This document shows positions 1-54,349 of a DNA stretch of 54,349 nt, piece by piece. Origin of the DNA: an uncultured virus (IMG/VR IMGVR_UViG_3300025103_000005) (taxonomy: Duplodnaviria > Heunggongvirae > Uroviricota > Caudoviricetes); IMG/VR virus record IMGVR_UViG_3300025103_000005. One strand, written 5' to 3'. Position numbers and translations under genes: made by a program. How positions within the stretch are numbered: position 1 is the stretch's first letter; each line of letters starts with the position of its first letter. The notes below the pieces were generated by a model, which saw nothing but the letters and a program-made list of their open reading frames with translations, made no database searches and had not been told where the DNA came from.

Positions 1-319
1 TGCCGGGGTCTGTTCGCATCTGTAATCCAAGTGCTGAGAAGAATGCCATAGGTAGGTCATGTATCTCCGCTAATTCTTCCCACAACATGAACATAGTCAA
101 TGGGTCCGTAAGTGTCTCAATTGGTGGCATATGTGTTATCCAACCAAAGTGCTGAAGGCGACTATCATCACACATACGCTGGAAGCGTCTAAAGGACTTA
201 CGTCTATCTGTAATCATTTTAGCAGTCTTCGGGGGTATGGGGAAGTCCTTACCTAACTCGTTGTTGAGTGTCTGCAAGGTGTCTGCAATCTTGGCTACTG
301 TATCATTCTCAAACTTCAT
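1..319 (-). CDS. Hypothetical protein, partial (runs off window edge)
   Basis: Manual translation from ATG at 319 (ATGA overlap with the stop of 316..558): MKFENDTVAKIADTLQTLNNELGKDFPIPP..., open to base 1; not in ORF track. Confidence 0.7.
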   Translation of the reverse strand, partial: MKFENDTVAKIADTLQTLNNELGKDFPIPPKTAKMITDRRKSFRRFQRMCDDSRLQHFGWITHMPPIETLTDPLTMFMLWEELAEIHDLPMAFFSALGLQMRTDPG

Positions 320-558
320 TCGTTCCCCTCCGCTTGAATTATGTTTTTCCATGCGTTCATGATTTCTTTGCGGTGAGCGTGGTTAGTATCAATCACGGTG
401 AATATGGTTCCATTCTTCATATGCACATCTATGTTGAAGTTCTCCCTATTAGGTAGGTGACAAACTATTGCACACACCTGCCTAAAATCAATCCATGATT
501 CTCCACTTGAGGTATTTAAGCGATAGAGCATCCATGTCGGATAACCGGTATCGCTCAT
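316..558 (-). CDS. Hypothetical protein (80 aa)
   Basis: ORF track; ATGA overlaps with both neighbours. Confidence 0.75.
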   Translation of the reverse strand: MSDTGYPTWMLYRLNTSSGESWIDFRQVCAIVCHLPNRENFNIDVHMKNGTIFTVIDTNHAHRKEIMNAWKNIIQAEGNE

Positions 559-1001
559 TCCTCTTCCCCCTCTATAAATAGTCCAACATCTAGGTTAAGC
601 GTTTCTTCCGGCACATACGGGTCAGTGTCTGTGTCTTGTATGAATCCAGCCTTCTTAGCGAAAGTCAGCACTCTCTTTACCCCCTCAGAAAGAGGGTGTA
701 ATCCCAACATAGCACCTTGTGGGTGGTTGGCGGGCGTGCCGGGAATGAACATCTGCATCACTCCATTTGCATACCTGTATATGGTGAAAGGCGTGTATAG
801 CAGTTCACCGGATGCCGCCGACTTGAGGACAGGAGGTTGCTCTCGCAACCACATACTGACCTCCATCGTAGTCCTCATTTTCTCCGCAATTCCATACTCT
901 CTCCCCATTTGGGTATTCCCTGATACACCTTGTATGTGCATCAGTTCGTCGTCGTAATTGCACTTCACTTGCATTCTTTCTTCTTCCATCATTGTTTCCA
1001 T
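555..1001 (-). CDS. Hypothetical protein (148 aa)
   Basis: ORF track; GGAGGA SD upstream; coupled to neighbours. Confidence 0.75.
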   Translation of the reverse strand: METMMEEERMQVKCNYDDELMHIQGVSGNTQMGREYGIAEKMRTTMEVSMWLREQPPVLKSAASGELLYTPFTIYRYANGVMQMFIPGTPANHPQGAMLGLHPLSEGVKRVLTFAKKAGFIQDTDTDPYVPEETLNLDVGLFIEGEEE

Positions 1002-1003
1002 TT

Positions 1004-2302
1004 TCAGTCCTCCGATTCTATTTCTTCGTTTGTTGCTCGCTCATACATGTCGTGGCCCATGAGTCTTTCAAAGTCATCTTCCACTTCGCCTCTCTTGCGC
1101 TTCTCTCTATATGCGTCGAGTTTTGTATCGTTAGGGTGGTGCTTCTTTGGCCCTCTATTTGTGTAATCATGTGGGGTATGCTTATTCTTCTTCTTGAACT
1201 TCCTCTCGGTCTTTCTCATCTGTCCGTATATTTTACTCACTGAGACGAGTTCATCCTTTTCATCAAGAGTTATCCACCATGTAGGTTGCCAAACTGTATT
1301 GATTTTAATTTCAGTTCCGAGATGCTCGCCGTCGGCATCCTCCACATCTCTTACCTGCATGTGTCTATTCCGTGCGATTGCTTTGAGCGATATTTTATCA
1401 TCATACATTTCAATAGGATGCCACATCTGATTAGTGTGAGTGCATAGAGTGAGTTCATAACCTTCTAACAATTCTATATCTGCTTGCATGATTGCTGACG
1501 AGCCACAAGTTCGACAAGGTATGTTCATATCTTCTTCCGAGGTTCGTCTCCATTCATAGTCAAGGCAATCGTCGCACTTAGTGAGCGTCCAATTCTTCTT
1601 GATTGGGTCATCGTAGTGTTCCCGCTTGCGCCCCTTACCTTTCTGGGGCTTCGGTTTACCCCGTCGCTTTCTTTCGTTCTCACGAATCTGAGCGTCCATT
1701 TCATCGTCGGTCATAAGCGCAGAATCATCAAAATCCACTCCAGCCCATGTGTTTGTCTGCACCGAAGTCATCGCTTTGCCTTCAGTAAGGCCACAACAGT
1801 CTGCAACGTAGGTTTGTTGTTGCTTGGATTCGACTGCGTGTTTGCAGTATAATTCTCGGATAAACGCGATGAGTTCTGCCGCATCCTTCCACGTGTGGTC
1901 CTTTTCTGGTATCAATTTGTGCGCAAGAATAGCCAATTGAACTCCTGTCCTCCCATGTCCTCCCATGCACTGAGTGGAGATGGTGGTAATCTTCTTACTC
2001 TCTATGTCCTCCACCAACGCATCCCACCACGATGGTCCGAGGTTCTTTGGTATGCCGTAGTCGGGCCAATCAATTTCCATCACTACTGTTGGTATTTTTC
2101 CAATGACGTTATCTGATGACTTCCATCCCTTCGGTAGCAGGTCTGCTGTTTTATTCGATGTAATCACGCCTAACGGACCCATCGCTAAATCGGGCTTGTT
2201 GGGCATTCTATGCCACCCACCTTCTCGATTTGTTCCACCTGCATATACCTTCACTGTGCCGGTGTTAAACACCAACGGATTTTTCTTATGGCAACCACTC
2301 AT
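1004..2302 (-). CDS. Protein-tyrosine/dual-specificity (CX5R) phosphatase with C-terminal Zn-ribbon region
   Basis: WPD loop (IDWPDYGIP), P-loop CMGGHGRTG, Q-loop-like AVESKQQ; CDDC...CRTC pair downstream. Confidence 0.85.
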   Translation of the reverse strand: MSGCHKKNPLVFNTGTVKVYAGGTNREGGWHRMPNKPDLAMGPLGVITSNKTADLLPKGWKSSDNVIGKIPTVVMEIDWPDYGIPKNLGPSWWDALVEDIESKKITTISTQCMGGHGRTGVQLAILAHKLIPEKDHTWKDAAELIAFIRELYCKHAVESKQQQTYVADCCGLTEGKAMTSVQTNTWAGVDFDDSALMTDDEMDAQIRENERKRRGKPKPQKGKGRKREHYDDPIKKNWTLTKCDDCLDYEWRRTSEEDMNIPCRTCGSSAIMQADIELLEGYELTLCTHTNQMWHPIEMYDDKISLKAIARNRHMQVRDVEDADGEHLGTEIKINTVWQPTWWITLDEKDELVSVSKIYGQMRKTERKFKKKNKHTPHDYTNRGPKKHHPNDTKLDAYREKRKRGEVEDDFERLMGHDMYERATNEEIESED

Positions 2303-4731
2303 TCTGTTTCCTCCTTCAATATCACTAATACCGCATCAGTCCATTCGGGGTTATCACCCATCTGATTCTTAGCGAACTTAGTTAGTAATTCTGAGAGCAT
2401 GGGGTAGGTAGGGTCTTGATTGTTTAGTGCGTTCCATGCACCTACCCACATCTTCGGCGTCACCTCAGAATACTTCTTATCTCTCAGTAATTGAGACACT
2501 GCATACGCATCTATACCGGATTTGTTGGTATCTGAATCAACCATGAATGCTTCGGGGAACATAGGAGTGAGAAGTATGGCGGTTGCATCCTTTCCGTATT
2601 TGAGTTTCATAACGAGAACGTCGTTATCTTTACAGTGTTTACACTCATCAATCCCACAGGGGATGAAATTGTTTGACTGAGTATATTTGTTTCCTAAGTG
2701 CATGAGTTTAGGTCCACACTCTATGGCTGCATTTCGCAAGCCCGCCGGTATATTTGTGTCATAGGCTATGAAGTGTTGTCGCCAATAATTCGCACCCTTA
2801 CCCTTGAGGAAATTGAACATAAGTAGCCAATCAGTAGGTGGAGGTGAACACTTGTCGTTTTGCGCTCCGTCCATGAATAGTCTCGCTAATTCATACGTTC
2901 GGAACATGGAACTAAGGCCGTGTGTATTGTGAGGGAATAGTCCATTCGTCTTGGGGTTGCCCTTAGAATCCTTACCCGGATGCGCACTTGAATAGTCAAA
3001 TGCCCTTTGGTCGAGGAACTTCCCATAGAGGAACCCGTTGTTGTGTTCGGCATTCTTAGCGTTATTGACTACGCCCATGAGTTCTTGGAGGGATTCTTCG
3101 TCGGGTGATTTAGTGAACTCTATTACTGCGTTGCACACATTCACTCCGTGTTGAGCGCATTCACTCCATGCCTTACCACCATAAGCACCAGACCATCCTG
3201 TTTTGAAATTGACTACGCACCATTGTAGTGCAGCCTTCAATTCAAGGAAATCCACATTCATTCTCTCCATAGCCATGTAGTAGTGCTTTCTCTCGTTTCC
3301 ACTTGCTACGCCAAGTGAACCCTCTTTACCGTTGTAGTCTTCTTTAAGTTCCTTCCAATTGTGTGTGCCAACCATAGCAGTTAAGGTAGGCCACAGGTCC
3401 ACCATAGCGTTCTTCTTGAGTGACTTAGCATACCTCATTTCACCCAGACATAGTGCGAGTATACCTTTAGCCATCCAACCAACAAAACCACCGGCAAGGA
3501 AAGCACCTGCCTTCCCATTGTAATTCATACCAGCCCACTGATGGAAGAAGTGACCGAGCCAACCCTGCTGTCTTTGCCAATGAGTCTGGCTCCTACTCAA
3601 TCCCGCCTTGAATGATTCCACATACTCCGGCGCACATGGGTCGTATGGTTGAGCCTCAATTGGGGTCATTCCTTCCAAGTAATATGCGCCCCAAGACGGA
3701 GAGCCTTCAACCCATATCTCTCCTTCATTTACCTCACCTACTATGTAGGGGATTCCATGTTGTCTTGCATGAGCGCAAACGTGAGACATAAGAGAGCCAT
3801 CGGGGTGTGATATAACGAACCCTTCCGGCATGGTTTCCTTATTCACCTTCTCTTCTAACTCTTGCATTTCTTCTAATCCGGTAGCCACATACGCTTGCTT
3901 AACTACGACTGTGCCGCCGGGTATAGCGACGTCCACCGTAGCGATTCTCGTGTTTCCATTAGCGTCCACGAAGGAGAACGGAGATGCTCTCGGTGCATGA
4001 GGTGGTGCGCCACGAATCTGTGTAATGTATGCTTGAGGGCCACTTGACTTTGCGACCTTGAAGTTTTCATCACGCTGATAAACAAACTCCATCTCATACT
4101 CTCCATGCTTATGGCCGATAGATGCCATGTGTTCAGTCATCAGTGTATCGTCGGGATTCAGTATGAAGTAAAGCACTCTTCCCCACCCCGCCGTGATACC
4201 GTCGTGTCCTTCGCTGATTGCTGCGTATTCCTGTGGTCCGAGAACTGAAGATGATGTAGCACTGACGAATGGTTGTAGTATCATACACCCATTGGGGTCA
4301 TGCTCTAACATCTTATCACGCAAGTTTTTCCAATCTTCTCTTAGCGACTCTTCTTTTACTTGAATGGACTCAAGAACGCCATGCCTCGCAAACTCAGGAC
4401 AGGCTCGCAAGAATGCTATACCTTTACCATCAAAGTCATGTGCCATGACACGCTTATACGATGCTTCGACTATATCGTAGTCATCATCCAATAGTATCAC
4501 TTCAGTCATGGGGGCTTTCCACTTTGCCTTACCCTGTTTATATGATTGCACATACTTGAGGAACGACTTGGCCTTCTGAGATTTAGTCAATGCAAGACGA
4601 GCAGTTGTAACTGTTTCAGCAAGCGTCTTTCCACTCGCCTTCTCTTCTTGCACTTCGTCAGACATTTCATCCCAAATAGACGCAAACAGGTCCGTCGCAT
4701 CCATCTTTTCATACTTCTTTTCAATCGTCAT
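2299..4731 (-). CDS. PPDK/PEP-synthase-like dikinase: divergent ATP-grasp, swivelling phospho-His domain and unknown C-terminal domain
   Basis: GSLMSHVCAHARQHGIPYIVG resembles the PEP-utiliser mobile-domain motif (SHAAIVARELGIPxVVG); upstream LRAC, ILQPFV, EGHDG, EMEFV and YITQIRG parallel the PPDK_N motifs VRS, VQxMV, GxGE, DIEW and YILQAR. Confidence 0.7.
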   Translation of the reverse strand: MTIEKKYEKMDATDLFASIWDEMSDEVQEEKASGKTLAETVTTARLALTKSQKAKSFLKYVQSYKQGKAKWKAPMTEVILLDDDYDIVEASYKRVMAHDFDGKGIAFLRACPEFARHGVLESIQVKEESLREDWKNLRDKMLEHDPNGCMILQPFVSATSSSVLGPQEYAAISEGHDGITAGWGRVLYFILNPDDTLMTEHMASIGHKHGEYEMEFVYQRDENFKVAKSSGPQAYITQIRGAPPHAPRASPFSFVDANGNTRIATVDVAIPGGTVVVKQAYVATGLEEMQELEEKVNKETMPEGFVISHPDGSLMSHVCAHARQHGIPYIVGEVNEGEIWVEGSPSWGAYYLEGMTPIEAQPYDPCAPEYVESFKAGLSRSQTHWQRQQGWLGHFFHQWAGMNYNGKAGAFLAGGFVGWMAKGILALCLGEMRYAKSLKKNAMVDLWPTLTAMVGTHNWKELKEDYNGKEGSLGVASGNERKHYYMAMERMNVDFLELKAALQWCVVNFKTGWSGAYGGKAWSECAQHGVNVCNAVIEFTKSPDEESLQELMGVVNNAKNAEHNNGFLYGKFLDQRAFDYSSAHPGKDSKGNPKTNGLFPHNTHGLSSMFRTYELARLFMDGAQNDKCSPPPTDWLLMFNFLKGKGANYWRQHFIAYDTNIPAGLRNAAIECGPKLMHLGNKYTQSNNFIPCGIDECKHCKDNDVLVMKLKYGKDATAILLTPMFPEAFMVDSDTNKSGIDAYAVSQLLRDKKYSEVTPKMWVGAWNALNNQDPTYPMLSELLTKFAKNQMGDNPEWTDAVLVILKEETE

Positions 4732-4756
4732 CTTTCCATCTCCACTGTTTTCACTA

Positions 4757-4781
4757 TACTATCTTCGTTTAAATACCAAAG
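4757..4781 (-). promoter_or_regulatory. Conserved early promoter, copy 1 (CTTTGGTATTTAAACGAAGATAGTA)
   Basis: Exact 25-bp repeat with archaeal-type TATA box TATTTAAA, upstream of GGAG SD and ATG 4731. Confidence 0.8.
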
Positions 4782-4808
4782 CCAATTATTCAGTTTATTT
4801 TTCAACAT

Positions 4809-5012
4809 TCATTCTTCCTCCCCTAGTCGTTTCTTTATGGCTGTCGTGCCAAAATAATAGGATTCCCCGTCTTGAAGTGTCGGAACGCTCTTTACTCTCG
4901 GCGGAGGATGTTCCGTTTCAACATCCTTAATTGGAATATCAGGGTGATTCACGCCCAACCATACCTTGAGTCCTTTGCAGGGCATACACCACGAAGCCGA
5001 CCACACAATCAT
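4809..5012 (-). CDS. Thioredoxin/glutaredoxin-like (NrdH-like) protein
   Basis: WCMPC CxxC motif and SVPT cis-Pro motif in 67 aa. Confidence 0.8.
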   Translation of the reverse strand: MIVWSASWCMPCKGLKVWLGVNHPDIPIKDVETEHPPPRVKSVPTLQDGESYYFGTTAIKKRLGEEE

Positions 5013-5329
5013 TCTTCTTCACGCTCCCAATGTCCTGATTCGTATCGGACTAAGTGCATATCTTCCTCGCCTATATTCTTAACGGCCCACTCATACGCGG
5101 CGTTTTCATCTGCTTTATCTAATAGTCGCCATAGGTCTTTCACCCATGCCTCAAGTATCTCAATATCGTTCATCTGATTGATTATTTCCACCAAGTATGT
5201 AACTACTTCACGATGTTCCTCATCGAATACTGCTATGGTTTCTGTACCTTCGTCTGTGGATTTGAATAAAGTCACCGCACCATCTAAGTCGTCTATTTGT
5301 AGTTCTTCGTATTTGTCTATGTCTATCAT
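5009..5329 (-). CDS. Hypothetical protein, MIDIDKY family
   Basis: ORF track; N-terminus shared with the two upstream genes. Confidence 0.75.
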   Translation of the reverse strand: MIDIDKYEELQIDDLDGAVTLFKSTDEGTETIAVFDEEHREVVTYLVEIINQMNDIEILEAWVKDLWRLLDKADENAAYEWAVKNIGEEDMHLVRYESGHWEREEE

Positions 5330-5545
5330 TCAATCATCTCCTTTTAGTATTGTTTTTATGCGGTTTAACATGCGCCACTTATCAGTTTTCTTTGTGTCAA
5401 AATCACTTACTATCTCTTGTAGCCCTTCACGCAATCGTTTGATTTCTGCTTGTAGGTCTTTGTGTTCATTACAAACATCTTCCCAATCATGGTGATTCAT
5501 CTTATACCAATCTTCAATCGTTAGTTCTTCGTATTTGTCAATCAT
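5330..5545 (-). CDS. Hypothetical coiled-coil protein, MIDKY family (start re-assigned to 5545)
   Basis: ATG 5545 overlaps the stop of 5542..5877 and follows GGAGG; MIDKYEEL matches neighbours. Confidence 0.7.
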   Translation of the reverse strand: MIDKYEELTIEDWYKMNHHDWEDVCNEHKDLQAEIKRLREGLQEIVSDFDTKKTDKWRMLNRIKTILKGDD

Positions 5546-5877
5546 TCGGTTGCCTCCTGATTCCACCATATCATTTCCTGTTCGCCAATGTTATTGATTG
5601 CCCAATTGAAGCCATCATCTTCGTCCAACATAGCATGAAGTTGCTTCACCATACGTCGTGCATCAATCAGCAAGTCGAGCAGTAGTGGTGCGTCTGCCAT
5701 GAGTTGTGCATCAGCGTATGTGTGTTCTCCTAACATCTTAGCAATCCTACCTTGCGCGCCGTATGGTGGGGCAACAATGTATATCCTGTAATCACCATCT
5801 TCCGTATCCGCTTCTCGTTTGTATTTCCACGGCCCTTCTGTGATTTTCGCCTTATGGTATTTGTCTATGTCAATCAT
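5542..5877 (-). CDS. Hypothetical phage protein, MIDIDKY family
   Basis: TEGPW...DAQLMADAPLLL resembles the common small phage protein pattern TPGPW...ANARLIAAAPDLL. Confidence 0.75.
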   Translation of the reverse strand: MIDIDKYHKAKITEGPWKYKREADTEDGDYRIYIVAPPYGAQGRIAKMLGEHTYADAQLMADAPLLLDLLIDARRMVKQLHAMLDEDDGFNWAINNIGEQEMIWWNQEATE

Positions 5878-6050
5878 TCTTCTTCTTCCTCCTTGTATTG
5901 ATGTAGTGTACCTATGTATCGTACACCATCAAGTGTCATGTCAATCATTAGAGTATCATCTTGCACTTCGCAATTACGTATGCGCCCCTTACCTATGCAG
6001 TTTGTTCTATCGCTCCACCTTGCGAAGTTAATCCATTTATCTATTTTCAT
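5874..6050 (-). CDS. Small hypothetical protein (58 aa), not in ORF track
   Basis: MKIDKWINFARWSDRTNCIGKGRIRN...QYKEEEEE; AGGAG SD; directly below promoter copy 2; stop overlaps ATG 5877. Confidence 0.75.
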   Translation of the reverse strand: MKIDKWINFARWSDRTNCIGKGRIRNCEVQDDTLMIDMTLDGVRYIGTLHQYKEEEEE

Positions 6051-6069
6051 ATTATTCTCATTCTCCTAT

Positions 6070-6094
6070 TACTATCTTCGTTTAAATACCAAAG
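6070..6094 (-). promoter_or_regulatory. Conserved early promoter, copy 2
   Basis: Exact copy of the 25-bp motif, upstream of ATG 6050. Confidence 0.8.
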
Positions 6095-6207
6095 GTTCTT
6101 CAACACCAAAAAACGACTATCATCAAATACCATGCGCATACACAAGTATACACATAGACTACCGTAAGAGTATATGGTTATCACAACAATCACATCCGTA
6201 GTCTATA

Positions 6208-6579
6208 TCATATGGTGGCATTAACTCGATTAACCTTCTCAATATAGGCATTCGTATAACTCAAAGCATCCGCAAGCATACCCCAATAATCATACCATCC
6301 ATCGCTCATCTCGCCCACGACATTTTCATACTCAATATGCATTTCCCTTATTTCTTTCTCAAGGTATTCTTGGGCCTGTTTTACAAGTGAATACATGAAG
6401 TCCTCATTATCCATGTCGCCCAAAGCAATTCTAAAAGGTTGCTCGGAAGCCTCCTTTAGTGCCTTTTCATGCTCTTTATTTATTTCGGTTATAATTTTTC
6501 GTTGTGCGTCAAGCATATCTTTTATTAGATTAGTGACTTCTTTTTCTTTTTCCATTTTTCTCACCTTTTCTTTTTCCAT
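6208..6579 (-). CDS. Hypothetical helical protein (123 aa)
   Basis: ORF track; duplicated MEKEK N-terminus. Confidence 0.65.
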   Translation of the reverse strand: MEKEKVRKMEKEKEVTNLIKDMLDAQRKIITEINKEHEKALKEASEQPFRIALGDMDNEDFMYSLVKQAQEYLEKEIREMHIEYENVVGEMSDGWYDYWGMLADALSYTNAYIEKVNRVNATI

Positions 6580-6584
6580 TCTTA

Positions 6585-6701
6585 TTATTTCATGCCCGCG
6601 AACTTAGGCATAAGTAATCCACAGTGCTTACACTTGTTAGCACCATCAGCATATACCTCTTGATGCCACTCAGTAGGCCAACAGTCGCACAGTTTTATCA
6701 T
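6585..6701 (-). CDS. Putative Zn-binding microprotein (38 aa)
   Basis: MIKLCDCWPTEWHQEVYADGANKCKHCGLLMPKFAGMK; ATG overlaps ligase stop. Confidence 0.55.
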   Translation of the reverse strand: MIKLCDCWPTEWHQEVYADGANKCKHCGLLMPKFAGMK

Positions 6702-7822
6702 TCGTAATCCCTCACAGATATGCCCACAGGGAAGCGGGGGATGCCGTCGTCAGTTAATTCTTGATACTTAACCGTGAGCATCTTATTGATGTATGAATTA
6801 CCATTGTTAAACCACACCCTTCTTTGTTCGCGTGTGCCTTTCGGTCTGACGTTGAAGGTATGGCTCGCAGTGCTGCACTTCCATATCACACAGCCTGTTT
6901 CTCCACCCTCACCTTGAGTGAATCCTACTATCCTATACTCACCATCGAGGAAGGTCTTGACCTTCTGAAGGTTGGCTGACCTCTTACCCAGCGCATACGC
7001 GCCGTGATGATTCCTAACCATAGCACCCTCGTAGCCTTCTTCGATAAACTGTTTCTGCAACCTGTATATCTCATCCTCATTGTTAGCAGTGAAGTTCTCC
7101 ACAATCTCCCAACCCTTCGGCATGGCTGTTCTGATTCGCAACACATTAGTTCCAATTATATTTTGAGATAGTATATCCTTAATCAGACAAGCACGAGTCT
7201 TGAAGGGGGTATCGGCGCGCCCCGCATCGTAACAGTCATACACTCGTAGTTTGATTTGCTTCATCCTCTCAGCATCTCCTTCCTTCAAGGTTTCACGCTT
7301 AACCATACCAACTATCTCTTGGAAGGTCATCGTGTCTGAGTATAGTTCTCCATCAAACACTATGGGACGATTGTTAATCTTCGGCACTACTTTATGTGTG
7401 TGTCTAAGGTGATTGAGATGAGGAAACTCTTTGCCCTTACGAGAGAGCAGCCTACCATCCGGCATGGCGAAGCATCGCACACCATCGAACTTCCTCTGCA
7501 CTATGCAAGGGAAGGAGATGTTGTGACTTCTTTTCTTATATGAGTGAGCCAACATTGGTAGCATCACTACATGAGTCAAGGCTTTATCGTAGTCGTTGAG
7601 ATACCCGTCGTCTTTCTTCTTGTTGAGTTTAGCATTCAATTGGAACTTCGCTTGCTCGCTATCACTACGCCCCTGTTTGCCTGTGCATACTACACCAACA
7701 GTGGTGGTTAGTTTACCACTGACCTGTCCACTGCGTACATAGAAGGTGTTTCCTTCAGTCCACCCCTCCCATTGTACCATCTTTCCTGTACTTCCTTTCT
7801 TGTACCATATCCCTGTGTTCAT
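6698..7822 (-). CDS. lig: ATP-dependent DNA ligase (compact viral type)
   Basis: Motif I QRKFDGVR, III FDGELY, IV YEGAMVR, V LQKVK, VI PRFP; PMLAH upstream. Confidence 0.92.
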   Translation of the reverse strand: MNTGIWYKKGSTGKMVQWEGWTEGNTFYVRSGQVSGKLTTTVGVVCTGKQGRSDSEQAKFQLNAKLNKKKDDGYLNDYDKALTHVVMLPMLAHSYKKRSHNISFPCIVQRKFDGVRCFAMPDGRLLSRKGKEFPHLNHLRHTHKVVPKINNRPIVFDGELYSDTMTFQEIVGMVKRETLKEGDAERMKQIKLRVYDCYDAGRADTPFKTRACLIKDILSQNIIGTNVLRIRTAMPKGWEIVENFTANNEDEIYRLQKQFIEEGYEGAMVRNHHGAYALGKRSANLQKVKTFLDGEYRIVGFTQGEGGETGCVIWKCSTASHTFNVRPKGTREQRRVWFNNGNSYINKMLTVKYQELTDDGIPRFPVGISVRDYE

Positions 7823-10485
7823 TCTTCTTCCTCCTTCTTGTTGTGTGTCTTTGGTTTGCTACCCATGTGTTTCAACATATCAGCAGGTATTTCTCCGGCA
7901 TCAATCATCGCTTTGAGCAGGGCAATCGCAATACCTGCTCTATCTTCTCCTATATCTCCGCCGTCGAGGACAGCAGAAGTCACGCGCCTCTTGTCCTCCA
8001 CTATCGCATCGAACTTCTCGTCTATCGTGCCTATGACTGATAGGTAAATCGCCCACACTGTGTCGTTGTCCTGTCCTATCCTGTTGATTCTATCTTCGGC
8101 TTGTTCTTCCCATCCGGGAACCCACTCGCGCTCGATGAATACTACCGTGTCTGCGGCAGTGAGAGTAAGCCCCTCCTTCGCCGCTATCGTGGAGCAAAGT
8201 AATCCATCTAACATACCTGCTTGGAACTGTTCAACATACTGTTGCCGCTTAATTGATGGCGTGCCGCCCGCTATTACTCTCCATTTCTTGTGGTTGTATC
8301 TCTTGTCGTTAGTCATCATGTCTAACAAGCCAGCCCCTACATCTTTGTGATGATAGAATATGATGATTGGCTTGTCTTCATTCTGTGCCTTGTAGTCAGC
8401 CACCCAATCAATAGTCGCACCTACCTTGAGTGTTCCCGCATGATGACGTAAGTCAGTCAGCATATTGAGAACGAAGCCAAGAGGGATTCTCCCTTCTGCT
8501 TTGTAGTGAGCGTAGTCAGTCATCCATGTTCTATGCGCTCGCTTGTATGCAGCCATCTCTTTCTGATTAGGAACAACGGGGATAAACTGTCGCACCTTGT
8601 CTGGTAGTTCAGCCAACACTTCCTTCTTGAGCCTACGAATCATACAGTCACGTAGTTTCTCATGTAGTTCTTCGATGTTGGTTGCGCCTGTAAAATCCCA
8701 TCCCCATCTATTCTGTTCAGCACCACAGTATCTCTTTGCATACTGAAAGAAGTTCCCCTTGTATTCAGCAGGTCTAATCATTTCCAGCGTAGTGAATAGT
8801 TCAACAGGTCTGTTGGTAATGGCTGTGCCGCTTAGACACAGCACCGAGTCAGCACCGTCAGCCAACGATACGCAAGCCTGTGTCCTTTGTGCCTTTGAGT
8901 TCTTGAGATAGTGTGACTCATCGAAGATGATAAGGTTGGCTCCAAGTGAGTGAAGGTTATCCTGTTGTCGCTTCGCTAAGTCGTAGTTAATGATGGTGAA
9001 GGTTGCGCATTCTATGTCCTCCTTCCCTGTCTTCACTGCTTGAACGTCCACGTGTGGAAGCCAAGTCTGTATCTCCTTGAGCCAATTGTATTTTACATTC
9101 GCAGGGCATACTATAAGGACAGGCCATAGTTCCTCATGCAGTGCAGCATAAGCGAGGGCTTGGATTGTTTTACCTACACCCATGTCGTCACCGATTAGAC
9201 AACGACCATCTGCTAACTCAGCAAAGCGCACGCCTGCATATTGGAATGGATAGAGTGTGTAGCCGGTTGGAAATATCTTAGTCAGCCTACTCTCCATCTC
9301 CTTGACTACCTTATCGTCAGTGAGTGTAGCAGCACTGCTGATTGCTATGCGTTCAGCCTTACCCTTTAGGTAGTCAGTCAGTGCATCTATCCCTTCTAAT
9401 TCAGTGAGCAGGGAGGCAGGGCTGTTGCTCCATTCACTTGCTTCCTTGAGTTTCTTGATGAGGACAGTGGCCTCGCTTATTGGAACAGTCCATTGTTTCA
9501 TATCGGGAACCCACTTACGCCCGTTGAGTCCTTTGACTATATTCCTACAAGTGGTATCGTTGTAAGGTAGTTTGAGGAATAAAGCATCGCCCCTCAAACG
9601 CACTGCATACCCACTGCTGTTAGTCTTAGGTTCAGTAGTCTTGATTGATGCACCGACGGCATCGAGTTTGCTTGTGTCGTAGCCATACTTGGATAGTATA
9701 GAAGATACTTTCTCGATAACCATGCTGTCGAGTGAGCAAGACATGGTATAGTCTTGATACTTGAACGAAGGAAAAGGCACTGCCCCCTTGAGGTCATAGT
9801 ATAATTGGGTGTTGCGCCCCTTCCATACAAGTTTCAATCTCTTACTCTTACGTGGGTATCTTTGTTGGTAGTCATTCTTACTATACCACACCTCATCGTA
9901 TTCCTCCACGTCAAGAGAGAAGCGTGACTTGTAGTTTTCTAATTTACTCAACCCACTCTCGTTAGCACCATCCACTAACTCATTGACTGACGCTACATCT
10001 ATACCCATGTCTAAGAGTTCATTCTTCAAGGACTTCAGTTCGCTATCAGATAGAGGTGTGAAGTATGACTCGCAACCCTTCTGGGTAATGAGGTCATCCA
10101 CATAACCACTCACCTTCCGCTTACCCTTGTTTAGTTTCTTTGCATACTCTCGCTCTATCCTCTCACGCTCAAGCCTCTTCTCTTTCGCTTCCTCACCTAT
10201 CTGATGTAGTCCATCTAATGCTCTCCCCCAATCAGTAGTGGGTGCGTAGCCCGCTATCTCCATAATCTCAGGCAATTGAGTGCCGATGTATTTGCGGAAG
10301 CGTTGGCTCATCTCGATGTAGTCTTCCTCATCCATCTCATCCTTAGCAGCCACTCGCTTGAAGAAGGGAGCGTCCGGTGCGTTAGGCCCAATGTCATCCT
10401 TGATGTGAATGCTATTCACTTCGTGATGGATAGACACGAACGCCTTTACCATCCTCATCATGTCGTCTTTGTTTGGTGTAATCAT
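7819..10485 (-). CDS. SNF2-family helicase/translocase (SMARCAL1/HARP-like)
   Basis: DDMGVGKT, DESH, LSGT, EGLTLT, QAEDRINRIGQ; HARP-like segment LPYND...GRKWVPDMKQWTVP. Confidence 0.9.
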   Translation of the reverse strand: MITPNKDDMMRMVKAFVSIHHEVNSIHIKDDIGPNAPDAPFFKRVAAKDEMDEEDYIEMSQRFRKYIGTQLPEIMEIAGYAPTTDWGRALDGLHQIGEEAKEKRLERERIEREYAKKLNKGKRKVSGYVDDLITQKGCESYFTPLSDSELKSLKNELLDMGIDVASVNELVDGANESGLSKLENYKSRFSLDVEEYDEVWYSKNDYQQRYPRKSKRLKLVWKGRNTQLYYDLKGAVPFPSFKYQDYTMSCSLDSMVIEKVSSILSKYGYDTSKLDAVGASIKTTEPKTNSSGYAVRLRGDALFLKLPYNDTTCRNIVKGLNGRKWVPDMKQWTVPISEATVLIKKLKEASEWSNSPASLLTELEGIDALTDYLKGKAERIAISSAATLTDDKVVKEMESRLTKIFPTGYTLYPFQYAGVRFAELADGRCLIGDDMGVGKTIQALAYAALHEELWPVLIVCPANVKYNWLKEIQTWLPHVDVQAVKTGKEDIECATFTIINYDLAKRQQDNLHSLGANLIIFDESHYLKNSKAQRTQACVSLADGADSVLCLSGTAITNRPVELFTTLEMIRPAEYKGNFFQYAKRYCGAEQNRWGWDFTGATNIEELHEKLRDCMIRRLKKEVLAELPDKVRQFIPVVPNQKEMAAYKRAHRTWMTDYAHYKAEGRIPLGFVLNMLTDLRHHAGTLKVGATIDWVADYKAQNEDKPIIIFYHHKDVGAGLLDMMTNDKRYNHKKWRVIAGGTPSIKRQQYVEQFQAGMLDGLLCSTIAAKEGLTLTAADTVVFIEREWVPGWEEQAEDRINRIGQDNDTVWAIYLSVIGTIDEKFDAIVEDKRRVTSAVLDGGDIGEDRAGIAIALLKAMIDAGEIPADMLKHMGSKPKTHNKKEEEE

Positions 10486-10754
10486 TCTTCTTCATCTCCT
10501 ATTTCCCACGCCATCAAGCAGTTAGAACTCGATTCCCATCCATGTGTAGCCACTTGGTAATAGTGATGTAGTTCCTTAGCAAACACATCAGTCGCTTGCT
10601 CATAAATCTCCATCGCTTCTTCAAGTGTATCTATATTGTATGCCTCATCCATAGCGCCGAGTGATTCGCTTTCATCCCATGCGGCTTGGTCTTCGGGTGC
10701 ATACCACACTAACACAGCATACTCTGTTGCTTTCTCAGGTAGTGGGTCACTCAT
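10482..10754 (-). CDS. Hypothetical acidic protein (90 aa)
   Basis: ORF track; ATGA-coupled on both sides. Confidence 0.75.
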   Translation of the reverse strand: MSDPLPEKATEYAVLVWYAPEDQAAWDESESLGAMDEAYNIDTLEEAMEIYEQATDVFAKELHHYYQVATHGWESSSNCLMAWEIGDEEE

Positions 10755-10927
10755 TCTTCCTCGCCTCCTATCATCGTAGGTAAATCAATCCAGCCCCATC
10801 CTGAACGCCCACATTTACTACACGTAATCGTTATTTGGAACTGTTCGTATGGTTCATCCCAAAACATATCACTCATCTCCCAATGGTGGTCTTTGATACT
10901 CACTACCTCAGTTCTGCAATCGCTCAT
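10751..10927 (-). CDS. Small hypothetical protein (58 aa) with CxxC, not in ORF track
   Basis: MSDCRTEVVSIKDHHW...ITCSKCGRSGWGWIDLPTMIGGEEE; fills the gap exactly with ATGA overlaps at both ends. Confidence 0.75.
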   Translation of the reverse strand: MSDCRTEVVSIKDHHWEMSDMFWDEPYEQFQITITCSKCGRSGWGWIDLPTMIGGEEE

Positions 10928-11205
10928 ACATACACCTCATCAATCAGCCACTCACCATCTTCAGGAGTGAGTGTGCCTTCACGAGTCAAGTGCATAACCA
11001 TCCTTGCGCCTGCCCTTGCCTCCATCACTTGCCTTCGTAGCCCATCTATTTCCTCGCATAACCTTATGACTTCTCTCTCATGTTCTTCTTTGTAATCATC
11101 AATGCGCGTCGCGGCTACCTCCAGCCTAAGCCTAAGCGCGCTGTTCTCTTTCTTCAATCTCCAATATCCATGCTTCCATTTGTTGTGTTCATCTGTTTCA
11201 TTCAT
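10924..11205 (-). CDS. Hypothetical coiled-coil protein (93 aa)
   Basis: ORF track; GAGGTGAGGAAGA SD. Confidence 0.75.
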   Translation of the reverse strand: MNETDEHNKWKHGYWRLKKENSALRLRLEVAATRIDDYKEEHEREVIRLCEEIDGLRRQVMEARAGARMVMHLTREGTLTPEDGEWLIDEVYV

Positions 11206-11211
11206 TCTTCC

Positions 11212-11682
11212 TCACCTCTTCGCACAATTATCATCTTCAGTAATAGGGTGGTGTTCTCCGCAAATCCTACATTTACCCTCACCATCGTAGTAATCCACTA
11301 CTTTATCATAGCATCTATGTCTGCAAACTTCTTTCATGCCGTTTGGTACTAGGTAATCGTCTGATGAAAAACCGTTACCATCAAGGGAAACTCTCGCCAT
11401 TTGTGAATCATCGTGTTCATGGATATATAACCCCTCATTACCGCAGTAATCACAAGTTACAAAATCACATTTTTCACAAGACATTTCAGACCATGTATGT
11501 TCTTCCATCTCCTTCCCACACTCAGAACAGTATAGACAGGATTTGCAGTAATGTGCGAGATTACCGTCTTCATCTTTAACCTCAACTTCTTCACATCCAA
11601 GAGTATGACATTCATCAGGCTCTCTATTCATTAGTCTTATATTTTGGTCTATGGCCCACTGTGGTAGTTTTTCAGAGTTCAT
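11212..11682 (-). CDS. Cys-rich multi-Zn-finger protein (156 aa)
   Basis: Repeated CxxC pairs (CKSC, CSEC, CEKC, CDYC, CRIC). Confidence 0.7.
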   Translation of the reverse strand: MNSEKLPQWAIDQNIRLMNREPDECHTLGCEEVEVKDEDGNLAHYCKSCLYCSECGKEMEEHTWSEMSCEKCDFVTCDYCGNEGLYIHEHDDSQMARVSLDGNGFSSDDYLVPNGMKEVCRHRCYDKVVDYYDGEGKCRICGEHHPITEDDNCAKR

Positions 11683-11939
11683 TCTTCCTCACCTCGATGG
11701 ACCCAGCCTAACGAGTCAGCATGTGGGTCATGGAGAGTCAGTTCCACCCATGACTCATCCTCATGGAATACATGGCAACACTCATGGGCCACGCTAGTCA
11801 AGCAACCATCTGCTAAGTGATACCACACGATGGGCGTATCTAATTCACAGTCCTCTTTCTCTATGAGAAGACGCATCGTGTCTATGACCTCACGAATGGT
11901 GAGCATAGTGTATGGAGGATAGCGCTTGTCCTCGCTCAT
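11679..11939 (-). CDS. Hypothetical protein (start re-assigned to MSEDKRY at 11939)
   Basis: GGAGG SD and ATGA overlap with the upstream small ORF. Confidence 0.7.
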   Translation of the reverse strand: MSEDKRYPPYTMLTIREVIDTMRLLIEKEDCELDTPIVWYHLADGCLTSVAHECCHVFHEDESWVELTLHDPHADSLGWVHRGEEE

Positions 11940-12097
11940 GGTCGCCCCTCCATTATCCAAGTATAGACAGGACACGTTTCGTTGTGCATATCTATGCGGT
12001 GTAGCACCTTGTCCTTCCTCATTTGATAGGTGTGGGGAGGATAACACAAGCAAGTTATGTGCCAGCGTGTCCTCATCTTACCGATGGCAGGCATCAT
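11936..12097 (-). CDS. Small hypothetical protein (53 aa), not in ORF track
   Basis: MMPAIGKMRTRWHITCLC...HNETCPVYTWIMEGRP; ATGA overlaps both ends. Confidence 0.6.
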   Translation of the reverse strand: MMPAIGKMRTRWHITCLCYPPHTYQMRKDKVLHRIDMHNETCPVYTWIMEGRP

Positions 12098-12228
12098 TCA
12101 TCCCTCTGATTCTCACAACGTGTGCATAGAACCATTCCTCTATACTTGGCTTTCACTATCCCTACTGTTGCACAAGTGCAAGGGTGGGGCTGCTCCATTC
12201 TTTGTTCAGCAATACTACTCAGCATCAT
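12094..12228 (-). CDS. Putative Zn-ribbon microprotein (up to 44 aa)
   Basis: MMLSSIAEQRMEQPHPCTC...VLCTRCENQRDE; first ORF below promoter copy 3. Confidence 0.55.
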   Translation of the reverse strand: MMLSSIAEQRMEQPHPCTCATVGIVKAKYRGMVLCTRCENQRDE

Positions 12229-12236
12229 TTCTTGTA

Positions 12237-12261
12237 TACTATCTTCGTTTAAATACCAAAG
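12237..12261 (-). promoter_or_regulatory. Conserved early promoter, copy 3
   Basis: Exact copy of the 25-bp motif. Confidence 0.8.
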
Positions 12262-12754
12262 CCTTTTTTCGTCAAGGTTTCATCGAGGTTTTGGATTGAG
12301 GGTCAGTAACATGAGCGTGGTATCCTGTTTTTATGCGTGTGATACCATAGTTTTCCGATGATTCTATTGTCTTGTCTATACAATCGGACAGTTCGATTGT
12401 CCTACTACCCCTCTATACTACACTATTATTCTCCTTGTTTAGACAATACTAAGGAAACATCGGAAAGGTTCTGCCGTCTGTCCGAATCCGCGCTGTCCTC
12501 ATGTGTGTATGTGCAAATTAGCACAGTCTGCATAATCATCAGTGATATACAACCATGTGGGGGAGCATAGGACACACCGAAATAAGCATCGCTGCTTAAG
12601 TCAAGGGTATGTGGGGGTGTATCTCTCTCCGATAGTGAGAGGATATTCTATGAGAATACCAACCGTATGGGTGGGCGAGGCAAGTGATGTTGTGAGCCAC
12701 GATAAACCGCCTGCGGTTGTGGAACGAAGGACATCAATGACGAAGACCAACCCC

Positions 12755-12846
12755 GCCGTCTGCTCTCAGATGCCTTGCGGTCTGCTCAGATATCCCACGC
12801 ATACGGGTACGGTCTGCTCTCAGATACCCTGTGGTCTGCGGTCTGA
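12755..12846. repeat. Cluster of GGTCTGC-type repeats, including two 28-bp near-identical units (12758-12785, 12812-12839)
   Basis: gtctgctctcagat-gccttgc/accctgt-ggtctgc; the reverse complement GCAGACCGCA resembles the GCATACCGCA array. Confidence 0.75.
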
Positions 12847-12871
12847 CTTAGCCCGCGCGTGTAGCATGAAG

Positions 12872-13055
12872 CCAAGCCAAAAAAAATGCCCCCACCCCGC
12901 GAGTGCGGGGCGAGGGTAGGTAGGAGGACAGGGCATCGCCGCCATGATTGCACCGGCATGGTCGCGCCCTGCCCCCCTGTTCGTGAGCGTGTTGCCGCAC
13001 CCCCGCCGCTTGGACGGGGGGCGGTTGCGTAGTTCAGCCAATAACTAAGGCTTGG
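12872..13055 (-). ncRNA. Candidate structured RNA / 3' UTR with three stem-loops
   Basis: Stems CCGC-CCCCCG/CGGGGG-U-GCGG, GGGGGGCAGGGC/GCCCUGUCCUCC and the terminator hairpin; ends CCAAGCC/GGCUUGG are complementary. Confidence 0.45.
12879..12918 (-). terminator. GC-rich hairpin followed by a U8 tract
   Basis: Minus strand CCCUCGCCCCGC-ACUC-GCGGGGUGGGGG-CA-UUUUUUUU; 12-bp stem whose two G-U pairs form only on the minus strand. Confidence 0.7.
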
Positions 13056-13062
13056 AATCTAT

Positions 13063-13791
13063 TCAAGCGACATTACGGTCAAGGAACGCCTGTGCGCCCT
13101 TCGCCGTCTTGCCCTTGAACCCGAACTCTTTTGCGGCCAAGAGGACTACCTCGTCTTGGCTGATGTTGCCCTCAGTGGTGATGGTGAGGCCATCCATGAT
13201 GAGCCAAGCCGCACGCTGAGTGTGAGTGCGAGCCTGCTTTCGCAGGTCTTTCGCATCCTCTCGCTCGTGCCACTGCTTCCCATTTGTAGGTGGGATGAAG
13301 GTGCGACACCATGCTGCTGCTGCCTTACGCTGACTTGGGTAGCCACGAATGTTACCGTCGCCGTCAAAGACGCCGCGTGCTATCCACACACCGCCGTCAG
13401 CGATGGCCTGCTTAAGTCCGGCCTCTCGCTTGGCTGCCTTTGCTGTGAGGTGTGCAGCATAGCGTAGTTTCTCCATGTGGTAAGCAAGCACAGGTACTTT
13501 TCCTGTCTTTGCTGATGGTGTAAACTTGACCTTACTAGCCTTGATTGCACCGGCATGGTCGCACTTAACTGGTAGGTTACTTGCTACTTTTCGGTTAGCA
13601 ACTGCATCTTTGATGTAGCGGTGTAGGGCGTTCTTTGCTTGAGCCACCGTAGGTGTCCAAGCCCCTTTGACGGGGGCTGCTCCGGTGCAGATGAAGTCGA
13701 GCGTCATTGTTGCTCCACCCCACACTGCAAGAAGCCCCAGTACAAGGGTCTGCATTTCCATTGTGTTCTGTCGTGTTTTGTTCATTTTCAT
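13063..13791 (-). CDS. Basic Ala/Lys-rich hypothetical protein (242 aa), stand-alone transcription unit
   Basis: ORF track; GGCGGAG SD; own promoter (copy 4) and downstream terminator. Confidence 0.8.
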   Translation of the reverse strand: MKMNKTRQNTMEMQTLVLGLLAVWGGATMTLDFICTGAAPVKGAWTPTVAQAKNALHRYIKDAVANRKVASNLPVKCDHAGAIKASKVKFTPSAKTGKVPVLAYHMEKLRYAAHLTAKAAKREAGLKQAIADGGVWIARGVFDGDGNIRGYPSQRKAAAAWCRTFIPPTNGKQWHEREDAKDLRKQARTHTQRAAWLIMDGLTITTEGNISQDEVVLLAAKEFGFKGKTAKGAQAFLDRNVA

Positions 13792-13819
13792 TTCTCCGCC
13801 GTTGTCGGCAAATACACTA

Positions 13820-13844
13820 TACTATCTTCGTTTAAATACCAAAG
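13820..13844 (-). promoter_or_regulatory. Conserved early promoter, copy 4
   Basis: Exact copy of the 25-bp motif; identity with copy 1 extends to 31 bp. Confidence 0.8.
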
Positions 13845-13912
13845 CATGAAAGAAGGGGTCGGATTTACTTACTCTTATGTGCGACGCAAGGCATGATGTG
13901 AGAGGATTCAGA

Positions 13913-14312
13913 GCATACCGCAACAGCATACCGCAAAAGCAAACCGCGTGGGGGAGAGGTGTATTTGATACGACCAACCATACGGGTGGGGAATCCAAAG
14001 CGGTGCAAGGGCTGGCGTTGATGGTGAGGCGCAGCCGCGCAGTATAGCGGTTTTGTTGTAGCCTTGACCCTTAGCAAACGAGCGTATATGGGTGTATAGT
14101 GCGAGCGTAGTGCCGTCTTGCGGCACACGCGAGAGGCACACCGCTTGCGGGTGTGCCGGTCATATGAGCGCACGAAAGCAATAGCATACCGCAAGCATAC
14201 CGCAGGGCATACCGCAAGATGGTGTGGAAACTGCACCGCCGCAGTGGTGCATACCGCAAGCATACCGCAAGCCTTAGCCGGAGCAATAGGGCATACCGCA
14301 ATAGCATACCGC
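13913..14312 (+). repeat. Array of nine GCATACCGC(A) direct repeats (iteron/pac-like) at the strand-switch point
   Basis: Copies start at 13913, 13926, 14184, 14195, 14207, 14249, 14260, 14291, 14304; 11-13 bp spacing within clusters. Confidence 0.85.
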
Positions 14313-14393
14313 TCTATAGTCACACACAGCGCTGGAGAAAATTTTCACAAAAACAGATAATCCGCGCCAAAGCGACTTTGTTTCATTTATCAA

Positions 14394-15854
14394 TTGTTTA
14401 TCCATCGAAACGTCAAAGAGGTTGACCGCTTTCCGTCATTCGTGAGTGCAGTGTGGCCTATCGACCGAGCATTCGATATTCTGAAGGCTCAGACTACGTT
14501 AGACCAATGGGGAATGAAGCCAAAACCAGTGCCGAAGAGGAAAAATAAGATTTTTGAAAAATTAGAGAGGTTTCGTCGCTACGATGAGGTTCCTGACTCG
14601 GTAAAGATGCATTTGTTGCCCAAAAATCACGACCATTACCCTCACGAGTTCGCAAATGAGATGGATGAAATAAAGACGAATGCACCTTGGGGGCTCGATG
14701 TGCCTATGCATGAGAGGCTTCTGAATCAAGGTGACGGTTTGTCGTTCCAAGTGACTCAGGACCATATTGACGCACAATACAAAACAAAAGCAAGGGAATG
14801 GGCGGAAAGGCTACACAGGCTTAGAGGAGATGAAGAGCGGATTTCGTATCTCTCACCGACATATAAACAACGGAGGGAATGGTTTGGTGAAGATGGCTTA
14901 CTTCTTACGCCTCAAGAAAAATGGTATCTAAGAGACCAACCAGTATCGAGAACTCTTCTTGAACAAGATGCCTATCTGGAAGATAGGAATATCAAAAGGG
15001 AGCAGGCCAATTGGAATGAGTTAGAAAAGTTAGGATTTAGAGAAGACAGCCTAGAACTACCGAGTTATTATGCTATGCCTTTTAGTCCCATTCTCAATCC
15101 AGAGACTTCTCGTGATAGCACTTTACCTGAGCATGATTGGAGTCTCGATAGGACTACTGGTTGGGAGGGCATAGAGCCAGTTAGCGCTGTACGATACATG
15201 GCCCCCGAATATGCGATGGATGCGCAAAAACGGGGAATTAAAGGGCGTGAAATGGAGGAAGATTCTCAGATGTGGGAGCACGAGTTTCGGGGTACTCATG
15301 GAAGGAGGATGCCTTTTGAGGTGGGACCGCCGTGGCCGATGAGCGATTCGACTTATCGTGACCAAGATAATCCTTATCTTGGTAATTTTATGTTTCCTGC
15401 ACCAGCAATTGATAATGGAAGACTCCGTGACTCATCGAAGGAAAAAACAGCCCGTGTAAAGCCAGTGGGCTTTGGGGGGAGGGGGAGTGAGGACAAGCAA
15501 TGGATAGGAGTAAGAGGAAACCCGTCTAAAATGACGGGGCAATTTGCTAACACTGGACATGCTACAGAGGGGGCAGAGGCTTTTATTGAGGGAGATTTTC
15601 CACCAGAGCAACTTATTACTGGGGGTGTGCCGAAAACGTGGCAAACTCGCGCCACACTAGCGGGAAATCGAGAGTGGGGGCATTTACCAAATGCATTTAT
15701 TCAAGGATTGATGCCTGACGGTGCAGCAGACCACATAATGGGTTGGGAACAGAGAGATGGGATGTATACCTTCTATGATAAGAATCGCAACCACGTGCTG
15801 GGACCGATTTCCAGAGACGATATGGCTGAGAGAATATCCGGAGGCTTCCAATGA
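14394..15854 (+). CDS. Leader-family protein with putative ART/Tpt1-like C-terminal domain (true start probably GTG 14442 or 14451)
   Basis: PIDRAFDILK leader variant, then QTTLDQW; VRYM..KRGIK, GNFMF, IGVRG and EAFIEGDFPPEQL align by eye with 18094 and 21225. Confidence 0.6.
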   Translation: MFIHRNVKEVDRFPSFVSAVWPIDRAFDILKAQTTLDQWGMKPKPVPKRKNKIFEKLERFRRYDEVPDSVKMHLLPKNHDHYPHEFANEMDEIKTNAPWGLDVPMHERLLNQGDGLSFQVTQDHIDAQYKTKAREWAERLHRLRGDEERISYLSPTYKQRREWFGEDGLLLTPQEKWYLRDQPVSRTLLEQDAYLEDRNIKREQANWNELEKLGFREDSLELPSYYAMPFSPILNPETSRDSTLPEHDWSLDRTTGWEGIEPVSAVRYMAPEYAMDAQKRGIKGREMEEDSQMWEHEFRGTHGRRMPFEVGPPWPMSDSTYRDQDNPYLGNFMFPAPAIDNGRLRDSSKEKTARVKPVGFGGRGSEDKQWIGVRGNPSKMTGQFANTGHATEGAEAFIEGDFPPEQLITGGVPKTWQTRATLAGNREWGHLPNAFIQGLMPDGAADHIMGWEQRDGMYTFYDKNRNHVLGPISRDDMAERISGGFQ

Positions 15855-16516
15855 CGCCTTTCGACAAAGCATGGACTTTTCTCAAAGCACCTATGGTCGA
15901 TGGTAGTTTAGAAAGGCGCGACACGTGGCAAGATAATGAGGGGGATGAGAACGTTCGCTATGTCGCTGACTTCAAGCATCCTGAGACTGGCGAGATGCAC
16001 CCGATGGTGGCTGACATCAATCATGCCGAAACAGACACGATGTATGGGAGATTTTCACATCCGATGATAAACATGAACATTTTACCACCTAATCATGATG
16101 TAGGCGATGTGCCAAAAAACCGGATGTTCTCTGAAGAAGATAGTTACAGGCACTCAATAGCAGAGGCTTCCTTTCGACCTCAAGAAAGCGATAATAACTT
16201 CGCCAATAGGAACATGATAGGTATGCCGAGAGTTAAGGATGCTGGACCAATGAGAAGAATGAAAGGATTTGAAGATTGGAAAGAAGATAATCCTGAACAT
16301 TCAGACATCAGTTTGATGGATTATATGATAATGTTGGATAATTACAAACATCAGGGTCATGGGACTGCCATGTATGATATGGCTGCTGATGTTCTCGACA
16401 GGGAGACACGAGGAGGTCATGTAATTGTGCGCGATGATGACCAAACCAATAATGCTGAAAGAATGTGGGCGAAACACAAGCATAGAAGTAATTGGCCGCA
16501 TAGGGGGCAAAGATGA
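15851..16516 (+). CDS. Leader-family protein with GNAT acetyltransferase-like domain
   Basis: MTPFDKAWTFLK leader; acetyl-CoA motif A-like YKHQGHGTAMYD and QTNNAERMW. Confidence 0.65.
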   Translation: MTPFDKAWTFLKAPMVDGSLERRDTWQDNEGDENVRYVADFKHPETGEMHPMVADINHAETDTMYGRFSHPMINMNILPPNHDVGDVPKNRMFSEEDSYRHSIAEASFRPQESDNNFANRNMIGMPRVKDAGPMRRMKGFEDWKEDNPEHSDISLMDYMIMLDNYKHQGHGTAMYDMAADVLDRETRGGHVIVRDDDQTNNAERMWAKHKHRSNWPHRGQR

Positions 16517-17220
16517 CCCCTTTCAACCAAGCGTGGCAAGTTCTCAAAATGGCGAGATACAAAGTTGGGCCGACTGAATTTTGGGATAGGGATGAGCCGA
16601 TTTATTCAGGTAAAGATGAAGAGGACAAAAAATGGTTCGATGGAAAGGGTTTTCCACAAACGAGGGATTTAGGCGAGAAGCCGAGTCATTGGAAGGACGA
16701 TTGGCATGATTGGGAAAGCAAACGTATTATCCCGAATTATTTTCCGATGGGTGGGAGTCCGTGGTTTGGTAGGATGGCGGGCAAAGTTATGATGCGCCCC
16801 TCGGATTTTCTCAGTTTGGCGTCGTCGAGCGAGCCGGGATATTACGGGGCCGACGAAAAGGGTAATCTTGATATTAGCCATTATTTAGAATCAGAGACGG
16901 GCAAGGGTATTGAGGAAAATATGAGGGCGGGCGTGCCTACTTTTATTCCAAATCTTAGTGTGAGTAGGGGGAATGTTATAGGTCACGAAGGGAGACACAG
17001 GATGGCGGCTGTTCATAATTTGATGGGTGATGAGCCAGTGCCTGTGCAGATTTCAACGGATGATTATTACGATAATCGCGGACATCGGGGTGAATATCCT
17101 CATCCGGCCACACAAGAAATGATGGATGATTTAGTTGGTGTGAAACTACGAGGGCAATATGATGAGGAAAGAAATTTGGAACTCACTCCCGAAATGTTTA
17201 GGATGGAGGGACAACAATGA
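16513..17220 (+). CDS. Leader-family protein with ParB/sulfiredoxin-like domain
   Basis: MTPFNQAWQVLK leader; GHEGRHRMAA...VPVQI resembles the ParB DGxHR motif. Confidence 0.65.
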   Translation: MTPFNQAWQVLKMARYKVGPTEFWDRDEPIYSGKDEEDKKWFDGKGFPQTRDLGEKPSHWKDDWHDWESKRIIPNYFPMGGSPWFGRMAGKVMMRPSDFLSLASSSEPGYYGADEKGNLDISHYLESETGKGIEENMRAGVPTFIPNLSVSRGNVIGHEGRHRMAAVHNLMGDEPVPVQISTDDYYDNRGHRGEYPHPATQEMMDDLVGVKLRGQYDEERNLELTPEMFRMEGQQ

Positions 17221-17714
17221 ACCCCTTCAACCAAGCGTGGACTTTTCTCAAAGCCCCAATTTATGAAACGGGTATTCCCAACATCAATTTTGTTACACAA
17301 GGCCCATTTCCAGACCCTTTTTGGAGGGAAGAGGAAAATGTATACGGCTACGTTCCTGATGACCCAAAAGGGAATGCGTATGGCTATCGTGATGAAGGAA
17401 ATGAGGTTGGGGAAATTAGTTATATGACACCCGGTGAATACGGAAAAATGACTACTGGAGAGGAAAAGGGCGGTATATATATTGACATGTTGGGGAGAAA
17501 ATTCTCTCCAAGAGAGTCAGATGATACTTTCTACCAAGAGATGATGGACAGGGCGGAGGCGGGAGAGGACATCAAGTTCGGTATGCCGTATGTTTTTCCC
17601 GATTCTCAGCCTGAAACATATCATGAAGGGAGACATAGAATGGCTGAACTCTTCGCTCGTGGTCACGGTGATACGCCCTTACCAGTCAAAGTCATGAGGG
17701 GGACTCACGGATGA
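17217..17714 (+). CDS. Leader-family protein with ParB/sulfiredoxin-like domain
   Basis: MNPFNQAWTFLK leader; HEGRHRMAEL...LPVKV. Confidence 0.65.
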   Translation: MNPFNQAWTFLKAPIYETGIPNINFVTQGPFPDPFWREEENVYGYVPDDPKGNAYGYRDEGNEVGEISYMTPGEYGKMTTGEEKGGIYIDMLGRKFSPRESDDTFYQEMMDRAEAGEDIKFGMPYVFPDSQPETYHEGRHRMAELFARGHGDTPLPVKVMRGTHG

Positions 17715-18097
17715 ACCCCTTCAACCAAGCGTGGGGCTTACTCAAAGAGGACATGAGCAGAGACCCCTCATGGGTCGTAGGGGGCATGAGCGACGACATA
17801 GCGTTTGATGGGGAAGCGGATTGTGAGAAACACGTCAGAGAATGGCTAGTCAGTGTCATAGGCTTCATGAGAAACAAAGACCCTTCCGATACAGCAGATA
17901 GGGCGTATGACTTCTATGCTAATGCTCCCTTTCAACACTTAGAGGCACTCTTGAGAAACGAACCCAGTGAGTTGCATGAGAAGGCTTTGGGTATGTTGGA
18001 GGACTGCCGCCAAGCGAATCTAGCAGAGCAGACAGGAGATGCTGATAGCAATCTACCCCCTATGCATTTCAGTGAACACATGAGGGATGAAGAATGA
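17711..18097 (+). CDS. Leader-family protein with unknown acidic helical cargo
   Basis: MNPFNQAWGLLK leader; ATGA-coupled. Confidence 0.75.
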   Translation: MNPFNQAWGLLKEDMSRDPSWVVGGMSDDIAFDGEADCEKHVREWLVSVIGFMRNKDPSDTADRAYDFYANAPFQHLEALLRNEPSELHEKALGMLEDCRQANLAEQTGDADSNLPPMHFSEHMRDEE

Positions 18098-18582
18098 ACC
18101 CCTTCGACCAAGCGTGGCTTTTGCTGAAACAGACCCGTCAAAGCACGTTAGGTGAGTATCATCCCGATTTCCCCTCTCCGCACGGTGATGTGATGTGGTA
18201 TCACGGCACAACAGCAAGACCCTCTTCGATAATCAATCGTGAAGGCTTAACCCCCCAAACACCTAATTATCACAACACATTATCGACAAGGTTGGACCCC
18301 TCTTTGCCTTCTCAGTTCCCAACAGGGGTTTATGCAACAGGTAAATTAAAGGATGCCCAAAGGTACGCTTATGCGAGAGGTCAAGATAGAAACCAATCAA
18401 GTCAAGTATATGGGATAAGAGAAGGTGTCTCTGAAACCCCCCAAGACAGACGCCTTAGAGAAATTGGAGAAAGTGCAGGTCGTAACATATCAACTGTCTT
18501 AGAAGATGTTAGATTCAGTAATCCAATACCAAGGCAGTATATCACTCCGGTGCCGATTCCTCTAAATCAAAAGACAGTTTAA
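18094..18582 (+). CDS. Leader-family protein with ADP-ribosyltransferase (PARP/Tpt1-like) domain
   Basis: MNPFDQAWLLLK leader; WYHGT...IINREGLTP...GVYAT...DAQRYA...IPRQYI. Confidence 0.7.
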   Translation: MNPFDQAWLLLKQTRQSTLGEYHPDFPSPHGDVMWYHGTTARPSSIINREGLTPQTPNYHNTLSTRLDPSLPSQFPTGVYATGKLKDAQRYAYARGQDRNQSSQVYGIREGVSETPQDRRLREIGESAGRNISTVLEDVRFSNPIPRQYITPVPIPLNQKTV

Positions 18583-18590
18583 GTCCGTTT

Positions 18591-19433
18591 ATGGACTTCA
18601 GCATTTACGAAGTGGGACCGAGAGACGGATTACAAAGTAGCGATACTATAACCCCTACTCATAAGAAAGTAGAACTCATTGAGAAGATAGCACAAGTGGG
18701 CATTGATAAGATTGAAGTCGGCGCAATGGTGAATCCCGACAAGGTTCCGAATATGGCTGATAGCGAACTGGTTTTCAGTAGAGTGGCTTGGTTACAATCG
18801 CAGTGTGAATTAGGGATGCTTGTCCCTAATAGGAAAGGCGTAGAAAGAGCAATGGATGTAGGAGTTACCCAATACAATGTCTTCTTTTCGCCGTCTGATT
18901 ACTTCAATACGAGAAATCATGGAAGAACCATGTCTCATATCTTCACGTCTTATTGTCACTCTCTTGCCGATGTTCCGAAGGATAACATCAGAGTATATCT
19001 CTCCACTTCTTTTGGTTGTCCTATTGCAGGCGAGATTCCAAGAAACTTAATGGAGAAGGCGCTCGATTGGGCGGATACATTGGGCTCTACAATTGTTCTA
19101 TGTGATACGATTGGTAAGGCTAACCCTCCTCTTATCACCAAAACGATGGCTTGGACAGAGGAGTTAGACGCTAAGATTGCCCTTCATCTTCATCATGGCA
19201 AGAGAAGAGGTAGAATGAAGGATAATCTGAGTGCTGCTTTCGATTGTGGCGTGGAACAATTCGATTCTTCAATTGGAGGAATGGGAGGTTGCCCATTCAT
19301 ACCGGGAAGCGGTGGAAATCTCGCTACTGAAGAATTAGTGATGTGGGGAGAAAAGGAGAATCTGGATTGTGGCGTCTCTCTAAGTGACATGAAGCCGCTC
19401 ATCAACTATGTGAATAAGGCCATCAAGGTCTAA
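18591..19433 (+). CDS. hmgL: Hydroxymethylglutaryl-CoA lyase (DRE-TIM metallolyase)
   Basis: EVGPRDGLQ, DTIG, LHLH metal motif, GGCPF catalytic Cys loop, GNLATE. Confidence 0.9.
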   Translation: MDFSIYEVGPRDGLQSSDTITPTHKKVELIEKIAQVGIDKIEVGAMVNPDKVPNMADSELVFSRVAWLQSQCELGMLVPNRKGVERAMDVGVTQYNVFFSPSDYFNTRNHGRTMSHIFTSYCHSLADVPKDNIRVYLSTSFGCPIAGEIPRNLMEKALDWADTLGSTIVLCDTIGKANPPLITKTMAWTEELDAKIALHLHHGKRRGRMKDNLSAAFDCGVEQFDSSIGGMGGCPFIPGSGGNLATEELVMWGEKENLDCGVSLSDMKPLINYVNKAIKV

Positions 19434-20299
19434 GCGCTTACTCCAACTTGTCCAGTAGTCGTACCGGCTTTGGAACGTGCTTGTTGGGCTACTTGCTGGA
19501 TTCTATCTTGTTCTTGTTGGCGAGCCTGTAACTTTGCTTGCGAGCGGGCCTGCATACTTTGTATACCGGCAGAGCCAATTCCTACTCCACCAGTAGCCAT
19601 CATGCTTTTCTCTTCTCCTGTAAAAGGCTCTACTGTTTTTGGCAAACTACCCTGTACCGCCGATGGCGTGGTTAGTTCTTGCCTATCAATCTCAGCCTGT
19701 AATGCCTGTCTCCTTGCTCCAGCCATTTGTTGACCAGTGGGAGACGGTGCTGACGGTGCTGACGGTGCTGTATATCCGCTATGTCCTTGAGCATTATCGA
19801 ACACATTGAGTCGAGTTTGCGTTGTTGAAGGAGAAGGAGGATTTGTAAGGTTGGTTACTGGTTTTTGAGTGTCAAGGTAACTCTCCCAATTGGTGTGCCC
19901 TTCCGGTAGATTTAGCCCCGGAGTGTTCTGCCCTTGCTTCCATCCTTGAATCTTTACAGGATTATGTGCCACATCCGTATACGGTTTCCCTCTTAGTGCA
20001 TTTAGGGTATTAGACCCTCCTCCTTTTGGAACAACGCCTGCTTTTGATGCCGCACGAGCATTTTTTGCAGCGCCTACTCTTCCCATCATTTTTGTTCCAA
20101 GTTTTGCTGCTCCTGTTCTACCTGCTTGTGAGAATAAAGCGCTGGTGAGTATTGGGAGAAATTGTGCCCATTTTTCTATGTCGTCTTTGCTCTTCACAAC
20201 GAGGATTGGAGGTGTGGCAGCCGGGAGTCCACCATCAGTCACAAAGGAAGAAGGGGGAGAAGAGACTGCGACCATACCCTGCGAATCTCTCGGCGCCAC
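19430..20299 (-). CDS. Low-complexity Gly/Ala/Gln-rich protein on the opposite strand
   Basis: 289-aa ORF filling the gap between plus-strand genes, convergent with HMG-CoA lyase; start uncertain. Confidence 0.65.
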   Translation of the reverse strand: MAPRDSQGMVAVSSPPSSFVTDGGLPAATPPILVVKSKDDIEKWAQFLPILTSALFSQAGRTGAAKLGTKMMGRVGAAKNARAASKAGVVPKGGGSNTLNALRGKPYTDVAHNPVKIQGWKQGQNTPGLNLPEGHTNWESYLDTQKPVTNLTNPPSPSTTQTRLNVFDNAQGHSGYTAPSAPSAPSPTGQQMAGARRQALQAEIDRQELTTPSAVQGSLPKTVEPFTGEEKSMMATGGVGIGSAGIQSMQARSQAKLQARQQEQDRIQQVAQQARSKAGTTTGQVGVSA

Positions 20300-20361
20300 G
20301 AACGTGTGATGGAGCGCAATGTATTAGACATATCGCAGTAGTGGCGTAGGTATAGGGAGTC

Positions 20362-20640
20362 GTGACGATGCCGAGAAACATACCCATCAACTGCGCCATC
20401 TCTCTTCTGAAAATGGGCAACTCCGCCAATGCTGCGATGATGCACGACCTTCCTTCATACATGGAAGAGGCGCTCAATCAGAAGAAAAAAACGCGTAGCG
20501 ATGCTCGAAAGAAGAAAGACAAGGCCGCGAAACTCCGTCAAGTAGTAGATGACCATGAGGAAGACGCCAGTGTAATTGACTATTATCGGCAAAATCATCC
20601 TGAGTGGTTTGGTGCATTTAGAGGCGGTGGCGGCGAATGA
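20362..20640 (+). CDS. Small basic hypothetical protein
   Basis: ORF track; PINCAISLLK resembles the leader. Confidence 0.65.
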   Translation: MTMPRNIPINCAISLLKMGNSANAAMMHDLPSYMEEALNQKKKTRSDARKKKDKAAKLRQVVDDHEEDASVIDYYRQNHPEWFGAFRGGGGE

Positions 20641-21218
20641 AGTTCGACCCGCGTTCAAAGAGCGGAAAGCCCAGCATCGCTATCATGATTGGCGTCAAGC
20701 CTTCAAAGAAGGATGACAAGAAGAAGTATGGCGGTGGGCCGGATATGAAGAAGGCTTGGAGGTATGAAGATAAACCCAAGCCAATCGACATGAGTGAACA
20801 TATACGAGGCGACCCAACAAGGCCATTCGGTCACTCTATGGAACAGGGGGATTCACTTATTGATACGGCACGACCAAGACGAATAAGGCAATATGCAGGC
20901 GATGTGCCAGAAGAAGGACTGGAAGACAGAGAGCCTGAAGGACAAATAGACTCAGAGTCTCTACGAGAAAGCAATCCCGAACTATTCGAGATGGATGACC
21001 CACGATGGAAAGACAGAGAGCCTGCACCAAAGGGTTACGAATATGGTAGAGATGGAAGACTTCGGAGAGTTTCCCCAGATGAGGGTAGAAGACCTTGGGA
21101 TTCAGATGACGTTTCTAATCTCTTAGCACGTAACAGGATGCAAGCCAAAGGTAATGATTCCATAGCCATGAGCATGGATGACCCGATGTCAGCAGCATGG
21201 GGTCTTCTAAGGGGATGA
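20637..21218 (+). CDS. Hypothetical protein with leader-like motif at the C-terminus
   Basis: Ends DDPMSAAWGLLRG; ATGA-coupled. Confidence 0.7.
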   Translation: MKFDPRSKSGKPSIAIMIGVKPSKKDDKKKYGGGPDMKKAWRYEDKPKPIDMSEHIRGDPTRPFGHSMEQGDSLIDTARPRRIRQYAGDVPEEGLEDREPEGQIDSESLRESNPELFEMDDPRWKDREPAPKGYEYGRDGRLRRVSPDEGRRPWDSDDVSNLLARNRMQAKGNDSIAMSMDDPMSAAWGLLRG

Positions 21219-21224
21219 CAAAGT

Positions 21225-22241
21225 GTGTCATCTGTTGCTGTAAGAAAGGCTTGGTACGATTCTACCAACTCCTTGTATGAGGATGATAGTCCCCCTAATA
21301 CTGGTGAAAACACTCGCCAGACTAAACTCTACAATTTCGACCCACGAATGGCCCATCCGAAGTATGGGGAAGATTTAGCAGCAATGCGGGCTACCGATGA
21401 AGAAGTATTGGGAAGTGGGCTAAAACCTACAGCGCAACCTCGTCACAATATAGAATGGGAAGAGGGAGTGAGTGAATTACTCGGCTCTAATCCTCGCTAT
21501 CCAGATGAGGAGATGCATGAAGTCACACATCATGGTGTGAAGTATTTGATGAGGCCAGATGGGAAAGTTCAGTTCCCCATCAAAGAGGGAGATAAGGGAA
21601 TATGGCTTACTCGACCTACTGAATCAGATGCAAGTCCCGGAGGATTGTTTACACACAGAGACGCTGATAAATTAGTTTTCGTTCGTGGTAAATCTAAGTC
21701 ATTGCGAGGAATGGGGAGAGCATATGAGCGAAACAGCGATGAGGCGCGAGAGAAGGTAGCAGAGATGTTTCTTCAACGAAAGAAGCCAATAGACCCAGAT
21801 AGACTTGTCGAAGTGCCTTTACCTAAAAATAAGCAAATGTGGCAAGTTTTGAGAGATTTAGGGCTTACGGGCGGAACAGATAATCATGGCCGAAGTAAAT
21901 GGGGTAATAAGGTACCAATTAAGAAGTTCTTTCCACTTCGAGGAGATGGATTAAACATGGGCGAACCAATGAACATAGCCTACCAGTTGCTCAAAGACCG
22001 CAAGTCGCCGGAGGCTTGGGCACACAAGTTGGAGTATGATAAGCAATATCAGAAGAATCCAAAGAGAGTCAAGTATCGTGAGCAATTGAACGCAGAACGT
22101 AGGAAGCGTGGCATATACGGCAAAGGCGGTGGCGATGTTAGCCATACTCAAGGTGGAAAACTGACGTTGGAAAGCCCTCATGCTAATCGAGCGCGACACT
22201 TCAAGGGGAAGGGAACACTTCGGAGAGTGAAGGTGAAATGA
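21225..22241 (+). CDS. Two-module protein: ART/Tpt1-like domain, internal leader, HNH-like basic domain
   Basis: AMRA..GSGLKP, GIWLT, FVRG, EMF..PIDPDRL; MGEPMNIAYQLLK at 21957-21995; DVSH...NRARH. Confidence 0.55.
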   Translation: MSSVAVRKAWYDSTNSLYEDDSPPNTGENTRQTKLYNFDPRMAHPKYGEDLAAMRATDEEVLGSGLKPTAQPRHNIEWEEGVSELLGSNPRYPDEEMHEVTHHGVKYLMRPDGKVQFPIKEGDKGIWLTRPTESDASPGGLFTHRDADKLVFVRGKSKSLRGMGRAYERNSDEAREKVAEMFLQRKKPIDPDRLVEVPLPKNKQMWQVLRDLGLTGGTDNHGRSKWGNKVPIKKFFPLRGDGLNMGEPMNIAYQLLKDRKSPEAWAHKLEYDKQYQKNPKRVKYREQLNAERRKRGIYGKGGGDVSHTQGGKLTLESPHANRARHFKGKGTLRRVKVK

Positions 22242-22468
22242 GTCCTTTTGACAAAGCGTGGGTCTTATTGAAGAATGTGACTGACCATGATGTCGATATG
22301 AGTAACCCAGTCAGTATAGAATCATGGAATGAACCGACAACGCCGTGTAGCAAATGCGGCCAATACGGTGCGAACATGCGTATGACATACAACAACAAGT
22401 TTGGTACAGATGAGCAAGAAAGGCATTATTGTGAGACTTGTTATCAGATTTCACATGGGAGAGAATAG
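22238..22468 (+). CDS. Leader-family protein with Zn-finger cargo
   Basis: MSPFDKAWVLLK; CSKC...CETC. Confidence 0.75.
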   Translation: MSPFDKAWVLLKNVTDHDVDMSNPVSIESWNEPTTPCSKCGQYGANMRMTYNNKFGTDEQERHYCETCYQISHGRE

Positions 22469-22469
22469 A

Positions 22470-22775
22470 ATGAATCCCTTCGACCATGCATGGACTTTGC
22501 TTAAAGAAGCCGAATGGCATCCCCCTAATACATTCGATAGTGATGAAATGACGAGGTATCTTCGTTATCATATGAATAATTTTCACGACAAGTTATCAAC
22601 AGAAGGGCAAGGAGAGGCTGCATTTTACATGCAGCAACTAGAGGGTTTCATAAATGCAGCAAATAAAGGGGAAGAGTATTTTGGCTTTATGACTCCTGAG
22701 TTTGCAGTTGGACAGATGAATAATTTGATTGATAAAGAAGGATTGAAAGATACCCAATTGAGGAATTTAGAATGA
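22470..22775 (+). CDS. Leader-family protein with unknown helical cargo (start re-assigned to 22470)
   Basis: MNPFDHAWTLLK begins at ATG 22470 after GGAG. Confidence 0.75.
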   Translation: MNPFDHAWTLLKEAEWHPPNTFDSDEMTRYLRYHMNNFHDKLSTEGQGEAAFYMQQLEGFINAANKGEEYFGFMTPEFAVGQMNNLIDKEGLKDTQLRNLE

Positions 22776-22912
22776 ACTTCTTCTGTCCGATAATTCCTAA
22801 TATCTGTCTATACAATTAGATATTATTCTCTATGTTTAGACAGGATAAAGGAATAATCGGAAAAGTAATGCTTAAGATGACCTCCTTAGTGGACAGGGGC
22901 GAGGTCACGAGG

Positions 22913-23512
22913 ATGAGCGACACAGACGAGATGAAAATGACAGGGCTAATTCTGTCCCAATCTGCCTTAGTGGGAGTGGCAGTTGGGGTATACGCTTCGG
23001 GTTTATGGTTACCCGGAGGCAACAACACAGACTCTACGATAAGTGGAATGACATATGCGATGGGTGCATTAGCAGTACAAACGATTGCCTACTATCTGTT
23101 CAAGATGTTCTTTGAACAAAGTATGAAGGAAAAGGTACAGATTGCCGAAATGCAGAGAAATAGACAAGATGCATTTAGACAACAACAGTTCGGCTTTGAG
23201 CAGAGAAGGGCAGATTTAGAGTTGAGAGTGCAAGAGTTGCAGTTGGAGAATGAATTGCGTATACTACATGAAAACCCTGAGAGAATCACACCCGGTTACA
23301 ATGGAGGTAGCATAGGTATAGGTGTTCAAGGGGATTTTCATAATACATACAATCCCGGCATTCCAGTTCATCAGGCAGACAATAAAACGCCACTAAATCT
23401 TGGATTAAACGCTATGGCAGATGAAGTAATGCGAGATGCGCCCCCTTCTTCAAATATGCGACTAAAGAAGGATGGCACCCCAGACCTTAGATACAAGCCG
23501 CCTTCACAGTGA
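22913..23512 (+). CDS. Membrane protein with two TM helices and a coiled coil (start re-assigned to MSDTDE)
   Basis: Hydrophobic LILSQSALVGVAVGVYA and MTYAMGALAVQTIAYYLF; GAGGT SD before 22913. Confidence 0.7.
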   Translation: MSDTDEMKMTGLILSQSALVGVAVGVYASGLWLPGGNNTDSTISGMTYAMGALAVQTIAYYLFKMFFEQSMKEKVQIAEMQRNRQDAFRQQQFGFEQRRADLELRVQELQLENELRILHENPERITPGYNGGSIGIGVQGDFHNTYNPGIPVHQADNKTPLNLGLNAMADEVMRDAPPSSNMRLKKDGTPDLRYKPPSQ

Positions 23513-23516
23513 TTAT

Positions 23517-23804
23517 ATGGTGCTCCCCGGACAATTGATACCCAGTCCTTTGCGAATCTTTCGTAATGTGCAAGATGATTCCGTAGAGGAAACGCTTAGA
23601 GCGATGCATCTTGCTAATACTGTGGATAATACCTACGAGTGGGGAATTGGATGGATAAGAACGATTATTATTTCTATTGTTCTTGCTTTAGCCGTGTCTG
23701 CTACTGAATCGAATAGCGATTTTAGTCTTTGGGAATCTACAATTGAGTGGTTCTATGAGCAAATCAGAGACATAGGACAAGGTATTGTCGATTGGGCAAG
23801 TTGA
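23517..23804 (+). CDS. Small membrane protein
   Basis: WIRTIIISIVLALAVSA hydrophobic helix and amphipathic C-terminus. Confidence 0.7.
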   Translation: MVLPGQLIPSPLRIFRNVQDDSVEETLRAMHLANTVDNTYEWGIGWIRTIIISIVLALAVSATESNSDFSLWESTIEWFYEQIRDIGQGIVDWAS

Positions 23805-23810
23805 TGCTCA

Positions 23811-24521
23811 ATGGCGGTTGGCGGCGGTAGTGTATTGGTGGGCGTTGCCTTATGGGGCAAGCAGATTTGGAATAACTGGAAACCGAGAAAAGTCGGCATC
23901 TACGGAGCGAGTATGGTCGGTAAGACCACTCTTGACAAATACATGACTACTCCCGGTGAGATGGAAGACATACCAATTGAAGATAGAACTGAACATTACA
24001 AAATACTAACCAAGTATCTATTACCTAAACCAACAAGAAAGAGGATTCGTTGGGAAGGAGAGAGAAGGGTCATTCATTCGACTGATATAGGCGGCCAAGA
24101 GCGATTTTGGAACTTATGGATTGATGATATGGTGAATAGACAGTGCGAGTATGTAGTATTCATGTTTGATGAGCGAGCGTTCAAGGAAGGGGCGTTAGAC
24201 CAAATAGGTGGATTCAAGTATCTTGTGGACTCTATAATCGGTCGAAATTATAGATATCGAAATTGGAAGAGTTGGAGGAGAGGTAAGAAGTATGTTCCTC
24301 GACTTGTGGTCTTGATTGCTAATAAAGCAGATAGATACTTCGACAATCATGCTGCGACGTTATGGCAACAAGGAAGAATAGGCGAACACAAGATATTTGA
24401 CCCCTTTCGTGATGACCTCATTAGGCTTCAAAAAGCAGGTATACCGACCAAGCGCAACTTTATGGCAACACGTATAGGATGGAACGTAGAAGCCGCTTTA
24501 TTGGAGATGATTGATTATTGA
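23811..24521 (+). CDS. Arf/Rab-like small GTPase with hydrophobic N-terminus
   Basis: G1 GASMVGKT, G2 PT, G3 DIGGQ, G4 NKAD, G5-like MAT..GWNV. Confidence 0.85.
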   Translation: MAVGGGSVLVGVALWGKQIWNNWKPRKVGIYGASMVGKTTLDKYMTTPGEMEDIPIEDRTEHYKILTKYLLPKPTRKRIRWEGERRVIHSTDIGGQERFWNLWIDDMVNRQCEYVVFMFDERAFKEGALDQIGGFKYLVDSIIGRNYRYRNWKSWRRGKKYVPRLVVLIANKADRYFDNHAATLWQQGRIGEHKIFDPFRDDLIRLQKAGIPTKRNFMATRIGWNVEAALLEMIDY

Positions 24522-24564
24522 CCTCGTAAGTGACCTTTTTGAAGTAGATAGGAGTCGGAGATAT

Positions 24565-24741
24565 ATGGCGAAGGGGAGTTCAACCACATCTTTGGTGTCT
24601 ACAGGAGGTAGTAATTCTCTCAGAACTACTATTCCGATGTGGATTGTGGAGCAGTTCGATTTGAAGCCCGGAAGTAAGATTGAGTGGTCTCTAAGCGCCA
24701 AAAACGACGCAATGACTATTTCCGTAACCCCACAGGAGTGA
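24565..24741 (+). CDS. AbrB/MazE/SpoVT-type DNA-binding protein
   Basis: SLRTTIPMWIVEQFDLKPGSKIEW swapped-hairpin signature; GGAG SD before ATG 24565. Confidence 0.8.
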   Translation: MAKGSSTTSLVSTGGSNSLRTTIPMWIVEQFDLKPGSKIEWSLSAKNDAMTISVTPQE

Positions 24742-24745
24742 TACA

Positions 24746-25699
24746 ATGGTGATGAACTACTGGCAACAACCTAACCCAAATCTCGCACAAGTGAACGAAG
24801 CAACATTGATGGCTCTTTCGCAGCAAGGAAACCCCGGTTTTACACATGCGATGTTATTGGAACAAGCGGCTGCACAGCAGCAAATGCAGAGAATGGCAAC
24901 AGAGAAGAACTTAGAAGTTCCCAAAGTAAACTTCTATCCATCGCGCCATCCTAATCCAATAAAAGCAAGAAAATCTGATATCAAACAAGCATACAAGTTA
25001 TTGAAACCCTCAAAGCGTTCGCTTCTTGACCCGCGAAGATGGGGGTGGAGTAATTATAGATACAACAAAGATACGGCAGTTTGCTGCGTTGATGGTTGTA
25101 ATGTTATGGAACTAATTCAATACGACAACCTATACGCGCGCATAACCGACGAAGATAGTGGTAAGACTCTATGGGATTTGTATTGGAAGAATCCAGTTAC
25201 TGGCGAACCAGAAGCATTCATCGCTCGTGAAGGAGTAACAAGTGGTAGAAAACTAAGAGCAACATATTGTCCTGAGCATCTCCATCTCTATCATCTCCTT
25301 TGTAAGTGGGAGGAAGAGGAAGATAGAGAAAATGAGATGCGACCAAGTAGGTTTCGTGATAAAATCAAGAGGGGAGTGAGTATTGTTACGGTGCCCGTCA
25401 CTGCCGTAACAGGGGGCCAAACTGGGCCAACCCATCCTCTAATCACAAAATACGAGCCGTTCTTCGCTGAAGTTTCTGCAGATGCGAGGAAAACTAATGG
25501 TATCACAATGCAGCATTATTCTAATCCTGTGACTAATGAAAACGACATAACGACCATAACATTCGACATGAGAATGTTTCAACAGGAACTTATCGAAATG
25601 TCTCGGCCTACACAGGCATTCCAAGATGTTCTCAACCAACAGGCTCAAGTCATACAGCCTACTCCATTACCACCAGAGATAGCGCAGGGGGCTCAATAA
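24746..25699 (+). CDS. Hypothetical protein, possible Zn site (CCVDGC...YCPEH)
   Basis: ORF track 317 aa. Confidence 0.75.
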   Translation: MVMNYWQQPNPNLAQVNEATLMALSQQGNPGFTHAMLLEQAAAQQQMQRMATEKNLEVPKVNFYPSRHPNPIKARKSDIKQAYKLLKPSKRSLLDPRRWGWSNYRYNKDTAVCCVDGCNVMELIQYDNLYARITDEDSGKTLWDLYWKNPVTGEPEAFIAREGVTSGRKLRATYCPEHLHLYHLLCKWEEEEDRENEMRPSRFRDKIKRGVSIVTVPVTAVTGGQTGPTHPLITKYEPFFAEVSADARKTNGITMQHYSNPVTNENDITTITFDMRMFQQELIEMSRPTQAFQDVLNQQAQVIQPTPLPPEIAQGAQ

Positions 25700-26364
25700 T
25701 GACATTCGGACAACCACCAGTAAGTAGTGGACTGAGCCTCAATTTGAGTCAATCTGGCGCGCCGATGACTAACGGTTACGCGGCCTCTGCTGCTGCACCA
25801 GCCTATTCCGGCTATGCTGCACCTAACCAAGGTTGGTATGGGAGCCAACAACCCAGCGCAGGACAAGCATTGTTTGCAGGCCTTACAGGGCAAGACCCTT
25901 ACAATCAACAAGCAATTATGCCGCCCAGTGAGACTGAGATTCTAATGACAATGTTGGACCAGCAGTATTCTGTTGAGAGGTTTCTTGCATCTCCTCTCTT
26001 TTCACAATTACTTGAGATAATCAGCGCCATAACCACTTTCTCTGTTCTAAACGTTCTGAAAGGGGCATCTTACACTTTTGATGAGGATGCTGGTGTATTC
26101 TCTTTCAATACCACTACGTTACCTCAAGAACTTCAAACAATGAGTGCTGAAAACGTCTTGGCTCAAGTCACTGCATTAAATGCGCAACTTGGACAAATTA
26201 TTGGACAAGCAGACCAAATCAAAATGCAAACTATGCAGAATGCTGGTAATAGTATACTCCAAGCACAACTTGCTAACGCTATGGCAAATCCCGGCATGAT
26301 GACGGGTGCCGCAGAAGCAGGAGGTTCCTTCTTGAGGAACTTCATTACTGGAGGTAGAGTCTGA
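25699..26364 (+). CDS. Gln/Ala-rich hypothetical protein
   Basis: ORF track 221 aa; coupled. Confidence 0.75.
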   Translation: MTFGQPPVSSGLSLNLSQSGAPMTNGYAASAAAPAYSGYAAPNQGWYGSQQPSAGQALFAGLTGQDPYNQQAIMPPSETEILMTMLDQQYSVERFLASPLFSQLLEIISAITTFSVLNVLKGASYTFDEDAGVFSFNTTTLPQELQTMSAENVLAQVTALNAQLGQIIGQADQIKMQTMQNAGNSILQAQLANAMANPGMMTGAAEAGGSFLRNFITGGRV

Positions 26365-26618
26365 TGATGAGAAGAGGGTCAAATTTCATGCCAAAGCAAA
26401 TTGCCGACGTGACCATGCACATGCTTGCACCTAAGAGGCAAGTTGTCGTAGATATGGTGATGGTTCAACTCATCAGTGCTATCCTTATCTTTTTGGGAAT
26501 TTTAACCTTCAAAAATACCGAAATCACTCAAGTAGAGATGTCGATGTATATGCTTGGAGTTTTTATTTCCTTTGTTCTTCTCACTTCAATCTACCAGCGT
26601 ATTACGCGCCCAGTCTAA
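26364..26618 (+). CDS. Small two-TM membrane protein (holin-like topology)
   Basis: Two hydrophobic helices in 84 aa. Confidence 0.65.
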   Translation: MMRRGSNFMPKQIADVTMHMLAPKRQVVVDMVMVQLISAILIFLGILTFKNTEITQVEMSMYMLGVFISFVLLTSIYQRITRPV

Positions 26619-26654
26619 GCAATGCTGATTAAGCACATAGTATTCCGCTTATGT

Positions 26655-27338
26655 ATGGTTGAGCGTAAGCCAGTCGTAAAGAGGTCGTGTGCCTTTTGTC
26701 AAATCGAGGAGAGGGAGGTGCTCGAAGAGACTCTTACGAATGGCGAAATGTCATGTTCGCAGTTGGATAAGGACATGGGTTGGAGAGCCAATACTGCAGA
26801 CCGGCATTTTCGTAATCATATGGGTCAATATCACATGGCTGCAAACCCGTCTTGTATTATTTGCTCAAGTGAGAGTAGAAGTAAATATGAGGAGCGTTTC
26901 TTCTCTGATGGAGCAGAATCAGACGCAATAGCAGAAGAGTTAGGAATCAAGGAGAGCACTGTATATCATCACATGAAGCATCACTTTCAGCCATTGGTTC
27001 AACGCTCGGCGGCGACTGAAGTCGCAATTACCGTTGGAAATGAGATTACTGTTCTTCGAGGGAACGTCGAGAGACTAAACTCGAAACTTACAGAACTCAT
27101 GGATGAAGGGGATGTGCACGAGGATGGATTTGTGAGAAAAGCCGTATCTCTCCATAAGGAAGTTCGTGAGTCTATCAAAGATTTAACCAAAGTGCAAGAC
27201 CAATGGGGCACTATGGGTGACGGCACGCAAGTTAATCAAACCATTAACATTCTACAAGTTGAACTGGCAAAGGAGAGTCCAGAGAGTTGGAAACGTATCA
27301 AGACAAAACTCCAAAGTGAAACAGGTGAGATATCGTGA
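26655..27338 (+). CDS. Putative terminase small subunit or Zn-HTH DNA-binding protein
   Basis: Two CxxC...HxxxH units with HTH-like IAEELGIKESTVYHH, coiled coil, NQTINIL tail; lies upstream of TerL. Confidence 0.5.
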   Translation: MVERKPVVKRSCAFCQIEEREVLEETLTNGEMSCSQLDKDMGWRANTADRHFRNHMGQYHMAANPSCIICSSESRSKYEERFFSDGAESDAIAEELGIKESTVYHHMKHHFQPLVQRSAATEVAITVGNEITVLRGNVERLNSKLTELMDEGDVHEDGFVRKAVSLHKEVRESIKDLTKVQDQWGTMGDGTQVNQTINILQVELAKESPESWKRIKTKLQSETGEIS

Positions 27339-27757
27339 TACCTATTTCGGACCTTATGCAAGTAAATCATCCGGGGTATCGGGTTTTCTGTATGGGTCAT
27401 AATATGCGTGAAGTGCACTATCCTGTATTCTTGGATTATTGCGTAAACGTATGTGAGAGATTCAGGTTTTATGCCCATCAACATAATGGTTCGATAATAG
27501 TCGAAAATAGCATTATGCAAGTCATAGAGTGTCTCAAGAATATAGATGAGACAGACGAGCCGGAAGAAGTGTTTCCACTTAGAGAGCAGATTCGTAACTC
27601 ATGCTATGAGTTCAAGATGCATTGCGATGAAATGGGGAGTAAGTTTACTCGACCAGATGCCATTACAGAGTTCTACGATAGAATCGCAGATTTGGTTATA
27701 GATGTAACATTCACATATGCGGGCGTAGAAAACCTCTATGAAAACAAGGAGGCATAA
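27335..27757 (+). CDS. Hypothetical protein (140 aa)
   Basis: ORF track; GTGA overlap. Confidence 0.7.
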   Translation: MIPISDLMQVNHPGYRVFCMGHNMREVHYPVFLDYCVNVCERFRFYAHQHNGSIIVENSIMQVIECLKNIDETDEPEEVFPLREQIRNSCYEFKMHCDEMGSKFTRPDAITEFYDRIADLVIDVTFTYAGVENLYENKEA

Positions 27758-27758
27758 T

Positions 27759-29627
27759 ATGGGCAAGATTCTGATTCGTAAAGCACAGGGAACCATGGGA
27801 ATGGGAACTGGGTCAGACTTGCGGATATACAATCCGAGAAGTGAATCTTCGACGATGTTTCGTCACAATCATGAAGATGAGGATAGTGTACACTCCCCAG
27901 AAGATGGGAAATATCGTGATGAGAGAACAGCCAAGAAGAAAAAAGAGCGAGAGGATAGGGCCGCCGAATTGAAAAATATCAAACACATTCCTATCAAAAC
28001 CACTGATTTACATGAAGATGAGGACGTGGATGAGGATTTAGAACCGACCAAGTTTGACAGGGAACTCGAACCTTCTCTCATGACTGGAACTCATGGGAAC
28101 TTCGGCGCCATGACAAGTATGGCAAATCAAGCGAAAGGGCCGGGTTTTGCTGGAGGCCATGCTTTTGCTATGGGTGAACCAATGGAAATCGCTTTCCAGT
28201 TGTTGAAGAGGCAAACGACTTTGCCCGGTTACGACAGGAAACGTGTAGAGGAAATGGTATCTCCAGAGAATAGTAATATCTGGATTGCTGCTAAACCGGG
28301 AAATGAGGAAATCTCATCTGAGCAGTCCAGCAACCTATCAGATGCAATGCTTCGAGAACTTGCTACACTAAATCGTAATCACGGACCCTTCTCCATAACA
28401 AGTGCAACGGGAAATAGTGGCGAATGGGGTACGGAACCATCATTTATGCTGACTGGGGTATCTGAAAAGACTCTTCCTCATATTCACGAATTAGCAGATA
28501 GATTCGGCCAACAAAGTATAGCGATATCTAATGCAAATAGTGAAGCAGCAAGATTTGAAACTCCTCAAGGAAATGTAACTGATGAGTTTACAAGTATGGA
28601 TTTTAACCCAAATGCAGAGTATTCCACAGACTTTCCTACCGGTCAAAGATTAGAGTTTAAGAAGAGCGTCATAGTTCTCAAGAGAGATGAGAGAGTGGGA
28701 TTTGTTGGTAAGAAGCCAAAGAGAGCAACGGGTGCTAAAGCAAGGAAAGATTACAAGGAGAGAAGTCGTCATTGGCGACCTTCGACTGGCGAGTTCAAAC
28801 GGCCACCCGGCGGTATGACTCCCAGTAGTGCTACTGGAAGAAGGGCAAAGTCACGGATGCGAGGTATCAAGAGTGGTAAGAAGACCGGATTGAGTAGGGC
28901 TCATCTTGCTGTTGAGATGTCACACCGTGGTGTGAAGACTAAGCAACCTAAATCGAAAGACCCAAGGGCGTATAGGCAATATATGGGACAGCAAGAAGCG
29001 AGAAAGCGACTTGGTAATGTCAGAACAGTGCACGCCACGCCTGCGAGATTCGGAGCACGTTCCTATCGAGCCGGTCCGACTGGTGCCGGAATGTTGCAGA
29101 GTCAGTTGCCGGGACAGGCTGCAGCCGCAAGACAATCAGCCATGAGACGGATAAGGCCACCTCGAATCCCATCAGTAAGAATGCCATCGGTTCCTAACAT
29201 TCCCGGCGGTGCTCCACCGAGCCCTCCAATGAGTGTAATGGGACAAGGTGGCGGGCAAATAGGAGTGGGGATGCCCAAACTACCGACTGCGACAGTGCAG
29301 GGGGCAGGTCCGGGAATGGTAATGACTGGCAAAGTGGGAGTAGGTAGTGATTTGCAGAAGCGGGGACTATCATACTACGACATGGCCGAACTTCGCCAAC
29401 TCGTCAATGATGCTCGAAGAGCGATGAAGCGGAAGGAGACTAAGAAAAAGGGGAAGGGAGACAGAGACACAAGTGGCGGTGGCTCTAATTTACCAAAACA
29501 TCCAGAGAATGGGCCTAAACAAACAACTCGACCCGAAGGTGCTACCGAAGATGCGAATAATGAACCAAGAACATTCGGCTTAGACCCCATAGGCCACTTA
29601 GTAGGACGTGGAGGTAGAACTCCATGA
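27759..29627 (+). CDS. Multi-module putative virion internal protein with SAM-lyase/DUF3293-like module and basic and Pro-rich regions
   Basis: MGKILIRK start after GGAGG; internal MGEPMEIAFQLLK (28170-28208); GEWGTEPSF...LADRFGQQSI. Confidence 0.6.
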   Translation: MGKILIRKAQGTMGMGTGSDLRIYNPRSESSTMFRHNHEDEDSVHSPEDGKYRDERTAKKKKEREDRAAELKNIKHIPIKTTDLHEDEDVDEDLEPTKFDRELEPSLMTGTHGNFGAMTSMANQAKGPGFAGGHAFAMGEPMEIAFQLLKRQTTLPGYDRKRVEEMVSPENSNIWIAAKPGNEEISSEQSSNLSDAMLRELATLNRNHGPFSITSATGNSGEWGTEPSFMLTGVSEKTLPHIHELADRFGQQSIAISNANSEAARFETPQGNVTDEFTSMDFNPNAEYSTDFPTGQRLEFKKSVIVLKRDERVGFVGKKPKRATGAKARKDYKERSRHWRPSTGEFKRPPGGMTPSSATGRRAKSRMRGIKSGKKTGLSRAHLAVEMSHRGVKTKQPKSKDPRAYRQYMGQQEARKRLGNVRTVHATPARFGARSYRAGPTGAGMLQSQLPGQAAAARQSAMRRIRPPRIPSVRMPSVPNIPGGAPPSPPMSVMGQGGGQIGVGMPKLPTATVQGAGPGMVMTGKVGVGSDLQKRGLSYYDMAELRQLVNDARRAMKRKETKKKGKGDRDTSGGGSNLPKHPENGPKQTTRPEGATEDANNEPRTFGLDPIGHLVGRGGRTP

Positions 29628-32008
29628 TTTACTCATCTCCTCAACTTCTCAAGGCTCTCCTCATTAGGAAGGGCGATGGTAACTATCTACTCTATGGTGG
29701 GCAACTTCAAGTTCAAAGATATCCGCCACCAGAGGCTCATTTTGAAGACCCGGCTAAACCAGATATTCCGGCTTTTGCTCACACTGGTGGTCATGGGGAG
29801 AATGATACCGGTCACCCCGGTGTGGGCCACGTGATAAACGGCACATGGGTGAAGGGAGAACATGGTGAAATGGTCTGGCGCGATGACTCTGCTAATGAAT
29901 ATCTACATGGTATTGATGGCTTAATCAGGGCTGTTGGAAGTGAGTTTGCTAAGAGAGGCATAGAAGCCAATCCAAAGGACGTAATTCAACGAGCCATTGA
30001 CAGACACAATATGGGAAGAGCAGAGAATGACCAAGTTCCTCATATTGATAGCAATGAGTGGAAAAAACTCCACATGTCTCATTTGAATGAAGGCGGACCT
30101 GTTAGAGGTAAAGATGGTCAATTTATCACTACTATCTCGAACGGTCTTAAGCACGCCAAAGACCATTGGCTTGGGAGATTTATGGAATCATACCATATCC
30201 CTATGAACAAAGAACTTGGAGCGGAAATGGCCGCAGTAGGCCATGAAAATCCCAATAGACACAGTTGGATTCGGGAACCTTACGTTAAGCCACATAGGTT
30301 GTCTTTTGCAGTCAATCCCGATGGAGAATTACAACCTGCTGGTGGGTCAGCCGATAATCTCAAAGGAAGAACAACGCTCCCTCAAAGAGATGTTCAAAGA
30401 CTCTTAGAAAGTGGATTGATGAGTGGTACACCAGAGTTCCAAAACATATCGGCTTGGGGACTCGGCGGAATGAAGGCGCCAACCTATTATCTCAGACAAC
30501 CATATGGCAACCAAAATCCAGTGAATATAAATCCACAAACTAAGGCAAGTTTCATGCATGAAATGATGCAAGCAATGGGAGGTAGCCCAGAGTCACTCGC
30601 CAACAACACCATAGTGAATAGTGCTGGAGCAAAGGAGTTCATCAGTAAATTACCAAACAATTTTTCGATACCAGTCGAAGGAAGGAATCGGTCATTGAAG
30701 GCTCTTCTAATGTCTGGTTCAGCAGGTTGGGAGAAGGTATACGGCTCTCTATCAAACGTAGTAGCATTCCAAGGTATGTTTGGTGAAAACAAGAGAGGAA
30801 GACGAGATGCAAATGGAAAGTTGCAGGGAAGCACAATCGGAAAGAAGAATCTACTCTACGGTGAGAGATATGGAGATATGGCAGAAGAGGGACAAGGAAT
30901 CGACAAGTTTCTCGGACACTCAGCCAGAATAGGCAATCAGCATATATACAGAACCGAGGGTGGTCGAGGTCTCGGCACACACACTCGTGCAAAAGACCAT
31001 TACAGTCATATTCTTCTTGCTGCTGCACATGGCATCGCGCACCATGAGGATGAATTATCACCAGAAGCACTGGCTCTCAATAATATCAAACTGATTGATA
31101 ATGAACAGGAAAGGGCACAGATACCAAGATTAAGAAAGGTCATGGAGGTGCTCGGTAATACGATAATGATTGCCAGAGGAATCGAACCTATGAAAATACC
31201 CGACCAAGAAACATTGCGGAATATGCAGGCGTTTACAGGTCACGACCTCAGAGGAGGAACTCACGAAGACCCGGCAATGCTCGGCATTCCAGACCACGTA
31301 AGATTAGTAGGAACAACTGCTCTTCCAATAGATACAGAACCTCACATTACGGGACTTGGCACCCCATCATCACCTCACCAATCAGTAGACGGAGCGCCCG
31401 TTAGACCCGGTGCTGCTGAAATGATTCAAGGAGGAGGTCAATCGGCTGCAACTGGGCCTCCTCCACCTAATCCATTCAATATCCCCGGTGCCACTGTTAC
31501 TCGAACACCGGCAGACCCTTCAATTGCGGGAACTCGATTTCCGGTAGACCCAACTACACCGGGTTTAGACCCACTGCAACAAGTTAGAGCAAGGGTAGGT
31601 AATGCTCCTATGGAGAAAGTGAGAGATTTTATGGCACGACGAGAAATGCCAGTTACGCCACAAAGAGTGCAGCAGTTTCAGCAGTCTTATGGCGACCCAT
31701 ATCAAACGCAGTTATTTGACCCCAATCAACCATGGATGCAGAAGTCGGATAATCTGGTCAATGTGGTAGAGACGATACAGATAGACGATGCTATGAGCGA
31801 TATGGCAATAATGAAGCATGTCCCTACGAGAAAATTAGACAAGAGGTCGATAACAGATATCTTACTTATTGCTAAGAGAATGGATATTTCACCAGTAGAT
31901 GTTCGCACGATACTCAATACCAAAGGCGATTGGGAGCGTATTACCAAGACCTATGGCTATGATGAGGATGCCATTAAGGTAGTCAAGGTTTCATTTGGAG
32001 GGATTTGA
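29624..32008 (+). CDS. Large hypothetical protein (794 aa), possible virion internal protein
   Basis: ORF track; LLKA, IRKG and MQKS motifs. Confidence 0.75.
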   Translation: MIYSSPQLLKALLIRKGDGNYLLYGGQLQVQRYPPPEAHFEDPAKPDIPAFAHTGGHGENDTGHPGVGHVINGTWVKGEHGEMVWRDDSANEYLHGIDGLIRAVGSEFAKRGIEANPKDVIQRAIDRHNMGRAENDQVPHIDSNEWKKLHMSHLNEGGPVRGKDGQFITTISNGLKHAKDHWLGRFMESYHIPMNKELGAEMAAVGHENPNRHSWIREPYVKPHRLSFAVNPDGELQPAGGSADNLKGRTTLPQRDVQRLLESGLMSGTPEFQNISAWGLGGMKAPTYYLRQPYGNQNPVNINPQTKASFMHEMMQAMGGSPESLANNTIVNSAGAKEFISKLPNNFSIPVEGRNRSLKALLMSGSAGWEKVYGSLSNVVAFQGMFGENKRGRRDANGKLQGSTIGKKNLLYGERYGDMAEEGQGIDKFLGHSARIGNQHIYRTEGGRGLGTHTRAKDHYSHILLAAAHGIAHHEDELSPEALALNNIKLIDNEQERAQIPRLRKVMEVLGNTIMIARGIEPMKIPDQETLRNMQAFTGHDLRGGTHEDPAMLGIPDHVRLVGTTALPIDTEPHITGLGTPSSPHQSVDGAPVRPGAAEMIQGGGQSAATGPPPPNPFNIPGATVTRTPADPSIAGTRFPVDPTTPGLDPLQQVRARVGNAPMEKVRDFMARREMPVTPQRVQQFQQSYGDPYQTQLFDPNQPWMQKSDNLVNVVETIQIDDAMSDMAIMKHVPTRKLDKRSITDILLIAKRMDISPVDVRTILNTKGDWERITKTYGYDEDAIKVVKVSFGGI

Positions 32009-32616
32009 TGGGGAAAGTCATGGTCATTAGGAAAGAAGCAGGAACAGCGTCTGCTGTTGGTGGTGGCGGTGGCAGTGTAGGAGTCGGATTGGGCGGTGGT
32101 GGCCTGATGTTCATGTTGGGGCAAGGCAGAACGATGACGCCGGAACAATTGGCAGATGCCGGATTTGGAGAAATCGGAAGCGATAGACACAATAGAGCAC
32201 TCCGTATGCAGCGAATAGGTCATGCAGCAAGATATGGCGCCGCAGGATTAGGTGCATTCAATGCACTCTATAATCAGACTTCAAGCGGCCAGCCGGGAAT
32301 TGGGGGAGCCATGGCAACCGGTGCGATGAGCGGATATGCTGGAACTGCTGGTGCAGAAGATATAGCAGCACGAATGGGACAGCGCTTTGGAAGAAAATTA
32401 GACGATAAAGTGTATCATGATGATTTTGTTGAGGGGCCAGAGGTCGCATCTCCATCTCCAGAGCCACTGATGATTACAGAAGGTTATGCAGAGATGACCC
32501 CCGAAGAGGCATCGTGGCAATATATGCAAAACGTTCACGCTGGGGCAGCAGAAGATTTTCCTGAGACTGAGGAAGAGAGACTGAATAGAGATGCAAGGAG
32601 TTACGATTGGTCATGA
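32005..32616 (+). CDS. Gly/Ala-rich hypothetical protein, possible ejection/pilot protein
   Basis: MGKVMVIRK start resembles 27759; glycine-zipper-like stretches. Confidence 0.65.
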   Translation: MMGKVMVIRKEAGTASAVGGGGGSVGVGLGGGGLMFMLGQGRTMTPEQLADAGFGEIGSDRHNRALRMQRIGHAARYGAAGLGAFNALYNQTSSGQPGIGGAMATGAMSGYAGTAGAEDIAARMGQRFGRKLDDKVYHDDFVEGPEVASPSPEPLMITEGYAEMTPEEASWQYMQNVHAGAAEDFPETEEERLNRDARSYDWS

Positions 32617-34091
32617 GTAATGAGCAGATGGACGCCTTCATCCTGAATATGGATAGAGAGATGTGCAAGAAGTCATTCAAGTATTTCTTCGTAGATATCC
32701 TTGGTTTCCTATACAATCACCATCATGACGATTGGCGGAAGGGATTAGAAGAGTCACAATACTACTGCGTGAAAGCATCTCGTGACCACGGTAAATCCGT
32801 CTTCTTCATGTCGTATGCGCTATGGCTTGCTGCATTCAATCCCGGCAAACACGTTATGGTTTTCTCTCACTCACTTGAGCAGACGCTTGAGCATATGAGA
32901 TTCATTCGCAATCTGATAGAGGGAAATGACATCCTTAGACATTTGAAGCCAGAGGGCAAGCCTTGGGCGAAATCTTACTTCGAGTTTTCTAATGGTAGCC
33001 GTATGATGGCAAAGTCAGTTGGTGGAGCAACTCGTGGATTCCACCCCGATATTGTCGTTTGTGACGATATTCTCTGGGGAACGACTGCTTCTGAATTGGC
33101 TAAGACGGCCGATTGGTTCTACGGCGTTCTCCTTCCGGTTCTCCATCACACGAGTAAATTGATGATGGTTGGCACGCCATTTAGTTACAATGACTTGTAT
33201 GCGGAATTAGAGCAGAAGGAGACATTTAGAGTAGAGACTTATCCTGCAATTGATGCTGAAGGAATTGCTCTTTGGCCTGAGCGTTGGGATTTAGAAGCCT
33301 TAGATTTGAGGCGCATGTCGATGCCAGCAATTCAGTTTACGCGAGAATATCTCTGTGAGCCTATTCACGATGTAGCAAGTATGTTCCCGATGCCTTTGTT
33401 GGAGCAAGCAAGAGACACTGATTTGGTTCTGATAGACAGGGCCGAAACTAATTACAACGAAGAAGGAGAGGCAGATGGTGTCTTCGGACAGCACTTCATA
33501 GGTCACGACCCTGCGATAGCATCTGATAAGAATGCTGATTTTACTGCGATGACTGTTATGCGTATCAAACCCGATGAGGAGAAGAAGGAGATAATCCACG
33601 TCGTTCACGAAAGAGGAATGTCCTCAGTAGCACAAAAGAGGATGATGGTGATGCTCAATAGTAAGTTTCAACCTGAACTTATCGAACTTGAGGGAAATAA
33701 CTTCCAAAGAATGCTTGAGCAAGAGATGAGAGAACTTAGGGCGGATATGCCTATTCGAGTATTCATGACTACGCGCACGCGTAAGGAGAGTTTGTTCATG
33801 TCTCTCCTTCTTGCATTTGAGCAAGGACACATTAAAACTCCATATGGCGATGAGAGAAGTAAGAAATACACTCATGCTCTTGAGCAGGAACTCAATCGTT
33901 TCGGTATGCAGAAGAGTGGTAAGTTAGAGAGCGTAGGCGTGCACGATGACTTAGCGATGAGTATAGCACTCGCAAATTGGGCATCTAAGGAGTTTAAGGG
34001 AAGTGTAATGCTCTTGGATGATTATATGCCCGGTTTCGATAGTTGGGTAAGTGGGGATGGCAATAATACAGGGAGTTGGATGATACCATGA
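32613..34091 (+). CDS. terL: Terminase large subunit
   Basis: Walker A ASRDHGKS, RGFHPD, Walker B IVVCDD, GTP coupling motif, RNase-H-like GHDPA...D...HDDLAMS. Confidence 0.93.
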   Translation: MSNEQMDAFILNMDREMCKKSFKYFFVDILGFLYNHHHDDWRKGLEESQYYCVKASRDHGKSVFFMSYALWLAAFNPGKHVMVFSHSLEQTLEHMRFIRNLIEGNDILRHLKPEGKPWAKSYFEFSNGSRMMAKSVGGATRGFHPDIVVCDDILWGTTASELAKTADWFYGVLLPVLHHTSKLMMVGTPFSYNDLYAELEQKETFRVETYPAIDAEGIALWPERWDLEALDLRRMSMPAIQFTREYLCEPIHDVASMFPMPLLEQARDTDLVLIDRAETNYNEEGEADGVFGQHFIGHDPAIASDKNADFTAMTVMRIKPDEEKKEIIHVVHERGMSSVAQKRMMVMLNSKFQPELIELEGNNFQRMLEQEMRELRADMPIRVFMTTRTRKESLFMSLLLAFEQGHIKTPYGDERSKKYTHALEQELNRFGMQKSGKLESVGVHDDLAMSIALANWASKEFKGSVMLLDDYMPGFDSWVSGDGNNTGSWMIP

Positions 34092-34154
34092 ATAAGATAA
34101 ATACGACAGAAATAGACTCAAAGAATGTAAACACTACACTTTGGACGTGAGAGA

Positions 34155-35297
34155 ATGGGCATTTTTCCAGATAATGGAGACGGTTGGTTTGAAGCCAATC
34201 TTGGTTTTTCAGCATCTGAATTAGTGAAGCGTCTAAAGAAAGCCAGAAGGCACAATAAACAAGATAAGGATTTCATAGACAAAGCAATAGATGATATTAG
34301 AGCGTTGAAAATTATGGAAGTTGATGCTACATTGAAGGTGCATGATTGGAGTGAACCCTATTCTGATACTATCAAGGAATTAGGACTTACTGACCGTAAT
34401 ATGAAAGCACTCAGAAAGTTTGGAGAGTCAAGGAGTATTACTCTTCAAAGGGCTTGTCGCCAATGGGATAATGCAGATGATACACTTAAGATGCTCGAAG
34501 AATATGAAGATGTATGGGGCGATTCGGAAAAGAAGGCTTGGGTAGAAGCGATGGATGCCAAAAGAGATGCCAGATTGATATGGAAGACTGCACTTCATCA
34601 GATAGAAAGACTAACCGATAAAGAGAAGGAAACACTTGTCAAAAGTGCTGAGATTCTACAAAGTAAAGGCCCAATGACAGGAAGGATGATTTTTGAAAAC
34701 TTATCTGAAAAGAAGATTCTCCATAAGAGTATGACGTCCATGAAATTAGCAAAATTACTCTCAATGTATGGTGAGGAGATTGATATTATTGGAGGAGCAG
34801 GAAGAGGGACTTTTGTCAAGATGGATAAGACCGGTCTCATTATCAAAGACCCATGGGCGTATGCTGCTGGATTCCTCGATGCCGATGGCTATATCACAAT
34901 TACAAAGAGAGGTGAGCCTCGCGCTGGTTTCATAGCGACAGGGAATAGAGGTAAGATACATTGCGAACAACTGCAGAAAACTTTGGATTGCGGTATACTA
35001 CAGTTGGACCAAAAGGTGTATAGCGACAATCAACGCAGTCAGCATCGCCTTCAGTTCTATTCTAAAGCGGATATAGCAAAACTATTGAAAGGAGTCCTGC
35101 CATTCTTACAAATGAAAACAACTCAAGCAAAAGCGGTGCTTGCATTCATAGAAGAGAGAGATAGTCTGAAGAAAGACGAATTGAAGAAAGTAGTAAGGTA
35201 TAGCAATTGGAGTGACGATACCAATAAGGCTAATGCCCTACTGGCCGAGTGGGGTATAGAGGCCGACCAAGTGAATAAGTGGGCGGAGGCGATTTGA
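34155..35297 (+). CDS. LAGLIDADG-domain protein with long helical N-terminus
   Basis: AYAAGFLDADGYI motif; LPFLQMKTTQA resembles the LAGLIDADG PYLxxKxxQA tail. Confidence 0.8.
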   Translation: MGIFPDNGDGWFEANLGFSASELVKRLKKARRHNKQDKDFIDKAIDDIRALKIMEVDATLKVHDWSEPYSDTIKELGLTDRNMKALRKFGESRSITLQRACRQWDNADDTLKMLEEYEDVWGDSEKKAWVEAMDAKRDARLIWKTALHQIERLTDKEKETLVKSAEILQSKGPMTGRMIFENLSEKKILHKSMTSMKLAKLLSMYGEEIDIIGGAGRGTFVKMDKTGLIIKDPWAYAAGFLDADGYITITKRGEPRAGFIATGNRGKIHCEQLQKTLDCGILQLDQKVYSDNQRSQHRLQFYSKADIAKLLKGVLPFLQMKTTQAKAVLAFIEERDSLKKDELKKVVRYSNWSDDTNKANALLAEWGIEADQVNKWAEAI

Positions 35298-37096
35298 TGG
35301 CAGAAGATGAAGAAACTGGAATACGTGGTTTTCTCAGGAGGGTTTCGGCTCCATTCAGAAGTCGAACTACACCTGAACCGCAGATGCCGCTCTATACTAC
35401 TGGTATACAGGAACCAGTCTTAGCGCAGGGTATTACACTACCCGCGCTATATGCGGTCACGCACGAGAATCTCATACTGCGAACAGTCATTTCTAAGTTA
35501 GCGCAGGAGATATTCAGACGAGGCTACTATTGGGAAAAGAAGTTTCAGCACAAGTGTATGGACTGTGGTGAGGAATATAAGAATGAAGTAGAACAATGTA
35601 ATCTATGTGGCGGGCAATTGAAGACGCCAGATGTAAATCAACTAATCTATCCTAAATGGCTTCTTGAGCAGCAAAATTCGATGGAACAGAACTTCATGCA
35701 CATAATGGCTGAGATTGAGAAAGACCTCAATATAGTGGATGATGCATTCTTGATTTGCGTTAAGGAATACTTCGTAGACCCTGAGACATCAGATATGAAG
35801 TTCTATCGAGTAAAGGAAATCATCAGAGGCGACCCGATATTCATGAGAATCATCTCAGATAAGCGCGGAGTTCGTGGTGGTAGATACAAGGTATGTCCTC
35901 TCCATCGTGACCAAGTTTCCTATCCCGGACAAGACGAGAAATGCCAAGTCTGTGGAAATAACATGCAGGAAGCCCACTATGCCAATATGGCAGGAAGTGG
36001 GAAGACACAGTATTATCTGGAAGGAGAGGTTCTCCATATCAGTAAATACAATCCATCCAAGTTGTATGGTAAGAGCCCAGTTAATACCATGTGGCGACAA
36101 GCCATGACTTTGACGGCAATGGATAATTACATGTATACAGCATATCAGAAGAGAAGGAGTCCGAAAGGAATCATATCTGTTACCACTGATAATCTTGAAT
36201 CAATGAAGTCATTTTGGAAGACTGTTGATGAGAAAATGGAGCGTGACCCACATTACATACCAAAAGTTGGCATAGAGAGTCAGACTGGAAGAGGTGGAGT
36301 GAATTGGGTTAAGTTCATGGACACTCTTGAGGAAATGCAGTATATTTCAGTTAGAGATGAGATGAGGAATCGTATAGCCGCTTTCTTTGGTGTAAGTAGC
36401 ATTTTCATGATTGACAGTGGTAAGAGTGGCGGTTTGAATAACGAGGGAATGCAGATTCTTGTAACTAATCGGGCTGTAGAGTTTGGTCAGAAAGTCTACA
36501 CTGACGTGCTTTTCCCTCGTATGCTCAAAGAAATGGACGTTACAGATTGGAAACTTACTCTCTATCCTAATGAGGAAGAGGATGAAATTACTCGTTTGCG
36601 ACGAGACGAGATGGAAGTGAACCTCGCTCAGAGGATGATGATGCTTGGCTACAAACCAGAACTTATGGAGGAAGGCGACAGAGACATACGCTTTACTTAT
36701 CGTCAAATGGACCCCCAGCAGGATGGCGCAGCGCCAATGCCGCCGGGAATGACACCACCGCAAGGAATGCCGCCCGGCACTGGAATGATGCCTAATGGAA
36801 TGATGCCGCCGGGAATGGCACAACGTGGAGGAATGCCACATGGAGGAATGCCACATGGAGGAATGTCACCCGGTATGCCACCCGGTATGCCACTCAATCA
36901 GATAATGCCGCCATCACAACCCGGAGGAGAGGGAATGGGAATAAGAACGCCAAGAGGACCAGCCTCGCCACAAAGTCGAACATCTTTCGGTATAGGCTCC
37001 CCTGTTTCATCAGTTCAACAGAGGGGACCACAGAACTCATTAGCGCAGGATAATAGTCGTGCTCTACTAAACGCAAGACGAATAAAGGGCGCGTAA
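35297..37096 (+). CDS. Portal protein
   Basis: Between TerL and head genes; YGKSPV, PKGII, IAAFFGV portal motifs; Zn-ribbon inserts; Pro/Met/Gly tail. Confidence 0.85.
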   Translation: MAEDEETGIRGFLRRVSAPFRSRTTPEPQMPLYTTGIQEPVLAQGITLPALYAVTHENLILRTVISKLAQEIFRRGYYWEKKFQHKCMDCGEEYKNEVEQCNLCGGQLKTPDVNQLIYPKWLLEQQNSMEQNFMHIMAEIEKDLNIVDDAFLICVKEYFVDPETSDMKFYRVKEIIRGDPIFMRIISDKRGVRGGRYKVCPLHRDQVSYPGQDEKCQVCGNNMQEAHYANMAGSGKTQYYLEGEVLHISKYNPSKLYGKSPVNTMWRQAMTLTAMDNYMYTAYQKRRSPKGIISVTTDNLESMKSFWKTVDEKMERDPHYIPKVGIESQTGRGGVNWVKFMDTLEEMQYISVRDEMRNRIAAFFGVSSIFMIDSGKSGGLNNEGMQILVTNRAVEFGQKVYTDVLFPRMLKEMDVTDWKLTLYPNEEEDEITRLRRDEMEVNLAQRMMMLGYKPELMEEGDRDIRFTYRQMDPQQDGAAPMPPGMTPPQGMPPGTGMMPNGMMPPGMAQRGGMPHGGMPHGGMSPGMPPGMPLNQIMPPSQPGGEGMGIRTPRGPASPQSRTSFGIGSPVSSVQQRGPQNSLAQDNSRALLNARRIKGA

Positions 37097-37127
37097 TTCA
37101 AATAGCATCGCGCATACGCAATAGGCA

Positions 37128-37478
37128 GTGAAGACCATGGACCTCATCAAAATGCACCCAATGGCGCGAAAAATGACAGCCCACAACGAAGAACTTGCGA
37201 AAGCAATAGAAGATGGTAATGCAGATGTCGCAAGACAGCACATTATGGAGATAATCAAGTATGCGAGCACTCTTGAAGACGACCTTCTTATGGCTGTGAA
37301 GAAAGGAGAGAACGAAGTAGTAGTGCCTGATAACTCATGGCAAGTCATGAAGTTCAATCAATCTGGTGCAAACTTCGACCCATCTATGAGGGGCGACCAA
37401 TTGCCCGGCACAATCATTCCAGCAAGAACAAAGCAGGCTATGAGGCCCGTACGCGGAACCTTTGGTCGAAGAGTCTGA
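37128..37478 (+). CDS. Hypothetical head-module protein
   Basis: ORF track; LAKA and VKKG motifs. Confidence 0.7.
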   Translation: MKTMDLIKMHPMARKMTAHNEELAKAIEDGNADVARQHIMEIIKYASTLEDDLLMAVKKGENEVVVPDNSWQVMKFNQSGANFDPSMRGDQLPGTIIPARTKQAMRPVRGTFGRRV

Positions 37479-37487
37479 GGCGATATA

Positions 37488-37835
37488 ATGGAAGAAGGGG
37501 ACGCAGGAAAACTCATGAATACTCTCATCTCTAAGATGGAGAGTATGGATAATGAGGTTCAGACGCTAAAGGCGGAGAATCTTATTCTCAAGAGAATGAT
37601 GGATAATCCTAAAGTTCTCTTACGTAAAGCAGGTTTTGTTCCTTTCAACACTCCTCTATCGGAAGACGTTGAGGTTGACGCTTTCAGAGCAGACGTGCAG
37701 ACTGGCGGACTTCTCAAGGCAGAGGTAGACTCCTCTGACCCAGATAAGTTTAGCAATACTGAGATTCACGAAATGAGTTGGGATGAGATACACGATATGG
37801 CAGACCAACATAGAGAAGTAAAGGAGATGTATTGA
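37488..37835 (+). CDS. Mini-scaffold-like protein
   Basis: Coiled-coil N-terminus; C-terminal MSWDEIHDMA matches MSWDEVHQLA of the protease/scaffold. Confidence 0.6.
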   Translation: MEEGDAGKLMNTLISKMESMDNEVQTLKAENLILKRMMDNPKVLLRKAGFVPFNTPLSEDVEVDAFRADVQTGGLLKAEVDSSDPDKFSNTEIHEMSWDEIHDMADQHREVKEMY

Positions 37836-38158
37836 TGGTAAAACCAAGATATGAAGAAACCTCGTCTGAGGTCCAAGAATTATTGATGAAAGCAATTGCA
37901 CTTGAAAAGCGTATAGATGAGGCAGAGATACAGAAATCATCTCATCATCCAGAAACTACTTTTGATACGAGGCCGGGTGGCGTTCAATTCATGGCAGAAA
38001 GTGGAGGGCAAACTTACAATGTCTTCTATAACACAAACCAATCACTTCTTGATTCCGATGATGTCGCTAACAAGGGTGCGTCCAGTGAGAGCGTAAATCT
38101 TGATAATACTCCAATGAAGAATACCCACGACACCGTAAACAGGCTTGTCGAGGGATGA
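37832..38158 (+). CDS. Hypothetical head-module protein
   Basis: ORF track; LMKA and IQKS motifs. Confidence 0.7.
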   Translation: MMVKPRYEETSSEVQELLMKAIALEKRIDEAEIQKSSHHPETTFDTRPGGVQFMAESGGQTYNVFYNTNQSLLDSDDVANKGASSESVNLDNTPMKNTHDTVNRLVEG

Positions 38159-38289
38159 GCGTGACCAAAGTCGCCGTAATCAAAGGCGTCATAGACTCTA
38201 TGTCGTGTAGAACATGTGGTGCTACTCCCAGCGAGGGGTGTAGGCGAAAACAAGGATTACCCATAGAACAATGTCCGATGAATGGGTGA
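38155..38289 (+). CDS. Cys-rich microprotein (44 aa), not in ORF track
   Basis: MSVTKVAVIKGVIDSMSCRTCGATPSEGCRRKQGLPIEQCPMNG; ATGA overlap with 37832..38158. Confidence 0.6.
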   Translation: MSVTKVAVIKGVIDSMSCRTCGATPSEGCRRKQGLPIEQCPMNG

Positions 38290-38311
38290 TAAGGTGATAA
38301 GGTGATGATGG

Positions 38312-41300
38312 ATGAAAGAAGGCCCAATAGATGTCTATCTGCGTCATCGTTCTGAATTACTGAAGGCCATATACGACGGCACCGACCCAGAGCAAGAGGT
38401 TGGAGATTATCTCATCTCTACGATAAATCTGGAGAATCACGAAATAGAGTTTCATCCTACATCAGAAGACGAACTCTGTCGGGGATTTAGTTCCGATTTT
38501 CTAAAAGCAGAAGAGGGCGGACGGAGTCAACCATTCGCATCATGGAGACCTGCTTTTCATATGGAAATGGGGACACGCCATCCTTGGCGTGGACGAGTCA
38601 AGATGGCCTATGATGAGAGCGATAACGATAGATTCAATTTTCCCTTATTCACTGAGAAGAGGAAAGGGGAAACGCATTCACAGTTTATGGAGAGAAATAA
38701 GATACCTATCAGTATGAAGCATGGCCTTTGGCCGGAAGTTCTACCATCGAGAACGAGACCTGTAAGGGAGAAAATTGTAGGTAAGGATGGGATAGAGCGT
38801 CTGGTCGAGACGGGAGTCGAAACCGAACCAATAGAGAATTATACTGACGTCAGTCCTTTTGATAAAAAAGTGCATCCATTAAGGAGGATTCGTGCTGATA
38901 CTGGTAAACCAGAATGGGAACAGATGCTTAGAGAGTTCTATCTGGGTAAGAATAAATGGGCTGAGAAGGTAGCAGATGCGGAAAAGAAGCATAGAGCGCA
39001 TTGGAAGAAAGATGCAATTGGAGACGGCTCTGAGGAATATGATACGCAGACTATCTATGATTCTATACCCGATGGAAAGTTCTCTTTCTTAGGTGGAGAT
39101 GATGGGCACAAAAGTGAAGTCACTAACCATCTTCATGGATTGCGATTGAGAGACTTCGAGAGATGGAAGAATGGAACTGGCGATTGGGGAGGTTTCAATG
39201 AAGAAGATGGTGAGAAGCACAAAGATAGAGTCAAGGCGCTGGACAAAGAAGGCAAGGACTTGGAAGAGGAGCATTTCAATGATAGGATGGAGAAATTACT
39301 CAGTAACGATGTTACTCCTATTACTTACAAACCAGAAGACCCATACGGAGAATGGGATAAGAAGGGAATAGAATCATTAGCAGATATGACCAAAGTCCAT
39401 GCTCATGGAATGGGGCATTCGACTTTGATGAGAGGATTGGAGTTCCTTTCTCCAGAAGATAGGACTATTGTGATGGAGCATATAGCGACACATGGCACAG
39501 ATGACCCAGACCTAAGACATCAATATATTGAACTTGATGATGGGCATCGTCTTTTTATGGCTCGTATAAAGCAGACAAAGAAGCAGAGGCAAGAAGGAGA
39601 GTTGCATTGGTTTCAACGTGCCAGAATGCATTCGGGCGCTAATGTTCCAGAGCATAAGGAAAAGCCACACGATTCATTCATACATGGAGACGAAGGCATG
39701 ATTGCTGGCACTTTGGCTAATACGCTCGTCAAAGACGACGGCATCCATGAGGGCGAGCCGCACCAGTATGCGAGGCACGCATCTGGGGAGATAGATATGG
39801 ATAAGGAGCCGAAGAAGATGTATGATAAGACCGCATTAGAGCATGTGATGGAAAAACTCGAAGAGGCCTATGAGGGAGATGGCCTCTTAGAGTATGGTGA
39901 GGATAGGGTAGATGCGGGTGGCTTACCTATCGGTAAGGCCAAGAATCTTCCGAAGTTTAGCGAGAGAGATATAGAAGATATTCAAAGTGCTCTATCAGAA
40001 GGGAAGGATGCAAAGGAGGCATTGAGCGAAAAACTCACAAATAATAGTCACATTGCTTTGGGAACAGAAGGATTTCTGGATTTAATGGGTTGGAATCGTG
40101 ATTTAACTGAGAGGCACAAGAGTCACCCTCTCTTCAGTGGGAGAGGGAGTAAGGCTCTGATTAACAAGTCTATCATGAGAGGCATTCTCAAAAATCTAAA
40201 GCGCGTATCTGGTCTTTCTCTTAGTGCAAAACAGATAAGGTCAGCAATGGGAGCGCATATCGTTAATCATGGACCGAAGCCTGAAGACATTTCTGATGAG
40301 GAGCGAGAACATTACTTAGATGTTGAAGGAAGGCTCAAGGGATTAGGATTCCCACAAGGCGGGCGCATATTTGCACATAGAGGAGGGCTTGGAAGAGAAC
40401 TTTCAACTTATGTGGAGATGATGCATGATTTTCATGCTGACGATATTGATTGGGATAAGGGAGAGGGAATATCGTCAGAGTTAGGGGACAGAGAACAAGA
40501 GGGGTCTGGAAAAATCATTCCTAATAGCAATACGTTGGGACTCTGGGCACGTGCCCATCCTCATTTCCTTCCTTATGGACAAAACTACCACGACACTGCG
40601 CATGGTATTATGGCTACGACTGATACAAATACTCACGCATTACACAGAATAGGAACTGCAAGACACCCCGGAAGAAATATCAAGACGAACAGTTCACAAT
40701 ATCTTTCGACTCGCAGTCCTTACTTTATGGCCCGATTTATGCGTGAAAACCCGTCTCCACAGAACTTTGTAATGGAAACGAAGAATCTAACTACGAGAAG
40801 TATCATGGCTCATCATTTCAATTCTCATAATTTCGCTACTATGACCAATACAGCAAAAGAATGGAAGGAACCTCCTTCAAAATACAAGAAAGATACGGAT
40901 GGTGAACTCGTGCTTGACAAAGATGGCGAGCCGATATTATCAAACCGTAAGGGATGGACCGATGAAGAGTTAGCACGAAGAGTGCAGCCGGGAGATTATG
41001 GAATAAGAAGAGTAGCAGCATTAGCACGTCTACAAGCCCACGCCAATGGCAGGCGTAACGCCTTTGGCAATCCCGGTGAAAGAATGCATATTACCTTGAA
41101 AGATTTAGAGGATAACCCAAGTTTTCGAGCATCTCCCGATATGGACTCAATGGATTACTTAGCGGAGATGCCTCACTTCAAAGGCTCAAATATCCAAGAT
41201 AGGCTCGACGCTGGTTTATTGGATGAGTTGGAAGACTTCAATGTCATACTTGATGAGATGAAGTCGAGGAACCCTCCAGAAGAATTGCCTGCAGACCATC

Positions 41301-44044
41301 CAATAATGAGACGATACGAGAATCTCATGGCGAAGTTCAACAAGGTATACGGGGATGAGATAATACGAACCAGTAGGGGTGCATACGGTGGGAGGCAAAA
41401 GCAAACATCATACGGTTGGCGTGATAAGGACGAGGATGTTATGCGAGGCGACAAAAAGGCTGTTACTAATTATGCTCGTGATGTCTTAATTCCAGAAGTT
41501 CTCAAAGCCCATCCTTCTGCATATCATCCGTCTAATCCTAAAGCGCTTGCTAATGTCGCCGCCACACTACAAGGCGCTATGAGGAGTATTTACAAGAAAG
41601 GGGGAGGAGGTCTTACTACTTCTGCTGCTTGGATTAGGCCTGCTGGCTCAAAAGCCGCATTATATGCTCCAGAATACAAGAAAGATGCGGATGGTGAACT
41701 CATACTTGACAAAGATGGTGAGCCGATATTAACAAAGAGGATTTCATCTGATGAGCAATATAGATTGGCTTCTTTGATGCAGCAAGGTGAAGTCGGAAGC
41801 AAGATAATTGGGGATGAGTCAATACATATGATTCTGAAGAAACTCGGTTTGCCAGACGATACTCCCCATCGCAAACATGTAAAGCACATGATGAAGACAC
41901 ACGGTGGTGATTTTACTGCTGCTACTCTCGGCCAATTAGCAACAGCAGGTATAGATTGGCAGTCGAATTATGAGAAGGATGAGAGGGGAAAGTATGTTCT
42001 CGATAAGGATGGGAGGAAAATCCCAGCAGCATCTCCATTTAAGAGTTTGAAAGGGGAAGATATCCATACATTTTTAGACGATAAAATGAAAGAACTTCAG
42101 GAGAGTTATCCAACTTCGGCAGCAACTGGACGTGAGAGCACAGAATACCAAGTAACACAACGCGCCTTACGAAGTGCATGGGACAAAACCCATAAGGGCC
42201 ATATTGCATTGAGAGGAATTAGAAATGTTGTGAATCTTCAACCTGACTTATTGAAGGGCTATGGATTAACCTTCCAATCTTCTCCTAACTACAGTAGGAA
42301 GAATCCAATGATTGCTCAACAGAAAGTTTCAGGCGAGCCTTTGGGGGATAGGGAATTGTTGTTCTCCCACAGAGATAAGACTGGCGATAGGAGAGATTTA
42401 ACTGATATGAAGAATATAGCAAACAGCATTCTCGTATTCGATGAAGGGGCATTGCAGGGAGAAACACTTCAAGCCAAGTTCGACCCTTTCGAGGGAAAGA
42501 AAGCGGTAGGATGGTATGACGATGTTCCAATCGAATCACATGATAGCGGAGAAGGGGCTATTCCTCATGACCACTACATCAGTGGAGGTATGGATGATGG
42601 TTATCTCGTCACACCAGAAATAGGAATTGAACACGATGAAGACGACAACATCGTCGTAGGCACTAATGCTACTGAGGGCTATTATCACACCGTACCATTC
42701 CAAACGTTACAGATGATGTTTCCACACTATAACAATGAGCATATACAAACTTTGATTGATAGCCACCCAGTTGAAGAAACGACCTTATCTAATCAACAAA
42801 CTCCATCCAGTGATACGGGATATCCACCATCAGCGGATTTTCCATCTGTTAGATACAGTGAACCAATGCATATTTCCAATCTGTTGTTGAAGGACAAAGC
42901 AGAGTTACCGAAGCAAGTTCCGCTCATTGACCCCCTTCATAGGATATTCGACATTGAAGATTTGAAGCAATTGAGAGGATTCACTGGTGAATGGGTCGTC
43001 TCAATTCACAAGGATGGAAAAAGATGCAAAGTGCAATGCAAGAAGAATCGTGTGACCGTATTCGACGATAGTGGCAATAAACAATCAATGAGTGAGAAAA
43101 TGAGGAATGCTTTCAAACAAATCGGAAAGAAGGATTACGTAATAGATGGCGTAATGCAAGACGGAGAGTTCCACGTTAATGATATTCTACTCTATGATGA
43201 CGATGTCGTATACGACCTCTCTACGCGTGAGCGCATTAAAGTGTTAAGGGGACAGTTCGATAGTTACGACCCTGTTTACATACCCAGCCCGTCTGATATT
43301 AGAATTACAGATGAAGTTGGTTTGGAGAATGCAGTGAAGGAGTTGAGTAAGGAGTCTGACAAGATACTCTTGAGAGATGCAAAGTCCACATACATGAAGG
43401 GAGAAGAAAAGCACCCTAAGTGGGTTCTATTGGCAAAATCGGACATAGAGTTCCACATACCTTTCTCTATGGAGATTGATGATAGTCACTTCATTATACA
43501 TCTTCCAGAGGACTTAGTGAAATACGAGATAGTAGATGGGGAGGCAATCGAGCCAATAGCAGCAATAGGTAGTCTTACTGATTCAGATTACTCTCTACGC
43601 CTCGCTAAGAGTCTTGAGCCTTATTGGAAAATAGCATTAAGTGAGATGTTAAAGGAAGAAACCGAGATAGAGCCTGAGATAGATGAGGAGAGGATAGAGG
43701 AAGAGAGTGCTGGCATACTCAAACCAAAGAAAGATAAGAATCTGATAATGAAGCCAAACGATGTTTACAAGACGCTCGTTCTCATAGAACGCGCAATAGA
43801 TGCAATGGAGAAGGGATTCAGCAATTTGGCTGGAAGAGGTTTTGGATATGATGTGGGCGATGGAACCGAGAGTCCACGCGGCCCTACGAAGTTGGATAGT
43901 GAGGAGTCTTTACCGGATTGGGACATGAGGAAACGGCCTACAGAGGATATGGAGAAGCCAGAGGACTATCCCGGTAGACGAAGGAAAGCGAAGAAAAATG
44001 CCGAGCAGTCCAACGAATTGGGAGAAAGAAGCCTTGAGGGATAG
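38312..44044 (+). CDS. Giant (1910 aa) head-module protein with C-terminal ATP-dependent ligase-like nucleotidyltransferase domain
   Basis: HKDGKR (KxDG), VIDGVM, FHVNDIL, ERIKVL, LLRDAKSTY..G...KWV; EPMHISNLLLK precedes the domain. Confidence 0.75.
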   Translation: MKEGPIDVYLRHRSELLKAIYDGTDPEQEVGDYLISTINLENHEIEFHPTSEDELCRGFSSDFLKAEEGGRSQPFASWRPAFHMEMGTRHPWRGRVKMAYDESDNDRFNFPLFTEKRKGETHSQFMERNKIPISMKHGLWPEVLPSRTRPVREKIVGKDGIERLVETGVETEPIENYTDVSPFDKKVHPLRRIRADTGKPEWEQMLREFYLGKNKWAEKVADAEKKHRAHWKKDAIGDGSEEYDTQTIYDSIPDGKFSFLGGDDGHKSEVTNHLHGLRLRDFERWKNGTGDWGGFNEEDGEKHKDRVKALDKEGKDLEEEHFNDRMEKLLSNDVTPITYKPEDPYGEWDKKGIESLADMTKVHAHGMGHSTLMRGLEFLSPEDRTIVMEHIATHGTDDPDLRHQYIELDDGHRLFMARIKQTKKQRQEGELHWFQRARMHSGANVPEHKEKPHDSFIHGDEGMIAGTLANTLVKDDGIHEGEPHQYARHASGEIDMDKEPKKMYDKTALEHVMEKLEEAYEGDGLLEYGEDRVDAGGLPIGKAKNLPKFSERDIEDIQSALSEGKDAKEALSEKLTNNSHIALGTEGFLDLMGWNRDLTERHKSHPLFSGRGSKALINKSIMRGILKNLKRVSGLSLSAKQIRSAMGAHIVNHGPKPEDISDEEREHYLDVEGRLKGLGFPQGGRIFAHRGGLGRELSTYVEMMHDFHADDIDWDKGEGISSELGDREQEGSGKIIPNSNTLGLWARAHPHFLPYGQNYHDTAHGIMATTDTNTHALHRIGTARHPGRNIKTNSSQYLSTRSPYFMARFMRENPSPQNFVMETKNLTTRSIMAHHFNSHNFATMTNTAKEWKEPPSKYKKDTDGELVLDKDGEPILSNRKGWTDEELARRVQPGDYGIRRVAALARLQAHANGRRNAFGNPGERMHITLKDLEDNPSFRASPDMDSMDYLAEMPHFKGSNIQDRLDAGLLDELEDFNVILDEMKSRNPPEELPADHPIMRRYENLMAKFNKVYGDEIIRTSRGAYGGRQKQTSYGWRDKDEDVMRGDKKAVTNYARDVLIPEVLKAHPSAYHPSNPKALANVAATLQGAMRSIYKKGGGGLTTSAAWIRPAGSKAALYAPEYKKDADGELILDKDGEPILTKRISSDEQYRLASLMQQGEVGSKIIGDESIHMILKKLGLPDDTPHRKHVKHMMKTHGGDFTAATLGQLATAGIDWQSNYEKDERGKYVLDKDGRKIPAASPFKSLKGEDIHTFLDDKMKELQESYPTSAATGRESTEYQVTQRALRSAWDKTHKGHIALRGIRNVVNLQPDLLKGYGLTFQSSPNYSRKNPMIAQQKVSGEPLGDRELLFSHRDKTGDRRDLTDMKNIANSILVFDEGALQGETLQAKFDPFEGKKAVGWYDDVPIESHDSGEGAIPHDHYISGGMDDGYLVTPEIGIEHDEDDNIVVGTNATEGYYHTVPFQTLQMMFPHYNNEHIQTLIDSHPVEETTLSNQQTPSSDTGYPPSADFPSVRYSEPMHISNLLLKDKAELPKQVPLIDPLHRIFDIEDLKQLRGFTGEWVVSIHKDGKRCKVQCKKNRVTVFDDSGNKQSMSEKMRNAFKQIGKKDYVIDGVMQDGEFHVNDILLYDDDVVYDLSTRERIKVLRGQFDSYDPVYIPSPSDIRITDEVGLENAVKELSKESDKILLRDAKSTYMKGEEKHPKWVLLAKSDIEFHIPFSMEIDDSHFIIHLPEDLVKYEIVDGEAIEPIAAIGSLTDSDYSLRLAKSLEPYWKIALSEMLKEETEIEPEIDEERIEEESAGILKPKKDKNLIMKPNDVYKTLVLIERAIDAMEKGFSNLAGRGFGYDVGDGTESPRGPTKLDSEESLPDWDMRKRPTEDMEKPEDYPGRRRKAKKNAEQSNELGERSLEG
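40881..42025 (+). repeat. Three dispersed copies of a YxKDxxGxxxLDKDGxxI peptide repeat
   Basis: 40881-40939 and 41673-41731 match at 55/59 nt; a diverged copy lies at 41969-42025. Confidence 0.85.
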
Positions 44045-44079
44045 TCCCGCAGCATTGAAGTAGTAAAGCAATACGTGAG

Positions 44080-45459
44080 ATGATTAGTGTGCTCGGTAGT
44101 AAACAACTGTTCAGACATGACGATGAGTCAATCGCCATCCTCAAGGGTGGTAACGACCTCATTGTCGCTGGCTACGCAAGCGTGGAAGTTGTAGACAAGC
44201 AAGGCGACGTAATAACAAAGGAGGCATTAAAGGACGCATTTCGTAAGTTCATGGAAAACCCATCTTACAGAAACGTTCAATTAGCGCACTCCAATATACA
44301 AGTAGGCGACGTAGTACCAAGTTACACAGATAATGAAGGGAGGTTGTGGAAAAGCGAAGTCGATGATGTCGGGATGTTTGTAGTAGTACAACTCCGTAAC
44401 GACATCGAGAAGGCCAAGGAAGTCTCAGCAGAGATTAGAAAAGGCGTTCTCAGAGGATTCAGTATCGGTGGTCAAGCGTTCAAAAGGGTTAGAAAATCAG
44501 ACCCAAAAAGAGGCGACTACCAAGAAATAAGCAAACTGGAACTTCATGAAATAACGATTTGTGAAAAAGGCATCAACCCCGAAGCAACATTCAGCATTCT
44601 AAAAGAAGATACGGAAGTGAACAATATGACAACAGAAAACGACGAAAACGATATGACAAAGCAACTGGGCGACGTTCTAACGCGCTTGGAATCACGTTTG
44701 GACGGTATGGAAAAGGGCGAGAAGCCTGCTTTCCTTGAAGACAAGAAGGACGATGACGACAAGAAGGACGACAAGAAGAAAGAGGCGGCGGAGATAACTG
44801 AGGAGCCAGTGGAGAAATCCAATGAGTTCTCAGATGTCATTACATCCGATTACTTGAATTGGATGGAAGACACTCTGAAGAGTGGCGGTGTGGACACAGG
44901 AGCCGCACGCGCACACTTTGATGGTCTGGAAAAGGCTAACCTCGGTTCCACTCCAGAAGAGATGGCCTCTAACGACCTCCAGCGAACTGGACAGGTTAAG
45001 GGACGCGTGCAGGAAGGTGGCAAGCCTTCAACTAACGCACTCGGTAAGACTACTGGTAGTGGCAAGGTTGCGAAGTCTGACTTCATCGACCCTCGTTCAC
45101 TAACGGACTCAGACATTGAGGCCGCTTACGAAGTTTACAAGGCTGCAGCCCTTGAGAACGAACTACGTGGAAGCCTCGAAGAGCAGTTCTCTACACGCTA
45201 CACGCACGAGAGGCAGTCCGAGATTGCCAAGGCAGAGGCAGCAGCATTCGATGCACGCAGCCCACTTGAGGCTATTCAGAAGTCCATCGAGGCACTTGGA
45301 GAGCGCATTGACGGACTTACTACATCAGCAGAAGCAGGAGAAGATTTCAAGAAGTCCGAGAGCGCCACTGGAATAGTGGTTCCTTCGACTGAGGATTTGG
45401 CACTAATGTCTTGGGACGAGGTTCATCAACTGGCCGATAAGACATTGAGCCCGGAGTGA
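44080..45459 (+). CDS. HK97-type prohead protease fused to scaffold
   Basis: IVAGYASVEVVDKQGD, catalytic His (LAH) and Ser (GFSIGG), EITI..GINPEA; acidic coiled-coil C-terminal half; directly upstream of MCP. Confidence 0.88.
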   Translation: MISVLGSKQLFRHDDESIAILKGGNDLIVAGYASVEVVDKQGDVITKEALKDAFRKFMENPSYRNVQLAHSNIQVGDVVPSYTDNEGRLWKSEVDDVGMFVVVQLRNDIEKAKEVSAEIRKGVLRGFSIGGQAFKRVRKSDPKRGDYQEISKLELHEITICEKGINPEATFSILKEDTEVNNMTTENDENDMTKQLGDVLTRLESRLDGMEKGEKPAFLEDKKDDDDKKDDKKKEAAEITEEPVEKSNEFSDVITSDYLNWMEDTLKSGGVDTGAARAHFDGLEKANLGSTPEEMASNDLQRTGQVKGRVQEGGKPSTNALGKTTGSGKVAKSDFIDPRSLTDSDIEAAYEVYKAAALENELRGSLEEQFSTRYTHERQSEIAKAEAAAFDARSPLEAIQKSIEALGERIDGLTTSAEAGEDFKKSESATGIVVPSTEDLALMSWDEVHQLADKTLSPE

Positions 45460-45492
45460 GAATCCACAATACAAAATAGGAGATGAAGAAAA

Positions 45493-46659
45493 ATGGCACG
45501 AAACTACGTACGAACAATAACTGACATGGAGCGCTATTACTATGGCGCAGGGAACGCAATGGGGTATTCTTACTCCGGTAGTGAACTACTCAAGGCAGAC
45601 AGCCCAATGCTGTCTACCACTGGTGGAACTTACCAAGCAATTTATGGACGCAAAGTCTGGTCGCAACTGAACCAAGAGTTCAACGCTTTCAGTATTCTAC
45701 CCAAGAAGCCTTGGGACCGAAGTGGATGGCGCGTAATCACTGGTCGCCCCAATTCGGGCACTCTACACGGTGGAGTTGCAGAGAACGCAACACTACCTGA
45801 GACAGTCAAGCCGACTTTCCAGCACGTTGCTGCAAAGCCTAAGACTATCGCACACACCTTTGATATGTCCGAGACAGCGATTTTCCTCGCTGACAAGGAT
45901 GATGGCCTCGGAGATATCCGCTCGGTCATGAAGGAAGAAATGGGCAAACATCACGCTGAGATGGTGAACAAGATGCTTTGTACCGATGTCGACACACCTG
46001 CTGCTAACAACTTCGAGTCCTTGGACCGAGTTACAGCAGCATACAGCAACAACGCAACTACCACAACTGGTCTGGTTAATGGTCACGACAATCTAAGCGC
46101 TGACTCTGACCTCGACATATACAGTATCGACAGGAGTGCAAACTCATGGTCGAACGCTGAGATGAGCAACAACGCAGTGAGCAATGTCTCAACTGACAGA
46201 GTTCTTTCTCTCGACTTGATTGACGAGATGTTCCAGAAACTCTGGGTCCGTGGTGGTAACCCCAAGGTTATGCTAACCGGATATGACACACTAATGCGCC
46301 TGCAGCAACTATTGCAGAGCCAGCAAAGGTTCATGGAAGAGAAGAGAGTCACCCCCACCTACAACGGTGTAAAGGGTGTTCCGGGAATGGAAGCCGGATT
46401 TATCGTGGCTACCTACAACGGAGTCCCAATTATCCCAACCAAGAACATGCTGACGGATTCTATCAGTCGCGTTTACTTCTTAGATACAGATTACCTGCAC
46501 TTTAGCACAGCAATACCGACCCAATACTTCGAGTCGGGAATTGAGACCGGCGACCCCTTCGCCATCAACAGGCTGGGTCAAGAAGGACTCTACCGAACAA
46601 TGGGCGAGATTTGGACCACTTTCTTTGGGTCACAAGGAAGTCTGAGGGACTTGAAGTGA
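45493..46659 (+). CDS. Major capsid protein (HK97 fold)
   Basis: Follows protease; 388 aa; GGVAENATLP, YNGVPII motifs; strong SD. Confidence 0.88.
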   Translation: MARNYVRTITDMERYYYGAGNAMGYSYSGSELLKADSPMLSTTGGTYQAIYGRKVWSQLNQEFNAFSILPKKPWDRSGWRVITGRPNSGTLHGGVAENATLPETVKPTFQHVAAKPKTIAHTFDMSETAIFLADKDDGLGDIRSVMKEEMGKHHAEMVNKMLCTDVDTPAANNFESLDRVTAAYSNNATTTTGLVNGHDNLSADSDLDIYSIDRSANSWSNAEMSNNAVSNVSTDRVLSLDLIDEMFQKLWVRGGNPKVMLTGYDTLMRLQQLLQSQQRFMEEKRVTPTYNGVKGVPGMEAGFIVATYNGVPIIPTKNMLTDSISRVYFLDTDYLHFSTAIPTQYFESGIETGDPFAINRLGQEGLYRTMGEIWTTFFGSQGSLRDLK

Positions 46660-46697
46660 GGCCAGAAGGCAGGAATATATACAGGAGATGAAGAAAA

Positions 46698-47096
46698 ATG
46701 GCAGATACATTAACAGTAACAGGCAGTAGCACAACGGCAACCCTTGTAGGGGCATGGGAACTCAGAGCGGGCTCTCACGACACAACAGAATGGCTTGACG
46801 GAGCAGCAGATGTAAGTTATCCGGGCGGAGGTCCGGGCACTTTCCATCCATCAAACTCCGATGGAGCGACCGGATACGACCCGGCCCCCAAGATGGCATT
46901 GATTACACTTGGTTCAACAACTAATGGAGCCACTGTCACACTAAGTGGCGGAGCAACCTCTGTTCTTACAGCAATAGCAACTGGCGGCACAAGCGCGAAT
47001 GCGCAGACACTCGGTGCTACAATTAGCGGTCTGGTAGTCACACTACCTACAACTGGAACTGTAACCAGTGGGCAACTTGTGGTATTTTACAACTGA
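46698..47096 (+). CDS. Putative capsid decoration/structural protein
   Basis: Thr/Gly-rich; 21-nt translation-start region identical to that of MCP. Confidence 0.55.
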   Translation: MADTLTVTGSSTTATLVGAWELRAGSHDTTEWLDGAADVSYPGGGPGTFHPSNSDGATGYDPAPKMALITLGSTTNGATVTLSGGATSVLTAIATGGTSANAQTLGATISGLVVTLPTTGTVTSGQLVVFYN

Positions 47097-47105
47097 GGTG
47101 GGTGA

Positions 47106-47564
47106 ATGCCTACCGTAACATATGCAGGCAAGTGGTATTCTCGTGCTGGACGCGACCCATCCATAGGCGAATGGATTCGCGGAAGCAGAAGAACCGTCTC
47201 CCAATCTTGGTTGGATGACAACAGGCATTGGTTACTCAAGGACGATTATATCATTGAGGGCGACGAAGCACCGCATTCAGATGCGGGCAATGATGGCATT
47301 CCAGACAGCGAATGGAGAAAAGCCGACATTATGGCTTGGCTCGACAATAACGGAATACCAATTAGCGGTGGTTACAAGACCAAGAGTTCTCTTCTCTCTT
47401 TAGTGGAAGAGGCTTTAAGTCCGGCCCCTGTCGAAGAGCCAGTAGTCGAGGCGGAACCTGAAGCCGAAGAACCAGTAGTGGAAGAAGCAGTAGTGGAAGA
47501 AGCAGTAGTGGAAGAAGCAGTGGTGGAAGAAGCAGTAGCAGAAGACGAAACGGAAATGGAGTGA
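47106..47564 (+). CDS. HeH/LEM-like domain protein with acidic repeat tail
   Basis: WRKADIMAWLDNNGI...TKSSLLSLV; VVEEA repeats. Confidence 0.6.
   Translation: MPTVTYAGKWYSRAGRDPSIGEWIRGSRRTVSQSWLDDNRHWLLKDDYIIEGDEAPHSDAGNDGIPDSEWRKADIMAWLDNNGIPISGGYKTKSSLLSLVEEALSPAPVEEPVVEAEPEAEEPVVEEAVVEEAVVEEAVVEEAVAEDETEME
47473..47532 (+). repeat. 15-bp tandem repeat x4 (encodes VVEEA)
   Basis: cagt(a/g)gtggaagaag units. Confidence 0.9.
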
Positions 47565-47570
47565 TGAAAA

Positions 47571-47849
47571 ATGGCATTTAGTAGCACAACAGACACAAGA
47601 ACACACGTAATGGGTGACCTAATGATGGTTACTGGAGATTGGAACGCAGCGAGTGTAGCAACAGGCACAATAGTAACTGGCCTATCAGAGATACTCGCTT
47701 GCGGAGTAATAGGCGACACTTTCGGTGACGTCACAGGTGGAGGCGTAGATGGGGCATTTGCCATCGTCACAGACGCAGCACCCGGCTCCCTCACAATAGA
47801 TTGCGTAGCCAGCAACACTGGTAAGTGGTGGGCATTGGGTAAGCGCTGA
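47571..47849 (+). CDS. Small structural/hypothetical protein
   Basis: ORF track; GGAGTGA SD. Confidence 0.7.
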   Translation: MAFSSTTDTRTHVMGDLMMVTGDWNAASVATGTIVTGLSEILACGVIGDTFGDVTGGGVDGAFAIVTDAAPGSLTIDCVASNTGKWWALGKR

Positions 47850-47857
47850 AACAGGCG

Positions 47858-48064
47858 GTGACCTATATGGCTAATCTAACACTAAAGTTTGCAGTTATCG
47901 GCCCGATAGCCCCGAAGGATTTTTCCAATGAGGCTAGGGCAGAAACAGCATTGGCGGCAGGATATACTACGATTACTGATGCAGCGTCTACGTCATCATT
48001 AGTGTCATCTGAGCCAATTATTATTCTTGGAAATGTGTTTCTTGTTCTCACATACTATGCATGA
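47858..48064 (+). CDS. Small hypothetical protein
   Basis: ORF track; GGCGGTGA SD before MANL. Confidence 0.6.
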   Translation: MTYMANLTLKFAVIGPIAPKDFSNEARAETALAAGYTTITDAASTSSLVSSEPIIILGNVFLVLTYYA

Positions 48065-48073
48065 AGGTGGTGT

Positions 48074-48379
48074 TTGTGGATGTCCAAGTTCGAGTTACAA
48101 ACACTTGATATTGACGACATCAGCAGAGCAGCCAAGCAAAATGTTCGTGCAGACATTAAATACGACAACCAGAAAATCAATACCGATGCTCCGCTAAAGG
48201 GCATCACTAAGAAGCAGAGGGCGAGAACCTCTGATATCGCAGACATACTCGATATTGGTGCTGGCACACGCTGTGCTCACTGTGGTATGCTTCACTTTCT
48301 ATGGAGGGCTACTTGTGGCGCTTGCGAAAGGCCTATGAAATATAACCTCGGAAGCCGTAATGAGGAGGCGAGGTTATGA
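48074..48379 (+). CDS. Zn-ribbon protein
   Basis: CAHC...CGAC. Confidence 0.7.
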   Translation: MWMSKFELQTLDIDDISRAAKQNVRADIKYDNQKINTDAPLKGITKKQRARTSDIADILDIGAGTRCAHCGMLHFLWRATCGACERPMKYNLGSRNEEARL

Positions 48380-49073
48380 ATGAGTTTGACTTAGCATGGA
48401 CCATCTTGAAGGGACTCCCCGAACAACAGATGTTTATAGAAGATTCAACACCTCCTAAAATGATGAACCAAAATAGGAGAATTAGTAGAATGGGAACAGT
48501 CAATCCTGCAATTGAGGGTATGTTATCAAGAGAGTGGTCTAATCATCCAGATTGGGGTGATAAACGTCCTAATTTAAGAATTAATTCAGAGGCAGCCCCA
48601 AATTACAAAGGGGATAGTTTATTGGATTGGACTCATTCCATAATTGATGGTTCTCAAGGACTACATGAAAAATGGTATCCGGGTAAAAAACGAGGAGCGT
48701 GGGGAACTGAGGGAGAAGATGTAGCGTATGACGATACTCCAAGACGCAACTCAACTCAAGATATTATTAACCAATATGACCCGAAAAAGCATGGAAACGA
48801 TATTGACCAGTATATGGCTGAGAATGACCCATCTACACGAAGAAAACTGGAAGAAGAGGAAGAAACAAGAAAAAGAGGTGAACAAGAAACTCAAGATAAT
48901 TTCAAAAATCTTCTTCAAGAATATGAACCGGAGCAATTTTTGGACCATCCTGACGGCTTAACTCCTATTCAAAGACAAAGAAGTAGATTAGAAGACATGG
49001 CTCGTGAGTTAGCAATGGCTCGCGGTATGCCTGACCCTCGTAATGAGGAGGCGAGGCTATGAATGAGTTTGAC
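48356..49073 (+). repeat. 35-bp direct repeats (48356-48390 and 49039-49073) flanking one gene
   Basis: cgtaatgaggaggcgagg(t/c)tatgaatgagtttgac, 34/35 identical. Confidence 0.9.
48376..49062 (+). CDS. Leader-family protein, unknown cargo
   Basis: MNEFDLAWTILK leader; ends RNEEARL like the upstream gene. Confidence 0.75.
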   Translation: MNEFDLAWTILKGLPEQQMFIEDSTPPKMMNQNRRISRMGTVNPAIEGMLSREWSNHPDWGDKRPNLRINSEAAPNYKGDSLLDWTHSIIDGSQGLHEKWYPGKKRGAWGTEGEDVAYDDTPRRNSTQDIINQYDPKKHGNDIDQYMAENDPSTRRKLEEEEETRKRGEQETQDNFKNLLQEYEPEQFLDHPDGLTPIQRQRSRLEDMARELAMARGMPDPRNEEARL

Positions 49074-49433
49074 CCAATGGATATTGTATTCCAATTACTC
49101 AAGGATTCTGCTAAAGTACGAGATGGTAGTCCGTTTGCCTTTCCTAAAAGAGATGACCCAAGATATGATTACCGGCACCGGCTCCAAGCGCCGCATACGA
49201 ATCCCTCTTTGGATTATCTGAAAAGACAAGCGGCTTTGTCACAACAATCAGCACCACCTATGGACCCTTCATGGACTCCTGAAGCAATAGCGAGAATCAA
49301 TGCTCAAAACGATGAAGCAAGGAGAGCACTTTCTCTGAAGGGCAAAAAAATCAATTGTGAAGATAATTCCCATGAAGAAGGTTGGTCATATTGCGGTAAG
49401 AGTGAATGTGTATCATGTGGCGGGGGTTACTGA
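49059..49433 (+). CDS. Leader-family protein with Cys/His-rich C-terminus
   Basis: MNEFDPMDIVFQLLK leader. Confidence 0.7.
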   Translation: MNEFDPMDIVFQLLKDSAKVRDGSPFAFPKRDDPRYDYRHRLQAPHTNPSLDYLKRQAALSQQSAPPMDPSWTPEAIARINAQNDEARRALSLKGKKINCEDNSHEEGWSYCGKSECVSCGGGY

Positions 49434-49434
49434 A

Positions 49435-49500
49435 ATGACAGCATTCGACAAGGCTTGGATATACTGTGGGTATAGTGAATTAGCCGAAGAGAACTCGTAA
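49435..49500 (+). pseudogene. Leader-only remnant or 21-aa peptide
   Basis: MTAFDKAWIYCGYSELAEENS*; first 8 aa match the leader consensus, LK end and cargo absent. Confidence 0.5.
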
Positions 49501-49513
49501 GAGAGAGATTGAA

Positions 49514-51082
49514 ATGCCACAAGTATTCAGCCCCGGTGAAGGAGAGACAAGACCTCTTGACCCCACAGCAGTCGTCTACACCACAGCACAGAAAGTTGCA
49601 GACCTACTCGATATGGGGCCGCAAGATGCTGTCGCAGTCAGTGCTGACTCTGAGTCTGATAGAGTATATGTGACGGGCGCCGATTACAGAAATATCGGAT
49701 TTTCAGTAGGCGATACAATTCTCATTTACAGCGATGCGCAAGCATTGGGAATAGAGAAGACAATTACATCTATTGCCGAAGGAGGGACCAATGGAGTAGC
49801 CCTATACTTTACAGGGTCATTCTCAACTTCGGATTACCAAGCGGTAGACGATACATATGTGCAAAATCTGGCATCATTCACCAATGGAAGAACTCGTGGA
49901 TTAACTAAGGCTAAGGTTGAGGAAGTCATTCTTCGTATGCAGGACCACATAGACAACAGAACTCACAATGCATGGAGACCGTATCTTGTTAATGCGGAAT
50001 ACATCAACTTCGATACTTACAAGCCATATCGTCGTCGATACTATACTGACTACGTCGGCACTTCTCCACTTCTCTTCAGAAACGTTCAGCAGATACTTCG
50101 ATTGGAGTTGTGGCAAGGAGATGACTACCGAGAGATAGGTGCAGCAGAGGCAAGAATCACACTGCCAGACAATGTGCGAGACCTCTCCGGTTCCATAGTC
50201 GTTTCACCCGGCAATGGGAGCGTCGGTGTCCTCTCAATCGGCAGTAGCACTGCGAATTGGCGAGCAGACTTCGATAAGGCAACTTCTGCTCAGAATCTGG
50301 CTGACCTAATCAATAAAGAAGACAGAGTAGGAAAGACCGTAGTGGATTTTGCGCCTACATTTATTCTTGAGGGTAATACGGCTAATGTCGCAGTTCACAA
50401 TGAGTTTCTTGCTTCGGCTAATTCCGATTATGGGACAGGCATCGTCAAGATAACCAGCATGAGAGATACAAAGGGAGGAGAGAGTTGCACAATCGTTGCC
50501 ACTGATAGCGACATAGATATTAGTCAGACCAGCAGTTCAACGGCTACATTCAGTAATCTCTCTTCTACAACTATTAACGTAGATACTACAAGTGGATTTG
50601 CAGAAACGGGTGTTGTCGTCGATGCGAGCGGTGACGTCTTTCGTTATACAGGGAAAACTGCTACGGCCTTCACCGGATGTGTAATTGTAGTAGGGTCTGC
50701 TCTTTCTGATATAGCGGGGATTCTGACTCAACATCAATTCCAGATAGACCTTCAAGGTGGAAGCACCAGTGGAGACAAAGGCAGACTGAGAGACTGGTGG
50801 CTCGACCACGAGATGGGCATCATATACTTCAACAACTCATATCCATTCTTTGAGTGGAATGCAATCAAGACATCTTACATCTATGGTGAGCGCTATGTGG
50901 ATAAAGGCATAGAGGATATCTGCACTAAGTTGGTAGCAATTGATTTACTGATGAATGATGACCGTAGCGTTCTCATACCGGAAGGAACACAGAATGTGGA
51001 CTTGGCATCTAAGATTCAACTCTATCGAGCAGATGTAGACCGGGTCTTCACGCGATACATTGAGGTGGTTGTCTTTGGGTGA
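49514..51082 (+). CDS. Putative head-tail adaptor/neck protein with inserted beta-rich domains
   Basis: Position; YTTAQKVADLL N-terminus, IDNRT..AW, SYIYG...IEDICTKLVAIDL typical of head-tail connectors. Confidence 0.6.
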   Translation: MPQVFSPGEGETRPLDPTAVVYTTAQKVADLLDMGPQDAVAVSADSESDRVYVTGADYRNIGFSVGDTILIYSDAQALGIEKTITSIAEGGTNGVALYFTGSFSTSDYQAVDDTYVQNLASFTNGRTRGLTKAKVEEVILRMQDHIDNRTHNAWRPYLVNAEYINFDTYKPYRRRYYTDYVGTSPLLFRNVQQILRLELWQGDDYREIGAAEARITLPDNVRDLSGSIVVSPGNGSVGVLSIGSSTANWRADFDKATSAQNLADLINKEDRVGKTVVDFAPTFILEGNTANVAVHNEFLASANSDYGTGIVKITSMRDTKGGESCTIVATDSDIDISQTSSSTATFSNLSSTTINVDTTSGFAETGVVVDASGDVFRYTGKTATAFTGCVIVVGSALSDIAGILTQHQFQIDLQGGSTSGDKGRLRDWWLDHEMGIIYFNNSYPFFEWNAIKTSYIYGERYVDKGIEDICTKLVAIDLLMNDDRSVLIPEGTQNVDLASKIQLYRADVDRVFTRYIEVVVFG

Positions 51083-51380
51083 TGATACCGAAAAAATGGT
51101 CTACAATGAGTGGAAAGAAGCGATTGAGAAGGAGTTCACTCAAGCAGAGACTCAAGCGGAACTACGTAAGGGCGTTATAGAAGGTTCTACGCAGTATCAC
51201 GATTTAGTGAAGTCTCAAGAGGAGAATCCTGATATTGTGGATAGGCGTATGCTAACTGAATCGCCCATATTGACTGAGCAGAAACTTAAGTTCAATGGTA
51301 ATTCAGTATTACCAGATTGGGACGCTCATGATAAAGCAAGGAGGAAGAAGAAATGGTTGCCACCTTCAAAGAAGGAATAG
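51060..51380 (+). CDS. Hypothetical neck-region protein (start uncertain)
   Basis: ORF track; fills the gap between neck genes. Confidence 0.6.
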   Translation: MRWLSLGDDTEKMVYNEWKEAIEKEFTQAETQAELRKGVIEGSTQYHDLVKSQEENPDIVDRRMLTESPILTEQKLKFNGNSVLPDWDAHDKARRKKKWLPPSKKE

Positions 51381-51802
51381 ATGTCATTTTGGATGTCCTC
51401 AAGGACAATTGGAATAGGGCAAATACGAGCAACTACAAGCCTATTATCATTGATATAGCCGATGTGACGCCTGAGCGAGGTAAGCGTCTTGACCTTGATA
51501 GGTCGGACTATATTCTCGTTTTCGAGACGGCACATAACGAAGAACTACCTGAGATGCTCTACGATTTTGTCACAACCAGAATCAATATCACGGTGGATAT
51601 GCGGACTACGAGAAATCGTAGGCAACTTAAGGAGATGGAAAACGAGTTGAGAAGGTGTATTCACTTGAAGAGAAAGGGCGATGGCGTCAATTTCGATAGG
51701 TTAGTATACAAAACACGCACGGATTTGTCCGATAGGAGCAAGAAATTGTTCAGAATGACCTTCCAGATAGAAGTAGTTATCTTTGCAGAGCCAATCCCAT
51801 GA
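51353..51802 (+). CDS. Putative tail terminator/completion protein
   Basis: 149 aa directly upstream of the tail tube; alternating beta/alpha pattern. Confidence 0.5.
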   Translation: MVATFKEGIDVILDVLKDNWNRANTSNYKPIIIDIADVTPERGKRLDLDRSDYILVFETAHNEELPEMLYDFVTTRINITVDMRTTRNRRQLKEMENELRRCIHLKRKGDGVNFDRLVYKTRTDLSDRSKKLFRMTFQIEVVIFAEPIP

Positions 51803-51816
51803 GGTGAGAGAGAGCC

Positions 51817-53877
51817 ATGCCGTCCACAGTCTACAAGGGTGATTTAACAGAAGTGACCTTCGGTCACGAGTCTGGCTTGACTTTGAAACATGGTTATGCG
51901 GGGTCTAATTTCAAGTTCACAGCATCTTTTGACCCGAATGACCCTGCACCCGCTAATGCGCCACATCAGAATCTCACTAAGGATACCAGTGTGATTGTCT
52001 TTGATAGCGGTGCGTCGAATACTCCAGTGCATAACGGAATCCTTCGTTATCCCAATGGGATGCTTGTGGGTAGTAAAGTGACCTTCTCAATAGCCTCAAC
52101 CAGTCCTAATTGGAGCACTGATGATGATTATTCTGTAACTGGTAGGACATATACCATCATCAAGCAGGAAGTCGCAAATGATACGAACAGCCAAAATAAC
52201 AACAAGACTGAGATTACAGTCACTCCTGCGTTGAAATCTGACCATACTACTGCCGACAAAGACTCAAAGACTGGAGATACCATGTATATTCACTCCTTCA
52301 CTACGCCGACAATAGATGTCAGTATGATTCATAATGATGCTGCCAATGAATCTGTGGAGCGTGTTCTGACTGACCAATTCGTTGGACTGGTCAGCACCAT
52401 AGCCCTACCAGAGACTAAAGTTGACCTCAAGCGTTATCATGTTGTTGGCCTTGGTCGTGATGTAGCAGTGCAAGTTCCGGGTAGATACCTCAATCAAGGA
52501 GGCTCTTTCGAGTGCAACATTCACAATGGTAGATGGTTTAACTACTGCCTCGGTCAAGAGGTAGTAAAATTACATGCTAACACAAAGGAGACTGGCGGTA
52601 ACACATACAGTCTTCTTGGTTCAGTTAGTGCAGGCGATAATTTCTTGATGTTTGATGGAAACAGTAGTTGGCCTACGATAAATAGCGTGCAACTCGCTCC
52701 GGGTGATTACATCATTCTTGACTCTTCGACAGAGATGGTTGATGTTCAAACATACAGAGATACTGGCGTGGGCACCAGTGTAGACAAGAAAGACGACGCT
52801 TGGCCCAATGTAGGAGCCGCACAGATATTCGATAAGGCTCTCAAAACTGAGGTTAGAAGGATAGCGGCTGTGCAACGAAATGGGGCAGAGTATTCAGTCT
52901 GGTTGGACGACTCTCTATTGTATGCCCATGCAAATGATTTAGTCGTGAAGTTCGCTAAGTATCAAACAGACTCAACTTTCGGCAGTCCTCACAGAGACAG
53001 TAGCACTGGCAACCTAACTCAACCCGTCGAGCATCTCTTCTTCTCTCGAAGCACAATACCATCTTTCTCAATGGAAGTGAGTATCAGAAGGCGCGATGCC
53101 GATAGCAATGAGGGAACTACAGATGGTGGAAGTGGCGATTCTAAGCAACTTACGCGTGTTTTCCGTGGTTGTAAGGTCAAGGACTTCAGTTTGACCGCTG
53201 ATACAGATGCTGCTCTAAGACTCACTACAAACTTCGATTCTGCTCTTTGTTATACCGATACAGGGCGCTTAGAAAGCACAAAAGGAGACAGATACGATAC
53301 GCACAGGCTCTTTGAGGACACCGCTAATACTGAAGTTGAACGGAAGAAGGCAGGTATCGAGAAGGGTACGCAGAAGCCGTTTATGTTCTACAACGGTTCG
53401 ATAAGCGTAGCAGGAACCACATTAGGGCAGGTAGTATCTTTCACTTTAAACGGTAAGACTGGAGTTGAGCAATTCTACACTATCAGCGGAGCAAACATAG
53501 CAGATGCGGCGACAGACCAAGTGCCTCATGCTGGAACAAGAAACCCTAAACTCGCTGTGGAAGGTAAGACTGAGTATGACCTTGAGATGGAGATTATCGT
53601 GGATGACCCTCTTTTCTACCATAAGGTAAGGAGAGCAGTAGACCATTTCGACGATACTGATGAGACTGCTCAAACAGATGCAGACATGATACGACTGTCT
53701 TTCGTCAAACAGGGCACTGGGGCAGACAGAGAATCTATCGACATACTAATTGATGACTATTTCATTACGGAGGCACCGCTTCCTATTCCAGAGGATAAGG
53801 GGCCAATACGCTCTGCACTCAAGATATTGCCTAAGACCTTCAAGGTCATTAGCAAGGATACGATACTACACGCGTGA
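51817..53877 (+). CDS. Major tail tube protein (siphovirus-type) with insertions
   Basis: FGHESG N-terminus, IPSFSMEV, FRGCKVKDFSL, PFMFYNG, VSFTLN motifs of tube proteins. Confidence 0.7.
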   Translation: MPSTVYKGDLTEVTFGHESGLTLKHGYAGSNFKFTASFDPNDPAPANAPHQNLTKDTSVIVFDSGASNTPVHNGILRYPNGMLVGSKVTFSIASTSPNWSTDDDYSVTGRTYTIIKQEVANDTNSQNNNKTEITVTPALKSDHTTADKDSKTGDTMYIHSFTTPTIDVSMIHNDAANESVERVLTDQFVGLVSTIALPETKVDLKRYHVVGLGRDVAVQVPGRYLNQGGSFECNIHNGRWFNYCLGQEVVKLHANTKETGGNTYSLLGSVSAGDNFLMFDGNSSWPTINSVQLAPGDYIILDSSTEMVDVQTYRDTGVGTSVDKKDDAWPNVGAAQIFDKALKTEVRRIAAVQRNGAEYSVWLDDSLLYAHANDLVVKFAKYQTDSTFGSPHRDSSTGNLTQPVEHLFFSRSTIPSFSMEVSIRRRDADSNEGTTDGGSGDSKQLTRVFRGCKVKDFSLTADTDAALRLTTNFDSALCYTDTGRLESTKGDRYDTHRLFEDTANTEVERKKAGIEKGTQKPFMFYNGSISVAGTTLGQVVSFTLNGKTGVEQFYTISGANIADAATDQVPHAGTRNPKLAVEGKTEYDLEMEIIVDDPLFYHKVRRAVDHFDDTDETAQTDADMIRLSFVKQGTGADRESIDILIDDYFITEAPLPIPEDKGPIRSALKILPKTFKVISKDTILHA

Positions 53878-53882
53878 TTACT

Positions 53883-54349
53883 ATGATGCCGTCAGATTTG
53901 GAAAGAGTGCAATACTACAATCGTCATACTCATGAGGAGTATGTCTATTGGCTGCTTGATAGATGTAATGAGCATTTAGAACACTATGGAAAGAAGGTGC
54001 CTCTTCAAACTATGATGCTCTTTGTAGGCACGAGAGAAAGCGTCGATGAGATGGTCTCAAAGAGGCTTGACCGATTTACTCTCGAAGACCCTATCGTGCC
54101 TCTCGATACAGAGAAGATTGAGGATTTCAAGCCTAAGCCTGAGCCAGAAGTGGAGCCTGAGCCTGAAGAGGTCGAAGAGAAGCCTGCATGGGTAGAGGCC
54201 GCAGAGGAAGTTCTTGAGGAAGAAGAGGAAGTTCTTGAGGAAGAAGAGGAAGTTCTTGAGGAAGAAGAGGAAGTTCTTGAGGAAGAGGAAGAGGCTATGA
54301 TAGTCCCCCCTGAGAGCAACCCATTTGGTGAAGTGGATTACCACTCATG
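53883..54349 (+). CDS. Acidic hypothetical protein, partial (runs off window edge)
   Basis: MMPSDLERVQYYNRHTHEEY... open to the end of the window. Confidence 0.75.
   Translation, partial: MMPSDLERVQYYNRHTHEEYVYWLLDRCNEHLEHYGKKVPLQTMMLFVGTRESVDEMVSKRLDRFTLEDPIVPLDTEKIEDFKPKPEPEVEPEPEEVEEKPAWVEAAEEVLEEEEEVLEEEEEVLEEEEEVLEEEEEAMIVPPESNPFGEVDYHS
54203..54286 (+). repeat. 21-bp perfect tandem repeat x4 (encodes EEVLEEE)
   Basis: agaggaagttcttgaggaaga units. Confidence 0.92.

Follow-up and report, generated by a model that had tools for sequence, protein, structure and literature searches.

The window analysed in the present study is a stretch of 54,349 nucleotides of DNA from an uncultured virus. 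In this window, the gene for a basic 242-aa protein is followed by G+C-rich hairpins, and the tip of one hairpin holds an exact 21-nt copy of the gene's own coding sequence. The question is whether the copy is a working part of a protein-plus-RNA module, as a sequence-only reading of the DNA had suggested, or whether it has another origin. Our analysis indicated that the copy is real, but that it amounts to an insertion specific to one strain, within a 3' tail of an ordinary type. It is likely that a recent templated insertion carried coding sequence from the gene into a dispensable hairpin tip, and that the hairpins are the 3' tail of the mRNA together with its terminator. The 21-mer looks like a lineage-specific recombination accident, not a protein-guiding RNA.

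To place the locus, we scanned the 18 large proteins of the window, which included terminase, portal, prohead protease, capsid, ATP-dependent ligase and SNF2 helicase. The capsid shared 31-33% identity with those of HCTV/HVTV haloviruses, the runs carrying the locus were marine metagenomes, and the records of relatives were 95-116 kb long. In this, the window shares a characteristic magrovirus feature, a head-tail module of the halovirus type carried by a marine virus of roughly 100 kb. No family B polymerase, clamp, primase or MCM was found among the 18 proteins, the window being part of a genome. To our knowledge, no magrovirus has been cultured so far. Magrovirus group A is reported to have an SNF2 helicase (PMC5434244). 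Based on the halovirus-like capsid, the gene set with the SNF2 helicase and the marine occurrence, the window fits a magrovirus-like marine archaeal virus, and its host is probably an archaeon. The nearest record (G001) lacked the locus. Elsewhere in the window, an HMG-CoA-lyase-like gene was located at 18591-19433 on the structural side of the virus (Pfam HMGL-like, E 7e-26), and the plus-strand genes at 15851-18582 shared an N-terminal MxPFxxAWxxLK motif with near-identical first codons.

The locus lies at a strand switch at about 14 kb, with minus-strand genes to the left and plus-strand genes to the right. The 242-aa gene is the first minus-strand gene at this switch and is located downstream of a 28-nt TATA-containing element:

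13063..13791, minus strand: gene for the basic 242-aa protein (pI 10.1; 240 aa if the second ATG is used)

13818..13845, minus strand: 28-nt element that contains a TATA-like box and lies ahead of the 242-aa gene on its upstream side, a probable early viral promoter

Four copies of the element were found in the window (at 4755, 6068, 12235 and 13818), all on the minus strand and ahead of small or early genes.

The duplication itself comprises two segments separated by a spacing of 597 nt:

13542..13562, minus strand: coding copy of the 21-mer, in the codons of the CDHAGAI region, 229 nt into the CDS; the presumed donor

12945..12965, minus strand: non-coding copy, in which 13 nt stand for 7 nt of the GNRA tip of the nearest relative, L001, and the other 8 nt are common to L001

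The sequence-only reading had described an exact copy in the same orientation, with 24/25 identical positions when the flanks are included, and both statements were borne out. In 2000 dinucleotide shuffles, the longest string common to the shuffled 184-nt tail and the CDS was 6-13 nt, and none came near 21 nt; the match is far beyond chance. Contigs from 4 of the 24 listed runs were then compared with the window. One X2 contig (12619-13721) covered both copies, and an X11 contig (12821-13320) and a contig of the RNA run X16 (12929-13317) carried the non-coding copy, all with 0 differences. These results demonstrated that the duplication is real and not an assembly error. The allele with the copy showed 0 differences across three runs of different years and was widespread and persistent among the marine runs. 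Such persistence fits neutrality, and it would fit a benefit as well. At position 13552, the non-coding copy had the window's own synonymous allele, and L001, L004 and the X13 variant carried another base. A shared base is expected of a recent copy; the indication is weak, because it concerns one site and the tip of L001 has C there too. The X13 variant had no cover over 12921-13058, and the stem tip falls outside its span.

We further analysed the RNA that would follow the stop codon on the gene's strand. The following elements were recognized:

12995..13030, minus strand: ACGCAA(C/G)C motif with a G+C-rich hairpin, found in 7/15 loci, with one C-G to U-A double change relative to L001

12922..12978, minus strand: accessory stem holding the copy, seen in the window and L001 only

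12879..12916, minus strand: terminator-like 12-bp hairpin (12889-12916) followed by a U8 tract (12879-12886), the top hit of the terminator scan

12756..12839, no strand assigned: three short repeats past the terminator, with one further copy in L001

The 201 nt past the stop folded with -104.2 kcal/mol (z -5.5) on the gene's minus strand versus -97.4 kcal/mol (z -3.7) on the plus strand, in agreement with the strand preference that had been proposed from G-U pairs. A 12-bp stem with the copy at its apex between two other hairpins had also been claimed. The stem (arms 12966-12977/12923-12934) and both hairpins were recovered, but the copy lies in the loop only in part: some 9 nt were unpaired, and the remainder builds the upper stem. 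The proposed pairing of the element's ends, CCAAGCC with GGCUUGG, formed in the isolated fold, but its 3' half lies past the U8 tract and its 5' half is missing in L001, so that it is not conserved. As for a structured minus-strand RNA in general, the folding and pair-preserving changes in relatives spoke for it. One X16 RNA contig covered the region and joined the 3' part of the gene to the stem, with its strand not given and DNA carry-over in the library uncontrolled.

The terminator hairpin has 12 pairs, 10 of them G-C, and is directly followed by U8, which is the hairpin-plus-U-tract pattern of an intrinsic terminator. The tail gave no Rfam match at the gathering score, the single hit being at chance level (E 0.51), and it contained no repeated guide-type units. 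For the hairpin region, the best reading is a 3' untranslated tail on the mRNA of the 242-aa gene, closed by a hairpin-plus-U8 terminator. This terminal hairpin with its U8 would stop transcription and probably protect the mRNA end.

Comparison with relatives pointed in the same direction. L002 (28% identity over 120 residues, with unrelated surroundings) was removed ahead of any counting, L017 was excluded as an unrelated pattern match, and L004, with 60 nt past the stop, was kept outside the tail counts. Of 38 candidate loci, 26 lacked a family gene within 1.8 kb and were left out, and the remainder represented 6 records already known and 2 that were new. In each of the 12 loci compared over a full tail, G+C-rich hairpins were located within 70-255 nt of the stop, the last of them followed by at least 6 U, and two more loci agreed. 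The sense strand folded better in 10 of these 12. Among four alignable sequences, 3 of 11 terminator pairs showed double changes and 0 were broken. The ACGCAA(C/G)C motif stood ahead of the first large hairpin in the 7 of 15 loci listed above, with one further weak match. For the first hairpin, the automatic alignment was shifted in register and no covariation emerged from it (0.03 kcal/mol); for this reason, the conservation of this hairpin rests on single folds and the motif. Between the window and L001, all 30 predicted pairs of two hairpins were kept, one of them through the C-G to U-A change. The tails varied from 70 to 255 nt in length, their hairpins were unrelated in sequence and variable in number, and whole hairpins were gained or lost between close relatives. 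For example, L011 has one hairpin absent from L010, and L001 has 92 nt extra between stem and terminator and lacks the first 15-nt insert of the window.

The next comparison concerned the copy itself. In collection scans that left out near-identical genomes, none of the 13 other full-tail loci (L001, L005-L014, L067 and L075) carried a tail copy of its own CDS, and the longest common string was 8-12 nt. The copy-bearing stem was found in the window and L001 only and was missing in the other 12 of these loci. When whole records were searched, 0/10 had an exact tail match of more than 13 nt elsewhere in the same record (longest 10-13 nt). When 16-mers were searched with one mismatch allowed, only one stretch of L001 and two of L006 found matches. 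In L001, the homologous stem ends in a 4-bp stem with a GCGA tetraloop of the GNRA type, where the window has 13 nt of coding sequence replacing 7 nt; the remaining 8 nt of the 21-mer are common to the L001 stem. The tail of L001 scored 20 against its own CDS, with a shuffle mean of 19.6, and thus showed no likeness above shuffles. These results gave no support to the 21-mer as a working part of a protein-plus-RNA module. What the sequence-only reading had named as refuting it was partly observed: the duplication was missing from all 13 homologous loci, its stem was confined to the window and L001, and L001 has a GNRA tetraloop at this place.

The same comparison suggested how the copy could have arisen. 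The L001 stem and the CDS share a 7-nt match at the junction on the 5' side and 4 of 5 nt on the 3' side, so that a nearby donor and junction matches, as expected of a templated micro-insertion, accompany the 13 new nt. The 21-mer would have arisen once and recently in the window's lineage. In an L001-like ancestor, GCGACCA would have been present in the upper stem and, as a coincidence, also 597 nt upstream in the CDS. Primed by this 7-nt match and resolved at the 4-of-5 match, an event of repair, template switching or gene conversion at this hairpin may then have exchanged the 7-nt tip for 13 nt of coding sequence. The CDS is taken as the donor because its codons encode the conserved CDHAGA motif, which was kept in 6/6 close relatives. 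The predicted stem energy was -39.2 kcal/mol in L001 versus -36.1 kcal/mol in the window; the changed stem would still fold, being 3 kcal/mol less stable, which argues that the change was tolerated; it does not call for a function. The GNRA tip of L001, its higher stability and its lack of CDS likeness favour the insert-free state as ancestral, with two stem alleles available for the comparison. The opposite direction, in which an ancestor with the copy lost it in L001, is possible, since the comparison is unrooted and has two alleles. A further point against the insertion reading is that a similar small hairpin, with an identical loop, can form in either copy.

A recombination event would be in keeping with the behaviour of the locus. 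The protein identity between the window and L001 was 77%, although the flanking DNA is nearly identical, and mixed alleles were found among cluster members. Given this disparity, the gene locus appears to be unusually mosaic between near-identical strains and to recombine freely.

The protein was then examined for a known RNA-guided or RNA-binding function. Sequence searches recovered 6 close and about 45 distant relatives, with none among annotated phages or in the genome contig collection, and the P0008 search recovered no locus. The family gene was single-copy in the 10/10 records carrying it, and the family was basic wherever checked (pI 9.1-10.3 in 8 proteins). A first model built from 6 sequences was discarded as poor (pLDDT 54), and the model from a 25-sequence alignment was confident (pLDDT 91, pTM 0.75). 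With this model, no fold match was found in the PDB or viral structure libraries (Foldseek E <= 0.001; best Z 4.1), the C-terminal half being barely covered. Within this coverage, no known RNA-guided or RNA-binding fold emerged from the fold searches. Atlas matches were all below 0.9. Pfam and PHROGs gave no useful match and no family name for the 242-aa protein, PHROGs matched none of 25 family members, and no RuvC, HNH, other nuclease or Nop family match was obtained for the protein and the members searched. Among the 25 members, Pfam gave weak SAP hits at the C-terminus of 2 distant ones (E 0.028-0.043). A Csm3 match in 1/25 members (E 0.0017) was taken as chance. Searching PDB sequences with either the full alignment or its C-terminal part yielded nothing credible (ribosomal L35, E 0.05; an RpiR-type regulator fragment, E 0.003).

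Against this background, we considered other readings of the copy. In one, the protein would bind a hairpin in its own coding sequence, and the tail copy would titrate the protein as a decoy or double the site as a second operator. The protein is basic, both copies can fold as a 3-4-bp stem with the same 9-10-nt loop, and the ACGCAA motif before the first hairpin in 7/15 loci could be a protein site. In an autogenous translational operator, the site would be expected to cover the translation start and to be retained across relatives. Here, the copy was missing in 13/13 other loci, and the coding copy lies 229 nt inside the CDS, far from the start codon. In addition, the coding hairpin was weak, with its middle pairs unpaired (probability 0.65 at one position), and its sequence is accounted for by the conserved CDHAGA residues. 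We consider such autoregulation improbable. A broader version, to which we give very little credence, is that the protein complexes with its own 3' RNA through the ACGCAA motif and the hairpin scaffold, and that accessory tips capture DNA pieces that steer or titrate it. On this view, the window would contain a piece newly captured from the protein's own gene, and the two palindromes would bracket this unit at an origin or terminus.

A further reading is that the in-frame repeats recombine with loss of the intervening 597 nt, and that the resulting 122-aa fusion is an off state used by the virus. The spacing is divisible by 3, and the exact product was found as P0048 on a 116,212-nt contig. 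In this fusion, 81 residues derive from the protein and 47 from the tail frame, with an overlap of 6; it corresponds to removal of window positions 12966-13562. It is a single record, and a 21-nt exact repeat could cause assembly collapse, since 21 nt is a common smallest assembly word; the P0048 deletion could be either real or such a collapse. The joint was not seen in the 4 runs compared, in which contigs drop rare forms, the relatives have no repeat, and an in-frame spacing is expected once in three by chance. Use of the deletion as a switch deserves still less credence.

A guide-like RNA would treat the tail as a scaffold and the stem tip as a reprogrammable guide aimed at the virus's own gene, where it could pair with the template strand. 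The compact combination of a single basic protein of no known fold with a structured 3' RNA is compatible with this, as is the difference in the tip between the two known alleles. Yet the tails of 10 relatives had no target in their own record or, homologous tails aside, in the other viral records compared. The stem was missing in 12/13 other loci, repeated units were absent from the tail, the one Rfam hit (E 0.51) was at chance level, and no nuclease or Nop family match was obtained. The guide is hardly credible, and, like the decoy, it found no support in a relative's copy or in targets in relatives' records. That the copy is an assembly error or a coincidence is practically negligible: G+C-rich hairpins are hard to assemble and several contigs break near the tail, but contigs of three other runs were identical, one spanning both copies, and shuffles reached 13 nt at most.

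With the templated insertion into the tail as the preferred reading of the copy, the flanks of the gene suggested where its protein may act. Repeats were found on both sides:

13974..13989, no strand assigned: upstream 16-bp pseudo-palindrome with 6-bp arms and a 4-bp core

12659..12674, no strand assigned: downstream 16-bp pseudo-palindrome, the bracket partner

13910..14312, no strand assigned: short direct-repeat cluster with 8 copies of a 12-nt unit

The palindrome consensus was CCA(A/C)CC-RTAY-GG(G/T)TGG. In 12/12 protein-found loci, a single copy lay 111-197 nt ahead of the start and another 156-483 nt past the stop. With one mismatch allowed, only these two copies were present in the window and in 8/10 records, and two records held 1-2 more. 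Two further loci found through the palindrome itself had the same layout, partly by construction. At the place of the upstream repeats, relatives had lineage-specific 8-9-nt repeats, and most loci carried 4-10 copies in the 700 nt upstream; these short repeats are iteron-like. The family gene lay no more than 1 kb from the cumulative G-C skew minimum in 8/10 records and 4.7 and 7.7 kb from it in the other two. The skew minimum alone is no proof of an origin, because skew tracks transcription as well as replication. Beyond the downstream palindrome, a non-coding stretch of about 350 nt (12300-12660; L008-L012) contained blocks conserved among viruses whose proteins were about 30% identical, with a 32-nt inverted repeat (12352-12383/12435-12466) inside them.

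Contig ends also fell at this unit. Of two independent short contigs, a further one from X2 ends at 13979, the arm/core boundary of the upstream palindrome, and L004 begins with the inner arm of that palindrome. These ends at 13979/13980 may mark a physical genome end, in which case the unit would be a terminal repeat carrying the first gene; a variable base at the arm/core boundary could also break assemblies. A 100-kb related virus record without the family gene (G012) begins 33 nt inside the palindrome (L066, positions 34-49), which suggests that assemblies break at the variable unit. None of the 10 long records ended at the palindrome. The palindromes may serve as an operator pair, as origin sites or as terminase sites. 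We lean slightly towards the unit being an origin or a paired operator bound by the protein, and regard a genome terminus as a less likely, tentative alternative. The palindromes, the basic charge and the weak SAP-like C-terminus make it more likely that the 242-aa protein acts on DNA sites around its own gene than on the tail RNA. No description of this palindrome unit, or of a magrovirus origin or termini, was found in the literature within reach, including the accessible parts of PMC5434244, PMC10160649 and PMC11706807, with supplements and subscription papers outside this scope.

As a strain-specific 3'-tail insertion, the copy is of minor import; it illustrates how hairpins in a viral locus prone to recombination acquire sequence from nearby, which leaves a repeat that favours deletion. 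The palindrome-bracketed gene of unmatched fold at a strand switch matters more, as a concrete candidate origin or terminus and as a marker for finding the same site in other genomes.

Among known processes, templated insertion by microhomology-mediated template switching or gene conversion is an established mechanism. The present case resembles it in having a short same-orientation copy of nearby DNA with junction matches at a hairpin; it is deduced from two alleles, with no enzyme assigned. TnpB/IscB-type RNAs, including those of dead-nuclease repressors, go with a RuvC or HNH domain, a conserved scaffold and a variable guide that has a target. Our locus likewise has a structured RNA 3' of a gene for a basic protein, but the variable part is an internal hairpin tip, the unit is single-copy per genome, fixed in place and not mobile, and a target for each homologous locus was not seen (0/10 relatives' tails with an exact match of more than 13 nt in their own record). 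TIGR-Tas is similar in placing a small protein gene of an archaeal virus beside tandem stem-loops. It combines a Nop domain with repeated units that hold two 8-12-nt spacers between box C and D motifs, as given in the accessible part of PMC12045711. The present tail has no repeated dual-spacer units, the relatives' loops had no targets, and no Nop-domain match was found in the 242-aa protein (no family from Pfam and, with Foldseek at E <= 0.001, no structural match; best Z 4.1).

The tail is closer to an intrinsic (Rho-independent) terminator, with a G+C-rich hairpin and a U run right after the gene and a structure kept as the sequence changes, but here one to several extra hairpins come first. 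In the portion of PMC8716108 open to us, archaeal U tracts usually terminate without a hairpin. Because archaeal terminators need no strict hairpin, the family-wide row of hairpins exceeds what termination needs. With regard to the bracketed unit, HCTV-1 has a 739-bp terminal repeat holding one gene, and its repeat and ends lie where transcription converges, whereas the window's locus lies where transcription diverges (PMC3950731, accessible part). This opposite geometry, together with 0/10 long records ending at the palindrome, weakened an HCTV-1-style terminal repeat. In gene content, the window resembles both the magroviruses (PMC5434244 and PMC10160649) and the HCTV-1-like haloviruses (PMC3950731), as far as the available parts of these sources describe them, sharing terminase, portal, protease, capsid, ligase and SNF2 helicase.

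Follow-up and report, generated by a model that had tools for sequence, protein, structure and literature searches.

A short portable peptide as a candidate address-and-release tag for prohead cargo in a magrovirus

Introduction

In bacteriophage T4, the internal proteins IPI-III and Alt carry a capsid-targeting sequence (CTS) of about 10 residues, which is removed by the prohead protease gp21, an enzyme cutting after Glu (PMC9026906). The polyvalent and MuF-fused effectors described in PMC5512222 are multi-module proteins with ART and GNAT domains, which are encoded among late virion genes and have been proposed to be injected. Prohead proteases also trim internal head proteins such as DarA of P1 and the head ejection proteins of SPN3US and phiKZ; in the parts of the descriptions compared, each of these proteins has a propeptide of its own, unlike a single short tag common to hypervariable cargos (PMC12810830, PMC7411985, PMC5694885).

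Here, we analyzed a stretch of 54,349 nucleotides from an uncultured virus (IMG/VR IMGVR_UViG_3300025103_000005), referred to as the window. The original prediction for this DNA was that a short leader shared by unrelated late proteins loads an enzyme arsenal into the prohead and is then cleaved off. The literature that we searched holds no description of this tag. Encapsulin cargo-loading peptides are likewise short and position-flexible and bring diverse cargo into an HK97-fold shell; they differ from what is proposed for the magrovirus tag in that they are cellular, are not cleaved and involve no ejection.

Results

The window is a magrovirus of Poseidoniales

The virus belongs to the Magrovirales. 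It carries a Druskaviridae-related capsid module with an embedded ligase and a LAGLIDADG-like gene, and its early and late modules lie on opposite strands, in line with the traits of the order as given in PMC5434244. Capsid, portal, protease and terminase form a halovirus-related module, and relatives are 100-115 kb long. The link to Poseidoniales is provided by a 106-kb contig in a Poseidoniales assembly (L258, G026), whose capsid gene is 65% identical; this contig, a relative and not the same virus, bears nine tags within 6 kb. Based on the size of the relatives, the HMGL-like and HTH genes in the group of the window virus, which resemble group A, and a sister clade with a GC content of 32%, similar to the Aoguangviridae exemplar, the family is probably Apasviridae (group A of the Magrovirales). 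In the 50 kb scanned of each of the cultured relatives HVTV-1 and HCTV-1, no tag of at least 9 bits was detected, and an Rfam search gave no match. The window holds neither a gp21-type Glu-specific protease nor T4 head genes, and searches of its 54 proteins against Pfam and PHROGs returned no MuF match, although a divergent MuF domain could escape them.

A 12-residue amphipathic tag is carried by about a dozen window proteins

The tag is amphipathic and follows the consensus M-x-[P/A]-[F/M/I]-[D/E/N]-x-A-[W/F]-x-[L/V/I]-L-K. It is found on about a dozen, mostly unrelated, window proteins (Table 1), and all ten leader peptides quoted in the original prediction were recovered on the plus strand. 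Their position at the N-terminus held for eight, which begin with Met and have the 12-residue form. In the remaining two, M-N-E-F-D precedes the tag (49059), or the tag lies 21 codons into an ORF with a TTG start (14394), so that it is N-terminal only if translation begins at one of the two GTG codons; this ORF is the weakest member of the set. The tag is not confined to N-termini, as had been assumed, since the window also has two internal copies and a C-terminal one with R as its last residue, besides a degenerate N-terminal copy (20383) that had been overlooked. A tag-like stretch at 42866 in the 1910-aa protein scored 4.5 bits and is not conserved, and was therefore not counted.

Table 1 Tagged genes and related features of the window
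Feature	Position	Strand	Details
Degenerate-tag ORF, 486 codons	14394..15854	+	core 14457-14486 PIDRAFDILK; probable start GTG 14442 or 14451
Tagged gene, GNAT-like acetyltransferase cargo	15851..16516	+	Met-started tag 15851-15886
Tagged gene, ParB/sulfiredoxin-like EGRHR cargo (tentative)	16513..17220	+	Met-started tag 16513-16548
Tagged gene, ParB/sulfiredoxin-like EGRHR cargo (tentative)	17217..17714	+	Met-started tag 17217-17252
Tagged gene	17711..18097	+	Met-started tag 17711-17746
Tagged gene, ADP-ribosyltransferase-fold cargo	18094..18582	+	Met-started tag 18094-18129
Untagged HMGL-like gene within cluster	18591..19433	+	Pfam PF00682; internal control
Degenerate N-terminal tag gene	20362..20640	+	core 20383-20412; clearer tags in G007 and G012 orthologs
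C-terminal tag gene	20637..21218	+	core 21183-21212, final R
Two-module protein, internal tag then basic 81-aa module (phrog_6437)	21225..22241	+	core 21966-21995
Tagged gene, small Cys-rich (zinc-ribbon-like) cargo	22238..22468	+	Met-started tag 22238-22273; two CxxC
Tagged gene	22470..22775	+	Met-started tag 22470-22505
Conserved protein, internal tag as cassette insertion point; inserted module DUF3293-like	27738..29627	+	core 28179-28208
Three small conserved genes, hydrophobic-x-Lys-rich, probable prohead core proteins	37128..38158	+	
1910-aa protein, C-terminal ligase-like domain	38312..44044	+	
Prohead protease (Peptidase_S78) fused to scaffold	44080..45459	+	many hydrophobic-x-Lys-[S/A/G] sites
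Major capsid protein	45493..46659	+	putative 34-residue propeptide ending ELLK; K34 ends at 45594
Tagged gene amid head-completion genes	48376..49062	+	Met-started tag 48376-48411
Tagged gene	49059..49433	+	core 49074-49103

The cargos behind the tag mostly differ, as had been proposed, with the exception of 16513 and 17217, which have a common EGRHR core. For the former, a match to SbnI was obtained (E 0.49), while the low-confidence model of the latter (pLDDT 54) gave Osa, ParB, Srx and SbnI as best matches, all at E>2. The assignment of the 15851 cargo as GNAT-like rests on Atlas feature matches to GNAT clusters at 0.91-0.93, a motif-A-like G-x-G/A column in an 11-sequence alignment and a weak PDB match to RibT (E 0.13). 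The model of the 18094 cargo (pLDDT 76) appears closest in fold to the NAD-binding domain of KptA/Tpt1 (VIA-align Z 10.0, rmsd 2.4, 85 aligned), and all ten of its homologs retrieved from the database start with the tag or have it near their start. No homolog of the 17711 cargo was present in 11 genomes, and the 14394 cargo had no Pfam, PHROG or usable Atlas match. The G008 counterpart of the 49059 cargo follows an internal tag within a fusion protein. Of 63 homologs of the 27738 protein, 38 have one tag and 16 two (all of at least 530 aa), and none was detected in nine.

The tag is conserved as protein on the late strand

Across the window and 11 genomes, from which the training loci of the tag profile were partly drawn, we found 107 matches of at least 12 bits on the capsid strand compared to four on the other strand and one in shuffled translations, so the matches do not arise by chance. 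At the level of crudely called genes in 14 genomes, 122 of 745 on the late strand were tagged, versus 5 of 593 on the other. Of the two computationally testable outcomes that the original prediction had named against itself, a motif shared with early non-virion proteins did not emerge from these counts, nor is the tag an artefact of translation initiation: codon position 2 at key columns holds 1.6-2.0 bits, whereas position 3 of four-fold columns holds <0.4. The tag is thus a protein-level module, conserved as protein and not as DNA.

Among 357 unique matches, 79 are internal and 11 C-terminal, a few of them by chance, and single proteins have up to four tags, the internal ones standing between exchangeable modules. 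The last residue of strong non-terminal tags, identified without scoring that residue, is K in 121 of 133 cases and R in one. Of 81 internal or terminal tags, only 14 have a second hydrophobic-x-Lys site just upstream; excision of internal tags is therefore unsupported, and upstream modules would keep their tag.

Cargos are diverse, fast-changing and mostly without recognizable domains

Scanning related viral genomes with the leader profile for cargo diversity yielded 332 cargo modules in 192 clusters, 141 of which are singletons. Turnover is high: a tagged gene is present in a median of 0 of 13 other genomes, compared to 11 for untagged late genes. To call this set an enzyme arsenal was an overstatement. 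When 150 of 187 representatives were submitted to Pfam, nine matched at E<=0.005 and four passed the curated cut-off, leaving 141 without match. Cargos with a predicted identity (ADP-ribosyltransferase-fold, GNAT-like, ParB-like, NUDIX and HD, along with a SLOG-like type) are a minority, and effector-type domains in late genes comprise ART, GNAT and the weakly supported ParB-like type. Several recurring cargos are short, basic, Lys/Arg-rich peptides (DUF6321 and others).

The end of the tag recurs at putative processing sites and is avoided in cargo

The tag ends in hydrophobic-x-Lys, a sequence pattern that is also found in the capsid and protease propeptides. The ELLK-A noted earlier near the N-terminus of the capsid protein is indeed present, and K34 is invariant among 34 aligned capsid proteins. 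Of 122 distant full-length capsid representatives, 93 have retained a K-x-D-type motif close to the N-terminus, and in 77 of these L/I/F/V/M stands two residues before K. Hydrophobic-x-Lys is enriched 4-6x in the protease-scaffold protein (122 sites versus 21 expected in 10 genomes) and in its three small neighbours (4.2, 5.0 and 4.9 over shuffles), compared to 0.8-1.6x in terminase, portal, tail and early proteins. One of these neighbours (37488) ends in the motif W-D-E-I-H, the same as the scaffold. From these patterns we infer that the Peptidase_S78 encoded at 44080 is the processing enzyme and cuts after Lys.

In cargo, the same pattern is rare. We counted 125 hydrophobic-x-Lys sites compared to 239 expected in 189 families (ratio 0.52, bootstrap 0.42-0.62). 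This avoidance is specific for Lys (Arg 1.14, Glu 1.16, Gln 1.14) and for the offset (other offsets 0.93-1.19), and it is seen in N-terminally and internally tagged cargo alike (0.53 and 0.47), as well as in modules upstream of internal tags (29 seen, 60 expected). It is gone when Pro precedes Lys (22 versus 18, small numbers). Early proteins (1.09) and untagged late proteins (1.14) do not avoid the pattern, nor do capsid (1.12) and portal (0.86) or the HMGL-like control within the cluster (62 versus 56 expected, 12 orthologs). Given this contrast with early and untagged late proteins, it is likely that cargo comes into contact with the head protease and has been selected for resistance to it. 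Avoidance is not unique to cargo, as terminase orthologs reach 0.65 for Lys and 0.86 for Arg, and the 14394 cargo lacks it (5 seen, 5.2 expected).

A sister clade has a tag of its own, M-S-W-x-D-I-L-K, which matches the tail of its own scaffold, M-S-W-x-D-I-H. Avoidance in its cargo is weaker (174 versus 206, 0.85; Arg 1.20). Only one of 109 sister-clade cargos is common to both clades, and one cargo, 84% identical, occurs with either tag. In the window clade, the scaffold tail scores -6 to -15 bits as a tag and has only a loose likeness in helical register, so that scaffold mimicry lacks support there.

Discussion

The reading that we favour, with a probability of about 0.72, is that the tag is portable and serves prohead cargo as an address-and-release peptide. 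Many unrelated late proteins of fast turnover have this short amphipathic peptide at their start, inside or at their end, and its F/A/W/L face may dock onto a component of the assembling prohead, either the capsid interior or the scaffold. The S78 protease would then cut after hydrophobic-x-Lys, as three sequence signatures suggest, whereby the scaffold would be destroyed, the capsid trimmed and the tag removed, and internal tags would yield several modules from one polypeptide. Cargo free of internal sites would survive maturation in the head, a mechanism suggested by the avoidance statistics. By analogy with T4, at least some cargo, for example the NAD-using and acetyltransferase-like enzymes, may enter the host with the DNA, while basic peptides may bind DNA inside the head. 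For packaging, cutting and ejection of tagged proteins we argue from sequence. The capsid-targeting role originally put forward is thus consistent with protein-level conservation, late-strand location, the site pattern and cargo avoidance, while its enzyme label was too broad. A wider version, in which one position-independent tag loads hundreds of exchangeable modules, singly or as protease-resolved polyproteins, as an injected hypervariable arsenal for counter-defence or host takeover, and in which the tags of sister families are interchangeable, is held only tentatively, at slightly less than even odds.

Released proteins might instead stay in the head as core filler or as DNA-condensing or assembly-tuning factors, the enzyme-like ones being few or relics. 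This reading departs from the favoured one at the last step and takes its weight partly from within it; we regard it as unlikely, though with some substance. It agrees with the recurring Lys/Arg-rich modules such as DUF6321, with basic-module phage homologs lying between scaffold and capsid genes, with the dearth of Pfam matches and with the influence of T4 IPIII on head assembly (PMC9026906). However, the high turnover suits a conflict with the host better than a structural role, and the NAD, acetyl-CoA or nucleotides that ART-fold, GNAT-like, NUDIX, HD and SLOG-like cargos would require suggest that these cargos act in the cytoplasm. That the tag is an amphipathic helix which binds membranes or docks onto a host partner, placing late proteins in the infected cell with an incidental Lys, appears improbable. 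The hydrophobic moment of the tags (0.41-0.75) and the conserved membrane and GTPase-like genes adjoining the cluster (22832-26618) would fit, as would the finding that, of 20 tag matches in prokaryotic genomes, eight are the N-terminal helices of long bacterial proteins that form a single family, presumably of ABC permeases. Such a helix should nevertheless tolerate Arg for Lys, which the tag almost never does, and it offers no account of why cargo, unlike untagged late proteins, avoids Lys sites; moreover, transmembrane segments are rare in tagged proteins (3 of 118 versus 50 of 586).

The Lys ending and the avoidance would be explained equally well by a degradation or timing signal that recruits a viral or host Lys-specific protease or a chaperone in the cytoplasm, if only tagged proteins reach the protease, and genes for thermosomes or chaperonins are present in some magroviruses (PMC11706807). 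We nonetheless consider such a signal, which would act without packaging, very improbable, because in the sister clade the tag is a copy of the end of the scaffold, which makes the capsid a likelier target than a free enzyme, and because tagged genes sit within head operons. Furthermore, prohead proteases usually do their work within the prohead. Hardly tenable is a feature at the DNA level, that is, a duplicated translation-start or recombination cassette with the peptide as a by-product and internal copies as internal starts. Copies of the tag are 60-89% identical in DNA, a 35-nt duplication (97% identical) spans the starts of 48376 and 49059, and the sequence G-E-P-M, frequent in internal tags, could conceal a GGTGA ribosome-binding site. 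Yet synonymous positions vary freely while the amino acids are fixed, which largely refutes this explanation, and the Gly codon of internal tags is less SD-like than the background (GGT/GGA in 13 of 28 versus 1014 of 1388, the tags not being independent), leading us to reject hidden internal starts. C-terminal copies also exist, and cargo avoidance would be left unexplained. Recombination at tag DNA probably helps cassettes to move, as a secondary effect.

As an address-and-release peptide, the tag would work like the T4 CTS without being homologous to it. In both, a short peptide is common to unrelated, polymorphic proteins, with an ADP-ribosyltransferase among the cargo, and the targeting residues precede a prohead-protease site pattern that recurs on capsid and core or scaffold proteins, here as a sequence pattern only. 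The magrovirus system, known from sequence alone, differs in belonging to an archaeal virus whose S78 protease is fused to its scaffold, in its apparent cut after Lys instead of Glu, in its internal and C-terminal copies, and in its about 190 cargo families in the present sample. Virion-borne polyvalent proteins have been reported with the same cargo types (PMC5512222). In magroviruses, by contrast, a short tag that is predicted to be cleavable links the modules or stands at their start, and tagged modules are also encoded as separate genes.

Most genes of the abundant but uncultured magroviruses lack annotation, and little is known about the antiviral defences of marine archaea. The tag gives a likely location, inside the head, to about one sixth of late genes. 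It also makes about 190 protein families candidates for effectors that are injected into, and directed against, marine archaea. If the favoured reading is true, the T4 capsid-targeting principle would extend to archaeal viruses with a different protease, with internal tags and polyproteins in addition, and proteins could be directed into an HK97-fold shell by means of a short peptide. Site avoidance is a cheap test applicable to other phage groups and might then serve as a general computational test for head-resident phage proteins.

In the four bacteriophage records examined, three of the cargos have homologs that are located amid genes for the head and for packaging, and a T4-CTS-like pattern occurred in 0 of 17 proteins. 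The phrog_6437 module of the window is N-terminally tagged in G010 and, in phage S-CBS2, untagged and adjoining the capsid gene.

Occurrence and selection of the tag

All ten leader peptides quoted in the original prediction, copies of an amphipathic tag of about 12 residues on otherwise differing late proteins (the cargo; genes are named by their start coordinates), were found in the window sequence. The DNA pattern of the tag occurred as 100 stretches in viral contigs, and 22 of 24 examined records encode a capsid protein 60-100% identical to that of the window, the other two being partial records. Prokaryotic genomes yielded only 20 matches, two of them on contigs carrying a magrovirus-type capsid gene. 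A 6.7-kb contig with such a capsid gene and tags (L261; G027 contig C41), binned in a Flavobacteriaceae metagenome, is probably mis-binned viral DNA.

A profile search of eleven related genomes and the window returned 107 hits on the capsid strand and four on the other strand, compared to one in shuffled sequences; the training loci overlap the scanned genomes, and two genome pairs are near-identical. We also looked for the motif on early proteins, where the original prediction did not expect it. Crude gene calling across 14 genomes places the tag on 122 of 745 late-strand genes versus 5 of 593 early-strand genes; three of these five are weak matches lacking the lysine, and two are real tags on inverted genes inside the late cluster.

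Checking for a translation-initiation artefact, a caveat of the original prediction, revealed selection at the level of the peptide. Tag codons are nearly fixed at position 2 and variable at position 3. In the column three residues before the end, T is kept at codon position 2 and position 1 is free, which indicates selection for a hydrophobic residue there. Internal tags mostly read G-E-P-M, and the explanation that they are hidden translation starts was ruled out because their glycine codon is less ribosome-binding-site-like than background (13/28 vs 1014/1388). The tag is a genuine feature whose function lies at the protein level.

Cargo identity and module exchange

Tagged genes turn over fast: a tagged gene is common to a median of 0 of 13 other genomes (several of which are partial), compared to 11 for untagged late genes. 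A Pfam search of 150 out of 187 chosen cargo representatives gave no match for 141 modules. The predicted fold of 18094 is that of an ADP-ribosyltransferase, nearest to KptA/Tpt1 (Z 10.0, rmsd 2.4, 85 residues); 15851 is GNAT-like. For 16513 and 17217, weak matches tentatively suggest a ParB/sulfiredoxin-like cargo. Cargos in relatives include NUDIX, HD, SLOG-like and DUF6321 modules.

The 357 unique tag hits include 251 N-terminal, 79 internal and 11 C-terminal copies, the weakest few representing chance. A 960-aa protein of the related genome G007 contains four internal tags. One module is a stand-alone tagged gene in one genome and follows an internal tag in another, and the cargo of 49059 has a fused form in the relative G008. 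The conserved protein 27738 carries its tag near residue 140; a single tag is present in 38 of its 63 homologs and a pair in 16, and no tag was detected in nine. Since the two-tag forms are all at least 530 aa long, new modules often seem to bring their own tag. Judging from a 35-nt stretch duplicated at 48356 and 49039, recombination at gene starts seems to aid module movement.

A putative protease site and its avoidance in cargo

HK97-type proteases can cleave after lysine. Relative to shuffles, hydrophobic-x-Lys-(Ser/Ala/Gly) is enriched 5.8-fold in the protease-scaffold fusion 44080. Three small genes downstream of the portal show 4.2-5.0-fold enrichment, the protein encoded at 34155 reaches 3.1-fold and 29624 reaches 1.95-fold. 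Terminase, portal, capsid and tail proteins, like early proteins, lie at 0.8-1.6. All these values are pooled over orthologs, and the counts are not independent. The N-termini of capsid and protease end in the hydrophobic-x-Lys pattern in all genomes compared.

Cargo that meets the protease and must survive should be devoid of internal sites. We analyzed 189 end-trimmed modules of at least 41 aa, one per cluster, from 192 clusters, with the expectation derived from local composition. A hydrophobic residue two positions before lysine was seen 125 times vs 239 expected (0.52; bootstrap 0.42-0.62). This deficit is limited to that offset (others 0.93-1.19) and to lysine (Arg 1.14, Glu 1.16, Gln 1.14); it is seen neither among early proteins (357 proteins, 1.09) or late proteins without a tag (475 proteins, 1.14) nor in an untagged HMGL gene lying centrally within the cluster of tagged genes. 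Modules following N-terminal (0.53) or internal tags (0.47) show the deficit, as do those preceding internal tags (29 vs 60); with a proline directly before the lysine it disappears (22 vs 18). The window's own 12 cargos contain 8 sites vs 18.9 expected, five of them in the 14394 protein, which itself shows no deficit. Terminase orthologs have a Lys-site ratio of 0.65 (Arg 0.86), which counts against avoidance being exclusive to cargo. Neither capsid nor portal, both of which are bound to encounter the protease, has the deficit, perhaps because their folds shield them. Overall, the scaffold is enriched in sites, cargo is depleted and bystanders are neutral, as would be expected if the protease acted in a closed compartment together with scaffold and cargo.

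The mechanism we consider most likely (probability roughly 0.7) is head loading with subsequent release: the tag would load cargo into the head, where the protease would set it free. By analogy, the cargo is likely ejected, at least in part. The overall design resembles the T4 capsid targeting sequence as outlined in PMC9026906; however, the two differ in the family of the protease, in the residue at the cut and in where the tag sits, and the tag would thus work like that sequence without being one. Judged from titles and abstract openings, the papers listed in searches on magroviruses and Poseidoniales, capsid targeting and prohead proteases contain no account of such a tag. Term searches of PMC5434244, PMC10160649 and PMC11706807 gave no occurrence of "leader" and showed "motif" only with a different meaning, and the full main texts of PMC12999244 and PMC10768690 describe no such tag.

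A different tag in the sister clade

In a quick tree, relatives with a more distant capsid come out as the sister group; the GC content of one 20-kb piece is 32%, similar to that of the Aoguangviridae exemplar (PMC10768690). No copy of the window-type tag was found in four genomes of this clade, which instead carry M-S-W-x-D-I-L-K, matching their own scaffold tail M-S-W-x-D-I-H. The window scaffold has the same tail motif, but the tag of the window's clade does not score as a match to it. Across 58 clusters of sister-clade cargo, site avoidance is weaker (174 sites vs 206 expected; Arg 1.20). Among 109 sister-clade cargos, one shares 84% identity with a cargo from the window's clade and has the other tag; its homolog in phage S-CBS2 is untagged and lies near the capsid gene. 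Head-module proteins of the haloviruses HVTV-1 (L162 19229-28017) and HCTV-1 (L163 19830-29560) have another repeated stretch in common, R-V-Y-V/I-D ... Y-Y, which frequently follows a Lys site and may be an analogous module for addressing.

Virus identity and genome layout

The virus is a member of the Magrovirales and, as we infer for the family, probably belongs to magrovirus group A. Its capsid has only nine matching records among annotated phages, eight of them HVTV-1/HCTV-type haloviruses (31-33%). The head module includes ligase-like and LAGLIDADG-like genes, in agreement with PMC5434244, which places such genes within the magrovirus head module. In a Poseidoniales assembly, a contig of 106 kb has nine tags within 6 kb, along with a capsid gene 65% identical to that of the window.

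Features of the window and their candidate roles
Position	Strand	Feature	Remarks
1-13791	minus	Early block	SNF2 helicase, DNA ligase, small genes
1004-4731	minus	Tyrosine-phosphatase-like protein	Beside an 810-aa protein with no family assignment
12235-12262; 13818-13845		Perfect 28-nt AT-rich direct repeat	Precedes two minus-strand genes; may be an early promoter
12352-12466; 12889-12916		32-bp imperfect inverted repeat and GC-rich hairpin	Non-coding region
13910-14312		8 copies of a 12-nt repeat (GCATACCGCAAG-like)	Gap between early and late blocks, directly upstream of first tagged gene; array may serve as origin, in packaging or for regulator binding
from about 14400	plus	Late block	Terminase 32607, portal 35279, S78 protease-scaffold fusion 44080, capsid 45493, tail tube 51817
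19430-20299	minus	Low-complexity gene, inverted inside late cluster	Similar inverted gene at equal place in G007; inverted tagged genes at matching place in G010 and G011
22832-27757		Membrane proteins, small GTPase-like (weak Roc match), AbrB/MazE-like and zinc/HTH proteins	Conserved and common to both clades; perhaps a role in egress
34155-35297		LAGLIDADG-like protein between terminase and portal	Kept in 11/11 genomes; ~3-fold enriched in putative protease sites, odd for a homing endonuclease; may have a domesticated head role
37488-37835		Small conserved protein	C-terminal M-S-W-D-E-(I/V)-H, as in scaffold 44080-45459, in both clades; likely another scaffold-like protein that binds capsid
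38312-44044		1910-aa protein between portal and protease	Hypervariable body, C-terminal ligase-like domain; equivalent halovirus position has genes annotated MuF and zeta-toxin
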